Assembly: GCA_965207895.1 (NCBI GenBank) | Contig: CBDBNN010000001.1 | Location: forward strand, 182,312 to 246,311 | DNA length: 64,000 bases | DNA from: Dehalococcoidia bacterium | GTDB lineage: Bacteria > Chloroflexota > Dehalococcoidia > UBA6926 | Direction: 5' to 3' | Part shown: positions 1-64,000 of the stretch, piece after piece | How the letters are laid out: every line of letters begins with the position of its first letter | Numbering within the stretch: position 1 is the stretch's first letter | Notes under the pieces: generated by a model | The model's database searches: none | What the model saw: the letters and a program-made list of their open reading frames with translations, nothing else | Told to the model about the DNA's origin: nothing | Made by a program: the position numbers and the translations under genes

Positions 1-1616
1 CCTCGGCGCTCGGCGGAGAAGGATTCGATTTCTGGCGTTCCAGCCGCATGGTTGCCGTACCCGGCACGATCAGCATCACGGAGTTCCCGTTCTTCTCCTA
101 CCTCTTTGCCGATCCTCATGCGCACATCTTTGCCATGCCGTTCACGCTGGTCGCCGTCGGCCTCAGCCTTGCCGTAGCACTCGCCCTCTATGAACGGCGC
201 AGGCTCCTCTCAATCGTCCTGCCCTTTGGCGCCCTTTCTCTAACACTTGGCGCGCTGTTTGCGGCCCATTCATGGGACTACCCCACATTCCTGTTCATCG
301 CTGTCGCTGCCATCACCGTTGCCCTGGTCGCGCGAGGAACCGACTTCAAAACAACAATCATGCTGACTCTCGCGGCCACTGCCCTCTTGGTCGGAATCAG
401 CTTTGCCCTCTTCGCTCCGTACCACGCCACCAACGCCACTTTCTATACGGAAATCGTTGCCAGCAACGAACAGACCCCCATCCGCTCACTGCTTGCCATC
501 TTTGGTCTGCCATTGCTGATCATCGGCGTCTCTCTCCGCCCGGCTGTGTCAATCGCCCTCGGGCTTTCCAGTGCCGGACTTCGCGAACTGCTCAGAGAAT
601 TGCGTTCGCGCGTCTGGCCGCCCGAAGACACTGGCACTGCATTCCTAACGCGCTTTGGCAGCATGGTCGGCGGCATCATCCTTGCAGCAGGATTCCTGAC
701 TCTTTTTATTGCAGGCTTCGGCAATGTGGCGATCACAGCCGCGCTTGCCGCTGTGATGCTGGCGATCACGTTCTCAACACATCTGCCTCTACCCGTGCGC
801 CTGTCATATGGCGCGGCCTCTCTCGCCTTTGGCCTCATCGCCGCCGTAGATATCCTTGCCATACAGGACCACCTGGTCCGAATGAACACGATCTTCCGTG
901 TATACCTGCAGGCGTGGCTGCTGCTCGGAATCTCGGCGGCGCTCCTTCTCTGGTGGATGCTCCACTCCGGCGGCGCGCTCAGGATGCCCGGCATCGGCCG
1001 CATCTACCGAATCTCCTTCTACGTGGTACTGGCCATTGCTGTTCTCGGTGTGGCCGTCTATCCGATTCTCGGCACAAAAGCGCGTCTTGCAGACCGCATC
1101 GATACGGACATCCCCTTGACGCTGGACGGCTCGGCGTACATGCAAGACGGAACATACATCGATGTCGACGACACCGAGATCATCCTGCGCCATGAACTGG
1201 ACGCCCTCCTCTGGCTGCGGGAGAACGCCCAGGGACTTCCCGTGGTTGCCGAGGCCGGCTTGCCGCCCGTCCAGAACGACACTCCCTATTACCGCATTCA
1301 GTCCCGCGCCGCCATGTACGCGGGTCTGCCAATGATAGTCGGCTGGCCCTGGCACCAGAGACAGCAGCGCGGCATCGGCATCGCGGAGCCGGAGATCGAC
1401 CGCAGGCAGGCGGACGTGAGAAGCCTCTACACGTCCGGCTCCCCGACTGTTATCAAACGCATCCTGGACGAATACGATGTCGGCTACGTCCTAGTCGGTC
1501 AGACGGAGCGGGCATACTACCCCGACGAAACCGTCACCGCGCTTGAACGGCATCCACAACTCCGGCTTGCCTACGAAAACGAAGCAGTTCGCGTGTACGA
1601 GGTGGCAGACAGCTGA
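1..1616 (+). CDS. Polytopic membrane protein, N-terminally truncated by window start (DUF2298 / Chlor_Arch_YYY-like, tentative)
   Basis: Reading frame is open from the first base through to stop at 1614-1616. There are many hydrophobic helices and a C-terminal soluble domain. Resemblance to DUF2298/TIGR03662 is from memory only. Confidence 0.55.
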   Translation, partial: SALGGEGFDFWRSSRMVAVPGTISITEFPFFSYLFADPHAHIFAMPFTLVAVGLSLAVALALYERRRLLSIVLPFGALSLTLGALFAAHSWDYPTFLFIAVAAITVALVARGTDFKTTIMLTLAATALLVGISFALFAPYHATNATFYTEIVASNEQTPIRSLLAIFGLPLLIIGVSLRPAVSIALGLSSAGLRELLRELRSRVWPPEDTGTAFLTRFGSMVGGIILAAGFLTLFIAGFGNVAITAALAAVMLAITFSTHLPLPVRLSYGAASLAFGLIAAVDILAIQDHLVRMNTIFRVYLQAWLLLGISAALLLWWMLHSGGALRMPGIGRIYRISFYVVLAIAVLGVAVYPILGTKARLADRIDTDIPLTLDGSAYMQDGTYIDVDDTEIILRHELDALLWLRENAQGLPVVAEAGLPPVQNDTPYYRIQSRAAMYAGLPMIVGWPWHQRQQRGIGIAEPEIDRRQADVRSLYTSGSPTVIKRILDEYDVGYVLVGQTERAYYPDETVTALERHPQLRLAYENEAVRVYEVADS

Positions 1617-1689
1617 ACTGGGCAGGTTTGGCAATTCGGGCGCCGATGCCCAATACTAACCACAGTGGTTTCGCTAGCGAGGTACGTTT

Positions 1690-1971
1690 TTGGCCGACAT
1701 CATCGCGATCATCCGGGATATCGTCATCATCGTCTGGGGTGTGCTTGGCATCCTGGTGTTTCTCGCCATCATCCTCATCGCGCTGGCCATCCTCCGCTCT
1801 GTGAAGCCTATTCTCGAAAACGTTCGTGGAACGACAGGGGAAGTTCGCACGGCCACGCGCCTCGTTACCGACGCCATCATCCGCCCAGCCGTCCCGGTCA
1901 TCAGTTTCTACACCGGCATCCGACAGGGGTTTCGTGTCCTGCGAAGATTCGGCCGCCGTGGCAGCGGCTAA
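1690..1971 (+). CDS. Small membrane protein (hypothetical)
   Basis: 93-aa ORF with TTG start. A weak GAGGT sits about 8 nt upstream. It has one strong TM helix followed by a basic tail. Confidence 0.4.
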   Translation: MADIIAIIRDIVIIVWGVLGILVFLAIILIALAILRSVKPILENVRGTTGEVRTATRLVTDAIIRPAVPVISFYTGIRQGFRVLRRFGRRGSG

Positions 1972-2066
1972 GCTCAAACCATTCTTGGGTACACCTTGAA
2001 AACTGTATAATTGTTTCGATGCGCTCGGTGAAGCGCCATTAGGAATCCAGACGAAGGGGTGGCGCA

Positions 2067-2360
2067 ATGGTTGAACAAGATGACAGTGGCAATGCCTTGA
2101 CATTCCTTTTGGGCATCGTCTCCGGTTTGATTCTTGGTGTCGTTCTCGGCGTGCTTTTCACACCGCAGTCCGGTTCCGAGTCACGGGCCGATATTCGCAA
2201 CCGTACGCTCGGCCTGCGTGAGCGGGCGCGTACTGTCGGAGAAACGGGAAATGATGCGCTTCGCGACGCCATCTCCGAGGGCCGCGATGCTGCAATGCGC
2301 GCCGGCCAGGAAATGCAGGACTGGATTCGGCATAACCGCGGCGACGGTTCCGCAACCTAG
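2067..2360 (+). CDS. YtxH-like (DUF948) small membrane protein
   Basis: N-terminal TM helix LTFLLGIVSGLILGVVLGVLF followed by a charged helical region (RADIRNRTLGLRERAR...), typical of the YtxH family. Confidence 0.55.
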   Translation: MVEQDDSGNALTFLLGIVSGLILGVVLGVLFTPQSGSESRADIRNRTLGLRERARTVGETGNDALRDAISEGRDAAMRAGQEMQDWIRHNRGDGSAT

Positions 2361-2391
2361 AATCCCGAACTGTCACCGAGCCTGATCAAAA

Positions 2392-2424
2392 AGCGCCCCG
2401 CATCATAGGTGGGGCGCAGGTTTT
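2392..2424. terminator. Putative bidirectional rho-independent terminator between convergent genes
   Basis: GC-rich inverted repeat GCGCCCC...GGGGCGC followed by GGTTTTCTCC, lying between the stop of the YtxH-like gene (2360) and the stop of trkA (2438). Confidence 0.4.
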
Positions 2425-2437
2425 CTCCTAAGTTGCC

Positions 2438-3110
2438 CTACTCAGGCGCAACGCCCGTCAATGCCTCCCTCAACGCTGCTTCCTGTTCCTCCCGCGTAAC
2501 CGCAAGAACCACCTGCCCCGCCTGAAGCTGCAGTCCATTTGTCGGCGTGCTCACTGTCTGATCGGGACCCACAATCAGGATAATTCTGCTATCGCCGGGC
2601 AGCCGCAGAAAGCTGACCTCCTCCCCAAGCAGCGGCGAGTCTGCCGTTACTTCCACCTGGCACAACTCCTGTCCAGTCCCAGGCAGCGACAACACCTGCG
2701 TCAGTGGGCGTGATGGCATCTCCTGCACGATTTGCGACATGATCACATCTGTAGAGTTCACGGTTGCGTCCACGCCGAGGATCCTGAATATCTCCCTGTT
2801 CCGTGGATCATTGATGCGTGCCACCGTCCTCGGCACCCGGAATCGCGCCTTGGCCACCTGGCAGGCGATGAGGTTGTCCGCGTCATCCCCCGTCACGGCC
2901 ACAAACACGTCCGCCCTGCCGGTTCCCGCATCCTCAAGCACGCTCACCTCACAGCAGTCCCCCTGGTAGCTTGCGCTGCCGAGATCCTCGGCGATCACGG
3001 CACAGCGGTGGGCATCCTTCTCGATGCACAAGACTTCATCCCCGTTGGCCAGCAAGGCTTGTGACAGCCCGAAGCCAACCTTGCCCCCGCCCGCGACAAT
3101 GACGTACATA
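2438..3110 (-). CDS. trkA: TrkA/KtrA-type K+ uptake regulatory protein (TrkA-N + TrkA-C)
   Basis: MYVIVAGGGKVGFGLSQAL Rossmann GxGxxG motif plus a C-terminal TrkA-C-like domain. Start reassigned to the internal ATG at 3110 because the upstream gene stop is at 3114. Confidence 0.8.
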
Positions 3111-3113
3111 TCT

Positions 3114-3539
3114 CTATTCGTCCTCCGGCGCTCTGTCTGACTCGTCAAAGATCATTTCCCGCACCAAACCCGTCACGAACCGCGGCGAACTGAGCGTCTG
3201 AAGACCCAGTTCACGAAAAACATCCGCGCGGTTATCGTCATAAACCCGTGCGATGACACGTGGCACTTTGAAAATGTGCTTTGCCACCTGCGCGGCCATC
3301 AGGTTGCGGTTGTCACCCTGGGTCACAGACACGAATACATCCGTGTTCTCTATTCCCGCTCGCTGCAATGCCATTGAGTCAAGACCATCGCCGATGATGG
3401 CATTCCCACGGAATTTCGCCGTGAGACGCCGAAAAGCATCCTGCCTCACGTCCATGATTGTCACGTCATGGCCTTCATCGGTCAGGCTGCGAGCCAATCC
3501 GGACCCCACTCGCCCGCAGCCCATAATCACGAATCTCAT
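3114..3539 (-). CDS. TrkA-N (NAD-binding) domain protein
   Basis: MRFVIMGCGRVGSGLARSLTDEGHDVTIMD is a classic TrkA-N motif. The 141-aa protein is the N domain only. Confidence 0.75.
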   Translation of the reverse strand: MRFVIMGCGRVGSGLARSLTDEGHDVTIMDVRQDAFRRLTAKFRGNAIIGDGLDSMALQRAGIENTDVFVSVTQGDNRNLMAAQVAKHIFKVPRVIARVYDDNRADVFRELGLQTLSSPRFVTGLVREMIFDESDRAPEDE

Positions 3540-3569
3540 AGTCGGCTCATTCCCCGTCAGTCCGCCTGG

Positions 3570-4094
3570 TCAGCGAACGCCGTTCTGGTTGATGGGCGCG
3601 CGCAGAAGCCACAACGTAGATGAGACATGCTGCAGCACGTGCGCGGTAGCAGACCCCAGGCTGTAGTCTCCAAAACGCCTCTCATGGTCGATGCCCATGA
3701 TAACGAGGTCCGCGCCACGCTCCACAACCTCCGTTACAATCGCCGGCCCGGCCTGCCGCGCCTGCAGCAGTTCCGTGACAACACTCGTCTTCTTATGCGG
3801 CCAATGATCCTCGATATCCTTGAGGATTCGCTCGCCGTTCCGGACTTGCTCAGCCATTGGATCATCCAACGGCACCGCCCGCGGCACCTCAATGATGTAT
3901 AACACGTGTACGCGGCCGGATGACTCCCTCGCTACCTCGCCTGCCACTTTGAGGGCAGACTCATCCATTGACGATCCAACGAGCGGCACGAGAACTGTTT
4001 GCGCGGTAGGCAATTCACCTTTCCCGCCAAACAGACTCGCGAATGATCCAAGCCATGAGTCGGATCCCGTCTGCCGCCTTGCGCTCCTCATCAC
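3570..4094 (-). CDS. Universal stress protein (UspA family)
   Basis: VLVPLVGS...VHVLYIIEV...ADLVIMGIDHERRFGDYSLGSATAHVLQHVSSTLWLLR matches the UspA fold signature. The true start may lie downstream of the annotated ATG. Confidence 0.75.
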   Translation of the reverse strand: MMRSARRQTGSDSWLGSFASLFGGKGELPTAQTVLVPLVGSSMDESALKVAGEVARESSGRVHVLYIIEVPRAVPLDDPMAEQVRNGERILKDIEDHWPHKKTSVVTELLQARQAGPAIVTEVVERGADLVIMGIDHERRFGDYSLGSATAHVLQHVSSTLWLLRAPINQNGVR

Positions 4095-4103
4095 CGCCCC
4101 AGC

Positions 4104-4454
4104 TTACCCCTCCCCTCCAAGCGAACGGCCGCCAATCAGGTGCATATGGAGGTGCGGCACAGTCATGTGCGCGTCCGGGCCGCAGTTGACCGCGAGACGA
4201 TACCCGGACCTGGAGATTCCCTCGGATTCGGCGAGTCGATTCGCGATGCCTGTGAGAGCCCCCATGACTGGCAGCTGCGCGTCCGTGATCTCACCAACGC
4301 TTGGAATATGTTCCGTCGGAATAATCAGGATGTGGACGGGCGCGCGAGGGCTGATGTCACGGATGGCAAATGCCTTGTCCTCCTTGTGCAGGAACTCGCT
4401 GGGTATCTCCCCGTCGCGAATCCGACAGAATATACAGTCGTCTGCCCCTGTCAC
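4104..4454 (-). CDS. HIT family (histidine triad) protein
   Basis: CIFCRIRDGEIPSEF and HLHMHLIGG, the HxHxHxx histidine triad. GTG start. Confidence 0.8.
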   Translation of the reverse strand: MTGADDCIFCRIRDGEIPSEFLHKEDKAFAIRDISPRAPVHILIIPTEHIPSVGEITDAQLPVMGALTGIANRLAESEGISRSGYRLAVNCGPDAHMTVPHLHMHLIGGRSLGGEG

Positions 4455-4470
4455 CGGCCGGCCTCCACGC

Positions 4471-5304
4471 CTACCCTGTCAGGTTGTACGTCGCCTCGGC
4501 TTCCGCCACGCGTTCCTCTCTCTTGAGCTTGTCCAGGTGCGTGCGAACGTTCCCGGTCGCCGCTCGGCGGAGTTGCTTCTTCAGGTTCCGAGGATAGATG
4601 TCCTTGACCATCTCATCGACCTTCTCAATGCCTTTTTCAAGCGCGGAAACCACCTGATCCTCTCGCTCCTGTCGATGAGACATGTACCACGCGACAAGCC
4701 GGCGCCCTCGCGGCGGCGGCACCACTCCGCCATGCGCCGGAGCAATAGTGTCCACGCGCAGCTTGGACAGCTTACCGAGAGTCTTCATGTAGTCATACAG
4801 ATCATGGACAGACGAGGACGAGGAGCCCAGGATCGTGTCCCCCGTGAACAGCACCCGCTCAGCTGCAAGGTGATAGCAGACGTGGTCGACCGCATGGCCC
4901 GGCGTGAACAGCGCCCGCACTGCGACTCCCCCGCCTGTCCGCACCATCTCCCGTGACTTGAGGGGAATAACGAGTTCATTCTTGTGTCCCAGGACGCCCC
5001 GCAGCTGCTTTGCCAGCTTCGGGTGGCAGCGCACAGGCGCTCCCGTCGCCTCCTGGACCCGATCGAGTCCGCCGGTGTGGTCGCCGTGCCCGTGGGAAAT
5101 GAGAATTGCCCCGATCCTCGGTGATCCCAGCCCTTCCCAGTACTCAAGAATTTGCTTCGTCCATGAGCGATCATGTTCGCCGGTATCAAGTATCAGCATT
5201 TCCTCGGATGGATCGCCGATGAAATAGATGGTGGTTCCGCCCGGATGCATGTAGTGCGTATCCGCGATGTGGCAGGCGTAAACGTGGTCACTGATCTGTG
5301 TCAT
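4471..5304 (-). CDS. MBL-fold metallo-hydrolase
   Basis: ISHGHGDHTGG (HxHxDH) and a later TPGHAVDH motif. A GAGGAG RBS precedes the ATG. Confidence 0.8.
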   Translation of the reverse strand: MTQISDHVYACHIADTHYMHPGGTTIYFIGDPSEEMLILDTGEHDRSWTKQILEYWEGLGSPRIGAILISHGHGDHTGGLDRVQEATGAPVRCHPKLAKQLRGVLGHKNELVIPLKSREMVRTGGGVAVRALFTPGHAVDHVCYHLAAERVLFTGDTILGSSSSSVHDLYDYMKTLGKLSKLRVDTIAPAHGGVVPPPRGRRLVAWYMSHRQEREDQVVSALEKGIEKVDEMVKDIYPRNLKKQLRRAATGNVRTHLDKLKREERVAEAEATYNLTG

Positions 5305-5383
5305 TTCTACTCCTCACGGCTGTCCGCCGCCCGGTCTACCCTTCGGGCAACGCGAACGACTGTAGCGCGGCGGACGGCGATGG

Positions 5384-6079
5384 TCAACGTCCATCCTTCC
5401 CTTTCGCGTCAAACTGTTCAAGGTGCAGCTCCTCAAATTCCTTGTCCAGTCCTGCCAACACAAGCACGTCACCCCCGGAAACCTTCTCAAATCTATCCGG
5501 GTGAATCAGTGCCTCATTGCGATTGCGGATAATGAGCACCACGCTTAATTCATTTGCTTGGCGAGGATGCACCAGGCCGAGTTCTTCAATAGTTCTGCCC
5601 GCCATCCCGTCATTGACCAACACGGTACTGATCCCATAGTCGCGGCTCAGTTCGAAGTAGTCCTGCACACCTCTGAATGACAGGCTGTGCGCAAGTCGCT
5701 CGGCTGTATCAAGTTCCGGAAACACCACCCGATCCGCCCCCAGCTGCATGAGCGCGTTCCCATGCAGCTCATCTCGTGCCCGGGCAACAACGTCCGTCGC
5801 GCCGAGCGTCTTCAGCAAGACCGTGGTCAACAGGCTGACCTGGATATCGCCGCCAACTGCGACAATCACTGATTCGGATTCCGGCACACCAAGCTCAATG
5901 AGCGCGCCGCGGTCACTCACGTCCGCGACCATCACGTGTTGAAGCAACGCGGCGGATTCCCTCACCCGATTGGGATCCCTATCGATGGCGAGAACGTCCA
6001 CGCCCTTCAGTTGAAGATCGCGCGCCACGCGCTGGCCGAAACGGCCGAGTCCTAGAACAGCTACCTGTCCTTTTGCCAC
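5384..6079 (-). CDS. trkA: TrkA/KtrA-type K+ uptake regulatory protein
   Basis: VAVLGLGRFGQRVARDL Rossmann motif plus a TrkA-C-like C-terminal half. Lies directly upstream of trkH. Confidence 0.8.
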   Translation of the reverse strand: MAKGQVAVLGLGRFGQRVARDLQLKGVDVLAIDRDPNRVRESAALLQHVMVADVSDRGALIELGVPESESVIVAVGGDIQVSLLTTVLLKTLGATDVVARARDELHGNALMQLGADRVVFPELDTAERLAHSLSFRGVQDYFELSRDYGISTVLVNDGMAGRTIEELGLVHPRQANELSVVLIIRNRNEALIHPDRFEKVSGGDVLVLAGLDKEFEELHLEQFDAKGKDGR

Positions 6080-6109
6080 GTCAGCACTCTCCGATGGGTT
6101 GATCCTGTA

Positions 6110-7543
6110 CTAGCCTATCCTAACTTCCGCCTCCGGGTATCGGAATCGTGTATATCGTTCCCGATTAGCCAGCTCCAGCGCAAGGAAGAACGGCGCAAAG
6201 CGGCCAACAAACATCGACAGTATGATCACGCCCTTGCCAAAGTCCGACATGCCCGGAATCGTCCCCGTCGACAACCCGACCAATCCGAACGCTGACACCT
6301 CGTCAAAGAGGATTTGCACAAAGTGCTGCCCTTCCACCAAGCTCAGCAGCAACGCCATCGAGTTCACCCAAACAAATGCGAAACTCGCAATTGTGATGGC
6401 CCGCCGCACCTGCGCGTCCGCAATCTCCCGGCCAAAGATCGCCGCATGGGCAAGGCCACGAATGCTCGACATGACGGACGTGAACATCACCATAAAGGCA
6501 TTGATCTTTATGCCGCCTGTCATTGATCCTGCAGCTCCGCCGATCACCATCAGCCAAATCAGCAGAAATAGGGTGTGCTCGTATGTTGCACTCACGGCAA
6601 AAGTGCTAAACCCCGACGTTCGATTCCCCACCGCCATCACAAGGCCGTCCCAAATACGATTGACTATGGGCTGCGACCCCAGGGTTTCAGGATTGGACCA
6701 CTCAGTGATCAGGATCCCGACGAAACCGGCTACCGCAACCCCCACCATGCCTCCGACCACAATCTTTGCGTCCAACGGCAGCGTCAGCCAGCGCCTTCGT
6801 CGATAGATGATTATCAGGATGGCCGCGCCCGTCGCTCCAACGAATGAGAGGAGCGTGATTGGCCCGGCGACCAGGATTGAATAGCGGTACTCAAAAAGGC
6901 TTGGCGCGCCGCCGGTGATGTCGAAACCTGCATTGTGAAAGGCAGACACCGCGTGGAACAGGGCAAACCAGCTTGCCTCGCCCAGATGATGCCCTGCTAC
7001 GACGAAACCCACTATCAGGACAAGGAACCCAATGAACTGTAGAACGATGGAAATACGTATGACGTCCCTCGCCTCCTGGCTGACCCTCCCTAGCGCGCCG
7101 CCCCCCAGCGTTGCGCGCAGCGACTGCCTGTCAGAGAGAGATGCTCCCCGCTCACGTCCAAGGATGATGATTGCGAGACCGGCAACATAGCCCAGTCCCC
7201 CAACCTCGATCAGCAACAGGATGATGAGGTGACCATAGATCGACCAGTACTCGCCGGTCTCAACAACAATGAGTCCCGTGACGAAAGAAGCGGATGTCGC
7301 TGTGAAGAGTGCTGTGACAAAATCGGTCGCCGTGCCGTCCGCGCTCGCCCACGGCATCAACAGCAGGGTCGTTCCAAGAGCGATAAGCAGGCCGAAGAAG
7401 AGCGATATCCGTACGTACGGCGTGCCCAGGAATCGTGGAAGTCTCGGCGCGCTGGGCCGACTTATGGCGAGTCGACGAGATTGAGTGCCAACTGAGCGGC
7501 GCACAAGCCGCTCTCGGGGGCGCTGTCGATTATCGACCCCCAC
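6110..7543 (-). CDS. trkH: TrkH/KtrB family K+ transporter membrane subunit
   Basis: 477-aa polytopic membrane protein with repeated GxG-containing pore-loop-like segments (EVGGLGY, TGG). GTG start. Confidence 0.85.
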   Translation of the reverse strand: MGVDNRQRPRERLVRRSVGTQSRRLAISRPSAPRLPRFLGTPYVRISLFFGLLIALGTTLLLMPWASADGTATDFVTALFTATSASFVTGLIVVETGEYWSIYGHLIILLLIEVGGLGYVAGLAIIILGRERGASLSDRQSLRATLGGGALGRVSQEARDVIRISIVLQFIGFLVLIVGFVVAGHHLGEASWFALFHAVSAFHNAGFDITGGAPSLFEYRYSILVAGPITLLSFVGATGAAILIIIYRRRRWLTLPLDAKIVVGGMVGVAVAGFVGILITEWSNPETLGSQPIVNRIWDGLVMAVGNRTSGFSTFAVSATYEHTLFLLIWLMVIGGAAGSMTGGIKINAFMVMFTSVMSSIRGLAHAAIFGREIADAQVRRAITIASFAFVWVNSMALLLSLVEGQHFVQILFDEVSAFGLVGLSTGTIPGMSDFGKGVIILSMFVGRFAPFFLALELANRERYTRFRYPEAEVRIG

Positions 7544-7613
7544 GGCAGACTAACCGCCAGCCTCAGTGAAAACTATCACGCAACGATTGTACGCCCTGCC
7601 CGCAACCCGCCCC

Positions 7614-7645
7614 TGTCATTCTGAGCACAGCGAAGAATCCAAAAA
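7614..7645. repeat. Intergenic about 30-nt motif TGTCATTCTGAGCnCAnCGAAGAATCCAAA (copy 1 of 2; copy 2 at 17460-17491)
   Basis: The two copies are near-identical, at about 27 of 30 nt. Both lie in intergenic regions. Confidence 0.5.
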
Positions 7646-7731
7646 CTAATCCGCCAGACCAATCCCGAAACGTCGCCCAAAGAAAAGAGGCGCCCCATAG
7701 GACGCCCCTAATCGTCAACGTATTAGAAGCA

Positions 7732-8367
7732 CTAACTCTTGAATCCGGGATCCTCGCCCTCTTCCATCATCGTCAACGCGCGCTCGGCAACCTGCTTGAA
7801 CACGTCATACGGCTGCGCGCCGACAAAGAAGAAGCGCCCGATAACGTATGCGGGAATCCCCGTGACGCCGATGTTCAGCGCGTCCTGGTATTGCCGCTCA
7901 ACCTCTTCCTTATACGTGCGATCCTCAATGTGCTTGTGGAGTGTCGACCAATCAAGCCCGACTTCCTCTGCGATGGGCTTGAGATTCTCTACCACGCCGA
8001 GGTCAACACCGTCACCCCAATAGGCGCGGTACGCGGCCTCGTGAAACGCCTCGCCGACACCTGCCTGCTTGGCGGCCTCCGTCGCCTCCAACGCGAGCCG
8101 CGTATACGGAACACGCTCGGGCCTGTTCATCACGATGCCCGCCGCCTCCGCAGCCTGCTGCACGGGCGAGTTCGGGTTGTTGTAACGCTCTGGGCGCGGG
8201 ATGCCTTCAGGCGGCAAATCCGGGCGCAGGAAGAACGCGCGATAGTCAATCTCGACGTTGAAGTCCTGCTTCAGCTTATCGACCCGATCCTGGCCGATGT
8301 AGCACCACGGTCAAATATAGTCGTACCAGACCGTGACCGGTAATATGACGCCGGATGCGGTTGCCAT
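7732..8367 (-). CDS. DsbA/FrnE-like thiol-disulfide oxidoreductase with in-frame TGA at the first CxxC position (selenoprotein candidate or pseudogene)
   Basis: The ATG at 8367 opens MATASGVILPVTVWYDYI-[TGA at 8313-8311]-PWCYIGQDRVDKL, continuing in frame for 193 codons to the stop at 7732. The context matches the DsbA/FrnE dvvCPWCyiG active site with U in place of the first Cys. Confidence 0.55.
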
Positions 8368-8595
8368 GTCAAACTCCCATCAGCTCAATGGAACTAACGC
8401 CACTATACTCTACACGTCGACTCATTTGACCCACATGCAAGAGCGCAAAGTAGTCTCATATTCGGGTATCCGTCTCGCGCCCTGCCCTCTATACGGGTAC
8501 AATGACATGGAGTGACTGACATGATTGACGTTAGATAGGGAGAATTGAAGCTCGGCATTCTCCCAGCGAGCAGCAATTGAGGCAGGTGAGACTTA

Positions 8596-10086
<1,491 letters not shown>

Positions 10087-10120
10087 ATAGCCCCGATAAC
10101 GGCAGTTCGGCCAGGACTAC

Positions 10121-11473
10121 ATGACCACTACAAACCCGCTCGAAACATACGTCACGGATTTCGCGGACGCCGCCCGGGACTACCAGGCCGCGCGCGCAGG
10201 CAGAGACCCCGAATGGATAGCAGACATCCGCGCCGAGGCGTTGGACAGCTTCCAGAAACTGGGCCTCCCCATCACCCGCCGCGGCAACGAAGAGTACAAA
10301 TACACGGATATCCGTCCCCTCGTCCGACAAGGATTCTCACCGATCCAGGTCATCGACCGCGACAATGCGGTTGCGGCATCCGATGCCGACCTCGATGCGC
10401 TCCAAATCGGTCCATCGGATTGGCATCGGGTTGTTATTGTCGACGGCCGACTCGCCCCTGAGCTTTCATCAGCTCCGGACAGCTTGTCGGACGGAGTCGT
10501 CGTCAGCAGCCTTGCAGAGGGTGTGCATTCCGACGGTGATGCCGTCCGTGCCCATCTGGCCCGCCTTGCAGACTACACGGAACACGGCTTTACGGCGCTC
10601 AACACTGCCCTCGCCGCCGAAGGCGCGCTTATCCTGATCCGGCGCATGGCTACCGTTGAACAGCCCATCCAGGTTGTATACGTCTCCACGGAGCAGACGA
10701 GCGGAACGGCCTCCATGCCCCGTACCCTGGTCGTCGCCGGAGAGGACAGTTCCGCAGCAATTGTGGAAACGCATGTCTCAATGGCTGACGACGCGCACCT
10801 CACGAACGCCGTCACTGAAATCGTCGTTGGCGCCGGGGCGAATATCTCCTACTGCAAGATCCAGCAGGAGAGCGAGGCCACCTACAACGTTTCAACCACG
10901 CTGGTTGAGGTCAACGAAAACGCGAATTTCCGTTCAATGGCCATTGACATCGGCGGACGCCTTACCCGCAACAACCTGACCATCATCATGGCCGGCGAAG
11001 GAGGCAATAGCGATGTCCGAGGCGCATACGTCATCTCCCGTGATCAGCACGTGGACAATCAGGTCATCGTCGACCACGTGGTTGGTCATAACGATATGAA
11101 CGAGATTTACAAGGGAATCCTGGACGGGCACGCTCGCTCCGTCTTTCACGGCAGCATCATTGTCCGTCCAAACGCCGCCAAAGTGAACGCCATGCAGGTA
11201 GACAAGAACCTGTTGCTGTCCAATGACGCGGAGGCGGACACCAAGCCTGCTTTTTGGATTTATTGCGATGACGTCCGCTGTGGACACGGCGCGGCCTGCG
11301 GCAATCTTGACGAGGATGCGATGTTCTACCTCCGGAGCCGCGGCATCGAGGAAGAAGAAGCACGGATGATGCTCATTCGAGCCTTCGTCTCCGAGGTCGT
11401 GGATGCCATCCAGGAGCCCTCCATTCACGACCACGTGGCCGCGCTCATCGCCACGAAACTGGATAATCTTTAG
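10121..11473 (+). CDS. sufD: Fe-S cluster assembly protein SufD
   Basis: 450 aa with the SufD beta-helix C-terminus (NNLTIIMAGEGGNSDVRGAYV...FWIYCDDVRCGHGAACG). Immediately follows sufB, with no sufC between. Confidence 0.85.
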   Translation: MTTTNPLETYVTDFADAARDYQAARAGRDPEWIADIRAEALDSFQKLGLPITRRGNEEYKYTDIRPLVRQGFSPIQVIDRDNAVAASDADLDALQIGPSDWHRVVIVDGRLAPELSSAPDSLSDGVVVSSLAEGVHSDGDAVRAHLARLADYTEHGFTALNTALAAEGALILIRRMATVEQPIQVVYVSTEQTSGTASMPRTLVVAGEDSSAAIVETHVSMADDAHLTNAVTEIVVGAGANISYCKIQQESEATYNVSTTLVEVNENANFRSMAIDIGGRLTRNNLTIIMAGEGGNSDVRGAYVISRDQHVDNQVIVDHVVGHNDMNEIYKGILDGHARSVFHGSIIVRPNAAKVNAMQVDKNLLLSNDAEADTKPAFWIYCDDVRCGHGAACGNLDEDAMFYLRSRGIEEEEARMMLIRAFVSEVVDAIQEPSIHDHVAALIATKLDNL

Positions 11474-11547
11474 ACAGGAATTTGTACTGTTGTGGATGAT
11501 GTAGAGGGGACGGAAGCAAGCCGTCCCGCTAGAGGAGTGGAGGTGCA

Positions 11548-12696
11548 ATGACCACAGATTCTGCGCCGCTCCGTATTGCCGTCATCGGGTCAACAGGCTC
11601 GCTCGGCCAGATTGTTCTTTCCGTCGCTCGCTCACTTGGTGACAACGTCCGCATCGTAGGCCTCGCGGCAGGCTCAAATCTTGAGCGCCTTGCCGAACAG
11701 ATCCAGGAATACCACCCGACCCTGGCCGGTTTTGCACGTGGACGATGGCGCGACGATGTCCCGGAGGGCGTGGAATTCAAGTCCATCAATGACATCGTCA
11801 CCTCACCGGACGTTGACATGGTAATCATCGCGAACGTGGGGCGCGCAAGCCTGGAAGCTGCGTGGGCGGCCATTGACGCGGGTAAGCGCGTCGCTATGGG
11901 CAACATCGACACACTCTATATCGCCGGCGCACTACTCACTCGCCGCGCCAAAGAGACCGGCGCAACCATCTTTCCCCTTGATGACGAACCCATCGGTGTC
12001 TGGCAAACGCTGTGGGGAGAAAGCTCAGAGTCCGTCCGGCAGGTCACCATGACGTCAACGTGGGGCACCGTGCAGGCGCGCCGCCTCCCCCGCCACGGCA
12101 CGCAGATGCCGGCCGGCATGGAGGCGCCCCGGCCCGCTCGCGCAGTGGGACGAAAGCGCTCGATTGACGCCTCAACCCTCATGGTCAAGGCAACGCAGGT
12201 GGCGGTTGTCAACGCCCTTTATGACATCCCTCTGGAAAACATCAATGTCCTCTTCCATCCCCAGGGCCTCGTCCGCGCGCTGACCGAATTCAAGGACGGA
12301 TCGGTCAAGTCTGCCCTCTTCATCCCGGACATGCGCGTCCCCGTCCAGCTCTCTTTGGCGTACCCAAACCGATGGGCGAACGCGGAGATCAACCGTGTGG
12401 ACCTGCTCGCAGAGGGCCGCCTCTCTTTTGAGCCGCTGGAACATGAGCTTTTCCCCTGCTATCAGATCGCTATCGAGGCGGCGCGACAGGGCGACACATA
12501 TCCGGCGGTTGTGGCCGCAGCCAATGACGCCGCAATCGAGCTATTCATTTCTCAGCAGATCGGCCTCACAGATATTCCCAAGATCATTGATCGCGCCGCG
12601 AACGCCCATCGCCCGCAGCCCCTCGATGACCGCGCGAGCATCATTGAAGCAATGGACTGGGCCAAGACGTACGTCGGCGGCCAGGTACAGGACTGA
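11548..12696 (+). CDS. DXR-like protein (1-deoxy-D-xylulose-5-phosphate reductoisomerase family, catalytic motifs divergent)
   Basis: IAVIGSTGSLG N-terminus, the ...GRKRSIDASTLMVKA... segment and FPCYQIAIEAARQG...AANDAAIELFISQQIGLTDI all parallel Dxr. The conserved NKES, DSEH and SGGPF-type motifs are replaced. Confidence 0.65.
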   Translation: MTTDSAPLRIAVIGSTGSLGQIVLSVARSLGDNVRIVGLAAGSNLERLAEQIQEYHPTLAGFARGRWRDDVPEGVEFKSINDIVTSPDVDMVIIANVGRASLEAAWAAIDAGKRVAMGNIDTLYIAGALLTRRAKETGATIFPLDDEPIGVWQTLWGESSESVRQVTMTSTWGTVQARRLPRHGTQMPAGMEAPRPARAVGRKRSIDASTLMVKATQVAVVNALYDIPLENINVLFHPQGLVRALTEFKDGSVKSALFIPDMRVPVQLSLAYPNRWANAEINRVDLLAEGRLSFEPLEHELFPCYQIAIEAARQGDTYPAVVAAANDAAIELFISQQIGLTDIPKIIDRAANAHRPQPLDDRASIIEAMDWAKTYVGGQVQD

Positions 12697-12756
12697 TTGT
12701 CGAACCGCAGCCGTTTTCATCCGGAAACTATCACTGACCAAACTGCCGGAGGACGA

Positions 12757-14607
12757 ATGAAACCTTGGCGAGCCATTACGGTCGCCCTACTCGCCGTGGC
12801 ACTCGCTGCCGCGTCAATCGCGTGCGAAGACGAAGAGGAGACCCAACCCACGGTTCAGCCGGTCCCGACCCCGGTTCTCTCAATACCCACCGCCACTCCC
12901 CCAACGGCCACGCCCACTCCACCCACCGCTACTCCTGTACCGTCGCCGACGCACACGCCCGATATCATCACACCTACTCCGCAGCCTGAGCAGGAAGTCT
13001 TGACTATCCTCTATTGGCAAGCTCCAACCCTGCCGTTCCCCTACCAATCGTCAGGCAGCAAGGATCGCGACGCCGGGGCGATAGTGCTTGAGTCTCTCGC
13101 TGTCATAGACCCCGATGGCAACGTCGTCCCGAAAATCGCCGCGGAGATTCCCTCTCGTGAGAACGGGGGCATCTCGGAAGACGGCCTCACTATCACGTGG
13201 AGGTTGCGTGAGAATCTCACTTGGTCGGACGGCAGCCCGCTAACCGCCAATGACGTCGTCTTTACCTGGCGTTACTGCACAACCGACGAGATCGGCTGCC
13301 TCGCCCTCAACACATTCGAGCGGTTTATGTCCGTTACAGCACTAAATGATCGCGAAGTTCTGCTCACGCTCGATAAAGCGGAGCCTCGCCCTGAGCTGCT
13401 GCTGGCCGGCACAGACGTGCCTATCATCAGTGAGGCCCAATTCGCAGAGTGCCTCGCCGGAGACCCACCCAACTGCGATGACGAACATCTCATGCCCATC
13501 GGGTCAGGCCCCTACCGCGTCGTCGAGACTATCCCAAATGAGCGTATCGTCTATGAGCGCAATCCTCACTATTGGGGCGGCATACCGCATTTCGACCGCG
13601 TTGACCTGATAGGCGGCGGTGACGCAGAGTCAAACGCGCAAGCCGCTCTCGTCGAAGGAACGGCGGACTACGCCTGGAACCTGCAGGTAACTCCGGATGA
13701 CTTGAATGAATGGCAGGCTAATGGGATCGGCGAAGTCATCACGGCCTTTGCCAGTGATGTTGAACGCATTGTCGTCAATCAAACGAATCCTCACACGGAG
13801 AATGAAGAGCATCGCTCAGAGTACCTGGGTGGCGACAATCCTCATCCATACCTGACAGTCACGGCCATTCGACAGGCCATGTCCATGGCCATCGACCGGC
13901 AACGCATCGTCGACGATTTCTACGGCTCTGCGGGCGTGGCAACGTGCAATCTCGTAGCTGCGCCGGCGCGGTTTGTCTCCGACCTCAACGACGGCTGTCT
14001 CACGCAGGACATCGAGGGCGCAAAGGCCCTGCTCGACGAGAATGGCGTCGTCGATACTGACGGTGACGGCGTCCGCGAATACAAAGGCGTGGCACTCACG
14101 CTCACCTACCAGACGACAGCCAATGCCGTTCGTGAGGGCACCTTCGCGTTGATCCAGGGCTGGTGGGCCGAAATCGGCATCGATGGCACACTGATCACGC
14201 ACGATGCCAGCATCTTCTTCGGTCCGGCCGAGCACACGGAGTCATACCGTCGCTTCCTGGCGGACGTCCAGATGTACACAACCGGCTCCGGCCTTGATCC
14301 CCAGGGCTATCTGTCTTCATACCAATGCAACCATATCCAGTCTCGCGAGAATATGTGGGCCGAAGACAACAACGCCCGCGTATGCAGCCAGGCCTACGAC
14401 TGGGTTTTCAGCCAACTGGAAGCTGCCGGCAGCGAAACGGAGCGGGAAGCCGCAATTCGCGCTCTCAACGATGCCATCGTGGTCAACGCCTACGAGATCC
14501 CCCTCGTGCTTCGCGGCTTTGTCTCTGCAAAGGCAATCGACTTGCACGGTGTTCGCATGAATGCGTGGGACAGTGAGCTCTGGAACATCGCAGAGTGGCA
14601 TCGCTAG
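12757..14607 (+). CDS. ABC transporter substrate-binding lipoprotein (family 5, peptide/nickel-type)
   Basis: The ATG at 12757 is preceded by GGAGGA. Lipoprotein signal MKPWRAITVALLAVALAAASIAC, a Thr/Pro-rich linker, then an SBP_bac_5-like body. Confidence 0.75.
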   Translation: MKPWRAITVALLAVALAAASIACEDEEETQPTVQPVPTPVLSIPTATPPTATPTPPTATPVPSPTHTPDIITPTPQPEQEVLTILYWQAPTLPFPYQSSGSKDRDAGAIVLESLAVIDPDGNVVPKIAAEIPSRENGGISEDGLTITWRLRENLTWSDGSPLTANDVVFTWRYCTTDEIGCLALNTFERFMSVTALNDREVLLTLDKAEPRPELLLAGTDVPIISEAQFAECLAGDPPNCDDEHLMPIGSGPYRVVETIPNERIVYERNPHYWGGIPHFDRVDLIGGGDAESNAQAALVEGTADYAWNLQVTPDDLNEWQANGIGEVITAFASDVERIVVNQTNPHTENEEHRSEYLGGDNPHPYLTVTAIRQAMSMAIDRQRIVDDFYGSAGVATCNLVAAPARFVSDLNDGCLTQDIEGAKALLDENGVVDTDGDGVREYKGVALTLTYQTTANAVREGTFALIQGWWAEIGIDGTLITHDASIFFGPAEHTESYRRFLADVQMYTTGSGLDPQGYLSSYQCNHIQSRENMWAEDNNARVCSQAYDWVFSQLEAAGSETEREAAIRALNDAIVVNAYEIPLVLRGFVSAKAIDLHGVRMNAWDSELWNIAEWHR

Positions 14608-14631
14608 TCGACCGGCTGCATACCGGCAGGA

Positions 14632-15282
14632 ATGTATTACTACGATCTCCATTCCCACTCCGTCGCCTCTGACGACTCCCGCGCAACGGTGGAACAGTAC
14701 CTGAAATGGATAGGTACGCTCAGGAAGCGCGGCATGCAAGTGGACGGAATTGTCCTGACCGAGCACCGTCAATTCTCCCTTGATAAGGATTATTCGGCGT
14801 TGGCTCAGCAGTTCGGCGTCACGATTCTCAAGGGCGCGGAACTGGATACACGCCATGGGCACTTCCTCCTCTATGGCGTCTCCGAAAAACTGGCTGAGGA
14901 AGTCGACCCCTTAGACCTAAAGATGGACTCTATCCGCCTGATGGAGACCGCGGAGAAGCACGGCGCAATCGCCATTCCCGCCCATCCCGGACGCGCCGGC
15001 ATCGGCCTGGTCTCATGGATGGCAGATGGCATCGAGTTCCCCCAGGTCGACATCGTCGAGCGCTTGAACGGCGGCAATCGTCCGGAGGAGGCCGAGGCGG
15101 CCGAGAAATTGGTCGCCGAAAAAGGCTACTCTGGTATTGGCGGCAGCGATGCCCACTTTGTCAGTGCGATCGCGCGCTGCCTGACCGCCTTTGGCGCGCC
15201 GATCTCTTCTGAGGCGGAGCTTGTTGAAGCGTTGCGGTCCAAAGAATTTGCTGCTGTTAGGCTTGAAGAAACACAGCAATGA
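14632..15282 (+). CDS. PHP-domain metal-dependent phosphoesterase
   Basis: YYDLHSHSVASDD at the N-terminus is the PHP HxH motif, and GIGGSDAHF lies near the C-terminus. Confidence 0.7.
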   Translation: MYYYDLHSHSVASDDSRATVEQYLKWIGTLRKRGMQVDGIVLTEHRQFSLDKDYSALAQQFGVTILKGAELDTRHGHFLLYGVSEKLAEEVDPLDLKMDSIRLMETAEKHGAIAIPAHPGRAGIGLVSWMADGIEFPQVDIVERLNGGNRPEEAEAAEKLVAEKGYSGIGGSDAHFVSAIARCLTAFGAPISSEAELVEALRSKEFAAVRLEETQQ

Positions 15283-15309
15283 ACTCTTGAGGGGAACAGG
15301 GGAAAGCGG

Positions 15310-15813
15310 ATGACAACAAACCAGGGGGACGGCGGAGATACCGCTGCCCCGCAGATCACTTTCAACGAGGCCATTCTGCACGTTGAACAGATGACGGGGG
15401 TGATTGAACTGACGCAGGAGCTGGTCGACCGCTATGTCGAACTGACCGGCATCCCGAAGATCGAAGTCGGGGATGATGGACGACAAGAGGCCCCCATGGC
15501 CATGCTCAACGTCTTTTTCACTCGCAACCAGGAACGGGGCGCGGATGTCAAGCTGGAAGGCGCAACCGTTGGCCTCAACGCCGGCCGCGCCATTGAACTC
15601 CACACCCCCATTTACGTTGGCGACAAGCTGACTCGATACGCCGTCCTTCAAGACGTTTATTCGAAGACGGGCCGATCCGGAACGATGGCCTTTGAAGTCT
15701 GGGAAATCCTCTTCCGCAATGACGCCGGCGAGCTCATCGCCCGCGCCCGTGACTCCATGGTATTTCGTGCGCCCGGCGTTCCTCCGGCGAAGGACGGGGA
15801 GGCACAATCATGA
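15310..15813 (+). CDS. Hotdog-fold protein (MaoC-N / FAS1-like dehydratase N-terminal type)
   Basis: 167 aa. Size and pairing with the downstream MaoC-like gene suggest a hotdog pair. The genes overlap by 4 nt. Confidence 0.55.
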   Translation: MTTNQGDGGDTAAPQITFNEAILHVEQMTGVIELTQELVDRYVELTGIPKIEVGDDGRQEAPMAMLNVFFTRNQERGADVKLEGATVGLNAGRAIELHTPIYVGDKLTRYAVLQDVYSKTGRSGTMAFEVWEILFRNDAGELIARARDSMVFRAPGVPPAKDGEAQS

Positions 15814-16265
15814 CGGAGATACAGGTGCACGCGGACATTGGTGACGAGGTCCCACCCATCGAATGGACACCTCACACTTCATGGGTCAAAGAGATGATGG
15901 CCCTCTCCGGCTGGATCAATGACAACGAAGCCGAGCGAGGCTCCATGACCGGCCTCAACCGGTTCACAGACGAAGAGGCCGCCCGCAGCGAGGGCTTCAA
16001 CAGCATGATCGTGCCCGGCAACCTCGGCATGACCGCTATGGAAACTGCCCTTCAACGTTGGCTGCCCACCGGACGCATCGAAAAACTTGATTGCGTCTTC
16101 CGCATGCCGGTCAACCAGGGCGAGACCTACACCGCCACCGGCGTCGTCACAGACCGCCACGACGAGCCGGATCGCGTCATCCTTGAAATCGACGTGTACC
16201 TGCTGCGTGCGGATAATCTACGTCCGCAAGGCGGCACTGCGGTCGTTACTATCGCCACAGGATGA
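15810..16265 (+). CDS. MaoC-like (R)-specific enoyl-CoA hydratase / dehydratase hotdog protein
   Basis: 151 aa with a MaoC dehydratase-like core (...SMIVPGNLGMTAMETAL...). Confidence 0.65.
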   Translation: MTEIQVHADIGDEVPPIEWTPHTSWVKEMMALSGWINDNEAERGSMTGLNRFTDEEAARSEGFNSMIVPGNLGMTAMETALQRWLPTGRIEKLDCVFRMPVNQGETYTATGVVTDRHDEPDRVILEIDVYLLRADNLRPQGGTAVVTIATG

Positions 16266-16326
16266 ACAGGAATCAACTGACGATCCCCTGCCCTATGTAA
16301 AGCGGATCCAACAAGGAGGAGCCAGG

Positions 16327-16857
16327 ATGGCAATCTACTCAATAAACGGCAAGACGCCTGAGATTCACCCGACAGCCTTCATCGCGCCGTCGGCGAGCGT
16401 CATCGGCGATGTGGTGATCGGACCGAACGTCAGCGTATGGTTCAACGCCACCCTGCGTGGCGATTCCGGCCGCATCACGGTTGGTGAGAACACGAACATC
16501 CAGGACGGCGCGGTGCTCCATGAGGAAACGACCATCGGCGCAAACTGCGTCATAGCCCACATGACCCTTGTCCATCACGTGAAGACCGGCGACAACGTCC
16601 TGATTGCCAACGGCGCGAAGTGCGTCGGCGCGCCCGGCCCTGCGGAGATTGAGATTGGTGAAGGAGCAATCGTCGGCGCAGGTTCTCTGGTCACCCCCGG
16701 CACGAAGATCGAGCCAAATACTCTTGTGATGGGCAGCCCGGCCAAGCCCGCCCGTGAGGTCGATGAGCGCCTGCGCGGTGTACAGCAGGGCCCCTTGCAG
16801 GGTTACCTCAAGAGCAAGGACGACTACAAAGGCGACTCATTCCAGCAGGTGGGCTAA
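16327..16857 (+). CDS. Gamma-carbonic-anhydrase-like / hexapeptide-repeat protein (PaaY/CaiE/YrdA family)
   Basis: MAIYSINGKTPEIHPTAFIAPSASVIGDVVIGPNVSVWFNATLRGD is the left-handed beta-helix signature. The start was moved to the internal ATG at 16327, since the long track ORF overlaps the MaoC gene. Confidence 0.8.
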   Translation: MAIYSINGKTPEIHPTAFIAPSASVIGDVVIGPNVSVWFNATLRGDSGRITVGENTNIQDGAVLHEETTIGANCVIAHMTLVHHVKTGDNVLIANGAKCVGAPGPAEIEIGEGAIVGAGSLVTPGTKIEPNTLVMGSPAKPAREVDERLRGVQQGPLQGYLKSKDDYKGDSFQQVG

Positions 16858-16895
16858 CCTGCCCTCCTCTCCCTCAGGCAGGGGGTTGCAGAGGG

Positions 16896-17312
16896 TTAAG
16901 GTGAGGACTCCAGTCCCCTCCGATACAGATAATCCGTCACGGCCAGGATCGCGTTATACACATACGCGATGTACTCATGGAGCGGCAGATCGAGCGGTCG
17001 AATCTCCTCCCGACGATCCGCATACTCCTGCGCGCCCAGTGTTTCAAAGGTGGCGCGGACAACCAGCTCATAGATCTCCCCGTCCGGGCAGACGACGATA
17101 GGCCCGCGATCCGGCGACTCCATCTCGCGAGGTTCCACTTCAATGGCCTCGAGCGGTGAATCGGGAAACACCGCCGGAAATCGCTCAATCTGATCAATGG
17201 CCGCCAGCAGCGTCTCGCGCAGATCTCCCACACTCCGCTGCAAGACGGAATCGCTACGCGCCCGCAGCGTCAACGGATCGATGCGCGGCGATGGCGGAGT
17301 ACCCTGCACCAT
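16896..17312 (-). CDS. Hypothetical protein
   Basis: 138-aa ORF with coding-like composition and no recognisable motif. Confidence 0.4.
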   Translation of the reverse strand: MVQGTPPSPRIDPLTLRARSDSVLQRSVGDLRETLLAAIDQIERFPAVFPDSPLEAIEVEPREMESPDRGPIVVCPDGEIYELVVRATFETLGAQEYADRREEIRPLDLPLHEYIAYVYNAILAVTDYLYRRGLESSP

Positions 17313-17459
17313 TCTCCCTCCGGTTACTCGACGTCTCTCTCAATCAATACCACACTACGAGCGTAGCACTGCGGCCCCTCTCCTCGCCTCCGCCTGTATT
17401 TGATTCTATGTTCGGTACGGCCATCCATCGCACCCATTTGTTCTGAGCCGGACACCGCA

Positions 17460-17491
17460 TGTCATTCTGAGCGCAACGAAGAATCCAAAGA
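17460..17491. repeat. Second copy of the intergenic about 30-nt motif (see 7614-7645)
   Basis: TGTCATTCTGAGCGCAACGAAGAATCCAAAGA. Confidence 0.5.
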
Positions 17492-17623
17492 TTCACTTTT
17501 GCAGCCACAGCTTAAGGGGCGGCCTGTCACTCTAGCGCCTCAATCCCGCCGCCGCTCCGTTCAGGATGACAGTTTGCGGCGCACTTATGAGGGCGTATCA
17601 TTGAAAGGTCAGCAGCTTGGCGC

Positions 17624-17695
17624 GGCAACGTAGCTCAGCGGCAGAGCGGGCGCTTCATAAGCGCTAGGTCACAGGTTCGAATCCTGTCGTTGCCA
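17624..17695 (+). tRNA. tRNA-Met (anticodon CAT; elongator-type or possibly tRNA-Ile2)
   Basis: Cloverleaf by hand: acceptor GGCAACG/CGTTGCC, D-stem GCTC/GAGC, anticodon stem GGCGC/GCGCT with loop TTCATAA, T-arm ACAGG-TTCGAAT-CCTGT, and G1-C72. Confidence 0.8.
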
Positions 17696-17742
17696 CCGGC
17701 CGCATTCATAGAGCGGCGCGCGTGCCGGAGGGTGGCAAACGG

Positions 17743-17819
17743 GGGCGGTTAGCTCAGCTGGTTAGAGCGCTTCCTTCACACGGAAGAGGTCACAGGTTCG
17801 AGTCCTGTATCGCCCACCA
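17743..17819 (+). tRNA. tRNA-Val (anticodon CAC)
   Basis: Acceptor GGGCGGT/ATCGCCC, D-arm GCTC-AGCTGGTTA-GAGC, anticodon stem CTTCC/GGAAG with loop TTCACAC, T-arm ACAGG-TTCGAGT-CCTGT, and an encoded CCA. Confidence 0.85.
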
Positions 17820-19396
17820 TTTTTGACGGTAGACAGAACCGAGCCGTTCAGGGCCATCTCCTCGGCGTTTCTCCCTCCTACCGGTCCATCCTGAGGCATG
17901 GGGATGGTGTACCGGAGGAGGGCGTTGTCGGGCATGACGACGATCTCCTTGACGAAAGACTCGATGAAGGCCCTGCGCTCGGTCAGTTCGCTCTCCTTCA
18001 GGAACTCGCTCATGTCCTGGGCATAGGTGGCGATGGTTTCCACGTCGTCCAAAACCTCCCTGCGCTGGGAGAGGATGGTCCTGGCCTCGGCCGCCGAGTC
18101 CTCAAGGCGCTGTTGACGCTCCCGGTGCTCCCTGATGCGTTCCGAGGCGTCGGCCATGTCGAGGTCGGTGTTCTCCACCAGGTGCCAGACGCGGCCCAGC
18201 TTGCGCTTGACCTCATCAAGCTCGGCCTCGATGGTCTCCAGCCGTTTGCGCTGCTCCGCTGCCACCCCGTCCATCTCCTCGTCCACGATCTTGACCAGTT
18301 CGGTGATGTTGGACTCGGTGAGGACGTTCTCCCGTATCCTCTCCACCACCATCTCCTCGAAGCGTCGTGCGTTGAGCCTGGGGGTCGTGCAAGCGTTCTT
18401 GCCCCGCTTCATGATGGACTGGCAGACGTAGTAGGCGAACTGGCCGCTCTTGGCGTCCTGGCCTGAGAGCGCCCTGTTGCAGGACTTGCACCTGACCAGC
18501 CCGCTGAGCAGGTAGGAGCTTCCCACCCTGCGAGGGTGCGTCCTCTTCGGCGCGCGGGAGCGCATGAGCCGCTTGACGCGGTTGAATTGGGCCTTGGAGA
18601 CGACGGCGGGGAACGCCTTCTCTATGCGTACGGGGTCGGACTTGACCTTCCCTGTAGTGCCCCAGAGCAGCGTGCCCGTGTAGACCTCGTTTCTGAGGAT
18701 GAAGTGGACGCCGTTCTTGGACCAGAGCTTGCCGGTGGCGCTGGCGATGCCCTCTGAGTTGAGTGTGCGGGTGATTTCGGTCATCCCGGTGGCCGACTCG
18801 GCCATGTCGAAGATGCGCTTGACGACGGGAGCAGTGTCAGGGTCGATCTCCAGTGTGGGCCGCTTCTTGGCTCCGTCCTGCACCATGACGCGGTTGTAGC
18901 CGTAGGGCGTCCTGCTGGCGACCCAGAAGCCTCTGGAAGCGGCCTCCCGCATCCCACGGCGAACCTCTTCCGCAAGATTTTCCGAGTAAAACTCATCGAC
19001 GGACTCGATGATGCCCTCAAGGAGCCTGCCTGTGGCGGTGTCGTCGGCCTGCTCGGTGATGGAGACGACGCGGACGCCCTTTCGCCTGAGCATGGACTTG
19101 AAGGCGACGGCGTGCTCGCGCTTTCTGGTGAATCTACTAAATTTCCAGACAAGGATTTCTCTAAACGGGGCCTCGGGCTTGGCGGCCTCGTCGATCATCT
19201 TGCGGAACTCCGGGCGGTCGGCGACGCGCCCGCTCTCGGCCTCGTCCACGTACTCGCGGACGACCACGTAGTCGTTCTTATGGGCGTATTCCCTGAGCGC
19301 CCGCAGCTGTGCGGCCACGGACAGGTCCACGTCCTGTCTGTCGCTGGAGACCCTGGCGTAGAGGGCCACGGGGGTGTAGTCGCTTCTATTGTTCAT
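17762..19396 (-). CDS. Large serine recombinase (resolvase/invertase-type integrase)
   Basis: ALYARVSSDRQD with the catalytic Ser, a recombinase domain, a zinc ribbon (CKSCNRALSG...YYVC) and a coiled-coil tail. The start is taken at the ATG at 19396, which follows AGGAGGAGG. The 3' end overlaps tRNA-Val by about 58 nt. Confidence 0.85.
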   Translation of the reverse strand: MNNRSDYTPVALYARVSSDRQDVDLSVAAQLRALREYAHKNDYVVVREYVDEAESGRVADRPEFRKMIDEAAKPEAPFREILVWKFSRFTRKREHAVAFKSMLRRKGVRVVSITEQADDTATGRLLEGIIESVDEFYSENLAEEVRRGMREAASRGFWVASRTPYGYNRVMVQDGAKKRPTLEIDPDTAPVVKRIFDMAESATGMTEITRTLNSEGIASATGKLWSKNGVHFILRNEVYTGTLLWGTTGKVKSDPVRIEKAFPAVVSKAQFNRVKRLMRSRAPKRTHPRRVGSSYLLSGLVRCKSCNRALSGQDAKSGQFAYYVCQSIMKRGKNACTTPRLNARRFEEMVVERIRENVLTESNITELVKIVDEEMDGVAAEQRKRLETIEAELDEVKRKLGRVWHLVENTDLDMADASERIREHRERQQRLEDSAAEARTILSQRREVLDDVETIATYAQDMSEFLKESELTERRAFIESFVKEIVVMPDNALLRYTIPMPQDGPVGGRNAEEMALNGSVLSTVKNGGRYRTRTCDLFRVKEAL

Positions 19397-19440
19397 CTGT
19401 GAGTCCTCCTCCTGTTTCCTGTCGTTCCCGTGGGCCACTA

Positions 19441-19800
19441 CTAGCCTGCAACACCCGGCATCGTCGTCATCGAACCCGTGTCTTCCCCAAGCGCGCTGAC
19501 CATTTCACGCGGAAGGATGCCCTCGATCTGTTCAGCCTCGGAACGCTCGGCGTGGTAGAGGTCCCAACGGAGTTGCAGGTTCATCCAAAAGCCGGGCGAA
19601 GTGCCGAAGAACCTAGAGAGCCTCAGGGCGGTGCTTGGCGTGACCCCCCGCTTCCCTCGGACGACTTCGTTGACCCTCTGATAGGGCACGTGAATGGCAT
19701 TGGACAGGTCGCGCTGAGTCATTCCGAGGGGCAGCAGGAACTCCGTCAGAAGCATCTCGCCCGGATGCGTAGGCTCTCGATCGGTGGGAATGCGTACCAT
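19441..19800 (-). CDS. higA: HigA-type antitoxin (HTH, XRE-like)
   Basis: MVRIPTDREPTHPGEMLLTEFLLPLGMTQRDLSNAIHVPYQRVNEVVRGKRGVTPSTALRLSRFFGTSPGFWMNLQ is the HigA/VapI signature. Starts 14 nt after the higB stop. Confidence 0.75.
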   Translation of the reverse strand: MVRIPTDREPTHPGEMLLTEFLLPLGMTQRDLSNAIHVPYQRVNEVVRGKRGVTPSTALRLSRFFGTSPGFWMNLQLRWDLYHAERSEAEQIEGILPREMVSALGEDTGSMTTMPGVAG

Positions 19801-19814
19801 GCTCATTCTCCTCT

Positions 19815-20108
19815 TCAGTGATAGTCGGTGATTTCGACGTCGGCGGGTCCGGCAGGTGTCCACGTGAAGCAGATTCGATACCTGTCGTTGACGCGAATAC
19901 TGTGTTGCCCGCTTCGATCTCCGGCCAGCCGTTCCAGGCGGTTGCCGGGAGGTATTCTGAGGTCTCCCAGAACGGAGGCGGAATCGATCTGGTCAAGCTT
20001 TCGATGAGCCACTCCCCATATCGGCATGGGACATGCCCGCAGGGCCGCTTGAGTGGATTGCCCGTTGAAGATGTCCTCTGTACCGCCGTCTCTGAATGAG
20101 ACAATCAT
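19815..20108 (-). CDS. higB: HigB toxin (RelE/ParE superfamily)
   Basis: MIVSFRDGGTEDIFNG...HRKLDQIDSA...NRLERLAGDRSGQHSIRVNDRYRICF is the HigB killer-protein pattern. Confidence 0.75.
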   Translation of the reverse strand: MIVSFRDGGTEDIFNGQSTQAALRACPMPIWGVAHRKLDQIDSASVLGDLRIPPGNRLERLAGDRSGQHSIRVNDRYRICFTWTPAGPADVEITDYH

Positions 20109-20589
20109 AAGTACATAATAGCACGGCTTTCGTGCTATGCCAAGATGCTAGCTTCACGCGGCCATCTCCAACGAGTCTGCCGGGGACAAGGTTGGGCGGG
20201 ACGTTCACCGCCTGCCCTCGCCGTCATCCTCTGAGTGAGCCGCGTTCCTGCGCATGTGGGCGCGGACGGCGACCTTGGCCAGGATGCGCAGCCCCTTGCG
20301 TATCGTCCTCCGCTGCTGAGGAGTATAGGACTCCATCGGCCTGTCGGAGGATGACTCGGGAGCATCCCTCCCCAGCCTCTTCTTTTGCCGGTTCCTCGTA
20401 TCTTCTCTATTGGTGTCTTTCATGTTGCCTAATCTCAGCGGCGGTTCGTTGGGCCGCTGGCCTCTCGTTACAGGTGTATTGGGTGGCCGCCGGGCACGGA
20501 CGGATGGGTGCGAGCGCCCGGCGGCGTTGTGGTGTCCTACCCCGCCGCGCCGCCGATGCGCCGGTTAGGGCGCCGGCGGGGGGTGCCGG

Positions 20590-20880
20590 CTAGCTCCTGA
20601 AGTGGGTCATCCGTAGCTCCTCCCCCAGGAGGATCGGAAGGCATCCGATGCGGTTGGCGAAGATGACCAAGGTGAGCATGGAGCCTCCGCTGGGCGCCCA
20701 GCCCTTGAGCCACCTTCGCAGCAGCTTGTAGTCGATGCCGGTGACCCTGCACAGGCCGCGCCAGGAGAGGCCGCTGGCCTCCTTGAGGCGCACGAGCCGC
20801 TGGGGGAAGTCCTCGGGCATGTCGGCGCCCTGAAGGGGCTCCATCTCGCTCCATCCGTCGATGTGATCGATGTTGGTCAT
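20590..20880 (-). CDS. Small HTH DNA-binding protein (possible excisionase/regulator)
   Basis: The internal ATG at 20880 gives a 96-aa protein with an HTH-like segment LVRLKEASGLSWRGLCRVTGIDYKLLRRWL. The N-terminal extension in the track ORF is low-complexity. Confidence 0.45.
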   Translation of the reverse strand: MTNIDHIDGWSEMEPLQGADMPEDFPQRLVRLKEASGLSWRGLCRVTGIDYKLLRRWLKGWAPSGGSMLTLVIFANRIGCLPILLGEELRMTHFRS

Positions 20881-21202
20881 GTCTATCCTCCATGTCGTAA
20901 AGCTTTGGGTTGTTGTTCCCAAGGCCATGTGCATCCGGCGGCGGATGCGACCGGAGGGCGGTCGCTCCCCACGCGCCGACTTCGACATGGGACCGGGTCT
21001 GTCTGTATCGACCCCGGCGGGCCGGTTCCGGGAGGTGATCACCGAAGTGAGCCGTCTCCCAGGGCCGCCGCGTCGAGCCGGACGGCGCTCCGTCCTCCGC
21101 TCCTCCGGGGGCCTCTTGCTATATCGTTATCCGGTGAACGCATCGGCTTTCCATCTCCTATCGGGTATTGAGCGGGAGTTTTCGCGACGCTCCCTGCGTC
21201 GT

Positions 21203-22864
21203 TCATTTCGCTTCCGTCGGCAGGGACTGGGGCGGCTCCCAGGCGGCGTCCGGGGTGCGCCAGGCGCGTCCCAGCGGTCCCAGGGAGTCGATGGCTTCTT
21301 TGTGGGAGACCCACAGGGGGACCGTGACCCGGCTGGCCTGCATCCGCTCCCGCGCCACGCGCAGGAAGTGGGTGGCGGCGATGTCGTCGTCGAAGACGAT
21401 GAGCACGTCGGGTCTGGCCCCGTGATCGTCCATGGGCCTGTGGGACGAGTAGTAGCGCAGATAGGGGGCGAGGCGCGTCGCCATCGTCGAGGGACGCACG
21501 GCGCGTCGCTCCCACTCCAGGAAGAAGGCCCACGTCTCTTCGCCCCTGCGCAGGACGCCGAAGGCGTCGGGGTAGACGGCGCGCAACCGTTCGTCGTGGC
21601 GGAAGTGGCGGGACGCCCTCCTGGGCGGGTCGAGCTGCGCTATCTCCCATCCCAGGTGCCGGGCCTGGCTCGCAAGCGCGGACAGAAAGACGTGGACGGC
21701 CTCGGTGTGCTCGATGTTCCTGAGAAGCTGGCGGCTCCTGCTGCCGGTGAGGTTGCGCCACTCGAAAGGCCCTTTGGCGTCCTCCGGGGCGACGCTCAAT
21801 CTCCTCCTCGCCGCCGCCACCGAGGTCCTGTCCCTGCGGGCGAGGAGGGCCAGTCCCCGGTCGGTGAGGGCCAGCCGTCCCTCCGCTTCGCGGGGCCTGA
21901 CGACGAGGCTGAAGCCCTCCAGTGGATTGATCAGCTGCGAGGCCCGCTGGGGCGATACTTCCAACAGACCGGCGAGTTCGCCGAGGGCGATCCAGGGCCA
22001 GTCGAATACCAGGTCGAGGGCGCGCTTCTCGGCGGGTCTGAGCGTCACGGGCAGCATGTGGTCGGCCATGTCGGCTACCGTTCCCATGACGGGCAGGTCT
22101 GCGGGGACCGACGCCAGTCCGGGATGCGGCTCCCCCGGAAACGCGCCGCCGGGGTCGGTCCTGTCCAGCGCATAGCGCAGGCTCACGGCTGCGTGGACCT
22201 GGGCCGGAGTCCAGATCGGGGCGTCTACGTCGGCCATGACCGTCTCGCGTTCGACGGCCAGGAGGGACGGAACGTCTGTGGTCGAGAGCATCCTGCGGGC
22301 GTGCCTGAGACGGACGGCGTCCGTCGTGAGGACGAGGACGACTCCGGGCATGGGTTCGTCCTTCAGTCGCCAGAGGCGCTGGGCGAAGACCGAGCGGTCG
22401 GCGGTGGGTCCCTGCCTCACGATGCCGACGGTCCTGCCGTCGGGAAGTTCTATACCCGCGTCCAGCTTGGATGAGCGGTACCAGCGGAAACGCAGGGGGT
22501 AGGCAACGTCGGAAGCGAGAGATGCGACGTGGTATATGGAAGCCAGGGCGTCCATGCGCTCCATCAGGCTTCGCCGCCACTCGGCGGAGACGGGGTGTGT
22601 ACGCACCAGGTCGTCAAGCGACATCCCGTCCCCATCTGCAAGCCTGCGCAGCCCCGCCCCGGTGAGGTGGAACCTCCGGGAGGGTGGAAAGGGATCGACG
22701 GCGTGGAGCACGGAGTCGCAGAGGCCGTCTGCCTGAAGTCTCTCCACGGCCTCGTGGACCGCGCCCTTGGACCGGCCCGTGACCGGGACCATCTCCCGGC
22801 GATTGAGGTAGGGCATGTCGGCCAGGATGCGGATGATCTGAGCTTCCAGTCCCGCGGGTCTCAT
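21203..22864 (-). CDS. Replication-relaxation (Replic_Relax) family protein, tandem two-module form
   Basis: The C-terminal half (HTEAVHVFL...RPDAFGVLRRGEETWAFFLEWERRA) matches the Replic_Relax pattern and the N-terminal half repeats it more weakly. GAGGAGG RBS. The start overlaps the T4CP stop (ATGA). Confidence 0.65.
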   Translation of the reverse strand: MRPAGLEAQIIRILADMPYLNRREMVPVTGRSKGAVHEAVERLQADGLCDSVLHAVDPFPPSRRFHLTGAGLRRLADGDGMSLDDLVRTHPVSAEWRRSLMERMDALASIYHVASLASDVAYPLRFRWYRSSKLDAGIELPDGRTVGIVRQGPTADRSVFAQRLWRLKDEPMPGVVLVLTTDAVRLRHARRMLSTTDVPSLLAVERETVMADVDAPIWTPAQVHAAVSLRYALDRTDPGGAFPGEPHPGLASVPADLPVMGTVADMADHMLPVTLRPAEKRALDLVFDWPWIALGELAGLLEVSPQRASQLINPLEGFSLVVRPREAEGRLALTDRGLALLARRDRTSVAAARRRLSVAPEDAKGPFEWRNLTGSRSRQLLRNIEHTEAVHVFLSALASQARHLGWEIAQLDPPRRASRHFRHDERLRAVYPDAFGVLRRGEETWAFFLEWERRAVRPSTMATRLAPYLRYYSSHRPMDDHGARPDVLIVFDDDIAATHFLRVARERMQASRVTVPLWVSHKEAIDSLGPLGRAWRTPDAAWEPPQSLPTEAK

Positions 22865-25394
22865 TCTCCGACCTCCTCGTCCTCTTCGTCGGTGTGGTTC
22901 TCGGTCGCCTGCTCGTCGTTCTCCTCCCGTTCGGCCTGCTCCAATGCCTCGACGCCTTTGTGAAATTCGTCCACCTTCCCGTGGCCCTCGGCGTCGGCGT
23001 AGTCTCCCTGGCGGGCCGAGACGGTGTAGCCTTGCGTAGCTGCACGTATGCGGTCGGCGACCGATGGGTCTCCTTCCTCAGGCTTGCGCACCTCCATCGA
23101 GAAGGCGGGCATCCGCTCGGTGCCCACGGTGGCGCGGACGTAGCAGTGGTGCACGGGCAGGGACACGACGTCGTCCTCGGACACCCGGTCCTTGCCAAGC
23201 TCCCACACCAGGGTCCTGGCGTCTGAGCCGGCCACCTGGAAGACGGCGAGGCAGCCGACGTTTGCGAGGATGGTGTCCCGCATGGTGCGGGAGAGGTCGT
23301 CCAGCTTGGCCAGGCTCTGTGTCGCCAGGATGAAGGACGCTCCGAACTTCCCAAGCTCCGACAACATCGACTCGTAGTCCACGCCGGGCATGGACTGCAT
23401 CTCGTCCACGACGACCAGCGCGCCGCGACGTTCCCTGAGAGATAGACTTCCCTGCTCCCGTATCACGGCGTCCACCAGGTTCAGGAGCGACGCGCCCACC
23501 AGGGCGGCCACGTCCCTGCCCACCGTTCCCTGGGAGGTGGAGACCAGCAGCACGCCGCCGTCGTGGATGGTCCTTCTCAGGTCGATGGTGGAGCGGCGCT
23601 GTCCCAGGATGGCCCTGGCCCGCTTGGACGATGCGTAGTAGGAGAGACGGGTCTGGACGGGGGCCAGGGCCTCCGCCTTGTACTGGCGGCCCCACTTGCC
23701 GAAGTCCCTGGCCCACCACTCCAGCAGGTAGGGGTCGGAGACCCTCTTGCGCACCTGCTTGGCGAACTCATCGTCCGAGAGCAGCTTCAGGCCGTCGAGG
23801 ATGGTGTACTGCTGTTCGGCCTCCATCTGCTCGTTGGCCTCGTGCAGCGTCTTGACGGTCTGTTCCAGGATCGACTGCATCCTCGGCCCCCACTGGTCCC
23901 AGAGGCCCTTGGCCACCCGCACCACCGAGTCGGCGGTGCGGTCCCGGTCTGCGAATACGCGGGTGTCCAGCAGATTGACGCCGGGGGAACGGCTCGCGTC
24001 CGACAGGTCTATCAGCCTCACCCTGTCGGCTATCTCCTCGGGGACGTGTTCGAGGATGCCCGCCACCAGGTCGGTGTGGGGGTCGATGACGACGATGGCG
24101 TCTTCGTCCCTGCCCGCCGCCTTCTCCCGCATCTTGTGGGCGACCACGTGGTGCATCAGCGTGGACTTGCCCATGCGGGTGCGGGCCACGTAGAGGTGGT
24201 GACGGCGCAGCAGGTCGTCGGGGAATCTGATCTCCCTCTTGGTACCCGCCGTGGTGTCGCCCACCAGCGCGCCGCCCCTGACTCCCTTCGCCGACGGGCT
24301 GAGCGCCCGTGCGCCGGACCGCTCCACCAACGGCGTCTCGTTCCCCGCTCCCGGCGGGTGCCAGAGGCAGGCGGCCTCCCGGACTCCCAACACGCTGCGC
24401 CTGCCGAACAGGCCGGGGCCTGTGGGATGCAGGTTCGTCCGGGGTCGGGAGCGACGGGCCTTACCTTGCTCACCTTGAACCTCGCCCCTGCCGGGTTGTC
24501 GAAGTGCCGGTAGGCGGCGGCAACCCTCCTCATGAGCTCCTCGGCCCGCTCGCGCCCCGTGTCGTCCGGCATGATCGCCGTGACCCGTATCTCGGCGTCG
24601 AAGGCGATGCGGGAGACCTTCTCCCTGATGAGCAGGGGGTCTTCGACCCGGTTCCTCGCCTTCTTGAAGCGGTGCCATGCCCAGCCACCGATGCCAAGCC
24701 CCAGGGCCGTTCCGATGCCAAGCAGCACCGTCTTCCACGTCTCGCCGTCCTGCACCCACAGGTAGCCCTGGAGGGCTGCGAGAGCGCCGACGCCGAGGAC
24801 GGCCATGGTCACCCCGTCCATCTGGAGGGGCTTGGTTTGGTAGGTGTAGGACGGCTCCCGCTGCTCCTGGCCGGGCCGCTTGTGGGCCTTCTCCATGTGG
24901 TGCTGGGACCAGTCGGGGCCGAGGGAGTTCAGCTTGAGTTGAGCCACCACGCGCTCCCCCTCGTAGAGGGACGACAGCGCGCCCATGAGGGCAATCAGAG
25001 GGTCGGAGCCGGGGTCGAGCAGGTCGTCGTCGCGGAAGGTGCGCAGGGGGACATACTCGGGGCCGTCGGCCCTGAGCGTCATCGACCATGCCTGCTCCCC
25101 CTCCCTTAGCCACAGCGGGTCTTCCCAGGGATGCACCTCCTGTATGCGGGCCTGGGGATAGTGGGCGGCGATCTGGCCGCGTACCACCCGGTCGTCGATG
25201 CAGCGGGCCATCAGCGTCACGCCGTCCATGTCCCCGGCAAGCTCCAGGGAGAAGGGCTCAGGCACCGCGATTGACTGGAGGAGGTTCTCCACGCCCAGCA
25301 ACGTCCGCTCGCCCGTCCTCGGCGGCGTCACCGCAAGCAGCGCCGGGGTCTTGTCGTCGCTTCCAAATAGTTTGCGTATCGGGTTCTGTTTCAT
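22861..25394 (-). CDS. Type IV secretion coupling protein (VirD4/TraG/TraD-like), apparently frameshifted near 24.3-24.4 kb
   Basis: The N-terminal part (25394 down to about 24400: two TM helices and an all-alpha region) and the C-terminal part (about 24300 down to 22861: Walker A ARTRMGKST, VVVDEMQS, ATQSLAKLDDL TraG-D_C-like) lie in different frames. GGGAGGAG RBS before 25394. Confidence 0.6.
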
Positions 25395-25409
25395 TTCTGT
25401 TACTCCTCC

Positions 25410-27665
25410 CTACGTATGGGTCTCTTCTGCGTTCTCGCCTCTCTGTCGGTGTCCGCCCGGTCTCCACTCGATGACCTCCGTTTCCTCCGGGGTGGCCTCG
25501 ATGCGGACGGGGAAGCGGTGTCCCTTCGCCAGCAACAGTCCGTCCCCACGGGGACACGACAGCAGCCAGCGCTGGAGGTCTTCGGGCAGGTCGAAGGCGT
25601 CGCCCACGGTGCCTATGGCAGCCGCGTCCTGCTGCAAGAGCAGCTTGAAGGCGGCGTTCTGGAGAAGCGCCCTCCCCGAATGGCCGGTGATGGTCCTCGA
25701 CGAGTCCTCGGACAAAAGGTCCTGGACGTCCTGGGTGATGAACTGAAGCCCCAGCCGGTGTTTCCTGGCGCGTTTCGCCATAGACACCATGAAGGCCGCG
25801 CCCTCGGGGTGCTGCATGATGCTCCACACCTCGTCCACCACCAGCAGCCTCGGCTTGGGGTTCTGGGCGGCCGCCGCCCACACCGTCTCGGTGCAGACCA
25901 TCGCCGCAGCGGGCCTAAGCTCCGGTTCGAGGAGACGCAGGTCGAAGACGGTGACGAGTGCTTCGCTCCCCAGCAGGTCGTCCCCCTCGTCGGAGAGGAG
26001 GTTGCGGAGGCTGCCGGTGGCGAAGGGCCTCAGCAGGTGGGCTATGTCCGGGGCCTGCCCTTCCAGGTATGTGTAGAAATCACGGAAGCCTGTGCGTTCG
26101 CGGTGCTGGGCGTAGTAGCCCGCCAGGGCGTGGTCCAGGGAGGCCCTGCGCTCCGCTCCGAGACTCTCACCCACCATGACTTCAATGAGCCTTCTCAGGC
26201 TCCCGATCCTCTGGAGCAGCTCCTCGTCGTCTCCCCGGTCGATGACGAAAGGGTTCATGCCCTGGCCTTCCACTCCGGGAGACAGCACCCTGCCTCCGGC
26301 GGCGCGAGCCATGTCCGCGTACTCCCCCTCCGGGTCGATGACGTAGGCGGTGACGCCGCGCGTCAATCCCCTGAGCACTCCGAGCTTGGTTGCGAAAGAC
26401 TTGCCGCTGCCCGACCGTGCGAGGACTGCCGTGTTGGCGTTGAGATGGGTGCCGTCCCAGGGGTCGTAGACCACGGGGGAGCAGGCCCGCATGTCAACGC
26501 CGTAGAGGGTGCCGCTGCGGGTATCCAGGTCCGGCGGCGAGAAGGGGAAGAGCCGGGCCAGAGAAGACGTGTCCAGGGTCCTCCACTCGGCCACGGCGTT
26601 CAGGGCCAGGGGCAGCGTCGAGAGCAGCCCCTCGCGTTGGCGGAAGGCCAGGTTGTCCAGCTTGCCGAGAGTGGCGGCAAAATGGGCCTTGGCCCTCTGG
26701 GTCATCTCCTTCAGCGACGCCTCGTCCTTCGCGTGGAGGGTCACGGATAAAGAGGAGTGAAAGAGACGCTCACGTCCGCGCTGCACCTCGTCGCGGAGCC
26801 GGGTCACGTCTTCCAGGGCGATCTCCGCCTCGGGCGACATGGTGCGGCCACGCTTGAACGAGAGACTCTGCGCCGATTCGAACCTGACCTTCTGCCACTC
26901 CAATGTCCTGGCCGCCTGCTCGGCGGGGATCGGCCCCAGATGAATGGACAGGTCCATGGGCGCTCCCGCCGCCATCAGCCCTTGCAGGAACCCTGGGGCC
27001 AGCGATCTGGGCCACTTGCCCAGGTGAAGGGAGCGGATGAGATGCGTGCCAATGCGCATGTCGCGCCGGTTGACCTGCACCTCGATCTCTTCGTTCTCGT
27101 CCACGTCAACAGGCGAGCCACCCAGGGCTGCGGCTACAAGGAACATTCGAAGCTGCCTGCCCCTGAGGGGGTGGACGGAGAGTCCGGCCCTCGCCAGCAG
27201 GCCCCGCAGCTCGTCGATACGGGAGTGCTCGCAGACGGCGTAGAAGCGCCGGTCCAGGATGCCGTCCCGGGTCTCTAGGTCGGTGAGCAGGCGCCTGAGC
27301 GACTCCGATGCCGCTCTCGTCTGCGGCGGCAGGTCGTCGGGTTGGGCCTCTTGCAGCTTCTCACGCAGACCGCCAAGGCGCGGCGGGTGCTGGCGCATGA
27401 GCAGCTGCACCGGGAAGTCGAGGGCGTTGAGCGCCCCGGCGAAGGCCCCCAGCTTCGGCTCGTCGATCTCAAGCCCCATCACCTCGCACACTCCCATCTT
27501 CACCCCGTCCAGCCGCACGGGGCCGTCCTCCTCCAGGTGCGACAGCATGAAGAAGAAGGGCAGACCGGGCGGCGGCTTCGGAACCGGAGCGGTCCCTTCG
27601 GGCGGCGCGGCGTCCGCCGTCCGCTCCGTGTTTCGTCTCTTGATTCGTTCGAGCAGCTCTTTCAA
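25410..27665 (-). CDS. VirB4/TraE/TrsE-type conjugative transfer ATPase
   Basis: Walker A LARSGSGKSFATK and Walker B LLVVDEVWSIM. Start is placed at the TTG at 27665, 9 nt after AAGGAG. The track ORF extension is low-complexity and overlaps the upstream gene. Confidence 0.8.
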   Translation of the reverse strand: MKELLERIKRRNTERTADAAPPEGTAPVPKPPPGLPFFFMLSHLEEDGPVRLDGVKMGVCEVMGLEIDEPKLGAFAGALNALDFPVQLLMRQHPPRLGGLREKLQEAQPDDLPPQTRAASESLRRLLTDLETRDGILDRRFYAVCEHSRIDELRGLLARAGLSVHPLRGRQLRMFLVAAALGGSPVDVDENEEIEVQVNRRDMRIGTHLIRSLHLGKWPRSLAPGFLQGLMAAGAPMDLSIHLGPIPAEQAARTLEWQKVRFESAQSLSFKRGRTMSPEAEIALEDVTRLRDEVQRGRERLFHSSLSVTLHAKDEASLKEMTQRAKAHFAATLGKLDNLAFRQREGLLSTLPLALNAVAEWRTLDTSSLARLFPFSPPDLDTRSGTLYGVDMRACSPVVYDPWDGTHLNANTAVLARSGSGKSFATKLGVLRGLTRGVTAYVIDPEGEYADMARAAGGRVLSPGVEGQGMNPFVIDRGDDEELLQRIGSLRRLIEVMVGESLGAERRASLDHALAGYYAQHRERTGFRDFYTYLEGQAPDIAHLLRPFATGSLRNLLSDEGDDLLGSEALVTVFDLRLLEPELRPAAAMVCTETVWAAAAQNPKPRLLVVDEVWSIMQHPEGAAFMVSMAKRARKHRLGLQFITQDVQDLLSEDSSRTITGHSGRALLQNAAFKLLLQQDAAAIGTVGDAFDLPEDLQRWLLSCPRGDGLLLAKGHRFPVRIEATPEETEVIEWRPGGHRQRGENAEETHT

Positions 27666-27684
27666 CTCGGTTGACTCCTTCGTG

Positions 27685-28002
27685 CTAGGGGGTGGGGAAC
27701 GGGACGATGCCGCTGCGCAGCAGTGCGGCGACGGCCTTGGCCAGCAGCACCAGCACAAGGCCCACGACTGCCATGACCACTGCGGTCTTGGCCCTGCCGC
27801 CGCCACGCTCCTCCGCGCCCTCGGCCATCAGGACGAAGCCCGCCCAGACGACGGCGAAGACGGCGAGTCCGGCGGCGGCGTAGGCCATCGCGGTCAGCAC
27901 CGCGTCGAAGGCGGCCAGCATCGCCCGCTCCTCGGCCGGGGCCGCGCCGACGGTCGCCAACGCAGCCCCGGCAAGGAGGATTGCCGTCCATGCCCGTCTC
28001 AC
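27685..28002 (-). CDS. Small secreted two-helix membrane protein (VirB2/TrbC pilin-like, tentative)
   Basis: GTG start overlapping the upstream stop (GTGA). A signal-like N-terminus is followed by two hydrophobic helices. Location between the PrgI-like gene and VirB4. Confidence 0.4.
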   Translation of the reverse strand: MRRAWTAILLAGAALATVGAAPAEERAMLAAFDAVLTAMAYAAAGLAVFAVVWAGFVLMAEGAEERGGGRAKTAVVMAVVGLVLVLLAKAVAALLRSGIVPFPTP

Positions 28003-29702
28003 CAGAGCCTGCCCTCAGCTTGACTGGGGGGCCACTCCCATCCCAACCGGCGGAACCAGTCGGTCAGGTCGCCGCCGGGCGTCTGCTCGGCGGGCGGGTC
28101 CTCCGGCTCAGGCTCCGGCAGAATCAGCACCGCAAAGGCGTCGTCGGATCCGATTTCGGAGGCCAGGGATAGGGACTCTTCCCTTGTCCTGGTGAGGGGT
28201 TCCCGGTCGGTCGTCTCGGCCTTGACGTGCTCGGGATGGACGATGGTGAGGGTCACGTCCCTCTGTACCGTCTCGCCGGGCACCGACAGGGTGGCGGAGA
28301 CGGTGTGCTCCGTGGTCGTTCCGTCATCGCTGGTGACGGTGACCGTCTCGCTGACGGTTTGGGTCGTTCCCGGCCGGTAAAGGCTCACCGTCTCGGTGCG
28401 CTTCTCCGTCCGCTCAGGGTGGTGGGTGAGCGTGGTCAGCGGAGGGATGGGGATGCGTAGGCTCGCCTCAAGGCCCACGTCCACGCTCACGGCGTGAATC
28501 GCCTCGCCGGTGGGCACGGCGAGCCGGAAGCTCGTCTCTCCGTCGGGGACGAATGCGACGCTCGCGGTCGATGCTCCCGTCGTGGCAACGACCGTCCCCG
28601 TGATGGCAGTCACCCCGGCGTCCATGAGCGCCGTCTCGGTGACGCTCTCGTGTCCGACCACCGTCTGAAGCTCGACCGGGTGCTCGACGGCGTCAACGCA
28701 GTCGGACTCGACGACGCCGGTGACGATCCCCGGCGTCCAGCCGAGGGAGATCACGTTCAGGTTGCACAGCTCGCCCTCGACTTCGGGGAGCGGGTACGGT
28801 ATCCGGTCATGCTCCCAGGTGAGCGCTCCCGCCTGTCCCAGCGCGTCCTCCCAGGAAACGGCAAAGGAGGGCATTGGTCCGTTGAGGGGCAGCGAATAGT
28901 CGATGCTCTCTCCCTCTGTCAGCGTCGCCGAGCCCCAGAAGCGGAGGGTCGTGCCCTGGCTGCCCCCGAAGGCTCTCACCCGGATGTCCAGGTCGGTGGC
29001 GGCTCTGAGCGTCACCGCGGCCCGGTCGCCGGAGACGGTAAGCGCCTCGACGAATATCCGTCGCCCCTCGACCGGGTCCGTGACCTCGAATTCGATCTCG
29101 TCCCGCCAGGGCTCGTGGCCGTCTGCAAAAACCGATTGGGGGACGGTGGCGGCGGCCGCCACTGCAACGACCGCCATGACCGCTATCCAGCCCTTCGGGC
29201 CGTGGCCCTGGCTGTCGCGGCCCGCCTTGCGGGAACGGCGCTTGCCGAACCAGCAGTGGGGTCGGAAGGGCTTTCTCTCCCCGTTGCGCTTCTGCTTCCT
29301 GCGGCGGCGCAGCCTCTTGAGGGCCTTTCCGGCCCGCCTCGCCATCAGCCGCAGGGGGCCGGGGCCGCTCTTCACCGGCTGCAACGGGGCGGGCGGCTCA
29401 GGACGCACCAACCCGGACACCGGGCCTGCATAGACCCGCGCCCCAAGCCGGTACTTGAGGAGGTCGGCGGCCACCAGCGGCAGCCGCCGGCCTCCTATCT
29501 TTCCCACGACGACGGCGATCCCAGTCAGCCCGAACAGGACGGCGATTCCCATCCGCACCTCGTTCGGCCCCACGGGGGCGTAGCGGTATGCGCCGTAGGA
29601 CAGGGCGCACACCGCCACCACCGCCACGATCTGCGGGAAGGTGAACCACAGCAGCACCCTGTCCTCGGCCTGCACGTGGGTCGGTACCTCGTGTTCTCTC
29701 AT
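27999..29702 (-). CDS. Conjugation membrane protein with PrgI/TcpE-like N-terminus and a large Thr/Val-rich extracellular domain
   Basis: N-terminal EDRVLLWFTFPQIVAVVAVCALSYGAY resembles PrgI/TcpE-family TM segments. 567 aa. AGGAAGGAG RBS. Confidence 0.45.
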   Translation of the reverse strand: MREHEVPTHVQAEDRVLLWFTFPQIVAVVAVCALSYGAYRYAPVGPNEVRMGIAVLFGLTGIAVVVGKIGGRRLPLVAADLLKYRLGARVYAGPVSGLVRPEPPAPLQPVKSGPGPLRLMARRAGKALKRLRRRRKQKRNGERKPFRPHCWFGKRRSRKAGRDSQGHGPKGWIAVMAVVAVAAAATVPQSVFADGHEPWRDEIEFEVTDPVEGRRIFVEALTVSGDRAAVTLRAATDLDIRVRAFGGSQGTTLRFWGSATLTEGESIDYSLPLNGPMPSFAVSWEDALGQAGALTWEHDRIPYPLPEVEGELCNLNVISLGWTPGIVTGVVESDCVDAVEHPVELQTVVGHESVTETALMDAGVTAITGTVVATTGASTASVAFVPDGETSFRLAVPTGEAIHAVSVDVGLEASLRIPIPPLTTLTHHPERTEKRTETVSLYRPGTTQTVSETVTVTSDDGTTTEHTVSATLSVPGETVQRDVTLTIVHPEHVKAETTDREPLTRTREESLSLASEIGSDDAFAVLILPEPEPEDPPAEQTPGGDLTDWFRRLGWEWPPSQAEGRLW

Positions 29703-29723
29703 TGCTTTCTCCTTCCTGCCCGC

Positions 29724-30017
29724 CTATTTATCGGGAACTTCTGTGGGTGCCGGGGTCGGATCGGGCACGGTGACATCCACCGGGGAACCGACGACGGCGT
29801 TCATCACCAGCTCCACGACCCCGTAGGCCACCATCGCAAGGACGATGCCCGCCAGGGCGGTCATCATGGCGCTCTTGCCGCGCTCCATCTGGTGGGGTGC
29901 TCCGCTGGCCGTCAGGTACAGGTAGGCCCCGTAGATGAAGAAGCCCACGCCCACGACTCCCACGATTCCCAGCAGGATGCCCACCAGGTTCGATATGGTC
30001 TGTGTCAGGTTTTCCAT
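29724..30017 (-). CDS. Small two-TM membrane protein (pilin-like, T4SS-associated)
   Basis: 97 aa with two hydrophobic helices and a Pro/Thr-rich tail. Located within the T4SS operon. Confidence 0.4.
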   Translation of the reverse strand: MENLTQTISNLVGILLGIVGVVGVGFFIYGAYLYLTASGAPHQMERGKSAMMTALAGIVLAMVAYGVVELVMNAVVGSPVDVTVPDPTPAPTEVPDK

Positions 30018-30175
30018 CTGTTTTCGCTCCTTTCAGTTGCCGGACACTTGCTCGGCCCGGCGCTCATTTCCTTGTCCTGTTGCTTCTACGCCTTCCTTCT
30101 ATCTGCACATCTCTTCGCCTCCGTCGTGGTATCGGTCGGCGCTTGTCTCGTCCGCGCCTGTGGATTTGCTAGTCG

Positions 30176-31156
30176 TTACTCGTTCGCGCTCCTGGGGGCT
30201 TCGCCGCCCATGTCTCCGCCGCCCGACGGGGTCGCCATCGACGCCGCCGAGCTGAGGCCGCCAGCCGCAGCCGACAGCCCCGCGCTGGCCGCAACCGCGC
30301 CAACCGCAACGCCTCCCGGTCCTCCCGCCGCTCCCCCGGCCATCAGCCCGATGGTCTTTGCAGAGCGCACGAAGGACGCGGGCAGGTTCATGCCGAAGTA
30401 GAGCATCGAAAGCCAGCTATCGAAGGTGCCGGCGTTGCCCAGCAGCGACGGCACCCGGGTCGCCATGTAGACGAAGGCCAGGGACATCAGCAGCTTCCAC
30501 ACCAGGTCCTGCACCGGCTCGAAGGCGGCTATCTGCGCGACCTCGTTGAGGAACCCGAACCCCAACGCCAACGCGATGAGTTGGATCGCCTGCTGGAACA
30601 CCGTCGTCATGAATAGCCTGAGCCAGTGGCGGCCCCAGCCCGCCGTGTGGGGCAGAATCCACAGCCCCAACGCGATGGGAGCCAGGGCGAGAAGAATGTC
30701 GATCAACGCAAGGCGCAGGATCATCTGCACGATGACGTAGAGGACGAAGAAGCCGTAGACGAGATAGAGCACCGCCAGCAGCAGGGCCATGCCCACGCTT
30801 CCGGCCTGAACTGCGGTGAGCAGGGTCTTGAGGGTGGACCTGAGCATGTCCCCGGCGGTGACGTTCAGAGATACCGCGACGAAGCCGGACACGGCGTCGG
30901 CAACGTCGATGACCAGGGCGCACCACCACAGGGAGGACGCGGCGGCCACAAGCCCCAGCACCAGACGGGGGACCATCTCCCGCCAACCTGTCTGAGACCT
31001 TCCGAGGTGCTCGGACACGATGAGGGACAGCCCCATCCAGCCCAGGATCACGATTAGGGCGCCCGACGTGATGGCCCAGACGACCATCCACGCCTGCTGC
31101 ACCAGGTGGTGGGCGTAGGTGAGGTCGGGGGGAGTCCCGGTGAGGATGTCGCTCAT
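30176..31156 (-). CDS. Polytopic membrane protein (VirB6/TrbL/TcpH-like, tentative)
   Basis: 326 aa with at least six TM helices and a Gly/Ala/Ser-rich C-terminal tail. The T4SS context is typical of VirB6 analogues. Confidence 0.5.
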   Translation of the reverse strand: MSDILTGTPPDLTYAHHLVQQAWMVVWAITSGALIVILGWMGLSLIVSEHLGRSQTGWREMVPRLVLGLVAAASSLWWCALVIDVADAVSGFVAVSLNVTAGDMLRSTLKTLLTAVQAGSVGMALLLAVLYLVYGFFVLYVIVQMILRLALIDILLALAPIALGLWILPHTAGWGRHWLRLFMTTVFQQAIQLIALALGFGFLNEVAQIAAFEPVQDLVWKLLMSLAFVYMATRVPSLLGNAGTFDSWLSMLYFGMNLPASFVRSAKTIGLMAGGAAGGPGGVAVGAVAASAGLSAAAGGLSSAASMATPSGGGDMGGEAPRSANE

Positions 31157-31159
31157 GGG

Positions 31160-31777
31160 CTAGCTCCCCGTCCGACAGTTGTCGGCGTCCTCGCCCGAGG
31201 CCCGCTCCACCACGCCGCACAGCGTGCCGTGGACTCCCTCGATCACCCAGCCGGCGAAGGCCCTGGCCCAGCGGGAGGGGTTGAGGGCGCTCAGAATCTT
31301 GTCCCAGATGCGTCCCGGCTGGTGGATGGGGACGACGGCGTAGAAGTCTCCCTGCTTGCCGTCCTCGGCGTGAGCCAGCATGACCAGCAGGTAGGCCCGG
31401 TCCGGGTCCAGGTCGGGCTGCTCGTCGAGCTTGGGATACTCCCAGGAGTACTCCCAGCCGTCGGAGCGCCTCTTCTCACCGCCCCTGACCCGGTACATGG
31501 CGGATATCCAGTCGCCGGTGTCGGCGTCGCGAACGGCGTAGAAGAGGTCTTGGAGCTTGCGGTCGAAGAGGGGCCGTGCGACGAACTCGCCGCCCTTCTT
31601 GCGCTCGACGAATTCTCTGCCCTCGTTTACGAGGACGATCTCACTTGCGGGCGGCGACTGGGCCAGGGCGAGGTTGCTGGTGGGGACGGCGACCAGCGCC
31701 GCCAGCAGCAACGCAATCGCCAGCGGAATGAGCCGCCTGAATGACCGGAGCTTCGATTTCTGCGCCAAGACGTTCAC
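31160..31777 (-). CDS. Secreted hypothetical protein (signal peptide), first gene of the T4SS operon
   Basis: N-terminal RRLIPLAIALLLAALVAVPTSNLALA signal. 205 aa. Confidence 0.5.
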   Translation of the reverse strand: MNVLAQKSKLRSFRRLIPLAIALLLAALVAVPTSNLALAQSPPASEIVLVNEGREFVERKKGGEFVARPLFDRKLQDLFYAVRDADTGDWISAMYRVRGGEKRRSDGWEYSWEYPKLDEQPDLDPDRAYLLVMLAHAEDGKQGDFYAVVPIHQPGRIWDKILSALNPSRWARAFAGWVIEGVHGTLCGVVERASGEDADNCRTGS

Positions 31778-32044
31778 CTCTCTGCGGTTTCGTGCGGCCT
31801 ATCGGTTTGGGCCGCCGCAGGAGAGTGTGAACAAATCAAACGCCGAAAAAGACCCCACGCATGGTGGCACCATCCATGCCCTCTTATCTGAGGCCCGTTT
31901 CGTGCAGTATTGGGGGTGTACAGGAAATGGACTTTTGTGACTGAGTGGTCAAAGTCGTGATTTCGTAGCTAAATCAGGGGCAAAACCCCCTCTACAGGAG
32001 GTGAACGGTGAGCAATCTGATGAAAGGGCGGAGTCCGGTCTCCA

Positions 32045-32149
32045 ATGACAAAAAGAGGCTTGAGGTGGGGGTGCATGACGCGGCCAAAATCGACGGCCCG
32101 ATGACAAAAACGGCCGAAAAGTCCGCTTGAGGTGGGGGTGCGTTACGCG
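32045..32149. promoter_or_regulatory. Intergenic direct repeats (ATGACAAAAA ... GCTTGAGGTGGGGGTGCnTnACGCG, two copies) between divergent T4SS and regulatory operons
   Basis: The 25-nt repeat lies at 32058-32082 and 32125-32149, and ATGACAAAAA at 32045 and 32101. A possible 40-aa ORF (GTG at 32008, after CAGGAGG) spans them. Confidence 0.4.
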
Positions 32150-32226
32150 AGGCGAGAGATCGGGCGAATCACGGACTTGGCGGAATTCATAGCTGGAACG
32201 AGTTTTCGGAGAAGGAGGAAATTGCC

Positions 32227-33084
32227 ATGAAGACGACCGAACACGGCATCGAGGACAGCAGAGACGTGGAGAACATGTACCACATGAGGCTCATGACGTT
32301 GCTGCAAGAGCTGGTGCGGGAGCGGGGATACAAGGGCGCGGCGCGGGTGTTGGAGATCGACCAGCGCACGGTGGCCGAGAGCGCCAGGACGGGGAGGCTG
32401 TCGCGGCGGATGCGGGAGTCCCTGGAGCGGGCCTTGCAGGAGGGCGTGGGTTCTGCGGCGGCCCGTCAGCGAGAGCGCAACGACGCCCTGGAGGAGCGCC
32501 TGGGGGAGTTGGAGAGCGGGATGGATTCGCTGGGCAAGGAGGCGCGCAGGCGGCTGTCCAGGGTGGAAGGCGCGGTGGAGGCTCTGGCAAAGGAGGGCAC
32601 AGTGAGTCCGAAGACGACCGGGGCCGGTCACGCCGGCGCCGGTCCCTCGGAGCAGAGCGCTGATAAAGGAGAGGATGCAGGGTCAGTGAGCGAAGGAAGT
32701 CCTGCGTCAAAGTCGTCGATGCGGCGCGAGTACCCCGATCTGGTGACCCTTGAGCCCGCCGATGACGACGAGGAGGTCTTCGGAGACGCCTGGTCCCTGA
32801 TCGTCCGGTGGCGGGAGTTGAAGGAGTCCCATCCCAACGAGGGGAAGGGCTTCGATTGGCTGGTGGAGCGGGAGCGGCTGCTGGAGATGGAGCTTGCATT
32901 GCTGGAGGAGCACTGGATGACGCTGCCACCGGAGAAGCAGCCCCTGCACGGCCTCGACCGCAGCGGCCAGGTCAGCTGGCGCAGGAAGGCCCTCTTCGAT
33001 ACAAAGAAGGCGCTGGCCAGGCGCGAGATCGTGGGACGGGTCGTGGGCTTTCTGACACTGAAGTGGTCGCGGCCTTCGCCGTGA
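32227..33084 (+). CDS. Hypothetical coiled-coil protein
   Basis: GGAGAAGGAGG RBS. 285 aa with a helical, charged N-terminus. No recognisable catalytic motif. Confidence 0.5.
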   Translation: MKTTEHGIEDSRDVENMYHMRLMTLLQELVRERGYKGAARVLEIDQRTVAESARTGRLSRRMRESLERALQEGVGSAAARQRERNDALEERLGELESGMDSLGKEARRRLSRVEGAVEALAKEGTVSPKTTGAGHAGAGPSEQSADKGEDAGSVSEGSPASKSSMRREYPDLVTLEPADDDEEVFGDAWSLIVRWRELKESHPNEGKGFDWLVERERLLEMELALLEEHWMTLPPEKQPLHGLDRSGQVSWRRKALFDTKKALARREIVGRVVGFLTLKWSRPSP

Positions 33085-33280
33085 TGCTCCGCATTGCGGA
33101 TGCGGGAGTGAACTTTGAAGCAATTTTCGGGGTGGGGGCATGCGTGGGGTCTTTTCGGCGTCGGAGACCTGCGATAATGACCCCACTGTTTGGCTTTCTC
33201 CAAGGTTTCCGACCACAGAAACCTGGGTGCGTGATCCCTGTTGCGCGGGCTTGGCCCAAGAGGGAATGCTGGCGATGCGG

Positions 33281-33482
33281 AGTTTGACGTTGGTCCTTCG
33301 CAACCAGCGCGGGCCGATTCGACGGAGTTGACGCAAGGGCCTCCGTCCCCGGCTCAGTCCGGCGGTTGAAGTTTGACGTTGGTCCCTCACCCGCAGGGCA
33401 TAGGTCTGACGGCTGGGGTTGATCGCCTCTTCGTCGGGCACCGGTCTGACGGCTGGGGTTGATCGCCGTATCCGTCGGGCAA
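33281..33482. repeat. Intergenic direct repeats: 16-nt AGTTTGACGTTGGTCC x2 and tandem about 40-nt GGTCTGACGGCTGGGGTTGATCGCC..GTCGGGCA x2
   Basis: Exact 16-mers at 33281-33296 and 33370-33385. Exact 25-mers at 33403-33427 and 33443-33467, each followed by a matching GTCGGGCA tail. Confidence 0.6.
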
Positions 33483-33793
33483 AAGGGGACGGGTGCGCGT
33501 TCAGCGTATCGCCCCCCGCAAACTGGTCGAAAGCGCGTCTGTCGCTTCGATCGGTTCAGCACGTCTGCGGCACAACCGACATGCGGTTGGGTCGCAGCTT
33601 CGACACGCGCCGGTCTGCCGTCTCAAGCAGGCTGGCCGCTTCACGTCTCGCAGCTCTTCCCCACTGACCGACTTCACCTTGGGCGAGCTGCGTCTTCTTT
33701 CACCCCGGTCTCCCCTGCGTTCGCATCGCTGGCGGCCCGGGTGCGTCTTCGGAACGGAGTCAACGGCACACAACACAGAAGGGGGTATCGCAC

Positions 33794-34309
33794 ATGGACG
33801 AATCAAGGACACAGGACAACGGAGAAGGAGGTACGAGCATGGCGGAACGGTACACCGGACCCAGCGCGGCGCGGATCGCAGACCTGCTGGCGCATCGCGT
33901 CAGCTTCGACAGAGGCTGGTTCTGGACCAGCACGGCGGTGTGCCACGGCGGGAAGTCCGACGGGCTGGCGTTTCGGCAGCGACCCGACGGCAACGGCATC
34001 GACGTACGGTGCCACACACGGGGCTGCGGTCGCGGCGTGATAGTCACCGAGCTTGAGGCCCTCACCGGTCTGCCGATCTGGACGGCCTACGAGCCGGTCA
34101 GGGACGCGGCGGTTGGGGCTGAGGCCAAGAAACCCTGGTGGAAGCGGAAGAAGGTCGTGGTGGCCGGGGTCGTCGCCCTGGTCGTCGCCGCGCCGCTGCT
34201 CACCCTCGACCTGGAGCTGTTCTTCCTGAACCTGTTCGGTCTGGGCATCGGCTGGCTGCTGCTCAGGCGGTTCATGCCCCGTCGTTCGGCGCGGAGGTTC
34301 CGTCGCTGA
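33794..34309 (+). CDS. Hypothetical protein with Cys/His cluster and C-terminal TM helix
   Basis: CHGG...RCHTRGCGRG metal-binding-like cluster and a C-terminal VVVAGVVALVVAAPLL TM helix. An alternative ATG at 33839 follows GGAGAAGGAGG. Confidence 0.45.
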   Translation: MDESRTQDNGEGGTSMAERYTGPSAARIADLLAHRVSFDRGWFWTSTAVCHGGKSDGLAFRQRPDGNGIDVRCHTRGCGRGVIVTELEALTGLPIWTAYEPVRDAAVGAEAKKPWWKRKKVVVAGVVALVVAAPLLTLDLELFFLNLFGLGIGWLLLRRFMPRRSARRFRR

Positions 34310-34438
34310 CGGCTTCGGGCTTCTCACAACCCATCACAACACGCAGGGGTCGCTCTCTCCGAGGGCGGCCCCTACTTCTTTGCCCGAAAGCGGGCGTAAC
34401 GGATTCAAGGCAACACACAGGCACGAAGGAGGTGCGAA

Positions 34439-34942
34439 ATGACGACGGCGACATTGGCGACTCGCGGACAGACGATGGACACGGAGACAGAGCGGCCCCG
34501 GCGCAGCTTGGAGGAACTGGTGGACCGGGTGTTCGCGGCGATGGGATTCACGGGGGAGACGGAGACTCAGCCGGTTGAGCGGAGCGCAACCCGCTCCATC
34601 CACGAGGCCCGACGGCTCAGGCAGGCGGGGGACGTGGACGGGGCGCTGGCGGCGCTGGGCAGTGCGAACGTGGCGCAGGCGACGCCGAGGGAGGCTCGGT
34701 GGGCCTTCTCCGAGTGGAAGCAGATGGTCAGGCGGCGCTTCAGCGGCCGGGGCGCGGTGCTCTACAGCCAGGGCGTAGGCAGAGCCTCAGCGCTGGTTCC
34801 CCACGGCGACGGGACGCTGGAGGTCGCTGCGGTCCTGGGGATGCGCTGGCGGCCCGGCAAGGTCGTCTCGGGGCGCAGCCTCCGGGGCCTCCAGCCTCTC
34901 GTATCGAGTACGAGGCAGGCTCTAGCGAAGGCTTGCCCTTGA
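34439..34942 (+). CDS. Hypothetical protein
   Basis: An AAGGAGG RBS precedes the ATG by 7 nt. 167 aa. Confidence 0.5.
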   Translation: MTTATLATRGQTMDTETERPRRSLEELVDRVFAAMGFTGETETQPVERSATRSIHEARRLRQAGDVDGALAALGSANVAQATPREARWAFSEWKQMVRRRFSGRGAVLYSQGVGRASALVPHGDGTLEVAAVLGMRWRPGKVVSGRSLRGLQPLVSSTRQALAKACP

Positions 34943-35400
34943 CCCGGCTCTCCGCACCCTCCTCGGTCGCATCGGCGGCGCGGTTGTTCTTGCAACCCGG
35001 GCGAGGACGCGCTGCCTTCTTACACCTGCTTGCTTGGGCCGAGTGCGCCGCTAGCTAACGGCCCCTCGTCCCGGCTCTCCAATCCGTTTCACACGCCGGA
35101 GCCTGCCCGCTCCGCCCCCTTGCTTGCGGGACCCGGTCCCGCACCACCCATCCACTGACCCACCCAGGAGGACCTATGCCCAACGCACGGCGGGCATTGA
35201 CATTGCCCGCGCACGGCTTCCCCACGTAGAGCCTGCCCAGTACAGCGACACGGAGGACGCCGCAGCCGGCCATCGGCCACAACGACAACACAAAACCCAC
35301 GGAGACAGTCCCGGCCATTCGGGACAACCAATTCGAGCGGGACTGTCTCCACCCCACGGGGTGGCGGCCGTCCCGCTTCTTCATTGAAAGGAGAAGCGAC

Positions 35401-36558
35401 ATGACGACGGCAACCACGACGAGGACCAATAGGACCAAGGACACGGAACCCACGACGGATGCGGCGGCGCCCGCCGAGCGCAGGGGCAGGCCCGAGAGCG
35501 AGCTGAGGGCCGCCGCCAGGAAGCGCGGCCTCACCCTGAAGGAGCTGGCGGCCCTGATGGGCGTCAGCGCAAGCCACCTCTCCCAGGTCGGCACGGGCAA
35601 GAAGCCCTGGACCCCCAACCTGCGGGAGAAGGCGATGGCCGTGCTGGGAGAGGTCCCTGGGCAGGGGATCGTCTACCGACAGACCCGCGAGGTAGATGCA
35701 GAAAGTACCTTCATCCGGGAGCGCGCACGCGAGATAGGAATCACCATGCTGGAACTGTCCGACCGGTCGGGGGTCTCCTACGGCTACCTGACGCAGGTGG
35801 CAAGGGGACGCCGGAACATGGGACCCAAGGTGCAGGCCAGCATCGAGTCGGTCCTGAACGCTCCGGCCAGGGTCGCCCCCGCACAGTGCGCCAACCGCCA
35901 GGGTGACGTGATCGAGAGTGAGGCCAGCAGCTTCATCAGGGAGACCGCCCGCGCCCTCGGACTAACCATGAGGGAGCTGGCCGAGAAGGTCGGCGTGTCC
36001 GCCGGGTACCTCAGCCAGGTGTCCAGAGGGCACCGTAGCATGGGGGTGAAGCTCCAGGCCAGGGTCGAGGCCATGCTTGGGGGACGGGCGAAGGTCGCGT
36101 CCGCCCAGTGTCCCAACCTCGACCAACAGGCCGTCTGGGACCGGATGAAGGAGCTCGACGTCAGCCAGAACGAGGTGGCGCGTAGGGCGGGCATCAGCTC
36201 CGGCCACCTCTCCCAGATCATGAACGGCAGAAGCATCCCGTCAGCCGTGGTCCTCAGGAAGCTGCACGGAGCGCTGTTCCGGCGGAGGCAGGGGGAAGAG
36301 CGGGTGATGCCCGTCGCCATGAAGGTGTTGGGCTGGAAGAAGGGAGAGCGCAGCGGGATGGTGGTGCACGGCGCTCGCGGACGCGACGGCACGGCCAGGG
36401 GCGGCGCGGTCCGCGTCGGCGGGCGCGTGCCCTGGGGCGCGGAGGTGGAGTACGCCTTCCGCACCGGATACGACGGCGCAGGGAAGGTGTCCGTGGACCA
36501 CGTGGTCGCCCCGGGCTACTCCGCACTGCTGACACAGCCCCAGGCCGGAGCCGCGTAA
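35401..36558 (+). CDS. Transcriptional regulator with four tandem XRE-type HTH domains
   Basis: Four repeats of GLTxKELAxxxGVSxxxLSQVxxGxR (LTLKELAALMGVSASHLSQV; ITMLELSDRSGVSYGYLTQV; LTMRELAEKVGVSAGYLSQV; VSQNEVARRAGISSGHLSQI). GAAAGGAG RBS. Confidence 0.75.
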   Translation: MTTATTTRTNRTKDTEPTTDAAAPAERRGRPESELRAAARKRGLTLKELAALMGVSASHLSQVGTGKKPWTPNLREKAMAVLGEVPGQGIVYRQTREVDAESTFIRERAREIGITMLELSDRSGVSYGYLTQVARGRRNMGPKVQASIESVLNAPARVAPAQCANRQGDVIESEASSFIRETARALGLTMRELAEKVGVSAGYLSQVSRGHRSMGVKLQARVEAMLGGRAKVASAQCPNLDQQAVWDRMKELDVSQNEVARRAGISSGHLSQIMNGRSIPSAVVLRKLHGALFRRRQGEERVMPVAMKVLGWKKGERSGMVVHGARGRDGTARGGAVRVGGRVPWGAEVEYAFRTGYDGAGKVSVDHVVAPGYSALLTQPQAGAA

Positions 36559-36781
36559 GGGAATCCGCAGCATGGACGGCCCAGACGGAGCCGCACACGA
36601 GACGAAGGCTTGCTGGCTGACGGAGCTTCGCACTCTCAAGCAGACATCCAGGGCGTTTGCCGGAACCCAAGCCCCCGGTGGGGCGTAGTGCGTCTTCTGT
36701 AGACCGCCCCAGGCGGGGCAGCGCAGCGCACTTGGGTTCCGGCGGCGTCCTAGGGTCACCAAGCATCAGGAGGACGACACC

Positions 36782-37039
36782 ATGAACCTCGGAGACTTCA
36801 TGGACACCTATCGCGACGCCGTCGCCCAGCGGGTGGTGGCGTCCTACCCGCCGCTGTACCGGCCCCCGCATCAAGTGCGGGACAGGCTCTCGGAGAACGG
36901 CGGCGAGTTGCCCCGCCTGCTCAGGAATCCCTGGGGGCGCAGGCCGACGCCATCAGGGGCGCGGACCTCTCCCTACAGGCCCACCCGGGGCGCCGTCCGC
37001 GGTGCGGTAGACGTGACATGCCATGGTCAGCGTGATTGA
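36782..37039 (+). CDS. Small hypothetical protein
   Basis: CAGGAGGAC RBS 6 nt before the ATG. 85 aa. Confidence 0.4.
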   Translation: MNLGDFMDTYRDAVAQRVVASYPPLYRPPHQVRDRLSENGGELPRLLRNPWGRRPTPSGARTSPYRPTRGAVRGAVDVTCHGQRD

Positions 37040-37563
37040 CGGATTCTTGCCCACAGCCGGAGCATCCCGCCGACGCTAACCGCCGCCAGCGTGGCCACAA
37101 TCAGGCCCGTCTTCACCACGGTGAACACGGCGGCCAGCCAGGTCAGCGGAGAAGGCTCACCGTCGTAGCTCAGGGCCAGCGCAGCGATGGTCGTATTCTC
37201 CAGCACATCCGCAAGGGCGAGGGCCAGCGGCAGCAGATACAGCGGCGCTCCGCCTCGAAAGAGCCGGAACAGCAGGACGGCGAACAGCAGGCCGTACGAG
37301 GCCGGAAAGAGCATGTCGACGGTGAGCGCGGTGGTCGCATAGACGACCCGTGCGCTGGCGTCGAGCCGGTCCAGGGCGTCGAAGAGGGCCGCCGCCTCTG
37401 CGGGTGTGTACCAGCCCCGACCGTCGAGCAGGTCCAGTCCTCCCAGCCGCGCCTGCCGCCAGGCGAGTCCCGCCACACAACCGACGGCGCCAACAAAGGC
37501 TGCGACCGTCATTCGCCAGGTTGCGAGTCGCTCCACCATCCTGCCCATCTGCAATGCCTTCAC
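37027..37563 (-). CDS. Hypothetical polytopic membrane protein
   Basis: 178 aa with four or five hydrophobic helices. Confidence 0.5.
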   Translation of the reverse strand: MKALQMGRMVERLATWRMTVAAFVGAVGCVAGLAWRQARLGGLDLLDGRGWYTPAEAAALFDALDRLDASARVVYATTALTVDMLFPASYGLLFAVLLFRLFRGGAPLYLLPLALALADVLENTTIAALALSYDGEPSPLTWLAAVFTVVKTGLIVATLAAVSVGGMLRLWARIRQSR

Positions 37564-37685
37564 CTCCGGTAGACCGGGCGCCTCCTCAGGACCTGCCCAT
37601 CACCCGCCCCGTGGGGCAGAGGAAGGGGGCCTGCGACATTGCCGCAGGCCCCCTTGCATCCTCTTGCCGGTCCGGCCGGGCCGGA

Positions 37686-40600
37686 CTAGTCGTCGTCTAT
37701 GATCGTCATGGTTCCCACGGCGTCGGGCGGGTAGAGGGTCCCGGGCAGGTACGCCTCCACCACGAAGTACTCGTCCGGCTCCTCATCGTCGTCGTACTCC
37801 AGCCACACCTCCGCCGTCAGCTCCGTCACCCCCGGCGCGAACACCAGCTCACCCTCCGTGTACTGATAGTCGGTCATGTGCGCCCGGTCGTCCAGCAGGT
37901 GGTACGCAGGCGCGGTGTTCCATCTGATCCTGATCTCCTCGGTGGACGCCTCGGACAGCCGCACCCGGAACTCCAGCACGTCGCCCTCCACCGCCGACGC
38001 GGCCTCGACGGTGACGGTTATCTCCACCTCCGGCGCAGCATCGTCGTTGTCGGCCACGCCGACCGTGGCCGCGCCCTGGGACGAGGACACCGTGTAGCCG
38101 CTGCCCGCGTTCACCGTGGCCGTCACCGACCCGTCGGTCTCGTCTGCGTCGTCGTCGGTGGTGCCAACGGTGAGGGTGACGCTGCCCGTGGTGGGGACGG
38201 TCACCGTGCGCTGGCCCGTGGTCGCGCCGTAGTCGCCGCTCTGGGACACCGTGACGCTCACCGCCAGGTTGGCCGCCGGGGCCGGGCTGGCGGTCACCGT
38301 GAAGATGGCGTCCCCGCCCTCGGTAACCCCGCTGCCCGCGGTGACGCTCACCACCGGCGTGGGGGCGTCGTCGTTGTCGGACACCGCCACCGTGGCCGCG
38401 CCCTGGGTCGAGGACACCGTGTAGCCGCTGCCGGCGTTCACCGTTGCCGTCACCGAGCCGTCGGTCTCGTCAGTAGTGTCGTCCGTGGTGCCGATGGTGA
38501 GGGTGACGCTGCCCGTGGTGGGTATCGTCACCGTCCGCTGGCCCGTGGTCGCGCCGTAGTCGCCGCTCTGCGATACCGTCACGCTCACCGCCAGGTTGGA
38601 CGCCGGGGCCGGGCTGGCCGTCACCGTGAAGGTGGCGTCCCCGCCCTCGGTCACCCCGCTGCCAGCGGTGACGCTCACCACCGGCGTGGGGGCGTCGTCG
38701 TTGTCGGCCACGCCGACCGTGGCCGCGCCCTGGGTCGAGGACACCGTGTAGCCGCTGCCCGCGTTCACCGTGGCCGTCACCGACCCGTCGGTCTCGTCTG
38801 CGTCGTCGTCGGTGGTGCCCACGGTGAGGGTGACGCTGCCCGTGGTGGGTATCGTCACCGTGCGCCGGCCCGTGGTCGCGCCGTAGTCGCCGCTCTGGGA
38901 CACCGTGACGCTCACGTCCAGGTTGGCCGTAGGGGCCGGGCTGGCCGTCACCGTGAAGGTGGCGTCGCCGCCCTCGGTGATGCCGCTGCCAGCAGTGACG
39001 CTTACCTCAGGCGTGGGGGCGGCGTCGTTGTCGGCCACGGCCACCGTGGCCGCGCCCTGGGACGAGGACACCGTGTAGCCGCTGCCCGCGTTCACCGTGG
39101 CCGTCACCGAGCCGTCGGTCTCGTCAGTAGTATCGTCCGTGGTGCCGACGGTGAGGGTGACGCTGCCCGTGGTGGGTATCGTCACCGTGCGCTTCCCCGT
39201 GGCCGCGCCGTAGTCGCCGCTCTGGGACACCGTGACGCTCACGTCCAGGTTGGACGCCGGGGCCGGGCTGGCCGTCACCGTGAAGGTGGCGTCGCCGCCC
39301 TCGGTGATGCCGCTGCCCGCAGTGACGCTTACCTCAGGCGTGGGCGGCGGCGGCGTCTGCGCTGCCGCCGCCTCCAGGGCCGTCAGCTCGGTCACCACCT
39401 CGTCCCACACCGGGCTGCTGTGCCGGTTCGCCATCTCCTGCGCCTCGGACGCCGTCATCGGGCCGCCCGTGACGCCGGCGCCGTCGTGCTCGCCGAAGGC
39501 CAGCAGCACCCGGTTCCAGCGGTTCACGTGGGCCGTGCCGTGCTGCGTCTGCGACGCCAGCTCCCTGACCTTCGCGATCACGTCCGGGTCCACCGTGTAG
39601 CCCGTCTGCTCCTCAACGACCGGGTCGTCGTTGTCTGCGACGCCGACCGTGGCAGCCCCCTGGGACGAGGACACCGTGTAGCCGCTGCCCGCGTTCACCG
39701 TCAGCGTCACCGAGCCGTCGGTCTCGTCCACGTCGTCGTCCGTGGTGGTTATGGTCACCGTGGCGCTGCCCGAAGTCGGGATGGTCACCGTGCGCTGGCC
39801 CGTGGTCGCGCCGTAGTCGCCGCTCTGCGAGACCGTGAGGCTCACCGCCAGGTTGGACGCCGGGGCCGGGCTGGCCGTCACCGTGAAGGTGACGTCGCCG
39901 CCCTCGGTGATGCCGCCGCCGCCGGTGACGCTCACCACCGGCGTGGAGGCGTCGTCGTTGTCGGACACGGCCACCGTGGCCGCGCCCTGGGACGAGGACA
40001 CCGTGTAGCCGCTGCCGGCGTTCACCGTGGCCGTCACCGAGCCGTCGGTTTCGTCAGTACTGTCGTCCGTGGTGCCCACGGTGATGGTGACGCTGCCCGT
40101 GGTGGGTATGGTCACCGTCCGCTGGCCCGTGGTCGCGCCGTAGTCGCCGCTCTGCGACACCGTGACGCTCACGTCGAGATTCGCGGTCGGGGCCGGGCTG
40201 GCCGTCACCGTGAAGACGGCGTCGCCGCCCTCGGTCACCCCGCTTCCAGCGGTGACGCTCACCTCGGGCGTGGGCGGCGGCGGCGTCTGTGCCGCCGCCG
40301 CTTCCAGGGCCGTCAGCTCGACGACCACCAGGTCCCACACCGGGCTGCTGTGATTGTCGGCCATGTCCTGCGCCTCGGCCGCCGTCATCGGGCCGCCGGT
40401 GACGCCGGTCCCGTCGTGCTCGCCGAAGGCCAGCAGCACCCGGTTCCAGCGGTTCACGTGGGCCGCGCCGTGCTGGGTCTGCGACGCCAGCTCCTTGACC
40501 CTGGCGATCGTTCCCTGGTTGACCGTGTAGCCGCCGTCGTCGTCGGACACGACCACGACGGCCGTCCCCTGGGACGAGGACACCCGGTAGTCGAGGTTGG

Positions 40601-43600
40601 CGCTGGCGTCGACGGTGACCGTGACCGATCCGTCGGGCTCGTCCACCTCGTCGTTGGTGGTGGCCACCGTCAGCGTGGCGTAGCCCGCTGCCGGGATGGT
40701 CACCGTCCGATGTTCCATGGATATCCCGGAGTCGTCGCTCTGCGACACCGTGACGCTCACGTCCAGGTCCGCAGCCGGGGCCGGGTTGGCGCTGACCGTG
40801 AAGGTCGCGTCCCCGCCCTCGGTCACGTTGCCGTCGGCGGTCACGCTGATCAGCGGCACGGACGTGTTGGGCGCGGGCGTCTCGAAGTCCACCGTGAAGG
40901 TCTTCGGCGTCGCGCCGGCGGCCAGGGTCCGCACGGTGATCTTGTCCAGCTGGGTCGTCCCATGAAGGACGGAGACCACGTAGTGCGACTGCGGATTAAG
41001 GCCGGTGAGCTGGTGCTCGGTGGCGGTGGTCGTGACTTCCGTCAGGACCGGGACGCCCGTGAAGCTCTCGTGCCAGACGACCAGGTAGGACGCGCCGTCC
41101 CCCTGCGGCTTCCAGGCGACGGTCGCCGTGGTGTCGGAGACGCGCTTGAGCTGCACCGGCGGAGGCGGCGGGAGGTCGTTGTTGGCGATATAGACCGAGG
41201 CGTAGCTCCTGAACCTGTTCAGCCGGTAGCCCTCGCCGAACTGCACCGTCGCGCCGAGCATCCCGTTGGAGCCCCAACCGGTGTCGTCGACGGTGGGGAT
41301 GGTGAACGAGACGCTGCCGCCGGTGGGCACGTTGACCGTGCGCTCGCCCAGGTGCTGGGCGGCGACCACGGAGCCGGGGCCGGCCACGCCCACCCTGACG
41401 TCCAGCGGCGCGTCGGGCGCGGGGTTCACGGTGACCGTGTAGACCGCGTCCTCGCCCTCGGTGATGGTGCCGCCGGCGGCGCTGATCGACACCTCGGGCA
41501 CCCGCTCCACGATCACCGACGTGGGCTCCGCCTCCACGGGCGAGCCCGCCGCAAGCGTGGTGAAGCGGATCACCGGGCTGGCGGTGCTCAGCTGCGTCGC
41601 GCCGTGGTCCTGGTAGTAGACCACCGCCCGGTACTCGGTGTCCGGCTCCAGGTGGCGGATGTTCCAGGCCGGGTCGTTGGGCTCGGCCCCGAACCAGGCC
41701 TCGTCGGCCGGGACGCCGGGGAAGGGCGAGGTGGTGGACCAGTAGCGCACCTCGTAGCCCTCGGCGCCGACCACCTGCGGCCAGCTCAGGTCGATGCCCG
41801 TGTCGGACAGGTTGGCGTAGGTCAAATCGCCCACGCGCTCCACCACCGGGTCGGGCAGGTCGCCCAGCAGCCGCTGGCAGCCCACGCAGGAGCCCAGCGT
41901 GCGGTGGAAGCTGAAGCTGTCGGTGCGCACCGTCTTCGGCGGCGTCTCCGTGGAGATCTGGTTGTCGCTGCGCTCGTACAGCTTGTAGCCCTCGACCTGG
42001 AAGGTCACGTTGCCGACCACGTTGGCGCCGACGTGGATGTCGACCTGGACCGGCGTGCGGCCGACCGTGACCGAGCCGGCGCTGACGGCAGAGTCAGTTC
42101 TGAAGGTGTGCAGGTGCGAGGCGGCGGGGCTGGTGAACCAGACCCGGTGGGACCGGAAGTACTCCGACGTGCCGCTCCGCAACAGCGGCTTGGCGAAGTC
42201 GGCGCTGATGGAGAAGCGCTTGTCCTGGTCCGCCGGCGGGTCGTTCTTCGTCCGCACCCAGAAGTAGTGCGCCTTGCGCCCCGTGTTCAGCGAGGCCGGG
42301 AAGGCCAGATTGAGCCCGCCGTCCTCGATGGACGTCCAGGTGGTCCCGTCGTCGATGGAGAACTCCAGGGTCTGCTCCCACTCGTCGTCGTCCCTGATGA
42401 TGAGCGGCACCTGCACCTCGGGGTAGTCGAAGCCTTCCACCTGGTACAGCACGCCATTTTCATAGAAGTTGTGGCCGACGGCGTGGGGCCGGTGGATCAG
42501 GAACGTCCCGTGGTCGAAGGCGTCGCTGTCCTGGCCCGCGGCGAGGCTCACCGGACGCCACTTGTTGGCGTCGCTCTCGTAGACGGACTGCGACGAGAAG
42601 GGGCAGCCGTCGTGCCGGTCCAGCAGCGGGCCGGCGGTGCTGCCGTAGCCGAAATGAATCCCATCCCGGCCAAGCCCTTCGACGATGGGGTCGCCCAGGT
42701 TGTAGGGGCTTCTACTCCCGGTGTGGCACATCAGCCGGTCCCGGTCCGGTTTGCCCGGCCCGATGTAGCCGCCGTGGTGGCTGAGCGGCTCACCCACCTG
42801 GCTGGCGACGTAGAAGTGCCGGCGCTCGTGGGGGTCCACCGCCTGCCACTGGTAGGTCACCGCCGGGCCGCCCTCCGTCAGCGTGATGGTGGGCGGCGGG
42901 TCGTGCCTGTTGTAGTTGGCGATCACCCAGCCCGTGTCGCAGTCGTTGCCCGAGATCGTGCCCGCGCAGGTGCGGAACTGCACGAAGGCGTCGGCGGCCC
43001 CCAGGTTCAGGCCGATCTTGAGCGCCTCGGAGTGGGTGCTCCAGGAGACGGCGGGGTTGGGGTAGAGCGACCAGGAACTGTGGCCGTCGCCGATGCTCCA
43101 GCCCTCGGGCAGGCGCAGGCCCCGCAGGCGCTCGGAGTTCGACGCGGTGGCGCGAAGGGTGTACGTGCTGTTGGGCTGCACGGACGCGTCGTATACATAC
43201 ACCCAGTAGGTGGTGTTCGGCTCCAGCCGCAGCCCCGAACCGTCGTTGCCCTGGTAGGTGAAGGTGAAGGTCCGGTCGGCGCTGCCCACCGGCATGGAGG
43301 GGCGCGCCAGATCGGCCAGGACGTCGGCGGCGGTACTGCCCGGCGAGCCGCCGGAGCCGGCCCAGATCTGTACCCTCAGATCACGGGCGGCGTCGGAGTC
43401 GCCGATCTCGGCAAACTCGACGTCGACGCTGTTGAGGCGGTAGTGGCCGCCGTTCTTGCCCGTCGTGAACGACTGCGCGCGGTCACGTACGGTACTGGCA
43501 GCCGTCACGGTCAACGCCGCGCCGTCCGCCTGGCCCAGGTTGCTCATCACCGCCGGCTCACCGGGCGGCGCGTTCACCGGCGTGGGCTCCACCCGGAACA

Positions 43601-46445
43601 GGGGCGAGATGCCGTAGAAGGCGTGGTCCTGGGTGCTGGCGATGGTGTTGTAGCTGATGGGGCCGGTGTCCGCGTCGGTGGTCGAGAACCGTCCGCGCCG
43701 GGCGTTGCTGGCGCCCAGAGGGTTCGCCTCCTTCGCACCGTCGGTGCGGGTGCCGGTCCACGGCCAGTCGTTCGAGGTGCTCCTCTCGCCGCTCTCGAAG
43801 CGCCGGTCCGCCATCGCCCAGTTCTCCCAGGTGTCGGACCAGAAGCCGGCGTTGTTCGCCGCGACCCGCTCGCCGTTCAGCCACCAGACCTCCGCGTCCG
43901 TGTGCCCGGCGTTGTTGGGGTTGGTCCGGGTGTGGTCCCGGGCGTCCACCGCGGCGGTGGAGCCCACCACCCGGAAGTGATCGGCGTAGCGCCGGACGGC
44001 GGCGTGCCCGTCGCGGGCCGCCTCCCGCACGTGGGCGTCGTAGACGCCGATGTCGGCGGCGGTGGCGTCGCGGTGGTCTTCGGTCATGAACAGCAGCCGG
44101 AACGTCTCGCCCGCGCCCAGACCGAGCGGCTTCAGCGGCCAGTCCAGGGGCACGGTGTAGGAACCGTCCGCGTGGGGCAGCAGCCGGCCGTTGACTCCCA
44201 TCGACAGAGTGGAGCCGCCGACCAGGGTGATCCAGTTGCCGCCCCCCTGCGCGCGGATGCGAGCGTCGTTGTTGATGCTCCAGCCGGGCGCGGCGCCCTC
44301 GTCCTCGGAGTTGCTCTGCGTGAACTTCACCTGGCTGTTGCCTTCCGTGAGTCCGGCTGCGTCCAGCACGACCCAGTAGCGGGTGTCCGCCTCGAGCGCG
44401 ACGCCCGGGTGCGTGAAGCGGTACGTGCCGGCCTGCCGGTTCACGAAGGCGGGATTGGTCAGGGTCCCCACGACCGTGCCGGGAGCCCCGTTGGCACCTT
44501 TGTGGACGGTGACCGTCAGCTTGGAGCCGAAGTCCTCGGTGGACCGCCTGAAGGCCACGTCCACGCTGGTCAGGGTGTACCCCGAGGGGTTGCCGCCGGT
44601 GTCGAAACCCTGCGCCAGGTCCACGTGCAGGCCCTGCACCAGGCCGCTCGACTGGCCGGTGTTCTTCACCAGCGCCGGGTCGTCGTCCCGCACCCGGACC
44701 GTCGCCGTCCCCAGCGACGTGGCCAGGTCGTAGTCCGACCCGTCCACCAGCGTCACCGTGACCGAGCCGTGGGCTTCGTCCACGTCGTCGTTGGTGGTGG
44801 CGATCTCCAGCGTCGCCGACCCGCTGGCCGGAATGGTGACGCTGGTGGGCAGGGTCCCGTACCCGAAGTCCCCGGTCGTGGTCACCGTGACGCTCACCGG
44901 CAGGTCTGCCGGGGGCGCCGGGACCGCCGTCAGCGTGAAGCTGGCGCTGACGCCCTCGGTGACGGCGCCGCCGCCAAGGATGCTCACCCGCGACGGCCGC
45001 AGCTTGTTGCTCACCTGCACGGAGAAGCCGTTGGACGTCGCGTGCGGGTCCGCGCCGCCGCCGACATTGGTGCCGAGGCTGGAGGCGTCGAAGGCGGCGT
45101 TCGAGCCGAGCGCGATGGTGTAGGTCTCCGTGCTCTCCGTCGCGCCGTCGACCACCGGCGTCAGCTCCAGCGTCGCCGTCCGCGCGCCCGCGCCCGAGAA
45201 GCGCACCGTCGGCGTCGCCGTGCTCGTGCCCGAAAGCGTCACGCCGGCGTTGAGGCTCGTGCCGGTCTTCTTCGCAAGGCTCCAGTCGGAGGTGGTCACG
45301 CCCGTGCCGCCGATCGACAGCGGCACGTCGATGGTCTCGCCCGCAATCAGCGCGCGGCCCAAGGTCACCGTGAACTCCACCGTCCCGCCCTCCGACACCG
45401 CGCCGCTGCCGACGCGGGCGAGGGTGACGACCGTGGGGTCGTCGTCGTGGAGGGTGTAGGTGAAGCTATTGGCGCTGGTGTCGATGGAAACCCCGGCGGG
45501 GAGCGGATTGTCCGGATCCTCAGAGAGAGTCACCGAGATGACTTCGTTGGGCACGTCCCCGACACTGCCGACAGCAAAGCCACTAATGCCCCTCTCCGTG
45601 CTACCTGCTGAGACTGTTAGATCTGCGCAACCGTTTTCATCCAGTGTCAAAACTGTGTTTTGCAAATGCTCAAACTCGAGGCCAAGGGTTGGGCGGTTGC
45701 TTGTGATACATACTCTGAAGTAGGTAGCAGTTGCCAGGGCCGATGAGACTTCCACCCGAAAACTTCCAGCAGCTGCACCTGCACTTAATTCTTGTGTCAT
45801 CTGCGGGGTAGATAGTTCTACAGACATTGTTGCGGTCTTCACCACGCCACCGAGGCTGATTTTCGGGGTTGGCGTGTTGGTGAACCATGAGCCTGTCATA
45901 GCATGCGCTCTATACACCAAGCCGTTACCGATGCTCCAGCCGGCGAGGGCTCCGCTATCTTCGTTGTTCGAATTCGTGGCGCGAATACCCGACGTGGCGA
46001 GGTTACGGCTGAGATCCAACACAAGGAAGTATGTGGTGTTCGCCGACAGGTCTATGCCGGTGCTCGTGAAGGTCAGCGTCTGGTCCGAGCTGGAGACGGG
46101 AAAGCTGGCGGGCTTGGTCAGGGTCCCCAGCGAGCTGCCCGGAGACCCGCTGGATTCGGTGTGGATGGTGGCGGTGAGGTCCGAAGAGCTGAAGCTGCTG
46201 TGGATAATGCCAAATTCCACTCCGACGCTGGTCAGGCTGTAGCCCGCGGCGTTGCTGCCGGTGGTGAACGCCACGGCGTAATCGTTGCCAAGAGCTTGAT
46301 TGAATCCGTCTGCCTGACCGAGGTTGCTGACGAAGGTCTGCGTCGCCTGCTGCGCAGAGGCTGTTTCAGACCCTCCAGACAGCAGCACGAACAGCGCCGC
46401 CGCCAGCAGGGTCAACGTGAGGAAGGTTCTGGCGGGGCGCCTCAT
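37686..46445 (-). CDS. Giant secreted adhesin-like protein (2919 aa): signal peptide, three SNLGQxDG-type domains, FN3 domains and about 8 Calx-beta-like domains
   Basis: The ATG at 46445 gives MRRPARTFLTLTLLAAALFVLLSGGSETASA. FN3-like segments (YEVRYWS..., VAWKPQGDGASYLVVW...). Repeated about 109-aa units TEGGDATFTVTASPAPxxNLxVSVTVSQSGDYGA...TDDxxDETDGSVTATV. The C-terminal domain DYQYTEGELVFAPGVTELTAEVWLEYDDDEEPDEYFVVEAYL is a Calx-beta hallmark. Confidence 0.85.
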   Translation of the reverse strand: MRRPARTFLTLTLLAAALFVLLSGGSETASAQQATQTFVSNLGQADGFNQALGNDYAVAFTTGSNAAGYSLTSVGVEFGIIHSSFSSSDLTATIHTESSGSPGSSLGTLTKPASFPVSSSDQTLTFTSTGIDLSANTTYFLVLDLSRNLATSGIRATNSNNEDSGALAGWSIGNGLVYRAHAMTGSWFTNTPTPKISLGGVVKTATMSVELSTPQMTQELSAGAAAGSFRVEVSSALATATYFRVCITSNRPTLGLEFEHLQNTVLTLDENGCADLTVSAGSTERGISGFAVGSVGDVPNEVISVTLSEDPDNPLPAGVSIDTSANSFTYTLHDDDPTVVTLARVGSGAVSEGGTVEFTVTLGRALIAGETIDVPLSIGGTGVTTSDWSLAKKTGTSLNAGVTLSGTSTATPTVRFSGAGARTATLELTPVVDGATESTETYTIALGSNAAFDASSLGTNVGGGADPHATSNGFSVQVSNKLRPSRVSILGGGAVTEGVSASFTLTAVPAPPADLPVSVTVTTTGDFGYGTLPTSVTIPASGSATLEIATTNDDVDEAHGSVTVTLVDGSDYDLATSLGTATVRVRDDDPALVKNTGQSSGLVQGLHVDLAQGFDTGGNPSGYTLTSVDVAFRRSTEDFGSKLTVTVHKGANGAPGTVVGTLTNPAFVNRQAGTYRFTHPGVALEADTRYWVVLDAAGLTEGNSQVKFTQSNSEDEGAAPGWSINNDARIRAQGGGNWITLVGGSTLSMGVNGRLLPHADGSYTVPLDWPLKPLGLGAGETFRLLFMTEDHRDATAADIGVYDAHVREAARDGHAAVRRYADHFRVVGSTAAVDARDHTRTNPNNAGHTDAEVWWLNGERVAANNAGFWSDTWENWAMADRRFESGERSTSNDWPWTGTRTDGAKEANPLGASNARRGRFSTTDADTGPISYNTIASTQDHAFYGISPLFRVEPTPVNAPPGEPAVMSNLGQADGAALTVTAASTVRDRAQSFTTGKNGGHYRLNSVDVEFAEIGDSDAARDLRVQIWAGSGGSPGSTAADVLADLARPSMPVGSADRTFTFTYQGNDGSGLRLEPNTTYWVYVYDASVQPNSTYTLRATASNSERLRGLRLPEGWSIGDGHSSWSLYPNPAVSWSTHSEALKIGLNLGAADAFVQFRTCAGTISGNDCDTGWVIANYNRHDPPPTITLTEGGPAVTYQWQAVDPHERRHFYVASQVGEPLSHHGGYIGPGKPDRDRLMCHTGSRSPYNLGDPIVEGLGRDGIHFGYGSTAGPLLDRHDGCPFSSQSVYESDANKWRPVSLAAGQDSDAFDHGTFLIHRPHAVGHNFYENGVLYQVEGFDYPEVQVPLIIRDDDEWEQTLEFSIDDGTTWTSIEDGGLNLAFPASLNTGRKAHYFWVRTKNDPPADQDKRFSISADFAKPLLRSGTSEYFRSHRVWFTSPAASHLHTFRTDSAVSAGSVTVGRTPVQVDIHVGANVVGNVTFQVEGYKLYERSDNQISTETPPKTVRTDSFSFHRTLGSCVGCQRLLGDLPDPVVERVGDLTYANLSDTGIDLSWPQVVGAEGYEVRYWSTTSPFPGVPADEAWFGAEPNDPAWNIRHLEPDTEYRAVVYYQDHGATQLSTASPVIRFTTLAAGSPVEAEPTSVIVERVPEVSISAAGGTITEGEDAVYTVTVNPAPDAPLDVRVGVAGPGSVVAAQHLGERTVNVPTGGSVSFTIPTVDDTGWGSNGMLGATVQFGEGYRLNRFRSYASVYIANNDLPPPPPVQLKRVSDTTATVAWKPQGDGASYLVVWHESFTGVPVLTEVTTTATEHQLTGLNPQSHYVVSVLHGTTQLDKITVRTLAAGATPKTFTVDFETPAPNTSVPLISVTADGNVTEGGDATFTVSANPAPAADLDVSVTVSQSDDSGISMEHRTVTIPAAGYATLTVATTNDEVDEPDGSVTVTVDASANLDYRVSSSQGTAVVVVSDDDGGYTVNQGTIARVKELASQTQHGAAHVNRWNRVLLAFGEHDGTGVTGGPMTAAEAQDMADNHSSPVWDLVVVELTALEAAAAQTPPPPTPEVSVTAGSGVTEGGDAVFTVTASPAPTANLDVSVTVSQSGDYGATTGQRTVTIPTTGSVTITVGTTDDSTDETDGSVTATVNAGSGYTVSSSQGAATVAVSDNDDASTPVVSVTGGGGITEGGDVTFTVTASPAPASNLAVSLTVSQSGDYGATTGQRTVTIPTSGSATVTITTTDDDVDETDGSVTLTVNAGSGYTVSSSQGAATVGVADNDDPVVEEQTGYTVDPDVIAKVRELASQTQHGTAHVNRWNRVLLAFGEHDGAGVTGGPMTASEAQEMANRHSSPVWDEVVTELTALEAAAAQTPPPPTPEVSVTAGSGITEGGDATFTVTASPAPASNLDVSVTVSQSGDYGAATGKRTVTIPTTGSVTLTVGTTDDTTDETDGSVTATVNAGSGYTVSSSQGAATVAVADNDAAPTPEVSVTAGSGITEGGDATFTVTASPAPTANLDVSVTVSQSGDYGATTGRRTVTIPTTGSVTLTVGTTDDDADETDGSVTATVNAGSGYTVSSTQGAATVGVADNDDAPTPVVSVTAGSGVTEGGDATFTVTASPAPASNLAVSVTVSQSGDYGATTGQRTVTIPTTGSVTLTIGTTDDTTDETDGSVTATVNAGSGYTVSSTQGAATVAVSDNDDAPTPVVSVTAGSGVTEGGDAIFTVTASPAPAANLAVSVTVSQSGDYGATTGQRTVTVPTTGSVTLTVGTTDDDADETDGSVTATVNAGSGYTVSSSQGAATVGVADNDDAAPEVEITVTVEAASAVEGDVLEFRVRLSEASTEEIRIRWNTAPAYHLLDDRAHMTDYQYTEGELVFAPGVTELTAEVWLEYDDDEEPDEYFVVEAYLPGTLYPPDAVGTMTIIDDD
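38040..40850. repeat. Near-identical tandem coding repeats (about 327-bp unit x6-7) plus a duplicated about 260-bp insert inside the adhesin gene
   Basis: Protein-level repeats are more than 90% identical. The second repeat family (GYTVxPDVIAKVRELASQTQHG.AHVNRWNRVLLAFGEHDG...AAAAQTPPPP) occurs at about 39345-39614 and 40269-40523. Confidence 0.7.
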
Positions 46446-46468
46446 GAGAGAGAACCCCCACGAAATGC

Positions 46469-46478
46469 GGGGGGGGGG
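46469..46478. repeat. Homopolymeric G10 (C10 on the coding strand) 24-33 nt upstream of the adhesin start codon
   Basis: Sequence ...atgcGGGGGGGGGGtgaagc. On the minus strand this reads CCCCCCCCCC-gcatttcgt-GGGGG-ttctctctc-ATG. Confidence 0.6.
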
Positions 46479-46748
46479 TGAAGCTCCGCAGCGCATCAGT
46501 CATGTCGTCGAACCTCCTGTGTCGCCCGACTTATGCCGCGACGCCGTGCGGGCGCTGGATCAGTAGTATTTCTAGCTCATGTCAATATGTGTCGCAAACG
46601 ACCAGCAGATATCATCCGCCAATCTGGGGTTCGTTGTCAATGGGGTCCGGGTTGGATTGGGGACGGAAAGGGAGGGCGGAGCGCAGCAACATACCGTGTG
46701 GGGACTGGCGGACAAGGGCGACTTGGCGAGACCCCTCGGAGGCAGTCG

Positions 46749-47123
46749 TTACTGTGGCGTAGCCTGGATGAGGACGCGTCCGCCTCGCTGGACCCGGATA
46801 TTCAGGTCGTGGCCATCCAGCAGCCTCATGCCGACCAGTGGAGTGGAATCGGCGGCGCTGGCCCTGGTGTTCCGCAGGCTGTCGTCCCACAGCACGGCGA
46901 CGTCATAGACATCGAAGAAAGCTTCGCTACCGTCGGCCAGAATTGCACGGCTTCGGTCCCGATAGGCCAAGCCCAACTCCCTCACCAGGTCTGAGGGCAG
47001 GGTCAGGAAGCCATTGTATCCCGTGTCTATTACGGCTTTGACTTCCCGTGACCGGCCCGTCGGCCCTTGCACTGTAAGGCCGACGACGGCTTCGTAGGCG
47101 GTGTTCACCGTTCCATGGATCAC
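46749..47123 (-). CDS. Retropepsin-like (clan AA) aspartic protease
   Basis: AVIDTGYNGFLTLP is the D-T/S-G active-site context. 124 aa. The start overlaps the upstream gene stop by 4 nt. Confidence 0.65.
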   Translation of the reverse strand: MIHGTVNTAYEAVVGLTVQGPTGRSREVKAVIDTGYNGFLTLPSDLVRELGLAYRDRSRAILADGSEAFFDVYDVAVLWDDSLRNTRASAADSTPLVGMRLLDGHDLNIRVQRGGRVLIQATPQ

Positions 47124-47437
47124 TCAGTCCTCCGCAGCGATCCGCCCCCAAAGCTGTAGAGCGCCCTATAGCCGACCCGCAGGCACCAAACGTCATAGGC
47201 GTCGGGCCGCTGGGATTGCAGCCGGTCCGTAGCGGCAATCTCGTCCGCTCCAATAGCCCAGCTTCCGCTCTCCACATCTATGGCGACGACCTCTCCAACA
47301 TGGTCCTCCTCGACCTGCCGCCGGATGTCTCGCTCGTATATCTGGTCGCCCAACCGCGCCGTCTCTTCTTTAGGACGGCTCGGCGGTGTCGTGGGCTTGG
47401 CGCGCTGGCTGGGTACCGAAGTCTCTGCGTCTCTCAT
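47120..47437 (-). CDS. Small conserved partner protein of clan-AA protease (DUF-type, tentative)
   Basis: The ATG at 47437 follows GGGAGGAGG. Carries a ...VVAIDVESGSWAIGADEIAATDRL...PDAYDVWCLRVGYRALYSFGG motif. Translationally coupled to the protease gene. Confidence 0.55.
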   Translation of the reverse strand: MRDAETSVPSQRAKPTTPPSRPKEETARLGDQIYERDIRRQVEEDHVGEVVAIDVESGSWAIGADEIAATDRLQSQRPDAYDVWCLRVGYRALYSFGGGSLRRTE

Positions 47438-47693
47438 GCCTCCTCCCTTCAATGAGCGTTCCCTCGTTCCTAATTCTACCACTCTGCGGGAGATCCGGAC
47501 AGCCAGAAGGGGCGGTGCCACAGGGGAAGACAGACCAACCAGCTATGGCCTATACTGCGAGCCTACAGACTTCCCAGTCGCATCTCGAAAACGGTTCTGC
47601 CTACCGTCAAAATAGGCCCACCAGAATCGGCAAGTTCTTGATCCAATTGTGCGTCACCGTTTGAACCACCTGTGTAACCACTAGGAGGGTGAC

Positions 47694-48617
47694 ATGACTG
47701 CTCTTGTCCGTCAGTTCAGATTCTTCCTAAGAGATGAAGTCAACCCAAATATTGACAGGGTGCGCAGGCTGCGCTCAGGCATTAGAGGAGTTAGAGATCA
47801 CCTGCACAGAAATCTTGATGGTTTTCAAGGTATCGCTCGACAGGGCTCATTGGGCTTGGACACTTTAATCAAGCCCGTCCGGGAAGATGACGAGTACGAC
47901 GCTGATGTTCAAGTCGTCATGAACCCACAGGCCAATTGGAATCCGAGGCAATACTTGGATGCTGTATTTGAAACACTGTCGACGAGCCTAGACTATCAAG
48001 ACAAACTGGAATGCAACACACGGAGCGTGACCATCAAGTTTGCCGGGCACTTCAGTATGGATGTCGTTCCGCGTATCACCCAAGATGGCCAGCACCAAGT
48101 CTGCAATCGCAGAGATAACAGATTTGAATCAACCGATGGTATGGGCTATCACAACTGGTTCCACGAGAAGAGCAAGTTGACCAACGTCAACCTCAAGCGT
48201 GCCGTCCGGCTGTTAAAGTACATCCGCGATCGTGAGAGCAATTACAAAGCTCCGTCCATATTGCTTACAACCTTGGCGGCAAACGCCATACAGTCTGGTG
48301 ATCGTGGCAGAGACTCTGTAAAGTCAGTCGCAAGCACATTGACCACGATCCTTACAAGGATGGACAGCTATTTGCAGGGGCTCCCACGAAAACCCGCCGT
48401 CAGGAATCCTGTACTACGCTCCGAGACGTTCGACCGCCATTGGAATGATGTCCAGTTTGCGATATACAGGGAGAACATTCACCGATATGCCGAGATTGCT
48501 ACAGGAGCCTTTGCCAGTTCTTCTGTCCCGGAATCAATTGATCGTTGGAGGAGGCTCTTCGGCGAAGGTTTTGGAGGGCATTACAAGGCACCGCCTCATA
48601 GTAAGCAAAGGGTTTAA
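47694..48617 (+). CDS. SMODS / CD-NTase-like nucleotidyltransferase
   Basis: AGGAGGG RBS. Carries the nucleotidyltransferase-fold motifs QGSLGLDT (GS) ... DDEYDADVQVV (h[DE]h) ... FSMDVVP (third acidic). 307 aa with a SMODS-like C-terminal helical region (RLLKYIRD..PSILLTTL). Confidence 0.6.
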   Translation: MTALVRQFRFFLRDEVNPNIDRVRRLRSGIRGVRDHLHRNLDGFQGIARQGSLGLDTLIKPVREDDEYDADVQVVMNPQANWNPRQYLDAVFETLSTSLDYQDKLECNTRSVTIKFAGHFSMDVVPRITQDGQHQVCNRRDNRFESTDGMGYHNWFHEKSKLTNVNLKRAVRLLKYIRDRESNYKAPSILLTTLAANAIQSGDRGRDSVKSVASTLTTILTRMDSYLQGLPRKPAVRNPVLRSETFDRHWNDVQFAIYRENIHRYAEIATGAFASSSVPESIDRWRRLFGEGFGGHYKAPPHSKQRV

Positions 48618-48660
48618 GCAACGTCCCGAGGATGAATCTGAGCCCTCGGTGGCGTCACTT

Positions 48661-49575
48661 TCACCAATGCCGTCGCCGACGAAGGCGTGCGGCTGAGTAC
48701 GAAAGTCTGATGGAACCAATAGCGAAACGGCTGCGGCGGGCACGCAGCACTGGGGACGGGAGATCTCCGTAATTCCGCAGAAAACGCGCTAGCGGCTCTG
48801 AGACTACGCTGCTGAACACAACGCCGACCATGACAGCAAGCACCACAGACCAATCGTCGCCACCCGGAATTGCCCGGGGTACCCATATAGCAAGAACCAT
48901 CATCGGAGAGAACAGGAACAGCATTCCAAAACTCTCCATAAGCGGGCCGAGTGTAGGATGCTTAGGCCATATTTCAACGCCTTTGAACAGCACCCACACC
49001 AATAAAGTCCATGACGCGAGCAGGGCGGACACGGCAGTCAACGGAATGAGGGTGTAATGCAACTCCCATCCGCCCATGAGCCCTGGAAGAACCCAATACA
49101 TCATCAACAGGATTCCCGCCGGCACCATGCCGATTGCCAATATCCTCTTACTTCGTATTAGTATCCAAAATATGAACAACCATGGAGCGGACACTATAAT
49201 CACGACTATGTTGATCCCCAACTCATGGAAGTCGTACGTGTTGCTAATCGCCAAGAGCGTGAAGAGTCCCAGGAAAAAGGCGATTCCAGCTTGCCACGGA
49301 TCCACTTGCCACCAATTGAGCGGTGGGACTCCATCTTCTTGCTGCATCGCCTGGTAGAACGCCACGAAAGGAAGAACCGCAAGAAGAAGATTCATCACAA
49401 CGCTGTCATACATCCTGTCTACGTAGTCAAACCCCCAAATGAAGTAGGTCGCTATCGCCAGACTAAGTAACGCAATCAGGAAGTTGACTGTGACTCCCTT
49501 ACGGAGGTCCTTCAATGGGTAATGGCGGGCTTTTGAGCTCACGTCTCGAGCACGACGCATCAGGGATCGCATCAA
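48661..49575 (-). CDS. Polytopic membrane protein (about 8 TM), hypothetical
   Basis: 304 aa and highly hydrophobic. Convergent with the NTase gene across a 44-nt gap. Confidence 0.55.
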   Translation of the reverse strand: MMRSLMRRARDVSSKARHYPLKDLRKGVTVNFLIALLSLAIATYFIWGFDYVDRMYDSVVMNLLLAVLPFVAFYQAMQQEDGVPPLNWWQVDPWQAGIAFFLGLFTLLAISNTYDFHELGINIVVIIVSAPWLFIFWILIRSKRILAIGMVPAGILLMMYWVLPGLMGGWELHYTLIPLTAVSALLASWTLLVWVLFKGVEIWPKHPTLGPLMESFGMLFLFSPMMVLAIWVPRAIPGGDDWSVVLAVMVGVVFSSVVSEPLARFLRNYGDLPSPVLRARRSRFAIGSIRLSYSAARLRRRRHW

Positions 49576-49615
49576 TCCAAAGAGGGAGGCAGGGTATCGG
49601 TGAAAAGTTCTCAGG

Positions 49616-52597
49616 TTACTTCTCCAAAAACATGGTCACGTAGTCGGCGTCGACGTTTGGCATGGTGAAGCCGTACTGCGAAATAGCCTCGGTGAACTTG
49701 CTGATGTCGTAGACGCTGGTGTCCGACAGGTACGGCTCTACGGAGTCCAGTGAGCGGAGCAGCATCTTCAATTCCAGGTCGTCGTCGCGGTCGGCCGCTT
49801 CCTGCAGTCTCGACTTCCATTCCGCCAACGGAGCGCGTTCCGTGATGTGTCTGTTGCGTTCCATGAGGCCGAAGACCTCGTCTGCGGGTATCGGATCCTG
49901 ATGGACCACGTTGTAGACCCTCCCGAGGTGATTCGAATCATCAGCGATCTTGCTGATTGCGGAAACGAGGAAGTCTACGGGTGTCATCTCGAAATTCCAA
50001 TCCGGCGCGTGGGGCGCGCTACCCAGGCGAGCGCAGGCCTTTAGGATCAGGAGGAGGAAGTCATTGGGATTGCCCGTACCCGTGCGGCTATGGTGACCGA
50101 TGTTGCCGGGCCGATACATGCAGACCGGCAGTCCTCGCGAGACGGAATGCCAGACCAGCCGCTCCGCAACCCACTTGGACTGGTTGTAACCGCCTTCCAT
50201 CCGGTCCACCCACGAATCGATTTCATTGTTCTCCAGGTATGGAGTGGTGTCACCGCCGGGAAAAACCCCGTTGGATGAGATGTACTGCAGCGTCTTTGGC
50301 TTGCCGGTCGTGGCGAATCTGAGCACTTCCGTCGTGCCGCCGACGGTGTGGGGCTTGGACGCCGAATATGGATAGACGTAGTTGACAGAGGCGGCGCAAT
50401 GGAAGATAAGGTCAATCTTTCCTGCCAACTCGTTGTATTTGTCGCCGCCCAGTCCCATTAGCGGCTGAGTGAGGTCGCCTGAGACAGTGATGATCCGATC
50501 ACCCGCAGCCTGGCTGGGCAGTCCATAGAATTTCAGCGTCTCCAGCACCCGACCAGACGGCCCGCCCTCTCCGGCGTCGCCGTCGCGTGCCAGACAGTAG
50601 AACGTCGTATCCGCCCTCGTGGATTGCACCAGCTGATCGAGCAGGAATGCCCCAAGGAATCCGGTCGTTCCGGTGATCAGGATCGAGGATGCTTCGCTCA
50701 ACCGCATAGGTGTGGCGTCGCCTCGCGGCGCAATCTCCGGGTCCAGCTTGGCGTCCTGAGCCAATGCCGCGCCGGATGCTGCTCCCCCTGCCCCGCCGTT
50801 TTCGAGATATGCCGCCAGTTCACCGATGGTTGGATATTCGTACACCTCAACGCCGCTCAGTTCTCTTCCGAATGTCTCCTCTATGGCAATCGTGAGCGAC
50901 ATGCCTGCCAAAGAGTGGCCGCCAAGGTCAAAGAAATTCCAGTCGTCCTCCAGGTCATCAAGGTTGAGCTCCAGCGTGTCGGCCCACAGTTCTCGCAGGA
51001 CTGCGCGTCTCTCTGCTGCTGTGGCATGTTCAGCCAGTCGTGTTCGTCGCTTGTCTGGCGATGCTCCATTGCGCAGTGACGGTAAGGCTTTTCGTTGCAG
51101 CTTGCCGGTCTGCTGATTGATGGGAAGGGCGTCCAGTTCAATGAAGTGAGAAGGGACGGAATAGAGAGGCAGGTATCGTTCCAGTAGGTTTCTCAGGTCT
51201 CTGCTCGCTCCGCTCCGGGCGTCCAGTTTCCAGGCAGCATTCTGGCCCCGAACCACATAGGCAACCAACCGTTTGCTGGTCTCATCCAGGTTTTCAACGA
51301 CGACGGCCGCATCCGCGGCGTCGCAGTGTCGGCGCAGCATCTCTTCAATCGCGCCGAGATACACGGTGTATCCCCTGATCTTGACCATGGAATCAGTCCG
51401 ACCCACGATCGTCGTCATGCCGTCAGCCGTAACTTCTGCAAGATCGCCGGTTGCGTAGTACCGCTCGTCATCCAGCGTGACGAACCTCTCGGCATCCAGA
51501 TCAGGCCTCTTGAGGTAGCCCCGTGCCACCCCTTGACCGCCGATGAGCAACTCCCCTACACCACTCGTCTTCACGGCGGAGCCGTCCTCCGGGCGCACGC
51601 GGAGTTCGACGCCGTCCATCGCATAACCCACCGGGCACGTGTCCATCCCATCCAGCGACAGTTCCGTCAGGTCAATGGTGCAGACATCATGGGTTTCACT
51701 GATGCTGTAGGTATTCAGCAGGCGGGCGCCTGGCGGCAGGACATCCCGGGCTTGCCTGAGCAGGCTGGCAGGAACGACCTCCCCATTCAGCCAGACGACG
51801 CGCAAGGACGACATCTGTTGCCGGAGCTGTTCATGCTCTCCGGAGTTCAGGACGCTCTGCAGCAGGGACGGCGTGAACAGGATCTCGGATAGCCGGTGCT
51901 CCGAAATGAACCGGGCAAGTGAGCGCGGAACGAAGATGACGTCATCGGAGATGACATAGACCGTGCCGCCCTTCAGCAGCGGCCGCAGGAACTCCCACGG
52001 AAAGAAGATGTTGCAGCCGACCCTGTCTCCAACGCCGTATGAACTGTACGTATACCTGGCGTCGTAGGAGGACATCATGGCTCTCAAACTCAGCATCACG
52101 CCTTTCGGATCACCGGTGGTGCCGGAGGTATAGGGGATGAATGCAAGATCATCGCTGTCGACGTGTGTCGCATGGTTTCCTGCCCCGTACTCCTGCCATG
52201 AGTGGTCACTATCAATGGGAAGTATCCGGGTGTCGCTGAACTCGGTCAGTTTCGGCAGGAATCGCTCTTTGGTAAGCACAACCTTTGGCTGCGCCTCAGC
52301 CACGATGCCGCGCAGCAGGGGTTCGGGCGAGTCAACGGCCATGGGCATGAATGCCCCGCCGGCCTTTAGCGTTGCAATGGCGCTGACGATGTATTCGGAG
52401 CACGTATCCATGAATATGCCCACGGGCTCATCGGTCCCAATGCCACAGCTTTGAAGCCAGCCACCCAGGGCGTCCGCCGATCGGTTCAACTCTGCGTACG
52501 TCATCTGCCCATCGCCGAATACGATTGCAGCAGCATCCGGGGTGATTTCAACTTGCGTTTCAAATAATTGATGGACGCTGGATTCTACTAAAACCAT
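49616..52597 (-). CDS. NRPS-like carboxylate reductase: adenylation - PCP - thioester reductase (A-T-R)
   Basis: A-domain cores (YTSGTTGDPKGV; YATGDL; KIRGYTVYLGAIE), PCP core FFDLGGHSLAGMSL and R-domain LITGTTGFLGAFLL plus a later catalytic Y...K region. The start is most likely the ATG at 52597 after GGGGAAG; the track used a GTG at 52612. Confidence 0.85.
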   Translation of the reverse strand: MVLVESSVHQLFETQVEITPDAAAIVFGDGQMTYAELNRSADALGGWLQSCGIGTDEPVGIFMDTCSEYIVSAIATLKAGGAFMPMAVDSPEPLLRGIVAEAQPKVVLTKERFLPKLTEFSDTRILPIDSDHSWQEYGAGNHATHVDSDDLAFIPYTSGTTGDPKGVMLSLRAMMSSYDARYTYSSYGVGDRVGCNIFFPWEFLRPLLKGGTVYVISDDVIFVPRSLARFISEHRLSEILFTPSLLQSVLNSGEHEQLRQQMSSLRVVWLNGEVVPASLLRQARDVLPPGARLLNTYSISETHDVCTIDLTELSLDGMDTCPVGYAMDGVELRVRPEDGSAVKTSGVGELLIGGQGVARGYLKRPDLDAERFVTLDDERYYATGDLAEVTADGMTTIVGRTDSMVKIRGYTVYLGAIEEMLRRHCDAADAAVVVENLDETSKRLVAYVVRGQNAAWKLDARSGASRDLRNLLERYLPLYSVPSHFIELDALPINQQTGKLQRKALPSLRNGASPDKRRTRLAEHATAAERRAVLRELWADTLELNLDDLEDDWNFFDLGGHSLAGMSLTIAIEETFGRELSGVEVYEYPTIGELAAYLENGGAGGAASGAALAQDAKLDPEIAPRGDATPMRLSEASSILITGTTGFLGAFLLDQLVQSTRADTTFYCLARDGDAGEGGPSGRVLETLKFYGLPSQAAGDRIITVSGDLTQPLMGLGGDKYNELAGKIDLIFHCAASVNYVYPYSASKPHTVGGTTEVLRFATTGKPKTLQYISSNGVFPGGDTTPYLENNEIDSWVDRMEGGYNQSKWVAERLVWHSVSRGLPVCMYRPGNIGHHSRTGTGNPNDFLLLILKACARLGSAPHAPDWNFEMTPVDFLVSAISKIADDSNHLGRVYNVVHQDPIPADEVFGLMERNRHITERAPLAEWKSRLQEAADRDDDLELKMLLRSLDSVEPYLSDTSVYDISKFTEAISQYGFTMPNVDADYVTMFLEK

Positions 52598-52769
52598 CCT
52601 GACTTCCCCCACACCCCAGACCTGATCACTTACGGAACAGGTAACCGTTAAATCAGCTAAATGTTGATGGTCGATTTTACAGGAACGTTAAAGCAATGTA
52701 AAATCAAGTGGTGGCTTCACGCCGTTGGCCTCGTCGGATGTCTCACCTGAATGGAAGGGATGGTCGTAT

Positions 52770-53459
52770 ATGCAGTTTGAGTCATTGGAGTTTTACAGGG
52801 AGCATGGCAAGCGATACTCCCAAATGTCTCATGAATTCTCACATTCACAATACGCTGAGATATCTCATCCCAGGCTGACAGGCGATATGGCTCTGCTGAA
52901 TCGCGCAACTGACCTGGCGTCCGGCAAGCGCAGCCTGGATGCCGGATGCGGTGCCGGGGCCCGAGACGTGGCCCTGCTCCACTCCCGGGGTTTTGATGCG
53001 TACGGCATTGACGCCGTAGAAGAGAACATTGATCTCGGCAAGAAGTTGCACCCGGAAATCGCCCACAAAATCAGTGTTGCCGACCTCCGAGAGCCCTTGC
53101 AATTCGACTCGGAGTATTTTGATCTTGTCCTTTGCAATGCCGTCATCCAGCATCTAACACCGGAGGACGTTGAGTCTACAACGATTCCGGAGTTTTCCAG
53201 GGTCCTGGCTCCCGGAGGCGTCTTACAGCTGATGTTCAAGGTCGGATCCGGCATCGCAGAGGTGAGCGACCCAGCGTTCGGGAACGATGGTGTGGACAGG
53301 CTATTCCAGCTCTATGAAGAGCGGCACCTGCTGAGCATCCTTGACGAGTCCGGCTGTTCTCTCATTGAGGAGGAAGGCAGCGACAAGCTTGGCGGCCTGT
53401 TGTACTTCACCGACCACAAGCCGATGCGCTATTGCGTCTTCTGGGCAAGAAAGAACTAG
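52770..53459 (+). CDS. Class I SAM-dependent methyltransferase
   Basis: Motif I LDAGCGAGARD and a post-I acidic residue. The start is reassigned to the ATG at 52770 after GGAAGGGA; the track ORF begins at a TTG. Confidence 0.75.
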   Translation: MQFESLEFYREHGKRYSQMSHEFSHSQYAEISHPRLTGDMALLNRATDLASGKRSLDAGCGAGARDVALLHSRGFDAYGIDAVEENIDLGKKLHPEIAHKISVADLREPLQFDSEYFDLVLCNAVIQHLTPEDVESTTIPEFSRVLAPGGVLQLMFKVGSGIAEVSDPAFGNDGVDRLFQLYEERHLLSILDESGCSLIEEEGSDKLGGLLYFTDHKPMRYCVFWARKN

Positions 53460-53471
53460 AACCGCTGCCCT

Positions 53472-54635
53472 CTAGATCTGCAGGGGCTGCGCCTCGACAG
53501 ACGCGGCGGTCTTCTGGACATCGCTGACCGGCACTTCTGCAATTCCTGTCATACTGCACTTGAGCCCCGCATAGGCGGCGGCGAATCGTCCGATTTCCTC
53601 CAGTGACCAACCTGCCCACAGCCCATACATGATGCCGGCTGAGCAGGCTGCGCCCGCTCCATTGCCGTCCACGACATCCACTTGCGGAGGCCTGACGAGA
53701 TATGCCTCGTCACCCTGCGCAACTACACACCCGTCAGCGCCCAGGGTCACGACCGCCATGTCCACCCCGCGGTCAATCAGGCTGCGGGCGATATCGGACG
53801 GATCACCGGATGCTTCGGGGATATCCAGGGAAACCTGACAGATGGTTGCTTCTTTTATCATGTCGGTGATCCACGATTCACCGTTGTATTGGGATTCCAG
53901 GTTGAGATAAACGGGCACGTCCTGAGAAACGGCGTCCCGCACGGCATGGACGACGCTTGGGCCATCATACCAATCGACGTAGAGCAGTCCCGCGTTGCTA
54001 AGCTGCGAGGGATCGGGCGGCCTCAGCTCTGCCATGGAGGCGGAATCTCTTCGCTGAAAATAGGTTCGGCCCCCGTCGGGGTCAATGATCGACACTTCGA
54101 ACGGAGTCGGCCACCCGTCTTTGATGTCCTGCTGGACATTCACACCCCATGCGTCGAGATGTTCCCTGACCCTCTCTCCACGACTGTCATTTCCGGTCGG
54201 TGAGGTGATGAGCCGCGTCGGAACGTTCCAGCTAGTCAGGATGCTTGCAGCGATGGCGGCATCATCGCCCAGGGATTCCATTGAGTCCAGGATTGGCGCG
54301 CCGCCATTGTGCTCAGGCAGCTCGTCAACCTTGAGTAGAAGGCAGTGAGTCAAGAGGCCAAAGCAGACCACGTCTCCCTTGCCAACATCCGCCGGAAGTC
54401 GATTGCCGTTCGCGTGCGTACCGTTTTTCATCATGGCTATTGCTGCTTCCCCCAGTTGCTCCCACCTGAATCCAGATGTCGAAAAAAACGAGAATCGCTT
54501 ATCAGGGAGCAAGCTTCCGCCGATGTTAACGCACTTAACAAAGAATGTCCATTCAGGTGATGTCACCCGTCTTGAGAAGCGCCAGTGTTCTGTTAGGATG
54601 GCCGCAATCGCGATTGACGCGTGATTGTCACTCAC
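53472..54635 (-). CDS. FHA-like domain fused to PfkB/ribokinase-family sugar kinase
   Basis: The N-terminus has KNGTHANGNRL...GDVVCFG, the FHA C-terminal motif. The C-terminus is PfkB-like with DVVDGNGAGAACSAG, where the canonical DTxGAGD has the last Asp replaced. GTG start without an obvious RBS. Confidence 0.65.
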   Translation of the reverse strand: MSDNHASIAIAAILTEHWRFSRRVTSPEWTFFVKCVNIGGSLLPDKRFSFFSTSGFRWEQLGEAAIAMMKNGTHANGNRLPADVGKGDVVCFGLLTHCLLLKVDELPEHNGGAPILDSMESLGDDAAIAASILTSWNVPTRLITSPTGNDSRGERVREHLDAWGVNVQQDIKDGWPTPFEVSIIDPDGGRTYFQRRDSASMAELRPPDPSQLSNAGLLYVDWYDGPSVVHAVRDAVSQDVPVYLNLESQYNGESWITDMIKEATICQVSLDIPEASGDPSDIARSLIDRGVDMAVVTLGADGCVVAQGDEAYLVRPPQVDVVDGNGAGAACSAGIMYGLWAGWSLEEIGRFAAAYAGLKCSMTGIAEVPVSDVQKTAASVEAQPLQI

Positions 54636-55073
54636 GGAGACGCACTCTCGACTCGGGACACAGACATGGGTACATCACGCGTTTGCCCGAAAAACAACTC
54701 GGCGGCTGATCCTTATTGGTGGGAACCGTCGCGGTGGCAGTGGGGGCCAAGCGCTTTCACCGGGCTGCGGCGCAGTGCACACTGTGCCCAGCACCAGCCT
54801 CACCGCCCTCACGCTGGCGATGGCGGGTAATGAGGCTTGGCGTACACCGTTCCAATTGTGATTATTTTCGGCGCTCTGCTGACGCTAAATGGTCTTATGG
54901 CAATGGCCATCGCCAGACTGATCTACATGGGCTTGCTGGGATGGGACCTGATTTTATCGAAATGATATGACGAAGATGAAAGAGGATGCCAAGCCCATAA
55001 GGCAGAAGCGAAGGGGCCGCTCCCAGTAGATGGGAACGGCCCCTTGCAGTTGTTCTGCTGTTACTGTGCCGGT

Positions 55074-56214
55074 TTACCCAGCTACCTTGGCACAAACTGC
55101 GTAGACGGTGAGGGTCCAGTTGCCAGAGACCGCGTTCACCTCAGTGGCGCTTGCGACCCATCCTGTAGGAACGCCACCAAGCTGTCCCGCCGGGCGGGAT
55201 TCAGTTACGGCTACGCCCCCGTCAGAGGACTCCACCAGCGCGCCACCGGAGATTGCAGAGAAGCCTGTGCCAACCGAAGAGCACAGTACGGTTTCGGACT
55301 TACTGGCGTCACTGTTCGATGAGCTTTGCGATCGCGCGATTCGAAGGTCGGATACTCCGGGCTCGCCTTGCTCACCCTGCGGACCATGCGGTCCTGCTGC
55401 TCCTGTTGCTCCCGTCGCACCGCGTTGTCCTGCCTCACCTTGCGGGCCTCGTTGTCCTTCCGCCCCTTGGGGTCCTATAGGTCCTGCTTGCCCTTGAGGC
55501 CCTTCGGGTCCCGTTTGGCCTTGATCGCCCTGCAGACCTCGTGGTCCTTCGGGTCCGGTTGGGCCTGTCGGCCCTTGCGGGCCTTCCGGTCCTGTAGCTC
55601 CGGCTGGTCCGACCAATCCTTGTGGGCCCCTATCACCCTGGATGCCTTGTGGGCCTTGTGGGCCTGCCTCACCCTGTGCGCCACGAGGTCCGAGAGGTCC
55701 CTGAGAACCTGCTGGTCCCGGGTCTCCCTTCGGACCTTCAGGCCCGCCTGCAGGTCCCATAGGTCCTACCTGGCCCTGTGGTCCTGGAACGCCCTGAGGT
55801 CCTTGCACGCCTTGCGGCCCAGCGGGTCCTACCCCGCCTTGAGGTCCTTGCACGCCCTGCGGTCCTGTCTCACCCTGGGGTCCTTCGGGTCCTGTCGCAC
55901 CAGTGTCGCCCTGCGGACCTGGAGGACCACCGGGATCCCCCTGAGGTCCTTGAGGTCCTGTCGCTCCTGCGGGTCCTGCCGGTCCTGCCGCACCCTGGGG
56001 TCCTGCCGGTCCGGGGTCGCCTTGCGGTCCTGCCACGCCCTGCGGTCCTGCCGCTCCTGCCGGTCCTGCCGCTCCTTGAGCCCCTTCAGCACCTTCGCAT
56101 GCAGCGGCTGCAAGGATCATGACTATCGCTAGGGCCGAGATAGCCGCGATCAACACCCACTTCCGCACGGGCTCAATCGATTTCACATACTTAGACAAGG
56201 CTGGCATCGTCATT
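55074..56214 (-). CDS. Collagen-like triple-helix repeat protein with N-terminal TM anchor and C-terminal globular domain
   Basis: The ATG at 56214 follows GAAAGGA. TM segment [20 protein letters not shown], then about 80 uninterrupted GXY triplets ([16 protein letters not shown]...), then a roughly 100-aa Ser/Thr-rich tail. Confidence 0.8.
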
Positions 56215-56587
56215 CCTTTCACCTCACCCCAACGCTCTGTTTCAATCCTCAAGCGAAATACCATGAATGTCAAGAACCTTGCTCGACTATCTATGCCTTC
56301 GCAATGAAGGAGTCGGACTCACGCGGCGCGCGGGCTCACAGCCTTCTTGAGTCGCATCGCATTTTTGACAGCGTGCCCTGCTTGCCGGAGGCGCTCTCAC
56401 TCAGAATACCAGCAATCTCACTTCCTTGACACCCCTATCGACACCCCTATCCGACTCCTGCTCTCTGCGTTTTTTCATCCAAATCGAACCAGCAAAGGAA
56501 CCAGGAAACCGATCATTGCCCTGAACCTGTCCCTCCCCCCGTACACCGAGCCCGGACGTGGACTTCACATAGAAGTGCCCTGCGTCG

Positions 56588-57727
56588 TCAGTAGATTCCG
56601 GGCATAATGCGCCATTTGACGCGGGACTTGTATTCGGCCCATTTCTCGGCGCCATACTTCTCCTCGCAGTGCGTCTCATCGCTGCGCTGCCGCCACGTGA
56701 AGAATGACACGACGAAGACGAAGTACGCCCACGCCCAGGGGTTCAGGAAGTGGCCAAATGAGAGGCCGACGGCAAAGGACAGGAACCCCTCACCCATGTA
56801 GTTGAAGTGGCGGGCCACGCCCCAGAGGCCCGTGTAGAGTATCTTACGATCGCCCGCCTGGATGTACTTCGGTTCGATAATCCCGAGGAACTTGCGATCC
56901 GGCCACCTTTTAAAGGTGTATTTCTGGAGGTTGGCACCGCGTCCGATGCTCCAGCCCAGCAGGAAGAGCGCCGTGGAGCCGATGAGCCAAACATAGGTCC
57001 AGAAATCGGAGAAGCCGGGGTGCGGGTGCGCGGCCATCCCCCACAGCGGCAGGATGAAGACCCAGCCGTAGATGACGATGCCGCCCCAGAACATCTTGAA
57101 TCCCATCCGTTCATAGATCAGATCGTAGGTGTAGAGCTGGACGCGCTCCCAGATGAAGTAGTCAAAGACGTAGAACGTGAAGAACGCGGCATAAAGGAAG
57201 ACGCCGGGGTTGAAATCGCTTCCAAATTGGTCGTAGTGCCACGCTGCGCCAGACATGGCGTTGAGCGATAACATGGTTCCGCCGACAACGTAGAAATACA
57301 TCTTGATATCGACGCGCTCGCCAAAGAGGGATATCTCCTGCGCCCGACCTTCCCATAGCGCAAGCAGTGGGTTCTTTATGTCTCCCTGTGGCTGGCTGTA
57401 GACCGCCGCGATGGACATGATGAGAGTGAAGACGGTGCCGCCGGCGATCGCATATAAGGAAGATCGATAGAACCAGTCACGCGGCATGCCTGTAATCTCA
57501 GTCGCCCAGATTGCGACGGCAACGAGGAAAACGAGGATGCCGTTCAGTCGGTAGTTGCGTGGCTGGCCGGTTTCCGGGTTGATGACGTACCCGGGTACTT
57601 TTCTGCCGGGCAGAATCAACTGAGCTAAGAGGAAGGCGGCAAAGATGGCAAGGGGCGTGAAGAACCCCGCAATCGCCTCGGCGCCTGAAAGCTCGAAGAG
57701 GTGCTCGATACCAAGCCATTCAATCAT
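56588..57727 (-). CDS. Sterol reductase family protein (ERG4/ERG24 / 7-dehydrocholesterol reductase-like)
   Basis: C-terminal LYTGLWGVARHFNYMGEGF ... WRQRSDETHCEEKYGAEKWAEYKSRVKWRIMPGIY matches the sterol-reductase C-terminal signature. Polytopic. The start is the ATG at 57727 after GGAGAGAGGGG. Confidence 0.7.
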   Translation of the reverse strand: MIEWLGIEHLFELSGAEAIAGFFTPLAIFAAFLLAQLILPGRKVPGYVINPETGQPRNYRLNGILVFLVAVAIWATEITGMPRDWFYRSSLYAIAGGTVFTLIMSIAAVYSQPQGDIKNPLLALWEGRAQEISLFGERVDIKMYFYVVGGTMLSLNAMSGAAWHYDQFGSDFNPGVFLYAAFFTFYVFDYFIWERVQLYTYDLIYERMGFKMFWGGIVIYGWVFILPLWGMAAHPHPGFSDFWTYVWLIGSTALFLLGWSIGRGANLQKYTFKRWPDRKFLGIIEPKYIQAGDRKILYTGLWGVARHFNYMGEGFLSFAVGLSFGHFLNPWAWAYFVFVVSFFTWRQRSDETHCEEKYGAEKWAEYKSRVKWRIMPGIY

Positions 57728-58020
57728 GACGGAATACCCCTCTCTCCGATGACGAGGCAATTATGGATTCAGGCTTGGTGGAAATTCAAGAAGGCGATTC
57801 CGTATCTCAACAGGATGGCGGTTTCCAGGGACCAGCGGTGCCCTACAGAATCAAGAAAATCATCGTCCGCTCCAAATAGCACGTATCCTTTCTCAAAGTA
57901 AGCGGGGAGGATGAGCCCTGTGGCAACGCCGCCTGAGTCATTCAGTAAACGCCATCGGGCACAAAGGCAGCGAGGACTCTAGTGCATTTGTCGCCGACGA
58001 AGCTGCGCATATTACGCAGC

Positions 58021-61000
58021 ATGGGGCTGCTGCTCTTGCTGGCAGCATCCATCGCCGGTTTCATGATGCTCATCGACTTGCTCGCGGATACAACGCCGCA
58101 GGACGCGCCTGATCTTCTCGCAGAGGCCGACTCCGAGGCGGATGTCATCAGCCTGCCCAATTCTGCCTCCCTGTTCGCCATCGGCCTTGCAACGATGGCA
58201 ATTATTGTCTCTCTGGCAGTTGTGGCAGCGCCCTCGAATTGGCGCCGCTCAGAGAACGGATTGCCCCGTCCACGTTGGATCTCATTGGGCATCGCCGCGA
58301 TTATTGCTCTCATCATCGCGGCGGCCGGATTGTTTCTGGCTTTCGCAGATGCATCACCTCTTTTCCAGGAGCAGACTGGCGCGGGCGAAGTAACCAGCAG
58401 CCATGAGGTCAACACCAACTGGGTCGCGCCGGCCGGCGTCGCCTTGCTGGCTGCCTTCTTCTTTACCGTCATCCTGATTGGTTTCCTCAGGCCGCGACTC
58501 GTTTTGCCGGTTCTCGCAATCTGGCTGGCCGCAAGCCTCTTCTTTGGATTCTTTAGTTCCAGCGCAATCGCGGGTCTGAGCCTGTTTGATCCCCTGGTCA
58601 GCATCAAAGTGCCGGGTGCCTTCGCCGAAGAGGTTGCCGGGCATCGGACGGTGGCGATTCAACCGGGTTCCGAAGGCGATGGTATACCAGGGCCAGGCGA
58701 CGCCTCGTCTGACCCTAACGATATTCCCGGCAATGGCGTTCTGGAAGATTCTGCTGCAAACGGCGTTAGTGGACTTGATGATGTTGGTCAGGCCGCCCCG
58801 GGAGAAATCTCGGAAGAGGCGGTTATTGCGAGGCTGGAAGGCGCGGGGGACCCCGCTGACCGCGCGAACGCCGCACAAAAACTGGCCGAATTTCGCTCCG
58901 ATGACGCGTTGCGATCTCTTGCACACGCTGGGCTATATGACCCGTCCCAGCTCGTACGCGACAAGGCAATCGACGCCATTACGGAATGGGACTTTGAGAC
59001 GCTTGTCGAGATATTGCAGGAGCACCCGGAGTCTAATGTCCGGCGCGCCGCAGCAGCAGCCCTTGGACGACTGAATGACAGTCGCGCCGTCGAACCGCTC
59101 GCCACAGCCCTGCTAACGGATGAGGCCGCAGAGGTTCGGCAGGAATCCGCCAAAGCCCTCCGCAAGCTCCGCGACCCGGAAGCCGTGAGCCCCCTCATCC
59201 AGGCCCTCTTGCGAGACGAAAATCCATCCGTCAGAACCGAGGCGGCGACTGCGCTCGGCGCGCTGGAAGATGAACGTGCGGTACAGGCTCTCCTCGAAAC
59301 ATTGCAGGGCGATACATCCGCGCTCGCGCGGGAGGCGGGCGCCGAAGCGCTGGGGCGCCTTCGCGGCTCTAACCCGCTAGCCGAACTCGACACTGCACGG
59401 GTGGATGACTTCTCGGCGGGCGTGCGCGAGGAGGCCGCACTGGCCCTCCAACGCTACACGATCCCTGAATTGATAGACGCGCTGCATAACGCGTCGGCTG
59501 CTGACGACCGCGCAGTCGCCGCGAGGCTGCTCGGCGAGAGAAGAACTCCCACAGCGATACCGGAACTCATCCTCGCCCTCAGTGACCCTGAGGGAATCGT
59601 CCGCGAGGCGGCGGCTGGGGCGCTGGGCAATTTCGGCAATATGCAGATGCTGGAGAACGGCAGCTCCGTCCTATCACACGGTGGCAACGAGTACATCATT
59701 CCGGGAACAACAACCAGGCAATCATCCGGTCTCCCTCACGTGCCCATGTTCAGATTCACAAACCAGGCCCACCTGGATTTCCTTCGTACAGCCGTCGGCG
59801 ATGTTTATAGTGGCGATGGCTGGCTGGACAGTAATATTCAAGCACTTCCCTATGAGGCCCATGAACCCATTGAGGAGATCGACGCGTCGGGCAGCCCTCT
59901 CACCTGGGTCTCATCCATGCCGGAAAATACCGTGTACTACCACCCACCGGCCGGCAAGATCTACCTTCCCCGCGGCATTTTCCCGATCGGCTATGTCACG
60001 CGTACTGCAGACGTGGACGGCATATATCGTCCCGGCAGCTCAACCTTCCTCATGCGGGAAAGGCAAAGTTATGTCACAGCCAACGTGACGCCAGCGGTCT
60101 ATGACGACTCAGTTCTGCAGTCTGCCGTTGCGGAGCAGAGCTTGAGCGTTACGTTTCCGGATTCCGTCCCCGATCGCGTTCACGATCTGGCCGCCCGCAT
60201 CACCGCAGGCCACACATCGGCATACGCCAAAGCCAAGGCAATTGAGCAATACCTGGCGACCACCTATGAGTATCGGCTGGCAGACGAGGATACCGTTCCC
60301 ATTCCAAGGGGGCACGATCCCGTTGACTGGTTCCTGTTTGAGAGTCGTGAGGGAACGTGCGGTCAATTCAGCAGCGCCTTTGTTGTGCTCGCACAGTCAA
60401 TCGGCCTCCCTGCTCGCGTGGTTTCCGGCTTCGCGATTACTCCTACCTCAGATGAACAGCTCGTCTTTGCCGACCAGGCGCACCAGCGGGCTGAAATCGC
60501 ATTTGATGGGCTTGGATGGGTTGCTTTCGAACCGACACCGGCTGAGGAGGGCGCGCCAGGCCGCGCTTCCGGTTACTTTGCATCAGGAGAATCGTCTCCA
60601 CGCTCCGCACAAGCGGAGCTTCAGCGTTTGGCGGAACAACTGTCCAGCGACAATCCCGCCGACGTACAGGACGCTCAACGCGCCATTGAGGAACTAGGCG
60701 GGAGTGTCGAGACTCTAGAGAATGGGAGCATTCTCGTAGAGGGTGAAGGTGGCGCCCAGGGCACAGCCCCAAGCACGACGGCAGATCAAGCGTATGACTT
60801 ACCCCAGTCCGCAGTGTTCACGGTTACTGGAGCGCAAGAAACCGGATACCTGGTGACGACAACCGGCGACATCTATACCGGCGACGGATGGCGTCGATTA
60901 GACCCGGTGATCGTCGACTATACCAGATCCGAATCCGTTCCCGAGCTGGTTCGCGATTCAATTGAAGAAGGCCGGGAACCGTGGGGCGATCTGCCGGAAT

Positions 61001-63990
61001 CTCGAATGGAACCGATTCTCCTGGCCCCGGGCGAAAAAGACTTCGATAACGGCGCAAGCATAAGGCTGCGTGTTGCCCCAATTGACGATTCCGGCAGAAT
61101 CCCCGCCGGAGTGGTGCCGGTTTCCCGCCACGTCAACAGCGTGGGGCTTGACGGGTCATACCGGCCCTTCAGCGGCACCTTTGAGATGGATGAGCCGGTG
61201 CTGGGCTACGAATGGTGGTCGATACTCCCGCGCCCGAGTGAGAGAGACCTCAACAGGGCTGGGATTATCGAAGACCCAACATACACCCAGTTGCCGGATG
61301 ACCTTGATGAACGCATACATGATCTCGCCCGACGCATTACGTCAGGGTACGGGACGCCATACGCCAAGGCCCGCGCCATCGAGAGTTACCTCCGCAGCAA
61401 CTACAAGTACGTACTGGGTAAAGACTCAAACAAGCCTCGGCGCCCGGCAGGGTTTGAGGCAGTAGAGTGGTTCCTCTTTGAGACAAGGGAAGGAACGTGC
61501 GGTCAATTCAGCAGCGCGTTCACCGTCCTGGCACGGTCGGCAGGGCTGGCGGCACGGGTCGTGTCCGGCTGGATGATTACACCTACCCCCAATACACAGA
61601 CGGTCTACTCCGATCAGGGTCATCAATGGGCTGAAGTCGCTTTTGAAGGCATTGGCTGGATTACGTTTGAGGCGACCGCATCAGGTGGAGCGCCAACACG
61701 TGTCAGATCCGATGGGCCACCTGATCGGCCGTTGTCGTCCGGCGGGAGTGGCGGGTCCGGCGGGAGTGGCGGGTCCGGCGGGAGCGGCGGGTCCGGTGGG
61801 AGTGGCGGGTCCGGTGGGAGCGGCGGGTCCGGCGGGAGTGGCAGGAGTGGCCCCACGATCCTGGACACCGTTACTGACATCACGTCTTGGCCCCGGGAAA
61901 TCGAGCGTGGCAGACCATTCATCGTCGGTGGCACCGTGCGAACTGATGGCGGGGCCCCCGTTAGCGACATGGAAATAGAGATCTTTGTCAACGAGATCAA
62001 GGCCCAAGGAGGACTCCGTATTGGCACAGGAATGGTACGGAACGGTCGGTACACGGTTGAAGTTGAGATGCCGCCGTCCCTGGAGCGTGGCAATTACCAG
62101 CTCATTGCACACGCAATTGAGAACGAAAACTACTACGAATCGTGGAGCGACCCGGACATCGCCGTCTTCTCAAAGAGTGGCCTCATATTTTCCGGTCCTC
62201 AGCAGGTAAACGTCGGGACGGAGGCTGTTTTCAATGGCCAGGTAACGGAGGATAACGGGAGGGGCGTGCCGGGCATACCGGTGTCCGTCATCATCGATGG
62301 CCGCTCGTTCGCCCAGCGCACCACGGTAGAGGACGGCGGTTTCAGTTTCTCCAACACGTTCCTCCTGCCGGGCGAGCATTGGGCCGAGGTACGATTCCCC
62401 AATACGAATTTCCTCCGCGCCAACTCAGCCCGTCTGCACCTGGATGTGTTCATGCCCACCACGCTCACATTGGACGCGCCCGCGCAGGCGAGGGTGGATG
62501 AGCCGTTCACCATCTCTGGCAGTTTGGTTGACTGGCAGGAAACGCCACTAAACGGCAGCCAGGTAACGATTAACGTCGGCGAAAGTGGCAGCGCCACGGT
62601 CGTCGCAGGCGTTGACGGGTCATTCACGCATCAGGTCACCCTGCCCTCCTCAGGGCAGGTCGCCGTGACCGCAGCCTACGAAGGGACCGAGTCAGTGCTG
62701 CCCTCATCAGCATCGGCCAGCGTCATCGCGCGGGATGTGACCGTTCTGTCATTCGAAGGGCCGGGACAGGTCCTGTCCGGTGAGACGGCAGTCTTCCACG
62801 GCGCAGTCACATCTCCCACGAATGAGGAGCTTGAACCACTGACTGTTGAGATCGTCTTCGGCGGCGAGATCATAGCATCCATCGGGACGGGAGAGGACGG
62901 GGCGTTCTCCTACGACACCGGCAGGCTTGAGGAGACCGGCCAGCGAATGCTGACCGCGCGGGTGCCGGAACAGCGGTTCCTGACATCGAGCGCCACCACT
63001 ATCTCCTATTCCGTCGTGCACCCCACCGTCATCACCCTCGACGGTCCGTCAGTAGCTATGACCGGACAACACATCGAGTTCATCGGCACCCTCAGGCAGG
63101 TCGATGGCCAGTCGATTGCCAGTTCGTCGGTAGTCCTGGACGGCAACCCTGTAATCACCGCAGATGACGGCACATTCAACCATGTTGTCACGCTGCCTGA
63201 AATGCTGGACGGTGATGCCGTTGAAGAGCATATCCACATCGAATACGCGTTCGATGGGACGGACCATCTCGCAGCGGCGTCCGGCAGCCGATTAATCATC
63301 GTTGGCGTGCCGCGTCTCACAACTGAGCGCACTGCTCCAATCGCGCGCGGTGACGTTGCACTACTTCGCGGCGCGGCATTCACGGGAACGCGTCCGCTTC
63401 CCGGCGCAGCCATTTCCCTCACCGGCAGACAGTCCCATGAGACCGATCCGGCCGGCCAATTCCTGTTTGAATATCAGGTTTCTCCGGATACGCCGGTTGG
63501 TCCACTACGCTTGATTGCCTCGCTTGATGATCTGGGGGTTCAGGCTCCCATTGAACTGGATATACGCTCTGCAGTGCACTTGGTCGCAACGCCACTCGAT
63601 GACGTGCGGCCGGGCCACATCATAGGGATGCAGGTCGCTCTGTACGATGACACCGGCGCGGGTATCAGCGGCGCAAACGTCCAGACAAGCACCGGACTAA
63701 ATCTCTTCACCGATGAAATCGGCCATGCCATGTTTGAACTAACCGTGCCGGAGTCCGAAGCGCTACTCGCCGTCCCCATCACATTCACATTCAGCGGCGA
63801 TACCCAACACATGCCGCTCAATTACTTCCTTGGTATCCCCGTTAGTCCACCGCCCTTCAACTGGCTTTTGTGGGTCGTCTTCCCCGCGTTCCTGCTCCTT
63901 ATGGGCGCCGGCGGTTACGGGGCATATCGGCTGCGCGCCGCCGGTGTCCCGCTTGACCCGCGGGCTTGGTCTGCGGGCGTAATCCAAGTG
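58021..63990 (+). CDS. Giant membrane protein (>1990 aa, 3' truncated by window): N-terminal TM helices, PBS-lyase-type HEAT repeats, two transglutaminase-like domains, (GGS)n linker, Ig-like repeats, C-terminal TM
   Basis: Continuous open frame from 57949 to the window end, checked by hand. HEAT repeats (NVRRAAAAALGRLNDSRAVEPL...VRQESAKALRKL...PSVRTEAATALGAL). TGase cores (EGTCGQFSSAFVVLAQSIGLPARVVSG...HQRAEI and EGTCGQFSSAFTVLARSAGLAARVVSG...HQWAEV). An alternative start is the GTG at 57982 after GAGGA. Confidence 0.75.
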
Positions 63991-64000
63991 CCTGAAAGGC

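Follow-up and report, generated by a model that had tools for sequence, protein, structure and literature searches.

A FrnE/DsbA-like oxidoreductase gene with a probable selenocysteine codon at its redox-active position in a Dehalococcoidia bacterium

We identified, in a 64,000 nucleotide stretch of DNA from a Dehalococcoidia bacterium (hereafter the window), an open reading frame (8367..7732) that very probably encodes a 211-residue cytoplasmic FrnE/DsbA-like oxidoreductase with a nucleophilic selenocysteine, in the predicted motif U19-P-W-C22. We favour the selenocysteine reading of the in-frame TGA because this codon is conserved across homologous loci, because coding constraint extends to both sides of it, and because it is followed by a covarying SECIS-like hairpin. 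The same observations on orthologues, two-sided coding conservation and the hairpin support the proposal of the initial annotation, made from the sequence alone, that the gene encodes a FrnE/DsbA-type selenoprotein with a UxxC motif rather than carrying a nonsense mutation.

The reading frame lies on the minus strand and comprises 211 codons, running from ATG 8367 through MATASGVILPVTVWYDYI to the TGA at 8313..8311 and on into PWCYIGQDRV, with 18 amino acids ahead of the proposed Sec19 and 192 behind it, before a TAG stop codon at 7734..7732 (Table 1). That a frame opening at this ATG has its TGA at the first cysteine of a CxxC motif, as first proposed, is borne out both by translation and by alignment to FrnE, and the accompanying count of 193 further codons is right if the stop is included (192 sense codons and TAG). 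A further in-frame TGA (8382..8380) lies five codons 5' of the ATG, so that neither a longer N-terminus nor a signal peptide is possible, and only about ten residues lie ahead of the first strand. C22 is the sole cysteine of the predicted product. The first canonical in-frame start 3' of the TGA is TTG 8217, which gives a product of 161 aa and not the 174 aa initially suggested for a truncated form.

Past the stop codon, a hairpin and T-run resembling an intrinsic terminator was found as a consensus match only, of a kind that averages 0.9 sites in shuffles of the region, and the gene looks monocistronic. Pfam scans of the window ORFs identified TrkH and TrkA as its downstream neighbours, and SufB, SufD, Dxr and a solute-binding protein in the divergent upstream region. 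Two cysteine-containing homologues instead adjoin trpA and a chorismate mutase gene, and thus the gene neighbourhood provides no functional clue.

Table 1. Features of the predicted selenoprotein gene, in window coordinates.
Feature	Position	Strand	Evidence
Full predicted selenoprotein ORF	7732..8367	minus	Translation, Pfam DSBA match, FrnE 5cnw match
Shine-Dalgarno-like GGGAG, 6 nt before ATG	8374..8378	minus	Sequence; similar motif in most close loci
UGA codon 19, predicted Sec, in place of the first (nucleophilic) Cys of CPWC	8311..8313	minus	TGA in 73/76 loci
UGC codon 22, resolving Cys of U-P-W-C	8302..8304	minus	Translation; alignment columns 23/24 pair with 52/51
Predicted bacterial SECIS hairpin	8274..8303	minus	RNAalifold consensus, covariation, MFE, synonymous-site entropy
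V-T-G-I-P cis-Pro loop, residues 168-172, facing the active site	7852..7866	minus	Aligned to FrnE ITGVP
Intrinsic-terminator-like hairpin and T-run, 22 nt past the stop codon	7686..7709	minus	Consensus match only

With a cysteine placed at the TGA, residues 11-192 of the product match positions 2-188 of the 191 in the Pfam DSBA profile (PF01323, E 1.8e-35), and the DSBA domain therefore spans the TGA. The match is near full-length, and its score of 122.9 bits lies above the gathering threshold of 25.6. The closest solved structure is that of D. radiodurans FrnE (5cnw/5cp1), which aligns over residues 3-186 (E 3e-18). The CPWCYIG of FrnE falls on U-PWCYIG, and its ITGVP on VTGIP, placing both the redox motif and the cis-Pro loop at conserved DsbA/FrnE positions in this sequence alignment; G167, I171 and P172 are moreover invariant in our protein alignment (A1). 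Judged by these similarities, the predicted product is a FrnE/DsbA-like thiol-disulfide oxidoreductase with a DsbA/FrnE-like thioredoxin fold. It is presumably cytoplasmic, as is FrnE, since no signal peptide is possible, and a periplasmic DsbA of the E. coli type was ruled out on the same grounds, there being no room for an N-terminal signal peptide. None of the NCBIfam models reached its cut-off for this protein, and the absence of such a model may lie behind the truncation of this gene in public records. The model for the Rcas_1661 (seleno)lipoprotein (NF041057) was considered and rejected, as its score of 34.4 bits falls short of the 190 required and comes from the C-terminal 70 residues only.

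We investigated the identity of codon 19 across homologous loci. TGA was found in all 21 of the species-level loci from the Dehalococcoidia, for which one genome per GTDB species was scanned. A scan of metagenomes yielded 67 further loci, 53 of which include codon 19, with TGA in 52 of these contigs and TGC in one. Together with two cysteine homologues recovered by exact protein look-up, codon 19 is TGA in 73 of 76 loci and TGC in the other three (L035, L090 and L091), a tally from a biased sample, as the search motifs were derived from the selenocysteine clade itself. The initial annotation had called for an alignment of orthologues to establish whether they carry cysteine or selenocysteine here, and had argued that a nonsense mutation landing on the redox-active cysteine would be a coincidence; the recurrence of the same codon across these loci agrees that its position is not due to chance.

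The loci that carry TGA range from 34 to 98% identity, including a divergent group at 34-39% with UPFC or UPYC at the active site. The 21 species-level loci all belong to Dehalococcoidia or Chloroflexota MAGs, several of them complete chromosomes of 1.6-2.4 Mb, and several, from the names of their records, of sponge or coral metagenome origin. In each of these 21 loci the TGA is flanked by LPVTVWYDYI and PWCYIGQ, and in the proteins P0011, P0020, P0023 and P0028 the position of U19 is occupied by the first cysteine of CPWC. Were the TGA a misread or misassembled TGC or TGT, only a single base would need to be wrong, and homologues with cysteine do exist in the three TGC loci named above. We nonetheless consider such an error extremely unlikely, since TGA recurs in assemblies produced independently by many projects with different technologies, among them chromosomes completed from long reads, MAGs built from short reads, and contigs from JGI metagenomes.

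Conservation of the coding sequence extends to either side of the TGA. In the ten codons 5' of it, the variable columns number three, two and eight at the first, second and third codon positions respectively, and a start codon with a purine-rich, Shine-Dalgarno-like motif is kept in most of the close orthologous loci; alignments of the homologues show that the sequence 3' of the TGA is conserved too. From this pattern, the short N-terminal segment ahead of the TGA appears to be translated and under purifying selection, which makes sense only if translation proceeds past the UGA.

A protein search recovered 108 relatives, and all those above approximately 55% identity have been called as proteins of 131-191 aa that start after the TGA. 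The called lengths of these close homologues are inconsistent with one another (131, 143, 161, 169, 180, 183 and 191 aa), and the more distant P0011 (51% identity) and P0020 (45%) have been called over their full length, with CPWC included. Truncated calls alongside full-length cysteine relatives are what one would expect of gene callers that treat a selenocysteine codon as a stop.

The same public calls, all of which begin after the TGA in close homologues, could alternatively be taken at face value, with the gene being a pseudogene, or else expressed only as a truncated product from a start such as TTG 8217 (161 aa). The failure to find selenocysteine machinery in the 688 kb examined (see below) would fit this explanation as well. 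We regard it as very unlikely, since 73 loci of 34-98% identity would not all have kept an identical TGA had it been a null mutation. Nor would truncation explain the conservation of the stretch that separates the TGA from the called starts (PWCYIGQDRVDKLKQDF...), or that of the ten codons preceding the TGA, in which changes fall mostly at third positions. The supposed downstream starts also vary among orthologues, giving products of 131-191 aa, and the 161-aa product would be without a strand, the start of a helix and the entire redox motif of the DSBA domain. The reading of the TGA as a translated selenocysteine codon accommodates each of these observations.

We additionally considered whether UGA might here specify a standard amino acid, through a genome-wide reassignment (to tryptophan or glycine) or through SECIS-independent, near-cognate read-through (as tryptophan or cysteine). 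The UGA is followed by C, and a UGA followed by C is a weak context for termination, which would favour read-through; in addition, the selenocysteine machinery of this genome is as yet only predicted. Within the window, however, TGA terminates 15 of the 42 other complete long ORFs. In one of these, of the ERG4/ERG24 family, the Pfam match meets the final position of the profile at the last residue, and in another, Dxr, the match stops 8 residues short of the stop codon. Thus UGA, which ends 15 of 42 ORFs where Pfam profiles end, is not reassigned genome-wide. Simple leakiness, for its part, gives no account of a covarying hairpin, an invariant G in its loop, suppressed synonymous change or canonical SECIS spacing, and an enzyme with tryptophan or glycine as its nucleophilic residue would be inactive. 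We accordingly hold a standard amino acid at this codon to be highly improbable, and retain selenocysteine as the preferred reading.

Downstream of the UGA, we identified a conserved hairpin at 8303..8274 of the minus strand, predicted by RNAalifold from aligned homologues and reading GCU-AC-AUCGGCC[AGGAUCG]GGUCGAU-A-AGC in the window. It consists of a lower stem (8303-8301 with 8276-8274), an upper stem (8298-8292 with 8284-8278) and an apical loop (8291-8285), in which G 8290, nucleotide 24 counting from the U of the UGA, is invariant. The analysis was performed on an ungapped 84-nt alignment (A2) of 59 distinct homologous sequences. In the model of ten pairs, standard pairs occupy 93.2% of the cells; sliding the 3' partners by one to three columns lowers this share to 13-49%. 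Four of the ten pairs show double-sided, compensatory change, in 43 cells against 0-10 in the slid versions. For column pair 33/43, CG is replaced by UA in four sequences and by GC in one; column pair 25/50 is CG in 29 sequences and UA in 25; and column pair 24/51, of which column 24 is the third base of the resolving-cysteine codon, is CG in 50, UA in three and UG in two. At column 33, the third base of a glycine codon, C is changed to U where the opposite first base of a valine codon has become A (giving isoleucine), and to G where it has become C (giving leucine).

Synonymous sites follow the same architecture. Third-position entropy is 0-0.12 bits for columns 30, 42 and 45 of the stem and 0 for the loop G36; column 39 of the loop reaches 1.91 bits, and the third positions outside the hairpin range over 0.2-1.8 bits. 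In AT-rich marine homologues (L020, L025-L027) the GC-rich stem is retained as the flanks drift. Two bases of codon 22, G 8303 and C 8302, contribute two of the three pairs in the lower stem of the predicted hairpin. The gene thus provides a clear illustration of dual coding, in which the predicted SECIS stem would constrain the codon of the resolving cysteine together with several synonymous sites.

The published model of the bacterial SECIS specifies a loop of 3-9 nt, an upper stem of 4-16 bp, a G at loop position 1 or 2, mostly followed by G or U, a distance of 16-37 nt between the UGA and the loop, and a minimum free energy (MFE) of -7.5 kcal/mol or below (PMC13188914). In the window, the loop is of 7 nt (A-G-G...), the upper stem of 7 bp, the spacing 19 nt and the MFE -10.4 kcal/mol; all 59 of the distinct homologues pass the -7.5 threshold. 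The hairpin at 8303..8274 fits the model on all counts, as judged against these published criteria rather than by bSECISearch. Taken alone, the 64 nt following the UGA fold no better than shuffled sequences (z 0.31), and the support for the structure is therefore comparative. Rfam provided no match to a SECIS family, the only matches in the window above the gathering threshold being two tRNAs, and a relaxed Rfam scan of 8150-8420 gave a single chance match to a miRNA, on the opposite strand. The hairpin proposed in the initial annotation (CAGGAUCGGGUCGAUAAGCUG; AUCG-GGU-CGAU within CAG...CUG) does begin 19 nt downstream of the UGA and overlaps the conserved hairpin, but it is not the functional one, having an energy of -1.7 kcal/mol, an inner helix that is 48.7% paired across homologues, and covariation no better than that of the slid controls.

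We had also considered using cysteine homologues, as a negative control, to gauge the specificity of the hairpin, and this control failed: the two nearest of them, L091 and L090, keep a hairpin at the same site, which is thus not exclusive to the forms with TGA. The hairpin of L091 has a U-A variant in common with the selenocysteine forms L030-L034. We read the hairpins of the cysteine forms as traces of a recent exchange between selenocysteine and cysteine.

These cysteine forms bear on a further explanation, in which the conserved hairpin reflects only amino acid conservation and codon bias, or some other role of the mRNA, with recoding dependent on something other than a SECIS. The conserved codons for I-G and V/I-D/E fall partly within the stem, hairpins form at this site in L091 and L090, the z-score of the single sequence is not significant, and around 13% of bacterial selenoprotein genes are without a canonical SECIS according to BSepDB (PMC13326102). 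We nevertheless think this explanation improbable. Third positions that could change synonymously are frozen in the stem and saturated at the third position in the loop, and synonymous changes in the glycine codon (GGC to GGU or GGG) match first-base changes from valine to isoleucine or leucine on the other side of the stem. The AT-rich marine homologues, moreover, keep a GC-rich stem within drifting flanks, and a hairpin retained in cysteine forms is the expected leftover of a recent exchange. A SECIS-like role for the hairpin thus remains our preferred interpretation.

We searched for the selenocysteine insertion machinery and for other selenoproteins. No match to selA, selB or selD was found by tblastn with the E. 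coli K-12 SelA, SelB and SelD proteins in the window and retrieved loci (688 kb in all, window included). ARAGORN identified no tRNA-Sec in the window or in 29 loci, the tRNAs of the window being tRNA-Met and tRNA-Val only. Similarly, no SelA, SelB-wing or AIRS domain was found in the Pfam scans of the window ORFs, which left out two giant ORFs of 2936 and >2006 aa. The missing machinery is uninformative rather than a negative result, as the window is the only part that the searches covered of a genome of approximately 1.9 Mb. Crude scans for TGA read-through in the window, with 139 and then 20 candidates, produced no convincing second selenoprotein gene besides that with the TGA at 8313. Support at the level of the lineage comes only from the literature: two Dehalococcoidia MAGs, with 49 and 46 genes, are among the ten bacteria richest in selenoproteins in BSepDB (PMC13326102). 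One of these two MAGs has an identifier in the same isolate style as those of the relatives found here.

UGA19 is most likely decoded by the standard bacterial route of selenocysteine insertion, in which we infer both the binding of SelB and the insertion itself. Translation would start at ATG 8367 behind the GGGAG ribosome-binding site. With the ribosome at UGA codon 19, the mRNA hairpin at 8303..8274 would present its apical loop, AGGAUCG, to a complex of SelB, GTP and Sec-tRNA(Sec), which would bind the loop and place selenocysteine in the A site instead of release factor 2. As C22 is the only cysteine, the redox centre is predicted to be a U19/C22 selenenylsulfide, and the product would cycle between the selenol/thiol state and the selenenylsulfide with Cys22. 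By homology to the cysteine enzyme FrnE, it may reduce or isomerise disulfides of cytoplasmic substrates.

More tentatively, and with rather less than even confidence, we suggest that selenocysteine might be ancestral to this FrnE-like clade and almost fixed within it (73/76 loci), with the rare cysteine forms that possess the hairpin, such as L091, being recent reversions from selenocysteine to cysteine. If so, the clade would be one of selenocysteine-dependent cytoplasmic disulfide oxidoreductases, and would offer a natural series for the decay of the SECIS following the loss of selenocysteine.

The findings reveal no new mechanism and open no new question, and their scientific surprise is low; their value lies in mending a systematic truncation in annotation. 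Close homologues in public records are called as 'DsbA family protein' of 131-191 aa without an active site, and correction would restore a selenoenzyme of 211 aa. For the biology of host-associated Dehalococcoidia, the predicted product adds a selenocysteine-dependent cytoplasmic redox enzyme to a lineage already reported to be rich in selenoproteins.

Finally, we compared the gene with known systems. It shares with D. radiodurans FrnE, a cytoplasmic disulfide oxidoreductase/isomerase, the CPWCYIG context, a G-[IV]-P cis-Pro loop and the absence of a signal peptide. FrnE differs in having cysteine rather than selenocysteine and in its length of 260 aa, with a longer C-terminal tail, compared with the 211 aa of the window protein, in which C22 is the only cysteine. 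The tail of FrnE contains an extra pair of cysteines. The Rcas_1661 family (NF041057) similarly has a thioredoxin fold and both selenocysteine and cysteine forms, and gives a weak C-terminal match (E 1.6e-08), but its members are lipoproteins, whereas the window protein has no lipoprotein signal.

The SECIS of E. coli fdhF, the archetype of the bacterial element, resembles the window hairpin in lying within the reading frame immediately after the UGA, and in the presence, approximately 20 nt from the UGA, of a loop G with G or U as the next base. The key loop bases of the fdhF element are G23 and U24, and the invariant G of the hairpin described here is at nucleotide 24; both structures fit the consensus bSECIS model. 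The two have no sequence similarity, and the fdhF loop is of 4 nt, in contrast to 7 nt in the predicted hairpin.

The DsbA-like UxxC selenoproteins (COG2761) were first identified in the Sargasso Sea metagenome in 2005, as nine sequences with a predicted SECIS (Zhang, Fomenko and Gladyshev; PMC1088965). A DsbA-like selenoprotein was later found in Anaeromyxobacter dehalogenans, Desulfovibrio desulfuricans and Desulfotomaculum reducens (PMC1794560); a 2016 survey listed 45 such genes from 41 organisms, and a 2026 review has an entry for 'DsbA-like protein form 1, PF01323, UxxC' (PMC13188914). The window gene shares with the form 1 family its Pfam domain, a UxxC motif with selenocysteine for the first cysteine, widespread cysteine homologues, and a predicted SECIS hairpin, just after the UGA, with a G in its small apical loop. 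We found no difference in kind, the group described here consisting of orthologues from host-associated marine Dehalococcoidia MAGs. On the strength of these sequence features, with every family feature examined being found in it, the window gene is assigned to the established DsbA-like UxxC family as a predicted member.

A stable hairpin is kept at the position of the predicted SECIS element, just 3' of the in-frame UGA, in two homologues of the DsbA-like gene that carry Cys (TGC) at this codon (L091:1501-2160 and L090:262-915; proteins P0020 and P0011). The L091 hairpin, UCGGUC[UGUCAC]GGAUCGA, has a U-A pair variant that is common to this locus and to the homologues L030-L034, in which the codon is TGA (Sec forms). 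The hairpins of the Cys forms may be "fossil" SECIS elements, representing the remnants of a recent exchange between Sec and Cys.

We additionally identified a 41-residue fragment (L022:3516-3638) that matches the C-terminal end of the DsbA-like protein at 93% identity and is encoded on a second contig (JAPOOK010000018.1) of the same MAG, APA_bin_32. Among the relatives recovered by protein search, the PanB-domain protein P0094 (254 aa) matched with 88% identity over 19% of the query. The fragment and P0094 suggest either that part of the gene was duplicated or that a gene call is chimeric.

Three genes are divergent from the selenoprotein gene (table below), the last of which, dxr, ends in TGA; the start of the family-5 solute-binding protein gene abuts this stop and is in frame with dxr. 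Across the 42 complete ORFs in the window that are 90 aa or longer, a crude set that includes some spurious high-GC ORFs, the share of TAG stops was unusually high (20, with 15 TGA and 7 TAA).

Features of the window, by position
Feature	Position	Strand	Remarks
sufB	8596-10086	+	divergent from selenoprotein gene
sufD	10121-11473	+	divergent from selenoprotein gene
dxr	11548-12696	+	divergent from selenoprotein gene
Family-5 solute-binding protein	12697-14607
tRNA-Met	17624-17697
tRNA-Val	17743-17819
Large serine recombinase ORF	17762..19438	minus	Resolvase, Recombinase, Zn_ribbon_recom domains
Replic_Relax-like ORF	21203-22864
TrwB/T4CP-like ORF	22861-25113
TraG/TraC-like ATPase	25410-27806
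Giant ORF	37686-46496	minus	2936 aa
SMODS-domain ORF	47694-48617	+	second-messenger oligonucleotide/dinucleotide synthetase, E 3e-23
304-aa ORF	48661-49575	minus	next after, and convergent with, SMODS ORF
998-aa protein	49616-52612	minus	AMP-binding, PP-binding, NAD_binding_4 domains
Collagen triple-helix repeat protein	55074-56273	minus
ERG4/ERG24-family (sterol-reductase-like) membrane protein	56588-57760	minus
Giant ORF	57982-64000	+	>2006 aa, continues past window end

Further along the window, the domain architecture of the 998-aa protein is that of a predicted carboxylic-acid reductase or NRPS-like terminal reductase. The collagen repeat protein adjoins the ERG4/ERG24-family protein, an unusual pairing for a bacterium. 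The 304-aa ORF had no Pfam match, and together with the SMODS ORF it may form a CBASS-like defence module.

The same tRNA-Met/tRNA-Val pair lies approximately 9 kb from the DsbA-like gene in the relatives L001, L003, L005 and others. In the window, the serine recombinase ORF directly follows this pair and overlaps the 3' end of tRNA-Val. The region 17624-27806 has the appearance of an integrative element, either conjugative or mobilisable, with tRNA-Val as its insertion site.

Follow-up and report, generated by a model that had tools for sequence, protein, structure and literature searches.

A 29,804-bp conjugative element of the ICE type very probably lies in the Dehalococcoidia chromosome analysed here, integrated at the last bases of a tRNA-Val(CAC) gene through the action of a large serine recombinase (LSR) that it encodes. 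The attachment site of the element falls within the recombinase gene, and integration therefore swaps the last 17 residues of the enzyme. As this 17-residue tail and the stop codon are encoded at the right end of the element, the gene would be complete only in the excised circle. All coordinates refer to the window, the whole stretch of 64,000 nucleotides that was analysed.

Using ARAGORN, we found a tRNA-Met(CAT) gene (17624-17697) and an intact tRNA-Val(CAC) gene (17743-17819), both on the plus strand, confirming the pair named in a previous, sequence-only reading of this DNA. The tRNA-Met is a host gene, unused as a target at this locus. Its encoded 3' end reads ..GCCACC, followed by G, the terminal A not being encoded. 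The T-arm and the acceptor 3' strand of tRNA-Val form the left (B) arm of attL. The body of this tRNA is host DNA, to which the element would contribute at most the final few bases. A tRNA-Val with an identical 3' end carries an insertion in L008 and L084 and none in L022, L045 and L046. In the two occupied cases, both from related genomes, tRNA-Val(CAC) again lies beside tRNA-Met and is filled by an element with a recombinase of the same family (L008) or a different one (L084), in line with the proposal of a repeatedly used integration site.

The recombinase gene marks the left terminus of the element and its reading frame is intact. The ORF as called spans 17762-19438 on the minus strand (558 aa); we took the gene as 17762-19396 (544 aa), because close homologues begin at the ATG at 19396 (MNNRSDY...). 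Pfam recognized a Resolvase (E = 4e-34), a Recombinase (5e-21) and a Zn_ribbon_recom domain (4e-12). The Resolvase domain covers residues 24-170 of the 558-aa ORF, and ALYARVSSDRQ is visible in the translation; the nucleophilic serine, placed by eye after gamma-delta resolvase, is presumably that of the YxRVS motif. The protein matched a PHROG integrase (E = 1e-110). Matches in the PDB were the SPbeta integrase, over residues 58-399, the TP901-1 integrase and resolvase-family catalytic domains. With a predicted N-terminal Resolvase and a C-terminal Recombinase plus zinc ribbon, the enzyme has the domain set of serine integrases.

The stop codon of the gene ends at 17762 and the tRNA at 17819, giving an overlap of exactly 58 nt with the tRNA-Val antisense, in agreement with the ~58 nt reported before. 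The overlap arises because the attachment site lies within the recombinase gene, whose frame runs across the crossover. Bases 17813-19396 are common to all members of the recombinase family, and 17762-17812 hold the last 16 codons and the stop, read from the tRNA-Val antisense.

The element extends from ~17816 to ~47619 and is GC-rich, the G + C fraction being 0.66-0.72 from about 20 to about 46 kb of the window, up from ~0.59. At its ends we found an 8-bp direct repeat, GCCCACCA, which is the only sequence common to both junctions. The left copy, the common core, lies at 17812-17819 (tRNA positions 69-76), and the right copy at 47616-47623, where related right ends lose similarity. Next to the repeats lie two inverted arms, the P' arm ACCATTTTTGACGGTAGACAGAACCG (17816-17841) and its partner, the P arm CGGTTCTGCCTACCGTCAAAATAGGC (47592-47617). 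The stretches 17821-17841 (minus) and 47592-47612 (plus) are identical at 20/21 positions, with 0.00 such pairs expected by chance; the chance expectation for the P' arm against the inverted repeat at 47592-47612 was 0.00 with 0 and with 1 mismatch. The P' arm falls within the LSR codons for ...SVLSTVKNGG. Across 66 distinct genes, its synonymous sites were 94-100% conserved, versus 36-80% just upstream, the pattern of a DNA site embedded in coding sequence.

Comparison with related elements placed both boundaries. On the left, elements at unrelated sites (L001/L006, L005, L007, L010 and L012) matched the window from exactly 17812-17814, at 95-97% identity over at least 9.7 kb. Homologous right ends were found in L016, L046, L048, L052, L054, L058, L062, L075 and L083. 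In the two best of these (L016 and L054) the BLAST match to the window ends at 47623-47624; the seven others retain the arm and the core and then diverge into unrelated flanks. The B' flank, GAATCGGCAAGTTCTTGATCC... (47624-47693), would be the host DNA that follows tRNA-Val in the empty site. Beyond it lies a SMODS gene (Pfam; 47694-48617, plus strand), outside the element. The predicted empty site joins tRNA-Val to DNA lying 72 nt upstream of SMODS (joint ...GTCCTGTATCGCCCACCAGAATCGGCAAGTTCTTG...; sequence after the unoccupied tRNA-Val, GAATCGGCAAGTTC...). The sequence-only reading had expected tRNA-Val to abut a retropepsin/SMODS region in an empty site. This needs correction, as the retropepsin-like gene and its partner ORF both fall within the element.

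The predicted joints are CCGTCAAAATAGGCCCACCATTTTTGACGG for attP and TATCGCCCACCAGAATCGGCAA for attB, and the junction in the excised circle would read ...CTACCGTCAAAATAGGCCCACCATTTTTGACGGTAGACAG.... The reconstructed attP has two 25-nt inverted arms (20/21 over the distal 21 nt) around CC, and shares only 6-8 bp with the tRNA sites. With attL and attR defined in the window, such a predicted attP (inverted arms, a central dinucleotide and minimal identity with attB) has the form used by serine integrases. Comparison of junctions narrowed the crossover to CCACCA, and the symmetry of the reconstructed attP makes CC at 17814-17815 (C71-C72) the most likely crossover dinucleotide. The GGTTC motif is offset by 6 bp between the attP arms and the tRNA arm, compared with 5 bp in the Listeria-integrase model. 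A comparison of the downstream (B') arms across sites revealed no common motif.

We propose that the circle would carry an attP of the form CGGTTCTGCCTACCGTCAAAATAGGC-CC-ACCATTTTTGACGGTAGACAGAACCG, with ~25-nt inverted arms around a short core, and that attB would consist of the T-arm and acceptor end of the tRNA (...GGTTCGAGTCCTGTATCGC-CC-ACCA) plus any downstream DNA. Recombinase dimers on attP and attB would synapse, cut at the 2-bp crossover, most likely C71-C72 within CCACCA, and exchange strands. The products would be attL, with the tRNA and the P' arm, and attR, with the P arm and the host flank. Both attP and attB contain (G)CCCACCA, and hence the tRNA sequence would be unchanged. The P' arm lies in the last conserved LSR codons, the gene crossing attP. 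In the circle, the last 17 codons and the stop would come from the other element end (47563-47616); upon integration, the frame would enter the tRNA antisense and stop 58 nt in.

The detached 3' end of the LSR gene was recognized at the right end of the element (47563-47616, minus strand). In the excised circle, ...VKNGG would be extended in frame by PILTVGRTVFEMRLGSL and a stop. Nine distinct right ends gave the tail GGPx[LW]T[VI][GD]RT[VI]FE[ML][WR][LM]G, and in 8/9 the stop was reached one to three codons past it; L058 reads on. Among the nine, differences by codon position were 83/16/111, with position 2 depleted, and past the stop the identity dropped from 0.72 to 0.26. At the level of these alignments, the detached tail shows coding-type conservation. 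The depletion of position 2 fits a codon-aligned frame on the opposite strand equally well. We prefer the recombinase frame, because a common stop ends the conservation in 8/9 right ends and because L016, the one right end checked, has no start codon for the opposite frame. The excised-form tail also occurs in natural proteins (P0110 and P0102), and natural P'-core-P junctions encode it (L083/P0110). In the integrated form, the protein ends in 16 residues, RYRTRTCDLFRVKEAL, that come from translating the T-arm and the anticodon arm of the tRNA in antisense. The C-termini of the 120 closest homologues part ways directly after ...VKNGG.

Two other kinds of C-terminus were considered as forms of this enzyme and rejected. 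Homologues of 606-643 aa are not a longer isoform, their tails being the antisense of a second, convergent recombinase gene. Tails of the type GGPxxTELRTFRWEVxI are not regarded as the attP form of this element, since comparison with L084 suggests that they stem from the arm of another recombinase family (motif TTTGCGAAC), at putative junctions of unlike elements.

We found 413 relatives in GTDB genomes. All 80 loci kept were from Dehalococcoidia MAGs, at least nine of them from one genome. After ...TGGTGG, the junctions continue as the antisense of a tRNA for Ala, Ile, Lys, Met or Val. Ile(GAT) and Ala(TGC) are occupied by recombinases 97-98% identical to the LSR, and Val(CAC), Ala and Ile by copies 92-94% identical; more distant ones also use Lys and Met. 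Taken over the range of 97-99% identity, copies lie at Val, Ile and Ala tRNAs. As read from their junctions, several tRNA species serve as targets of the recombinase family. All occupied tRNAs (39/39) had CC-A-CCA ends, and the unoccupied Arg, Gln, Glu, Leu and Thr tRNAs ended otherwise. Many family elements adjoin other recombinase elements in arrays. The arms of the other two recombinase families were searched for in the window without success, and this locus thus shows no trace of an array.

The overlap between the ORF and the tRNA resembles that of classical tRNA islands, in which, as with tyrosine integrases, the crossover lies inside the tRNA (T-loop or anticodon loop). The 58 nt would then be the element's copy, and a displaced tRNA 3' fragment would lie at its far end. 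A 20-bp ssrA repeat and T-loop insertion have been inferred for a related Dehalococcoides system (PMC3146451). Several results make this arrangement very unlikely here. No second copy of the tRNA-Val 3' 25-mer was present in the window at up to 3 mismatches, and a general direct-repeat scan of the window recovered only repeats of the cargo gene. The view that the overlap is an element-borne tRNA 3' half is contradicted by the 8 bp that are all the junctions share. The recombinases 97-98% identical to the LSR, two of them on 96%-identical elements, abut tRNAs for Ile (L003 and L004) and Ala (L002), and homology stops at CCACCA. In L054, position 70 of the tRNA at attL is still U, its own base, and at attR this position has the C of the element. 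A crossover at the CCA end, leaving the tRNA intact, accounts for the locus, and the earlier suggestion of an LSR-bearing mobile element at the tRNA-Val 3' end is supported.

Resolvase-family proteins can also be invertases, and the LSR had a secondary match to PHROG 125, 'DNA invertase'. A resolvase/invertase or transposon gene could in principle sit beside the tRNA by coincidence, the island having been inserted otherwise. We regard this as extremely unlikely. The domains are of the integrase type (Recombinase plus zinc ribbon, with the PHROG integrase match), the last conserved codons of the gene are themselves one of the terminal inverted arms, and about 39 tRNAs show this arrangement of gene and junction. 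In addition, the element ORFs scanned contained no other integrase; the Pfam scan of roughly 18 of them gave no tyrosine integrase (Phage_integrase-family) domain. The recombinase is best seen as the integrase of the element on which it lies.

With respect to conjugation, the element encoded several recognizable genes, all on the minus strand. A type IV coupling protein (VirD4/TrwB-like; 22861-25113) had the Pfam domains TrwB_AAD_bind and TraG-D_C, and a VirB4/TraC-like conjugation ATPase (25410-27806) had P-loop_TraG, AAA_10 and TraC_F_IV. A TrbL/VirB6-like channel protein (Pfam TrbL) was found at 30176-31156. The small pilin-like protein at 29724-30017 has two hydrophobic stretches that look by eye like membrane helices, and its counterpart in L001 gave a weak T4SS_pilin match. 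The candidate relaxase is a Replication-relaxation/MarR protein (Pfam Replic_Relax; 21203-22864), with a marginal score of 26.2 bits against a cut-off of 25.3 and a weak PHROG match to 'replication initiation by nicking' (E = 8e-4); its gene is conserved in the related elements L001 and L002. With an integrase, attL and attR, a VirB4-type ATPase and a coupling protein, the element has several of the components that define an ICE, and we classed it as such because it carries this type IV secretion set.

Near the recombinase, a HigA-like antitoxin (HTH_3; within 19441-19863) and a HigB-like toxin (19815-20108) were annotated by Pfam, both on the minus strand; the pair (19441-20108) is likely an addiction module of the element. 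On the plus strand, a protein with four HTH_3 domains (35401-36558; Pfam, four stretches, E = 2e-27), whose gene contains a four-fold internal DNA repeat, is a probable element-carried regulator. The remaining annotated genes are on the minus strand. The cargo includes an ORF for a 2,936-aa repetitive secreted or surface protein (37686-46496), which is built with 327-nt tandem repeats and has a weak Calx-beta match. To the left of the P arm lie a retropepsin-like aspartic protease gene (46749-47123; weak Pfam Asp_protease_2 and gag-asp_proteas matches) and its upstream partner ORF (47120-47521).

As temperate phages are the best-known carriers of LSRs, and some ORFs of the element lack annotation, a prophage was weighed against a conjugative element. 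The VirB4, coupling protein, VirB6 and relaxase-like genes speak against it. So does the lack of capsid, portal, terminase and tail matches in PHROGs and Pfam among the ORFs scanned, including nine otherwise uncharacterised ORFs in which the PHROG scan gave no phage-structural match. The predicted attP pattern also had no match in IMG/VR. We give the prophage reading a very small probability and retain the ICE assignment.

We searched for the empty site and the circular form. A search of JGI metagenomes for the exact 22-mer predicted for attB returned 0 hits, and a degenerate pattern of the circular attP junction gave 0 hits in IMG/VR viral contigs. No unoccupied homologue of the locus was found in relatives, the two syntenic relatives both being occupied. 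Searching with the gamma-carbonic-anhydrase-like protein of the host recovered one syntenic contig, L084, with its tRNA-Val filled by another recombinase element. Exact-protein look-ups of the SMODS and MaoC-like proteins of the window and of P0121 returned no record, and the SMODS homologue checked (P0124/L087) adjoins a patatin gene, with no tRNA there. The syntenic copy in L008 has ~82% nucleotide identity over the element and ~81% over the host. At least three other genomes have copies at different sites, with 95-97% identity over no less than 9.7 kb; in L003 and L004 the match covers 11.6 kb. The copies at other sites are far closer than the syntenic one, indicating recent movement.

The failure to find an excised form or an empty site, and the divergence of the L008 element at the rate of its host, as in old vertical inheritance, would also suit a fixed relic: an old integration, now immobile, in which the replacement of the tail was inactivating and the overlap has no present function. 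We consider this unlikely, since the ORF is full length with all its domains, the arms are intact (20/21) and the near-identical copies elsewhere surpass that of the syntenic relative. The concern that the recombinase might be a degenerate remnant did not hold either, the full-length protein being 97-99% identical to copies at other tRNAs elsewhere. The intact ends and these near-identical copies would point indirectly to present-day excision and transfer.

The GGTTC of the tRNA T-loop may be recognised by the zinc-ribbon domain, the downstream arm may be demanded only weakly, and the tail swap may have a function. Taken together, it is possible, with the balance against it, that targets are chosen by the T-loop GGTTC at attB spacing plus a CC-A-CCA end, with little downstream demand, and that the native 17-residue tail, restored in the circle or at tandem junctions, switches activity, directionality or stability through a deliberate split of the gene. 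If so, any such tRNA, or the tRNA-proximal junction of an integrated element, would be reusable, and the reuse of such junctions would explain the arrays.

Judging by its published description, the closest precedent would be DsiB of the Dehalococcoides ssrA islands, whose gene overlaps the 3' ~70 bp of ssrA and whose C-termini vary (McMurdie et al. 2011, PMC3146451). These islands have a 20-bp direct repeat, an inferred T-loop insertion and tandem arrays, and were judged mobilizable only; their authors speculated that the recombinase gene may be complete only on the circular form (PMC3146451). The D. mccartyi enzyme comes from the same bacterial class and resembles the LSR in several ways. Both are recombinases of ~540 aa, encoded in reverse orientation at the left boundary of their element, and in both the 3' end of the gene runs into that of the RNA gene used as target. 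In both systems the C-termini vary and elements occur in tandem arrays. [quoted passage not shown] The partners of DsiB (the small recombinase DsiA and RecF-like, ParB-like, Mom-like and large primase-like proteins) are not beside the gene here, where we found HigA/HigB, an HTH protein, the relaxase-like protein and type IV secretion genes. The ssrA islands were judged mobilizable only, whereas the element here carries a type IV secretion set. The split integrase gene makes the 2011 speculation on DsiB testable, with both protein forms defined to the residue.

Phage-type LSRs (phiC31, Bxb1, A118/LI, TP901-1 and SPbeta SprA) share the domain architecture, the ~25-bp inverted attP arms around a central dinucleotide and the very low identity between attP and attB. 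In a model of these enzymes the distal arm motif is nearer the centre in attB than in attP (PMC3783163), as found here. They use one specific site, usually in a protein-coding gene, whereas the family described here uses several tRNA 3' ends. Further, one attP arm here lies within the integrase coding sequence, interrupting the gene, and the carrier is an ICE and not a phage.

Serine recombinases at tRNA genes are called rare in the portion of Ghinet et al. 2011 (PMC3218068) used here, which names phiRSM1 (tRNA-Ser) and eight Mycobacterium AICEs (tRNA-Leu) and makes no mention of an integrase gene spanning attP for them. As described there, each uses one tRNA species, compared with several here; phiRSM1 is a filamentous phage and the AICEs transfer through FtsK-like systems, in contrast to the type IV secretion ICE of the window. 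The phiRSM1 recombinase we take to be a small resolvase-like enzyme.

Genes in which attP lies inside the reading frame, so that integration alters the product, are known from SSV-type archaeal integrases and from mycobacteriophage integration-dependent immunity, both with tyrosine integrases. The SSV integrase gene is split near its middle, and the mycobacteriophage repressor with its degradation tag is truncated. In all these cases the 3' part of an element gene is separated on integration, giving two protein forms. The difference is that the enzyme here is a serine integrase, of which only the last 17 residues are exchanged.

Tyrosine-integrase islands in tRNA and tmRNA genes (the Williams sublocation classes) carry tens of bp of the tRNA and have a long direct repeat. 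They too land on a conserved tRNA 3' end, leave the tRNA intact and return to the same site, but with another recombinase family and chemistry, and only 6-8 bp are shared here. For the insertion of large DNA, serine integrases are the principal tools, each normally bound to one specific site. A family that lands harmlessly on the conserved end of several tRNA species would widen what serine integrases can recognise, and could provide ready landing sites in bacteria with CCA encoded in their tRNA genes. Mobile elements of Dehalococcoidia were previously known mainly from the Dehalococcoides ssrA islands. With more than 400 copies in species-representative genomes and 95-97% identical elements across genomes, the recombinase family is apparently a major route of gene flow in this class.

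The window held two tRNA genes, tRNA-Met(CAT) (17624-17697, +) and tRNA-Val(CAC) (17743-17819, +), both called by ARAGORN. The ORF at 17762-19438 (-) carried Resolvase, Recombinase and Zn_ribbon_recom domains (Pfam), the trio of a large serine recombinase; its start was placed at the ATG at 19396, from the start of close homologues. The recombinase ORF overlapped tRNA-Val by 58 nt, with the end of its stop codon at 17762, and its C-terminal 16 residues, RYRTRTCDLFRVKEAL, were the antisense translation of tRNA-Val. These results bear out the coordinates and the description of the overlap made in a sequence-only reading. Its interpretation was right in substance, with corrections on the cause of the overlap, the position of the retropepsin genes and the state of the recombinase, which is intact and not the degenerate remnant that the reading had allowed for.

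No second copy of the tRNA-Val 3' end (25 nt) was found elsewhere in the window. The 21 nt adjoining the tRNA (17821-17841; CGGTTCTGTCTACCGTCAAAA on the minus strand) recurred in inverted orientation at 47592-47612 with a single mismatch, a match for which the chance expectation is zero. An 8-bp direct repeat, GCCCACCA, was present at both junctions: on the left in ...GTATC GCCCACCA TTTTTGACGGTAGACAGAACCG (repeat at 17812-17819), on the right in CGGTTCTGCCTACCGTCAAAATAG GCCCACCA GAATCGGCAAG... (repeat at 47616-47623). The inverted arms and the repeat thus give the element a length of 29,804 bp. Copies at quite different sites aligned with the window from exactly 17812-17814 and stayed 95-97% identical for at least 9.7 kb, and the right ends of nine other loci shared ...CATCTCGAAnAnGGTTCTGnCTACCGTCnAnnTAGGCCCACCA and then diverged. 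By these ends, the SMODS gene (47694-48617) lies outside the element and the retropepsin pair inside, not in the outer flank of the tRNA-Val site, where it had first been placed.

The GC content rose from ~0.59-0.60 to 0.66-0.72 between ~20 and 46 kb of the window, then fell again. The element genes, mainly on the minus strand, included a HigB/HigA pair, a Replic_Relax/MarR protein, a type IV coupling protein, a VirB4-like ATPase, a pilin-like protein, a TrbL/VirB6 protein, a four-HTH regulator (35401-36558, +), a 2,936-aa repeat protein (37686-46496, -) and the retropepsin-like gene pair. Nine otherwise uncharacterised element ORFs gave no phage-structural matches (PHROGs), and no tyrosine integrase was found among the element ORFs scanned (Pfam). 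By its predicted functions, this gene set is that of an integrative conjugative element. The regulator has four consecutive Cro/C1-type HTH domains in one protein, unusual for an element regulator, with a four-fold DNA repeat at 35522-36219. The 2,936-aa ORF had at least six 327-nt (109-aa) tandem repeat copies of 84-94% identity, an N-terminal hydrophobic stretch, signal-like by eye, and a weak Calx-beta match; the product resembles a giant surface protein, carried as cargo by the conjugative element. The other strand has a 2,753-aa ORF here (37350-45611) that seems to be an artefact of the high GC.

Joining the element ends gave the circle site attP as CGGTTCTGCCTACCGTCAAAATAGGC-CC-ACCATTTTTGACGGTAGACAGAACCG, with a 25-nt arm on each side; its centre of symmetry, CC, is equivalent to tRNA positions 71-72. 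The empty chromosomal site attB was reconstructed as ...GGTTCGAGTCCTGTATCGC-CC-ACCA-GAATCGGCAAGTTC.... Junctions at other tRNAs narrowed the crossover to CCACCA; at L054, a homologous locus, a tRNA-Ala kept its own U70 at attL, and the element's C was found at attR. From the symmetry, we infer CC as the central crossover dinucleotide. Each attP arm has a GGTTC motif that starts 25 nt from the centre; the GGTTC of the tRNA arm, which is the T-loop, starts at 19 nt. In the Listeria-integrase model the distal motif lies nearer the centre in attB, by a 5-bp shift (PMC3783163); the shift here has the same direction and amounts to 6 bp, a fit that is suggestive only.

The 120 closest recombinase homologues (76-99% identical) shared ...LNGSVLSTVKNGG and diverged directly after it. 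Their tails, classed from the DNA contexts of the homologues, read as the antisense of one of several tRNAs, as the antisense of a second, convergent recombinase gene (the 606-643-aa forms) or as another element's arm, so the junction falls within the reading frame. Third positions of the arm codons were 94-100% conserved, versus 36-80% just upstream (66 distinct genes), pointing to constraint at the DNA level. At the far end of the window's element, 47563-47616 (-) encodes PILTVGRTVFEMRLGSL followed by a stop, apparently a detached recombinase tail. Nine distinct right ends encoded GGPx[LW]T[VI][GD]RT[VI]FE[ML][WR][LM]G in the recombinase frame, with a stop 1-3 codons past the tail in eight of them (L058 reads on), and their pairwise identity dropped from 0.72 to 0.26 directly past the stop. 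Differences past the arm fell on codon positions 1/2/3 as 83/16/111. A codon-aligned frame on the opposite strand could also underlie this right-end constraint, and the position-2 depletion alone does not separate the two frames; the coincidence of the stops speaks for the recombinase frame, as does the lack of an opposite-frame start codon in L016, the one right end checked. Natural proteins with the tail occur where P' arm meets P arm in the chromosome (P0110 from locus L083, and P0102). Read most simply, these results mean that the recombinase gene extends across attP: it would be complete in the circle, and its last 17 residues would be exchanged on integration. The ORF would enter tRNA-Val because the gene spans the attachment site; a carried tRNA copy as the source of the overlap was rejected.

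A scan of one genome per species gave 413 relatives, of which 80 loci were kept, all from Dehalococcoidia MAGs and at least nine from a single genome. About 39 junctions lay at tRNAs, namely Ala(TGC, GGC), Ile(GAT), Lys(TTT, CTT), Met(CAT) and Val(CAC, TAC, GAC). Recombinases 97-98% identical to the window's were found at Ile(GAT) and Ala(TGC), and copies 92-94% identical at Val(CAC), Ala and Ile, indicating relaxed tRNA choice across close recombinases. Every occupied tRNA had a CC-A-CCA end, which the Arg, Gln, Glu, Leu and Thr tRNAs left unoccupied at these loci lacked; CC-A-CCA tRNAs were sometimes empty, including tRNA-Val(CAC) in L022, L045 and L046. No common motif was found among the downstream arms compared. 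Other complete elements with these ends measured ~5.5 to 11 kb.

The integration hotspot proposed from the sequence was supported by two related genomes, both occupied at the syntenic tRNA-Met/tRNA-Val(CAC) locus. L008, whose genome is ~81% identical to the host flank over 8.9 kb, a match that places the window too in Dehalococcoidia, had the same recombinase family (94% aa) and an element of ~82% DNA identity to the window's; in L084 the recombinase was another one, of 551 aa (66% nt), and had an arm of its own. Copies in other genomes, at other tRNAs, were far closer to the window's element (95-97% identical) than was the relative's syntenic copy, which speaks for an independent and recent acquisition and for repeated use of the tRNA-Val site. 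Neither an empty copy of this locus nor a circular junction was found. In L084 (3188-10367), a metagenome contig, the tRNA-Val(CAC) and recombinase are followed by ORFs whose translations resemble, by eye, an SOS-response peptidase, a DnaE2-like polymerase and an ImuB-like protein, together a putative mutagenesis cassette.

About half of the junctions adjoined the end of another recombinase element and not a tRNA: ~17 were tail-to-tail with a second recombinase family, ~8 lay against the arm of a third, and that of L083 against an arm of the same family. Such arrays would result if the tRNA half-site were used repeatedly by newcomers, a mechanism that we infer from the junctions. In L001/L006 (11400-13200), two different large serine recombinase genes converge, their 3' ends overlapping over the shared core GTCAAAAATGGTGGGCCGGACTTGAC and reading each other's antisense into 606-643-aa ORFs. 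The same overlap occurred at ~16 further loci (including L005, L012, L024, L029, L034, L040, L043, L048, L052, L057, L065, L075, L077, L079 and L080), and suggests a hybrid junction at which two unlike elements abut. L066 (7972-11586) and L031 (7963-11657) had a tandem pair of family recombinase genes in the same orientation, ~80% identical to the window's, which could be paired as in SCCmec or reflect a minimal element nested at the junction. In L019, L021, L028 and L041 the recombinase ended in ...STVKSGP, with the core in opposite orientation (GTCAAGTCAGGCCCACC; junction near 11569-11590), which would put the recombinase gene, relative to the core, at the opposite element end; the junctions of L019 and L021 were followed by a tRNA-like T-arm fragment without an ARAGORN call. 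In L007 (10663-10720), a 98%-identical recombinase met a short repeated motif (CACG.GAGAATCGGCGCTTCACACGAGAATCG), neither tRNA nor recombinase arm. This motif has GAATCGGC in common with the window's downstream flank, perhaps by chance, perhaps because a repeated host element serves as pseudo-site.

The closest precedent is DsiB of the Dehalococcoides mccartyi ssrA islands, a ~540-aa protein whose gene lies in reverse orientation at the island's left edge and overlaps the 3' ~70 bp of ssrA, with variable C-termini and islands in tandem arrays; the authors of that study suggested that the gene is perhaps complete only on the circle (PMC3146451). Unlike those islands, the element uses several kinds of ordinary tRNA, has only 6-8 bp in common with its target, carries conjugation genes, and has no DsiA/RecF/ParB/Mom module. 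A passage of Ghinet et al. terms serine-recombinase integration into tRNA genes rare, and there gives as examples only phiRSM1 (tRNA-Ser) and eight Mycobacterium elements (tRNA-Leu) (PMC3218068). The term tRNA has no occurrences in the large serine recombinase survey of Durrant et al.

To the right of the element, the SMODS/CD-NTase-like nucleotidyltransferase gene (47694-48617, +) lies in a stretch of low GC (0.53-0.55) and starts 72 nt past the element end. In L087 (8962-10906) a 73%-identical homologue comes immediately after a patatin gene, an arrangement known from CBASS-type defence operons; the window's gene has no patatin gene, and the element end lies in that position. In the lower-GC region beyond, a 998-aa ORF (49616-52612, -) had adenylation, carrier (LGGHSL) and terminal reductase motifs, by eye those of a putative NRPS-like carboxylate reductase. 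In a 399-aa ORF (55074-56273, -), an N-terminal hydrophobic stretch, by eye a membrane anchor, precedes ~270 residues in which Gly-X-Y collagen-like repeats continue without interruption. Repeats of 9 nt and 18 nt (GTCCGGCGGGAGTGGCGG...) run through 61719-61862.

Follow-up and report, generated by a model that had tools for sequence, protein, structure and literature searches.

Within the window analysed here, a stretch of 64,000 nucleotides from a member of the Dehalococcoidia (Chloroflexota), positions 17820-47623 form an island of ~29.8 kb that is inserted at the end of a tRNA-Val gene and that, judged from its sequence, is very probably an integrative conjugative element (ICE) of a large Dehalococcoidia family. 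We favour this reading because the island is compositionally distinct, carries a full set of ICE genes recognised by Pfam and NCBIfam, and is framed by unique attachment-site arms, and because ten backbone genes are kept in 74-81 of 81 related loci (given L numbers below), whereas the HigBA pair and a giant gene are not. The preliminary description of this DNA had proposed an integrated conjugative element with a Gram-positive or monoderm-type type IV secretion system (T4SS), a tRNA-Val at its left and cargo in the form of a giant surface protein, and that core stands. Its gene list was largely right by Pfam (serine integrase, HigBA, Replic_Relax, type IV coupling protein (T4CP), VirB4, pilins, VirB6-like protein and secreted giant protein), but it overlooked the splitting of the T4CP gene into two frames.

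The island differs from its surroundings in composition. Windowed GC content is 0.66-0.73 over ~20-46 kb compared with 0.58-0.60 in the flanks, in agreement with the earlier claim that it exceeds both, and declines to ~0.60 after position 46500. The tetranucleotide profile likewise proved distinct, with correlations passing from host-like to island-like across ~20-46 kb, and GC3 in island genes is 0.84-0.92. A Chloroflexi host, suspected from the outset, is confirmed by the best 80 VirB4 loci, all of them in Dehalococcoidia metagenome-assembled genomes (MAGs), and by a host flank that the window has in common with L008. Two tRNA genes precede the island: tRNA-Met (17624-17697; ARAGORN, Rfam) and the integration target, tRNA-Val(cac) (17743-17819, plus strand; ARAGORN, Rfam tRNA 69 bits), which stays intact. 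Rfam matched these two tRNAs and nothing else in the window, and PADLOC found no defence genes within the element.

The attachment sites have the geometry typical of large serine integrases. At the left, attL (17812-17841, plus strand) comprises the 8-bp core GCCCACCA at 17812-17819, which is the tRNA 3' end, followed by one T and the 21-nt P' arm TTTTGACGGTAGACAGAACCG at 17821-17841. At the right, attR (47592-47623, plus strand) comprises the P arm at 47592-47612, then TAG, then a repeat of the core at 47616-47623. The P arm of attR is the P' arm of attL inverted, with one mismatch, and the arm, TTTTGACGGTAG[A/G]CAGAACCG, occurs in the window only at 17821-17841 (plus) and 47592-47612 (minus), against a chance expectation of 0 (100 shuffles). 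Joining the element ends in silico gives a 54-bp quasi-palindromic attP (arm, TAGGCCCACCAT, arm) that includes CGGTTCTGCCTACCGTCAAAATAGGCCCACCATTTTTGACGGTAGACAGAACCG and has a 12-nt spacer between its arms with CC at the centre; it also restores attB, which includes GTCCTGTATCGCCCACCAGAATCGGCAAG, as the tRNA-Val 3' end. Similarity to L005 and L023 begins exactly at 17812, and at the other end 47572-47625 (~52 nt) is the sole part conserved with the right-type ends of L045 and L069. The second complete element used for checking, L045/L062, lies across the origin of OZ244812.1 and was compared without ~17 kb. Searches for an excised circle or an empty site found none: an attP palindrome scan of IMG/VR returned two unrelated matches, and JGI metagenome scans with the attP and attR patterns returned no matches. 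Exact-protein look-ups with VirB4, a cyclase and the transferase of the left flank, all from the window, gave no match.

A large serine integrase of 558 aa (17762-19438, minus strand) combines the Pfam domains Resolvase (118 bits), Recombinase (75) and Zn_ribbon_recom (47), and in the PDB it is related to SPbeta SprA/YokA, TP901-1 Int and TnpX. This domain set, with a ~50-bp quasi-palindromic attP bearing a central dinucleotide, is that of the large serine recombinases, and, as in an ICE, integrase and att sites bound a chromosomal insertion, with a like junction at other tRNA genes. The last ~17 codons of the gene run across attL into the tRNA, so the reconstructed attP lies inside the 3' end of int and integration alters the C terminus of the integrase. 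Next to it, an accessory stabilisation module (19441-20108, minus strand) pairs a HigB toxin gene (19815-20108; HigB-like_toxin 56 bits) with an overlapping HTH_3 antitoxin gene (19441-19863; 38 bits), the toxin gene lying upstream, as in type II toxin-antitoxin systems; only 2 of the 81 related loci have it. Two small conserved minus-strand genes at 20205-21042, o72 (20205-20423; 41/81 loci) and o150 (20590-21042; 75/81 loci; weak HTH_23 match only), are candidates for an excision directionality factor or regulator; profile searches recognised no directionality factor among the element proteins.

DNA processing for transfer would fall to a putative MOB_C-type relaxase of 553 aa (21203-22864, minus strand), in which two winged-helix regions accompany a nuclease-like Replic_Relax domain (PF13814 26.2 bits, cutoff 25.3). 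In the window copy, the Pfam scores of this protein and of the T4CP are just above threshold; across the family, PF13814 matched 33 of 33 scanned members (best E 3e-11), and a PDB search found no relative. Its invariant residues are H386-T387, D412-P-P, P432-D433 and L449-EWERRAVRP. The PF13814 match supplies the predicted relaxase that a CONJscan-style ICE definition calls for, and the Replic_Relax/PD-(D/E)XK-like domain with invariant D412, P432-D433 and E450-W-E452-R agrees with the MOB_C family. MOB_C relaxases have the same Replic_Relax domain, conserved acidic and PD motifs, an N-terminal winged helix and a gene beside the T4CP gene, but the element protein is about twice as long as usual, has two winged-helix regions and is too low in identity to annotated members for BLAST. 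Francia and colleagues are said to have described MOB_C relaxases (pAD1 TraX, CloDF13 MobC) in 2013 as restriction-endonuclease-like relaxases. The element had been thought to have Replic_Relax in place of a canonical MOB relaxase; this view has to be given up, because table 2 of PMC5357655 gives PF13814 as the Pfam domain for MOB_C relaxases, which would make the predicted relaxase a canonical one. As a site of action, we conjecture that oriT is a conserved non-coding block at 33175-33700 (plus strand) with an invariant hairpin, ~45-nt repeats in variable number and hairpins with compensatory changes (alignment, RNAalifold); it has no coding signal and no Rfam match, and is conserved in 48-64 loci.

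The T4SS operon lies on the minus strand. Its first gene encodes a conserved exported protein of 205 aa (31160-31777; N-terminal TM or signal; 78/81 loci), followed by a VirB6/TrbL-like polytopic membrane protein of 326 aa with ~6-7 TM (30176-31156; PF04610 27.2 bits; TrbL_3 on the L001 homologue), VirB2-like pilin 2 of 97 aa (29724-30017; PF18895 T4SS_pilin 49 bits; NCBIfam Mbov_0395 pilin-like 37 bits), a 567-aa membrane protein (27999-29702), VirB2-like pilin 1 of 105 aa (27685-28002) and a VirB4 ATPase of 740 aa (25410-27632; Pfam P-loop_TraG, AAA_10, TraC_F_IV). Pilin 1, with two hydrophobic helices, occupies the VirB3 position upstream of VirB4 and is present in 81/81 loci (T4SS_pilin 26.0 bits, cutoff 26.6; TrbC). 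The 567-aa protein combines an N-terminal PrgI/VirB3-like two-TM hairpin (PrgI E 0.12, below threshold) with a third TM and a tandem Ig/fn3-like ectodomain; blastp matched it to an Embleya 'PrgI family protein' (E 0.004), and its AF2 model (residues 213-517 at pLDDT 70-90, mean ~61) gave generic beta-sandwich (Ig/fn3) matches only. A VirB8-like role for the 205-aa protein gains no support from its low-confidence AF2 model (mean pLDDT ~61), which gave only generic Ig-like matches, and a hydrolase role gains none for either protein, the models yielding generic Ig/fn3 matches only. Profile and fold searches of the element proteins recognised neither a VirB8-like protein nor a wall hydrolase.

By its predicted components, the T4SS is probably of the monoderm type, nearest to CD1110, mycoplasma-ICE and actinomycete systems, yet with pilins. 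Its VirB4, the ATPase family used in CONJscan-style ICE definitions, finds its best models and matches in the CD1110 family (NCBIfam 233 bits, E 8e-69), mycoplasma Mbov_0397 (157 bits), Thermoanaerobacter VirB4 (4AG5, the sole PDB match) and Streptomyces/Embleya, with scores below the curated family cutoffs. The likeness to the MPF_FA/MPF_FATA systems of Firmicutes and Tenericutes lies in these best VirB4 models and in the pilin match to a mycoplasma ICE pilin-like family, but identity to Firmicutes plasmids is 26-28% and all scores fall under curated cutoffs. PrgI falls below threshold, for VirB6 it is the classical TrbL profile that matches, and no PrgB-type adhesin, CHAP/lytic transglycosylase, other hydrolase or VirB8-like fold was recognised in the element. 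The MPF_FA/MPF_FATA class has no VirB2-type pilin according to PMC12102498, whereas the element encodes the two VirB2-like proteins that match PF18895 with 49 and 26.0 bits (cutoff 26.6). NCBIfam lists a pilin-like family in mycoplasma ICEs.

Three other systems can be compared with particular parts of the element. The order VirB6-like, PrgI-family, VirB4, T4CP, replication-relaxation protein is shared with a cluster on plasmid NZ_CP108778 of Embleya sp. NBC_00896 (actinomycete T4SS type, known from annotation), which adds to the case for an ICE, with VirB4 35% and T4CP 28% identical. That cluster is plasmid-borne, encodes an NlpC/P60 hydrolase and lacks PF18895 pilins, whereas the element is integrated at a tRNA gene and encodes a serine integrase and two pilins but no recognised hydrolase. 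In component set (monoderm-type VirB4, PrgI/VirB3, VirB6 by the classical profile and PF18895 VirB2-like pilins) it resembles the T4SS of Patescibacteria (CPR), a group placed as sister to Chloroflexota and in which MOB_C is the commonest relaxase class (PMC12102498). Those systems are mostly chromosomal, without a relaxase and thought to be non-conjugative (PMC12102498), whereas the element has a putative relaxase, T4CP, integrase and att sites. The ssrA islands of Dehalococcoides mccartyi (DsiB serine integrase) come from the same bacterial class and share with it a large (~540-aa) serine recombinase beside attL, insertion at a tRNA-like gene 3' end, tandem arrays and variable cargo, but have a tmRNA target, a 20-bp repeat, a second small recombinase and no conjugation genes (PMC3146451); the family described here has a full T4SS, ordinary tRNA genes as targets and a 6-8-bp core.

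Beyond the transfer genes lie regulatory and cargo regions. The divergent intergenic region at 31778-32226, with paired 25-nt and 13-nt direct repeats, is likely a promoter/operator. It is followed by a gene for a conserved cytoplasmic coiled-coil protein of 285 aa (32227-33084, plus strand; 74/81 loci), for which family searches gave no significant match, and by a partly conserved regulatory or accessory block at 33794-37563 that contains o171 (33794-34309), o167 (34439-34942), a protein with four HTH_3 domains (35401-36558; Pfam, 95 bits), o85 and o178. The cargo is dominated by a 2,936-aa secreted repeat protein (37686-46496, minus strand) whose Pfam matches are fn3 and, at the C terminus, a Calx-beta-like domain; it has a signal peptide and at least six tandem 109-aa repeats (TRF period 327 nt). 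At 8.8 kb its gene does take up ~30% of the element, as had been estimated; a PDB search found no relative of the protein, and the gene is absent from other loci bar weak repeat-domain matches in L007 and L012. A two-gene accessory cassette follows at 46749-47521 (minus strand), made up of o133 (47120-47521) and o124 (46749-47123; weakly retropepsin-like); the related elements L001, L002 and L012 have the pair too, internally, with the relaxase on one side and the integrase on the other.

The element belongs to an abundant family. A search at other loci and in other genomes, as had been advised, found VirB4 relatives with 86-98% identity at 565 loci or more; the best 80 are all on Mb-scale chromosomal contigs, adjoining tRNA genes, often with 2-4 per genome, and these numbers support the ICE reading. 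A representative-library search gave full-length VirB4 relatives graded from 64% down to 35% identity. Many related elements are inserted exactly behind the CCA end of a tRNA gene for Val, Ala or Ile. The ICE reading draws further support from the identical P' arm, which in other genomes (L008, L011, L029, L062 and L065) immediately follows the CCA in five different tRNA genes (tRNA-Val, -Ala and -Ile), and from L029, which is 95% identical over 16 kb and is located in tRNA-Ile instead.

Other readings of the island can be weighed against this distribution. If the T4SS served adhesion, effector delivery or DNA uptake, as has been proposed for the similar-looking T4SS of Patescibacteria or for the archaeal Ced system, the island would be a fitness island and not an ICE. 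VirB4, the PrgI/VirB3-like protein, VirB6 and PF18895 pilins do resemble the Patescibacteria set, mostly found without relaxases (PMC12102498), and the element encodes a giant surface protein besides the one with an Ig-like ectodomain, but linkage of the T4SS to the T4CP and MOB_C-type relaxase genes in 79-81 of 81 loci, the serine integrase and att sites, and the mobility required to place near-identical elements at different tRNA genes in different genomes make this very unlikely. An integrated conjugative plasmid or phage-like element is still less probable: no replication initiator, partition, capsid or terminase genes were detected in the element, the best 80 relatives are chromosomal, and a plasmid collection held no match at >=60% identity, against which can be set the linear actinomycete plasmid that carries the nearest annotated T4SS cluster and the chance that the repeat array at 33175-33700 represents replication-origin iterons. 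The extent of the ICE was also at issue, as its right end had been put at 46527 with a partial tRNA-end copy (~46510-46527), leaving 46528-47623 as host DNA or a separate small insertion. GC content of ~0.60 beyond 46500 and a 12/14 likeness to the tRNA end at 46513-46526 fit that proposal, but the spot is not conserved in relatives, the 17-nt tRNA 3' end has no second copy in the 64-kb window with up to three mismatches allowed, and the o133/o124 pair is inside related elements too. A long direct repeat would also be out of keeping with the integrase, since serine integrases are not known to generate them. The statistically unique inverted arm and core at 47592-47623, conserved as a site in other elements, together with the missing tRNA-end match, led us to reject an end at 46527, a placement we regard as extremely improbable; from the arm and 8-bp core of a serine-integrase attR, the right boundary is 47623, ~1.1 kb further on.

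Whether the ICE can transfer itself turns on its coupling protein. The T4CP gene (22861-25394, minus strand; TrwB_AAD_bind 26.5 bits, cutoff 20.5) is disrupted: tblastn with the intact 856-aa L001 homologue places the N-terminal part at 25394-24444 and the C-terminal ATPase part at 24465-22894 in different frames, and nucleotide alignment shows 2 extra nt near 24430-24445 relative to all five closest relatives. Unless this +2-nt frameshift is an assembly error, the window copy as sequenced is probably not self-transmissible and, if it moves at all, would depend on sister copies for mobilisation in trans. A fully functional, self-transmissible element with an artefact of long-read MAG assembly is quite possible, if somewhat doubtful. 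The remaining backbone genes are all full length compared with relatives, the window apparently comes from a long-read MAG, as do the relatives, and the two extra bases were inserted singly, at a distance of 8 nt, within GC-rich sequence, as can happen through errors in a long-read consensus. However, the insertions lie outside long homopolymers, and the gene, intact in 75 of 81 loci, is split at other positions in the remaining 6, which indicates real decay within the family.

For an ICE of this kind, we propose a cycle in which the integrase and a directionality factor would recombine attL with attR at the CC in the middle of the core to release a circle, and the MOB_C-type (Replic_Relax) relaxase would nick oriT, for which 33175-33700 is the candidate. 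The coupling protein would pass the DNA to a minimal monoderm-type T4SS consisting of VirB4, VirB6/TrbL, the PrgI/VirB3-like protein with its Ig-like ectodomain, two VirB2-like pilins and the small exported protein. In the recipient, any tRNA gene with a ...CCACCA end would then serve the integrase as a target for inserting the circle. HigBA would stabilise the element, with the giant fn3/Calx-beta protein and o133/o124 as cargo.

Dehalococcoidia include organohalide respirers. A multi-copy ICE family with its own predicted T4SS offers a concrete, testable route of horizontal transfer among them, and it is a rare instance of large serine integrases targeting the CCA end of several tRNA genes. 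A monoderm-type T4SS with both VirB2-like pilins and a relaxase also bears on the origin of the pilins, a question raised for Patescibacteria. The family may even be the conjugative counterpart, as sister or source lineage, of the chromosomal Patescibacteria T4SS, although we consider this unlikely. Were it true, VirB2-like pilins would mark an old monoderm T4SS lineage common to Chloroflexota and Patescibacteria, some monoderms would conjugate by means of a pilus, and the element's machinery could provide the transfer route so far missing for Dehalococcoidia serine-integrase islands, dehalogenase islands included; a 2011 study of such islands did not find conjugation genes (PMC3146451). The literature searched held no description of this ICE family, consistent with the earlier remark that conjugative elements are sparsely described in Chloroflexi. 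Sparse as it is in the literature, the family is very abundant in sequence databases.

The region adjoining tRNA-Val is a real integrative conjugative element (ICE) of an abundant family, and the literature searched yielded no description of an ICE with a type IV secretion system (T4SS) in Dehalococcoidia or Chloroflexota. The nearest precedent for its integration module is the Dehalococcoides ssrA islands, with a serine recombinase of ~540 aa acting at the 3′ end of tmRNA but no conjugation genes (PMC3146451). The preliminary identification of an ICE held in outline, but required correction for its right boundary, its relaxase class and a break in the coupling-protein (T4CP) gene. The compositional island that it claimed was borne out by windowed profiles: GC was 0.66–0.73 at 20–46 kb compared with 0.58–0.60 before ~17 kb and after ~47 kb, tetranucleotide usage shifted across the same span, and GC3 of long ORFs was 0.84–0.92 within the island versus 0.56–0.72 outside. 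Genes for tRNA-Met (17624–17697) and tRNA-Val(cac) (17743–17819) lie directly left of the island.

The left boundary had been placed exactly, at tRNA-Val. The right boundary had been set at 46527 on a presumed copy of the tRNA end, but a search of the window that tolerated up to 3 mismatches turned up no other copy of the 17-nt tRNA 3′ end. Instead, the 21 nt after the tRNA, TTTTGACGGTAGACAGAACCG (17821–17841), recur once, inverted and with 1 mismatch, at 47592–47612, where chance predicts no recurrence, and GCCCACCA at 47616–47623, four bases past this arm, repeats the tRNA end (17812–17819). The paired arms and core (17812–17841 / 47592–47623) thus delimit an element of ~29.8 kb at 17820–47623. 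Two further genes within it (46749–47521) have homologues within sister elements too, and at the right end only 47572–47625 is conserved with the right-type ends of two related loci, L045 and L069. Joining the ends reconstructs an attB that is the 3′ end of tRNA-Val and an attP with two inverted 21-nt arms around TAGGCCCACCAT, centred on CC. Inverted arms around a central dinucleotide are the attP geometry expected of a large serine integrase, and crossover is predicted at the central CC (17814–17815 / 47618–47619). As attP lies within the 3′ end of the integrase gene (17762–17843 / 47570–47623), integration swaps the last ~17 integrase residues for tRNA-Val antisense-strand codons: the C terminus reads …VKNGGRYRTRTCDLFRVKEAL in the integrated form and …VKNGGPILTVGRTVFEMRLGSL in the reconstructed excised form.

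Pfam and NCBIfam searches recovered most of the genes listed previously. On the minus strand are a large serine integrase with Resolvase, Recombinase and Zn ribbon domains (17762–19438), HigB with an HTH antitoxin (19441–20108; HigB-like_toxin, HTH_3), a 553-aa Replic_Relax protein (21203–22864; PF13814), a VirD4-type T4CP (22861–25394; TrwB_AAD_bind), VirB4 (25410–27632; P-loop_TraG, AAA_10, TraC_F_IV), two VirB2-like proteins (27685–28002 and 29724–30017; T4SS_pilin, TrbC), a TrbL/VirB6 protein (30176–31156; PF04610) and a 2,936-aa protein (37686–46496) with a signal peptide, fn3 and Calx-beta-like domains and at least six tandem 109-aa repeats. The gene between the two pilin genes encodes a 567-aa protein whose N terminus has two transmembrane segments and a below-threshold PrgI match, and whose ectodomain is predicted to form tandem Ig-like sandwiches. 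A regulator with four HTH_3 domains is encoded on the plus strand (35401–36558); an ORF of 187 aa on the minus strand, coding-like in its GC3 (35055–35618), overlaps its annotated start by ~220 nt. Probably one of these starts is wrong, or else the ORF is spurious.

Every component is of a known kind; the non-routine features are pilins on a monoderm-type T4SS, a MOB_C relaxase, and a serine integrase aimed at tRNA CCA ends with attP inside its own gene. VirB4 is nearest to monoderm systems, including the NCBIfam CD1110 family (233 bits, below the cutoff of 325), mycoplasma ICE Mbov_0397, PDB 4AG5 and Streptomyces/Embleya plasmids (34–35% identity). One Embleya plasmid shares the order VirB6-like, PrgI-family, VirB4, T4CP and replication-relaxation protein, but its cluster then carries an NlpC/P60 hydrolase, which the window element lacks. 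The pilins match PF18895 and a mycoplasma ICE pilin-like family. According to a survey published in 2025, VirB2 homologues are lacking from Gram-positive T4SS classes; the survey also reports that Patescibacteria, a phylum sister to Chloroflexota, have PF18895 pilins, PrgI, VirB6 and relaxases mostly of the MOB_C class (PMC12102498). Replic_Relax had been read as replacing a canonical MOB relaxase, but PF13814 is itself the Pfam domain of MOB_C relaxases (PMC5357655); because it is matched by 33 of 33 homologues scanned, with an invariant PD…ExE-type motif, we regard the 553-aa protein as a putative relaxase of this canonical class.

We infer a four-step cycle in which the integrase and a directionality factor would excise the element, the MOB_C relaxase would nick oriT, the T4CP would pass DNA to a minimal VirB4/VirB6/VirB3-like/pilin apparatus, and any recipient tRNA gene ending …CCACCA would receive it; excision and integration are proposed because of the att anatomy and the distribution of insertions. 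A conserved non-coding block at 33175–33700 is a candidate oriT. Its GC skew is strongly positive, and it contains a hairpin that does not vary (33200–33227), ~45-nt direct repeats numbering about 4–7 among relatives, and, on the 3′ side, hairpins showing compensatory base changes. These features could instead mark an iteron array or a non-coding RNA; the block has no Rfam match. Besides this candidate oriT, likely operator sites occur in the intergenic region (31778–32226) from which the T4SS operon and a 285-aa gene diverge: a pair of 25-nt direct repeats (32058, 32125) and a pair of CCRATGACAAAAA repeats (32042, 32098). The T4CP was present as described, but a break in its gene had been missed: compared with an intact homologue of 856 aa, one frame (25394–24444) covers residues 1–317 and another (24465–22894) residues 309–835, and the window carries two bases that none of the five closest relatives has. 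Of the 81 loci, 75 have an unbroken T4CP gene, and the remaining backbone genes of the window's copy are all of full length. This copy, as sequenced, is unlikely to be self-transmissible, although the extra bases are possibly an assembly error.

Database relatives of VirB4 number >1,495, with identities of 86–98% for the best 120, and a scan of species-representative genomes confirmed at least 565 loci. The best 80 of these are all in Dehalococcoidia metagenome-assembled genomes, many of them complete 2–4.4-Mb chromosomes, with 2–4 copies per genome. Ten backbone genes occur in 74–81 of 81 loci, a set that starts with the 285-aa protein, takes in the T4SS operon, T4CP and relaxase, and finishes with a 150-aa protein; HigBA and the giant gene fall outside it. 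Genes at the same cargo position in two relatives (L007:15–710, L012:38–598) have repeat domains that share ~30% identity with the giant protein's own, and the family may repeatedly carry large surface repeat proteins as cargo. In 13 of the 81 loci the element begins exactly after a tRNA CCA, the targets being Val(cac or gac), Ala(tgc or ggc), Ile(gat) and Asn, all ending in CCACCA except at the tRNA-Asn locus; several bear the window's arm or a variant. One relative (L029) is 95% identical to the window element over 16 kb yet inserted in tRNA-Ile.

Similarity of L005 and L023 to the window starts precisely at 17812; in these loci, whose flanks resemble each other, and in L004 (L004:10651, L005:20194, L023:19731), an identical integrase-side arm joins …gGCCCACCA preceded by non-tRNA sequence, a possible secondary attB. 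At L046:20706, L064:21962, L074:20775, L076:20668 and L069:19693, the asymmetric core faces the opposite way with respect to the arms (integrase-side arm joined to GGTGGGCC, or far-side arm to CCACCA) and no tRNA was detected alongside; such loci resemble a sub-family in which the core orientation is inverted or the targets are not tRNAs. Copies lying within 10–40 kb of one another on one chromosome (L045/L062 on OZ244812.1, L039/L053 on OZ240222.1, L034/L063 on OZ240235.1), and right-type ends just past another element's integrase region (L045, L069, L074, L076), suggest tandem or clustered insertions. An element of ~38 kb probably spans the OZ244812.1 origin, with the L045 end and the L062 integrase end as its two termini.

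Directly outside attR, a gene of low GC (0.53) for a CBASS-type oligonucleotide cyclase (300 bits to PADLOC Cyclase; SMODS in Pfam) is convergent with a gene for an eight-transmembrane protein that has no family match; this 47694–49575 segment may be a separate small defence islet. Farther into the host flank, 49616–52612 encodes a 998-aa protein that resembles a carboxylic acid reductase or an NRPS-like terminal reductase and combines AMP-binding, PP-binding and NAD_binding_4 domains.

Follow-up and report, generated by a model that had tools for sequence, protein, structure and literature searches.

The 64,000-nt stretch of DNA that was analysed (the window) contains a convergent pair of genes, a 307-aa ORF at positions 47694-48617 of the + strand and a 304-aa ORF at 48661-49575 of the - strand, the two stop codons being separated by 43 nt. 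The first encodes a CD-NTase, i.e., a CBASS oligonucleotide cyclase, which is intact and stands alone; the second encodes a protein with eight transmembrane (TM) segments, a member of a small family that is uncharacterised and linked to mobile elements. The original prediction, made from the DNA letters, had placed the two genes next to each other in convergent orientation, as they are, though with a spacing of 44 rather than 43 nt.

Upstream of the cyclase lies a divergently oriented two-gene pair. Its first gene (47120-47521, - strand) codes for a 133-aa protein of unknown function, which had no match in Pfam, PADLOC, NCBIfam, or PHROGs, and occupies the position that in related loci is taken by capV, a gene coding for a patatin phospholipase. 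The second gene (46749-47123, - strand) overlaps the first one by 4 nt and codes for a 124-aa clan AA aspartic protease (NCBIfam TIGR03698, E=2.7e-16, above the cutoff). Homologous pairs recur ca. 4-5 kb upstream of capV-cyclase (capV-cdn) cassettes in loci L030, L036-38, and L043. With a divergent pair upstream and a convergent TM gene downstream, the cyclase has no co-directional effector, in agreement with the original prediction. Further away, a giant repetitive surface-type protein of 2936 aa (37686-46496, - strand) is encoded between the conjugation module described below and the cyclase; it contains fn3 repeats (Pfam, E=1.6e-12) and Calx-beta-like ones that score below the cutoff, and the GC content of its gene is 70-73%. 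On the other side of the TM gene, a gene located at 49616-52612 of the - strand codes for an NRPS-like protein composed of adenylation, carrier, and thioester reductase domains (Pfam AMP-binding, PP-binding, and NAD_binding_4; NCBIfam thioester-reductase domain), for which PADLOC had no match. The TM gene follows it on the same strand, 40 nt downstream.

The cyclase and TM genes have a GC content of 50.1% and 53.0%, respectively, and their locus is the GC minimum of the window; the flanks are at ca. 59%, and the 17.7-46.5 kb block reaches 67%. In related loci, the GC content of cyclase genes is on average 55.4%, versus 60.8% in the flanks, and is lower than that of the flanks in 93% of 72 loci. 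Genes of the TM family have 48-52% GC, compared to 58-63% in their flanks. Low GC is a family-wide trait of the cyclase and of the TM family, each independently. Since it is intrinsic to both families, it does not indicate joint or recent acquisition here. The low GC noticed originally is therefore real, but its use as evidence of horizontal acquisition has to be qualified. A horizontal origin is better shown by the backbone of an integrative and conjugative element (ICE) that is present in the window.

The cyclase gene

The product of the 307-aa ORF was compared with several collections of protein profiles. The Pfam SMODS profile was matched with E=5.7e-24 (85.6 bits, versus a cutoff of 26.5), as had been expected from the letters, and the Pfam DncV-like_NTFase profile likewise exceeded its cutoff. 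The PADLOC cyclase model PDLC00793 was matched over residues 3-297 (E=6e-90), and partial matches to NCBIfam CBASS cyclase models were obtained. A profile of the cyclase family, when compared with the PDB, matched CD-NTase 9SA4 over residues 5-298 (E=4.6e-20); further matches were to CdnG, CdnD, and CdnC, so that its PDB relatives are CD-NTases only. According to the PADLOC and PDB matches, homology to CD-NTases extends over the full length of the protein, including the C-terminal helical domain. All these matches agree with the second-messenger synthase that was initially proposed, and they identify the ORF as a genuine full-length CD-NTase.

The nucleotidyltransferase motifs (GS...[DE]h[DE]h...D) by which the gene had been recognised were confirmed in a family alignment of 33 sequences, where G51-S52, D69-A-D71, and D123, the catalytic residues, occupy invariant columns. 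A single private change at an otherwise invariant site was observed in the window cyclase (C111S, a conservative substitution), while its siblings have from zero to three. The mean identity of the window cyclase to an outgroup set is 0.565, within the range of its siblings (0.535-0.582). The dN values between the window cyclase and its relatives are 0.19-0.20, compared to 0.19-0.23 among relatives that are linked to capV, with dS being saturated. Thus, neither the alignment nor the dN values revealed signs of decay in the cyclase; its catalytic and family-invariant residues are all kept.

CapV in related cyclase loci and in the window

A total of 496 homologues of the cyclase could be detected, nearly all of them ca. 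300 aa long and originating from Chloroflexota/Dehalococcoidia MAGs. Linkage was studied in a sample of 78 distinct related Dehalococcoidia loci, each taken with 10-kb flanks and searched by tblastn. A patatin was found directly upstream of the cyclase, on the same strand, in 70 loci and just downstream in 6; in 3 it was undetectable. At E<=1e-20, the patatin was detected in 74 of the 78 loci, and 66 have a plain two-gene capV-cdn arrangement, with capV first. The spacing between the upstream, co-directional patatin gene and the cyclase is nearly always 17-25 nt. In all three of the closest relatives (76%, 73%, and 73% identity), the patatin gene ends 17-19 nt before the cyclase start. Over their full length, the patatins of the relatives match PDLC00757, the PADLOC model of the CBASS phospholipase effector (E=2e-109). 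The window cyclase is therefore a member of a family that is normally linked to an effector, with CapV standing beside the cyclase in 74-76 of 78 related loci. A minimal type I CBASS consists of a CD-NTase and a Cap effector, CapV is present in more than 20% of CBASS operons, and CBASS components are in general almost invariably co-operonic (PMC12480259).

No patatin was revealed in the 64-kb window by tblastn with nine diverse patatin queries, even at E<=50. No PADLOC effector model was matched among the neighbours of the cyclase in the window, and a search of the six-frame translation of the window with an HMM of the C-terminal 80 aa of CapV produced noise only. By the ORF list and by the patatin and PADLOC searches, the operon of the cyclase contains no Cap effector. 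We conclude that the gene belongs to the CD-NTase family and that the locus, because it has no such effector, falls outside the definition of CBASS.

The 47635-47693 segment (+ strand) that precedes the cyclase contains a ribosome-binding site, GGAGGGTG, and a weak putative relic of the 3' end of capV. The ribosome-binding site and the start codon of the cyclase align with those of three relatives (L085, L086, and L002). The 250 nt preceding the cyclase in 15 relatives were made into a DNA profile, which matched the window co-linearly at 47635-47691 (profile positions 191-246); the E value was 1 when the entire window was searched and 0.015 when the search was confined to 1.5 kb. Because this DNA match is weak and the protein-level profile is empty, the relic is suggestive only. 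Over the ca. 55 nt compared, the putative relic is 56-59% identical to the relatives, versus 69-71% for the same stretch among the relatives themselves. A patatin match seen by eye (RSGQPEG...FLIQ) was dropped, since the protein-level searches, by tblastn and HMM, gave noise. Repeats at the junction are short, occur at chance level, and include none that could drive a collapse of the sequence.

Loss of capV is not confined to the window. The capV 3' end has left a significant relic (E=6.3e-7) in L011, another stand-alone cyclase locus, and in L062 only fragments of the patatin are present. Together, these loci document what appears to be a recurrent loss of the effector gene within the cyclase family, at a rate of a few percent. 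A literature search on orphan CD-NTases and patatins found no papers.

The eight-TM protein and the mobile element

Kyte-Doolittle hydropathy and an AlphaFold2 model (mean pLDDT 70.6) both support the eight TM segments of the 304-aa protein. The protein has no match in Pfam, NCBIfam, or PHROGs, and PADLOC produced zero matches at E<=1. A Foldseek comparison of the same model, at that level of confidence, with the PDB gave nothing significant (best E=0.79). The family is small, with 114 close homologues and 169 clusters at 50% identity among 1.84e9 representatives. Its longer members (P0279, P0299, and others) are devoid of Pfam or other recognisable extra domains.

The TM family is present in none of the 78 cyclase loci. 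Conversely, no CD-NTase was found near the TM gene in nine other places where the family occurs, which represent eight distinct contexts, as L087 and L088 are near-identical. A scan of metagenome contigs for the TM family yielded three loci. In L087 and L088, genes coding for a T4SS pilin, VirB4, TrwB, a relaxase, and an SspD-like PAPS reductase are followed by the TM gene and, after it, by genes for YhcG, a transposase, and a recombinase. In L089, L090, and L091, the TM gene is part of a recurring RusA/AHJR-like nuclease/TM/RHH/large serine recombinase module. IstB and HTH genes are found in L080, toxin-antitoxin genes and Mrr in L081, and a restriction-modification-like block in L092. The contexts of the TM family thus usually look like ICE-type elements. 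A further place, L083, has neighbours that are unannotated.

Two apparent associations of the TM gene were considered and rejected. In L081, a PF06042 nucleotidyltransferase gene is located directly upstream of the TM homologue, which might suggest that the family pairs with nucleotidyltransferases; such a pairing was seen in no other context, and the PF06042 protein has no PADLOC match. A conserved linkage between the TM gene and an NRPS-like gene was likewise abandoned, since the 997-aa gene in L080 does not encode an NRPS-like protein.

The original prediction had singled out the membrane protein as the only adjacent effector candidate, to be compared with SLATT and S-2TMbeta-type effectors, and had named a housekeeping transporter as the alternative. 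The effector candidacy is not borne out: the protein matches no PADLOC effector model or any other family model, and the two gene families do not co-occur from either side. The transporter alternative did not hold either, the family being found as cargo of mobile elements instead. The eight-TM protein therefore appears to be uncharacterised mobile-element cargo and not an effector of CBASS or a transporter with a housekeeping role.

The window itself contains the backbone of such an element, located at 17762-27806 of the - strand and recognised by Pfam matches. The block comprises a large serine recombinase (17762-19438), a Replic_Relax relaxase (21203-22864), a TrwB-like coupling protein (22861-25113), and a VirB4/TraC ATPase (25410-27806), all encoded on the - strand, and so brings together in one place the recombinase, relaxase, coupling protein, and VirB4 by which an ICE is recognised. 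The backbone is 64-85% identical to that of L087, and the recombinase shares 77-78% identity with its counterparts in L089 and L090; all three of these elements carry the TM family. The same backbone is met next to the intact capV-cdn cassettes of the closest relatives: L085 adjoins a recombinase that is 59% identical to the one in the window, and L086 adjoins a relaxase and a TrwB protein that are 47% and 61% identical, respectively, to their window counterparts. A large, Dehalococcoidia-specific capV-cdn family that apparently rides on one family of ICEs is thereby documented. Because the backbone is common to elements with capV-cdn and elements with the TM gene, one ICE family probably carries the cyclase cassette and the TM gene as separate cargoes, each of them recurrent and independent of the other, that happen to lie tail to tail in the window.

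Origin of the locus and alternative explanations

We propose that the locus is a decayed two-gene type I CBASS of the capV-cdn kind, a putative ICE cargo of which the cyclase half survives, and assign this explanation a probability of about 0.78. The ancestral state would be a minimal cassette, capV (patatin phospholipase) followed by the CD-NTase gene, carried by serine-recombinase/T4SS ICEs in Dehalococcoidia. Upon infection, a cyclase of this kind makes a cyclic nucleotide, and the phospholipase activated by it destroys the membrane (PMC12480259). By analogy, the intact cassette may be expected to operate in the same way, with the cyclase sensing infection and producing a cyclic (oligo)nucleotide that would activate CapV, whereupon membrane phospholipids would be degraded and infection aborted. 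In the window, capV was probably lost through a deletion or replacement whose end point lies at least ca. 60 nt before the start of the cyclase. Such an event would have left the conserved ribosome-binding site in place and brought the cyclase to abut the divergent pair of small-ORF and aspartic protease genes. Most likely, the locus cannot mount a defence without a cognate effector in cis, even though the cyclase ORF is intact. The convergent eight-TM gene would be a separate cargo of the same ICE family that plays no part in signalling. Out of the two possibilities left by the original prediction, a remnant and a non-canonical arrangement with the membrane protein, the former is favoured by the evidence.

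How the intact state of the cyclase is to be read bears on the main competing explanation, that the orphan cyclase is functional, its signal acting in trans on an effector encoded elsewhere in the genome, such as the CapV of a second CBASS locus, the system having been split. As the residues are intact and the dN is ordinary, recent loss of capV and continued selection, with an effector elsewhere, cannot be separated, and the intact cyclase fits either. In favour of signalling in trans, the ORF is fully intact, has no excess substitutions at constrained sites, and evolves at an ordinary dN; the greater divergence of the relic, if the relic is real, hints that the cyclase was constrained for some time after the loss; and a weak promoter-like site is present at 47527-47556. 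However, the number of promoters found is within chance (4, versus 1.8+/-1.2 expected), and the relic comparison rests on ca. 55 nt. Further, the 64-kb window contains no effector, no second cyclase from the same 432,032-bp contig is present among the best 120 homologues, and components are almost invariably co-operonic both in this cyclase family and in CBASS generally (PMC12480259). We therefore regard a split system of this kind as unlikely, if the least improbable of the alternatives. Somewhat less credence still is given to the proposition that selection maintains the orphan cyclase, which would still sense infection and whose nucleotide signal would be read in trans by an unlinked effector or, least likely, by the eight-TM protein. 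Were it true, the locus would represent a natural case of a CBASS split in two, on a conjugative element.

The remaining explanations are far less probable. The sequence comes from a metagenome-assembled contig, and the junction upstream of the cyclase could in principle be an artefact of a chimeric or collapsed assembly, with capV present in the real genome. Yet the gene order is clean, the ORFs on both sides are intact, the junction is free of repeats able to cause a collapse, and independent orphan or decayed copies (L011 and L062) exist in other assemblies, which makes an artefact very improbable. The chance is slimmer still that the eight-TM protein is a membrane effector of a new kind for CBASS, its gene being placed non-canonically, tail to tail with that of the cyclase. 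Such a role would suit the adjacency of the genes (43 nt) and the low GC of both, the standing of membrane proteins as the commonest class of CBASS effectors (PMC12480259), and the occurrence of this uncharacterised family among defence-like genes on mobile elements. It is contradicted by the complete lack of co-occurrence, in the 78 cyclase loci as well as in the other contexts of the TM family, where the recurrent partners are RusA, the AHJR-like nuclease, and the serine recombinase. The TM gene is also on the strand opposite to the cyclase and, on its own strand, comes 40 nt after the NRPS-like gene; its product matches neither a PADLOC effector model nor a known fold, and low GC is intrinsic to the two families separately. 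Finally, the notion that the 307-aa ORF is a non-signalling nucleotidyltransferase, e.g., a minimal nucleotidyltransferase (MNT) antitoxin, has nothing to recommend it beyond the common Pol-beta nucleotidyltransferase core. The Pfam, PADLOC, NCBIfam, and PDB matches are all to CD-NTases, over the full length and with the C-terminal helical domain; Pfam gives SMODS and DncV-like profiles only, and a HEPN neighbour is absent. We consider this notion practically untenable.

Compared to a type I CBASS with CapV, the window has a bona fide CD-NTase, relatives with two-gene capV-cdn operons whose patatins match the PADLOC model in full, and a cassette on a mobile element, but it lacks capV, so that the defining pair of cyclase and effector is absent. 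The classic CapV example, DncV/CapV of Vibrio cholerae, belongs to a four-gene type II operon. Solved CD-NTases differ from the window cyclase by their low sequence identity to it, 9SA4 being the best profile match. The known CBASS membrane effectors are 1TM, 2TM, S4TM (S-4TM), and SLATT proteins (PMC12480259); the window resembles these systems in having a polytopic membrane protein beside the cyclase, but that protein has eight TM segments, is encoded on the opposite strand, and differs also in profile match and cyclase co-occurrence, both of which are missing. The backbone in the window is homologous to that of the serine-recombinase/Replic_Relax/VirB4/TrwB ICEs of Chloroflexota (Dehalococcoidia); the cyclase and the TM gene of the window may lie either inside the element or just beyond its end.

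A lone CD-NTase beside a membrane protein mimics a non-canonical CBASS, and caution is warranted, as the comparative context points to an effector-less remnant next to unrelated cargo. The locus also documents that a cyclase can stay intact after loss of its effector. Loci of this kind may be of use in calibrating defence-system finders and in studying the decay of abortive-infection systems, the latter being of interest because losing the toxic effector first would be the safe order. A layout superficially similar to that of the window was noticed in L086, where a convergent 316-aa ORF is located 34 nt past the cyclase; the ORF codes for an unrelated soluble HExxH protein and is accompanied by an HTH gene.

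Architectural variants and effector losses in the cyclase family

Effector loss, read in the window as the absence of capV beside an intact cyclase gene, was also observed at two other loci encoding relatives of the window cyclase. At L011 (positions 9400-10900 of that locus), a stand-alone cyclase gene adjoins a gene for a restriction-modification methylase/specificity fusion, and the relic of the capV 3' end is significant. At L062 (650-2527), only fragments of the patatin gene are present.

Five relatives of the window cyclase (L012, L026, L028, L061, and L071), encoded by ORFs of 559-576 aa, carry a C-terminal extension of ca. 260 aa. Two of the five extensions, those of L026 and L071, were scanned; both terminate in a SEC-C zinc motif, and the L071 extension matched the PADLOC E2 model (E = 2e-20). 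The extended cyclases, as scanned in L026 and L071, are cyclase-E2 fusions of the kind found in short type II CBASS, the E2 model match within this scanned pair coming from L071. No patatin gene accompanies the extended cyclase of L026.

In five further loci, the cyclase is fused to an N-terminal part of ca. 690 aa, comprising a STAND-type AAA_16 ATPase with a wHTH and a TPR region, the whole being encoded by one stop-free ORF of 982-1026 aa. Of these loci, four (L041, L047, L050, and L055; about 7907-13500) have a gene for a CapP-like M78 peptidase after the fusion gene, with CapV encoded downstream; around the fifth fusion (L079, 7934-10930), CapV was absent within 10 kb. The fusion looks like a CD-NTase with a built-in STAND sensor.

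Surroundings of the cyclase gene in the window

An ICE-like element occupies positions 17762-46496 of the window, and encodes a serine recombinase, a Replic_Relax relaxase, a TrwB-like coupling protein, VirB4/TraC, a multi-HTH regulator of 385 aa (35401-36558), and a highly repetitive fn3/Calx-beta-like surface protein of 2936 aa. The GC content of the element (66-73%) is far higher than that of its flanks (59%). A 133-aa ORF and a gene for a clan AA aspartic protease (46749-47521) overlap by 4 nt, a toxin-antitoxin-like layout. In L030 (4162-4814), L036-L038, and L043, homologous pairs with ca. 35% identity precede capV-cdn by some 4-5 kb.

Positions 49616-54635 encode a stand-alone reductase of 998 aa with an NRPS-like A-T-R architecture; its gene has those for a class I SAM methyltransferase and a PfkB-family kinase as neighbours. 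An NRPS-like gene 69% identical to that of the window is located ca. 8 kb away from CBASS in L031 (18973-20862), and a methyltransferase gene 50% identical to that of the window is located ca. 7.5 kb away from CBASS in L027 (17450-18148), which suggests a loosely shared synteny, or a common integration region.

Further along (55074-57760), this bacterial MAG encodes a collagen triple-helix-repeat protein (Pfam Collagen, E = 5e-37) of 399 aa, as well as a 390-aa membrane protein of the ERG4/ERG24 family (sterol-reductase-like/DUF1295). The ORFs called past 58 kb have odd codon-position GC and yielded no Pfam matches.

Genomic contexts of the 8-TM protein family

The family of the 8-TM protein encoded convergently with the window cyclase is small (169 clusters). 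Its members were repeatedly found in a module that also encodes RusA, an AHJR-like nuclease, an RHH protein, and a large serine recombinase (L089, 5900-11326; L090, 7782-11935; L091, 7775-10774). In Dehalococcoidia mobile elements, this module occupies the end that carries the integrase, and the 8-TM family could function in element maintenance, exclusion, or defence.

In a single genome (L081, 6335-7918), a gene for a PF06042 (NTP_transf_6) nucleotidyltransferase lies 58 nt upstream of a homologue of the 8-TM gene on the same strand, with genes for an anti-Pycsar-like MBL hydrolase and Mrr close by; this pairing was absent from all other contexts of the family that were seen. The mobile element of L091 encodes, together with the canonical 8-TM protein, a distant paralogue of it (1655-2467; 27% identity, E = 2e-18).
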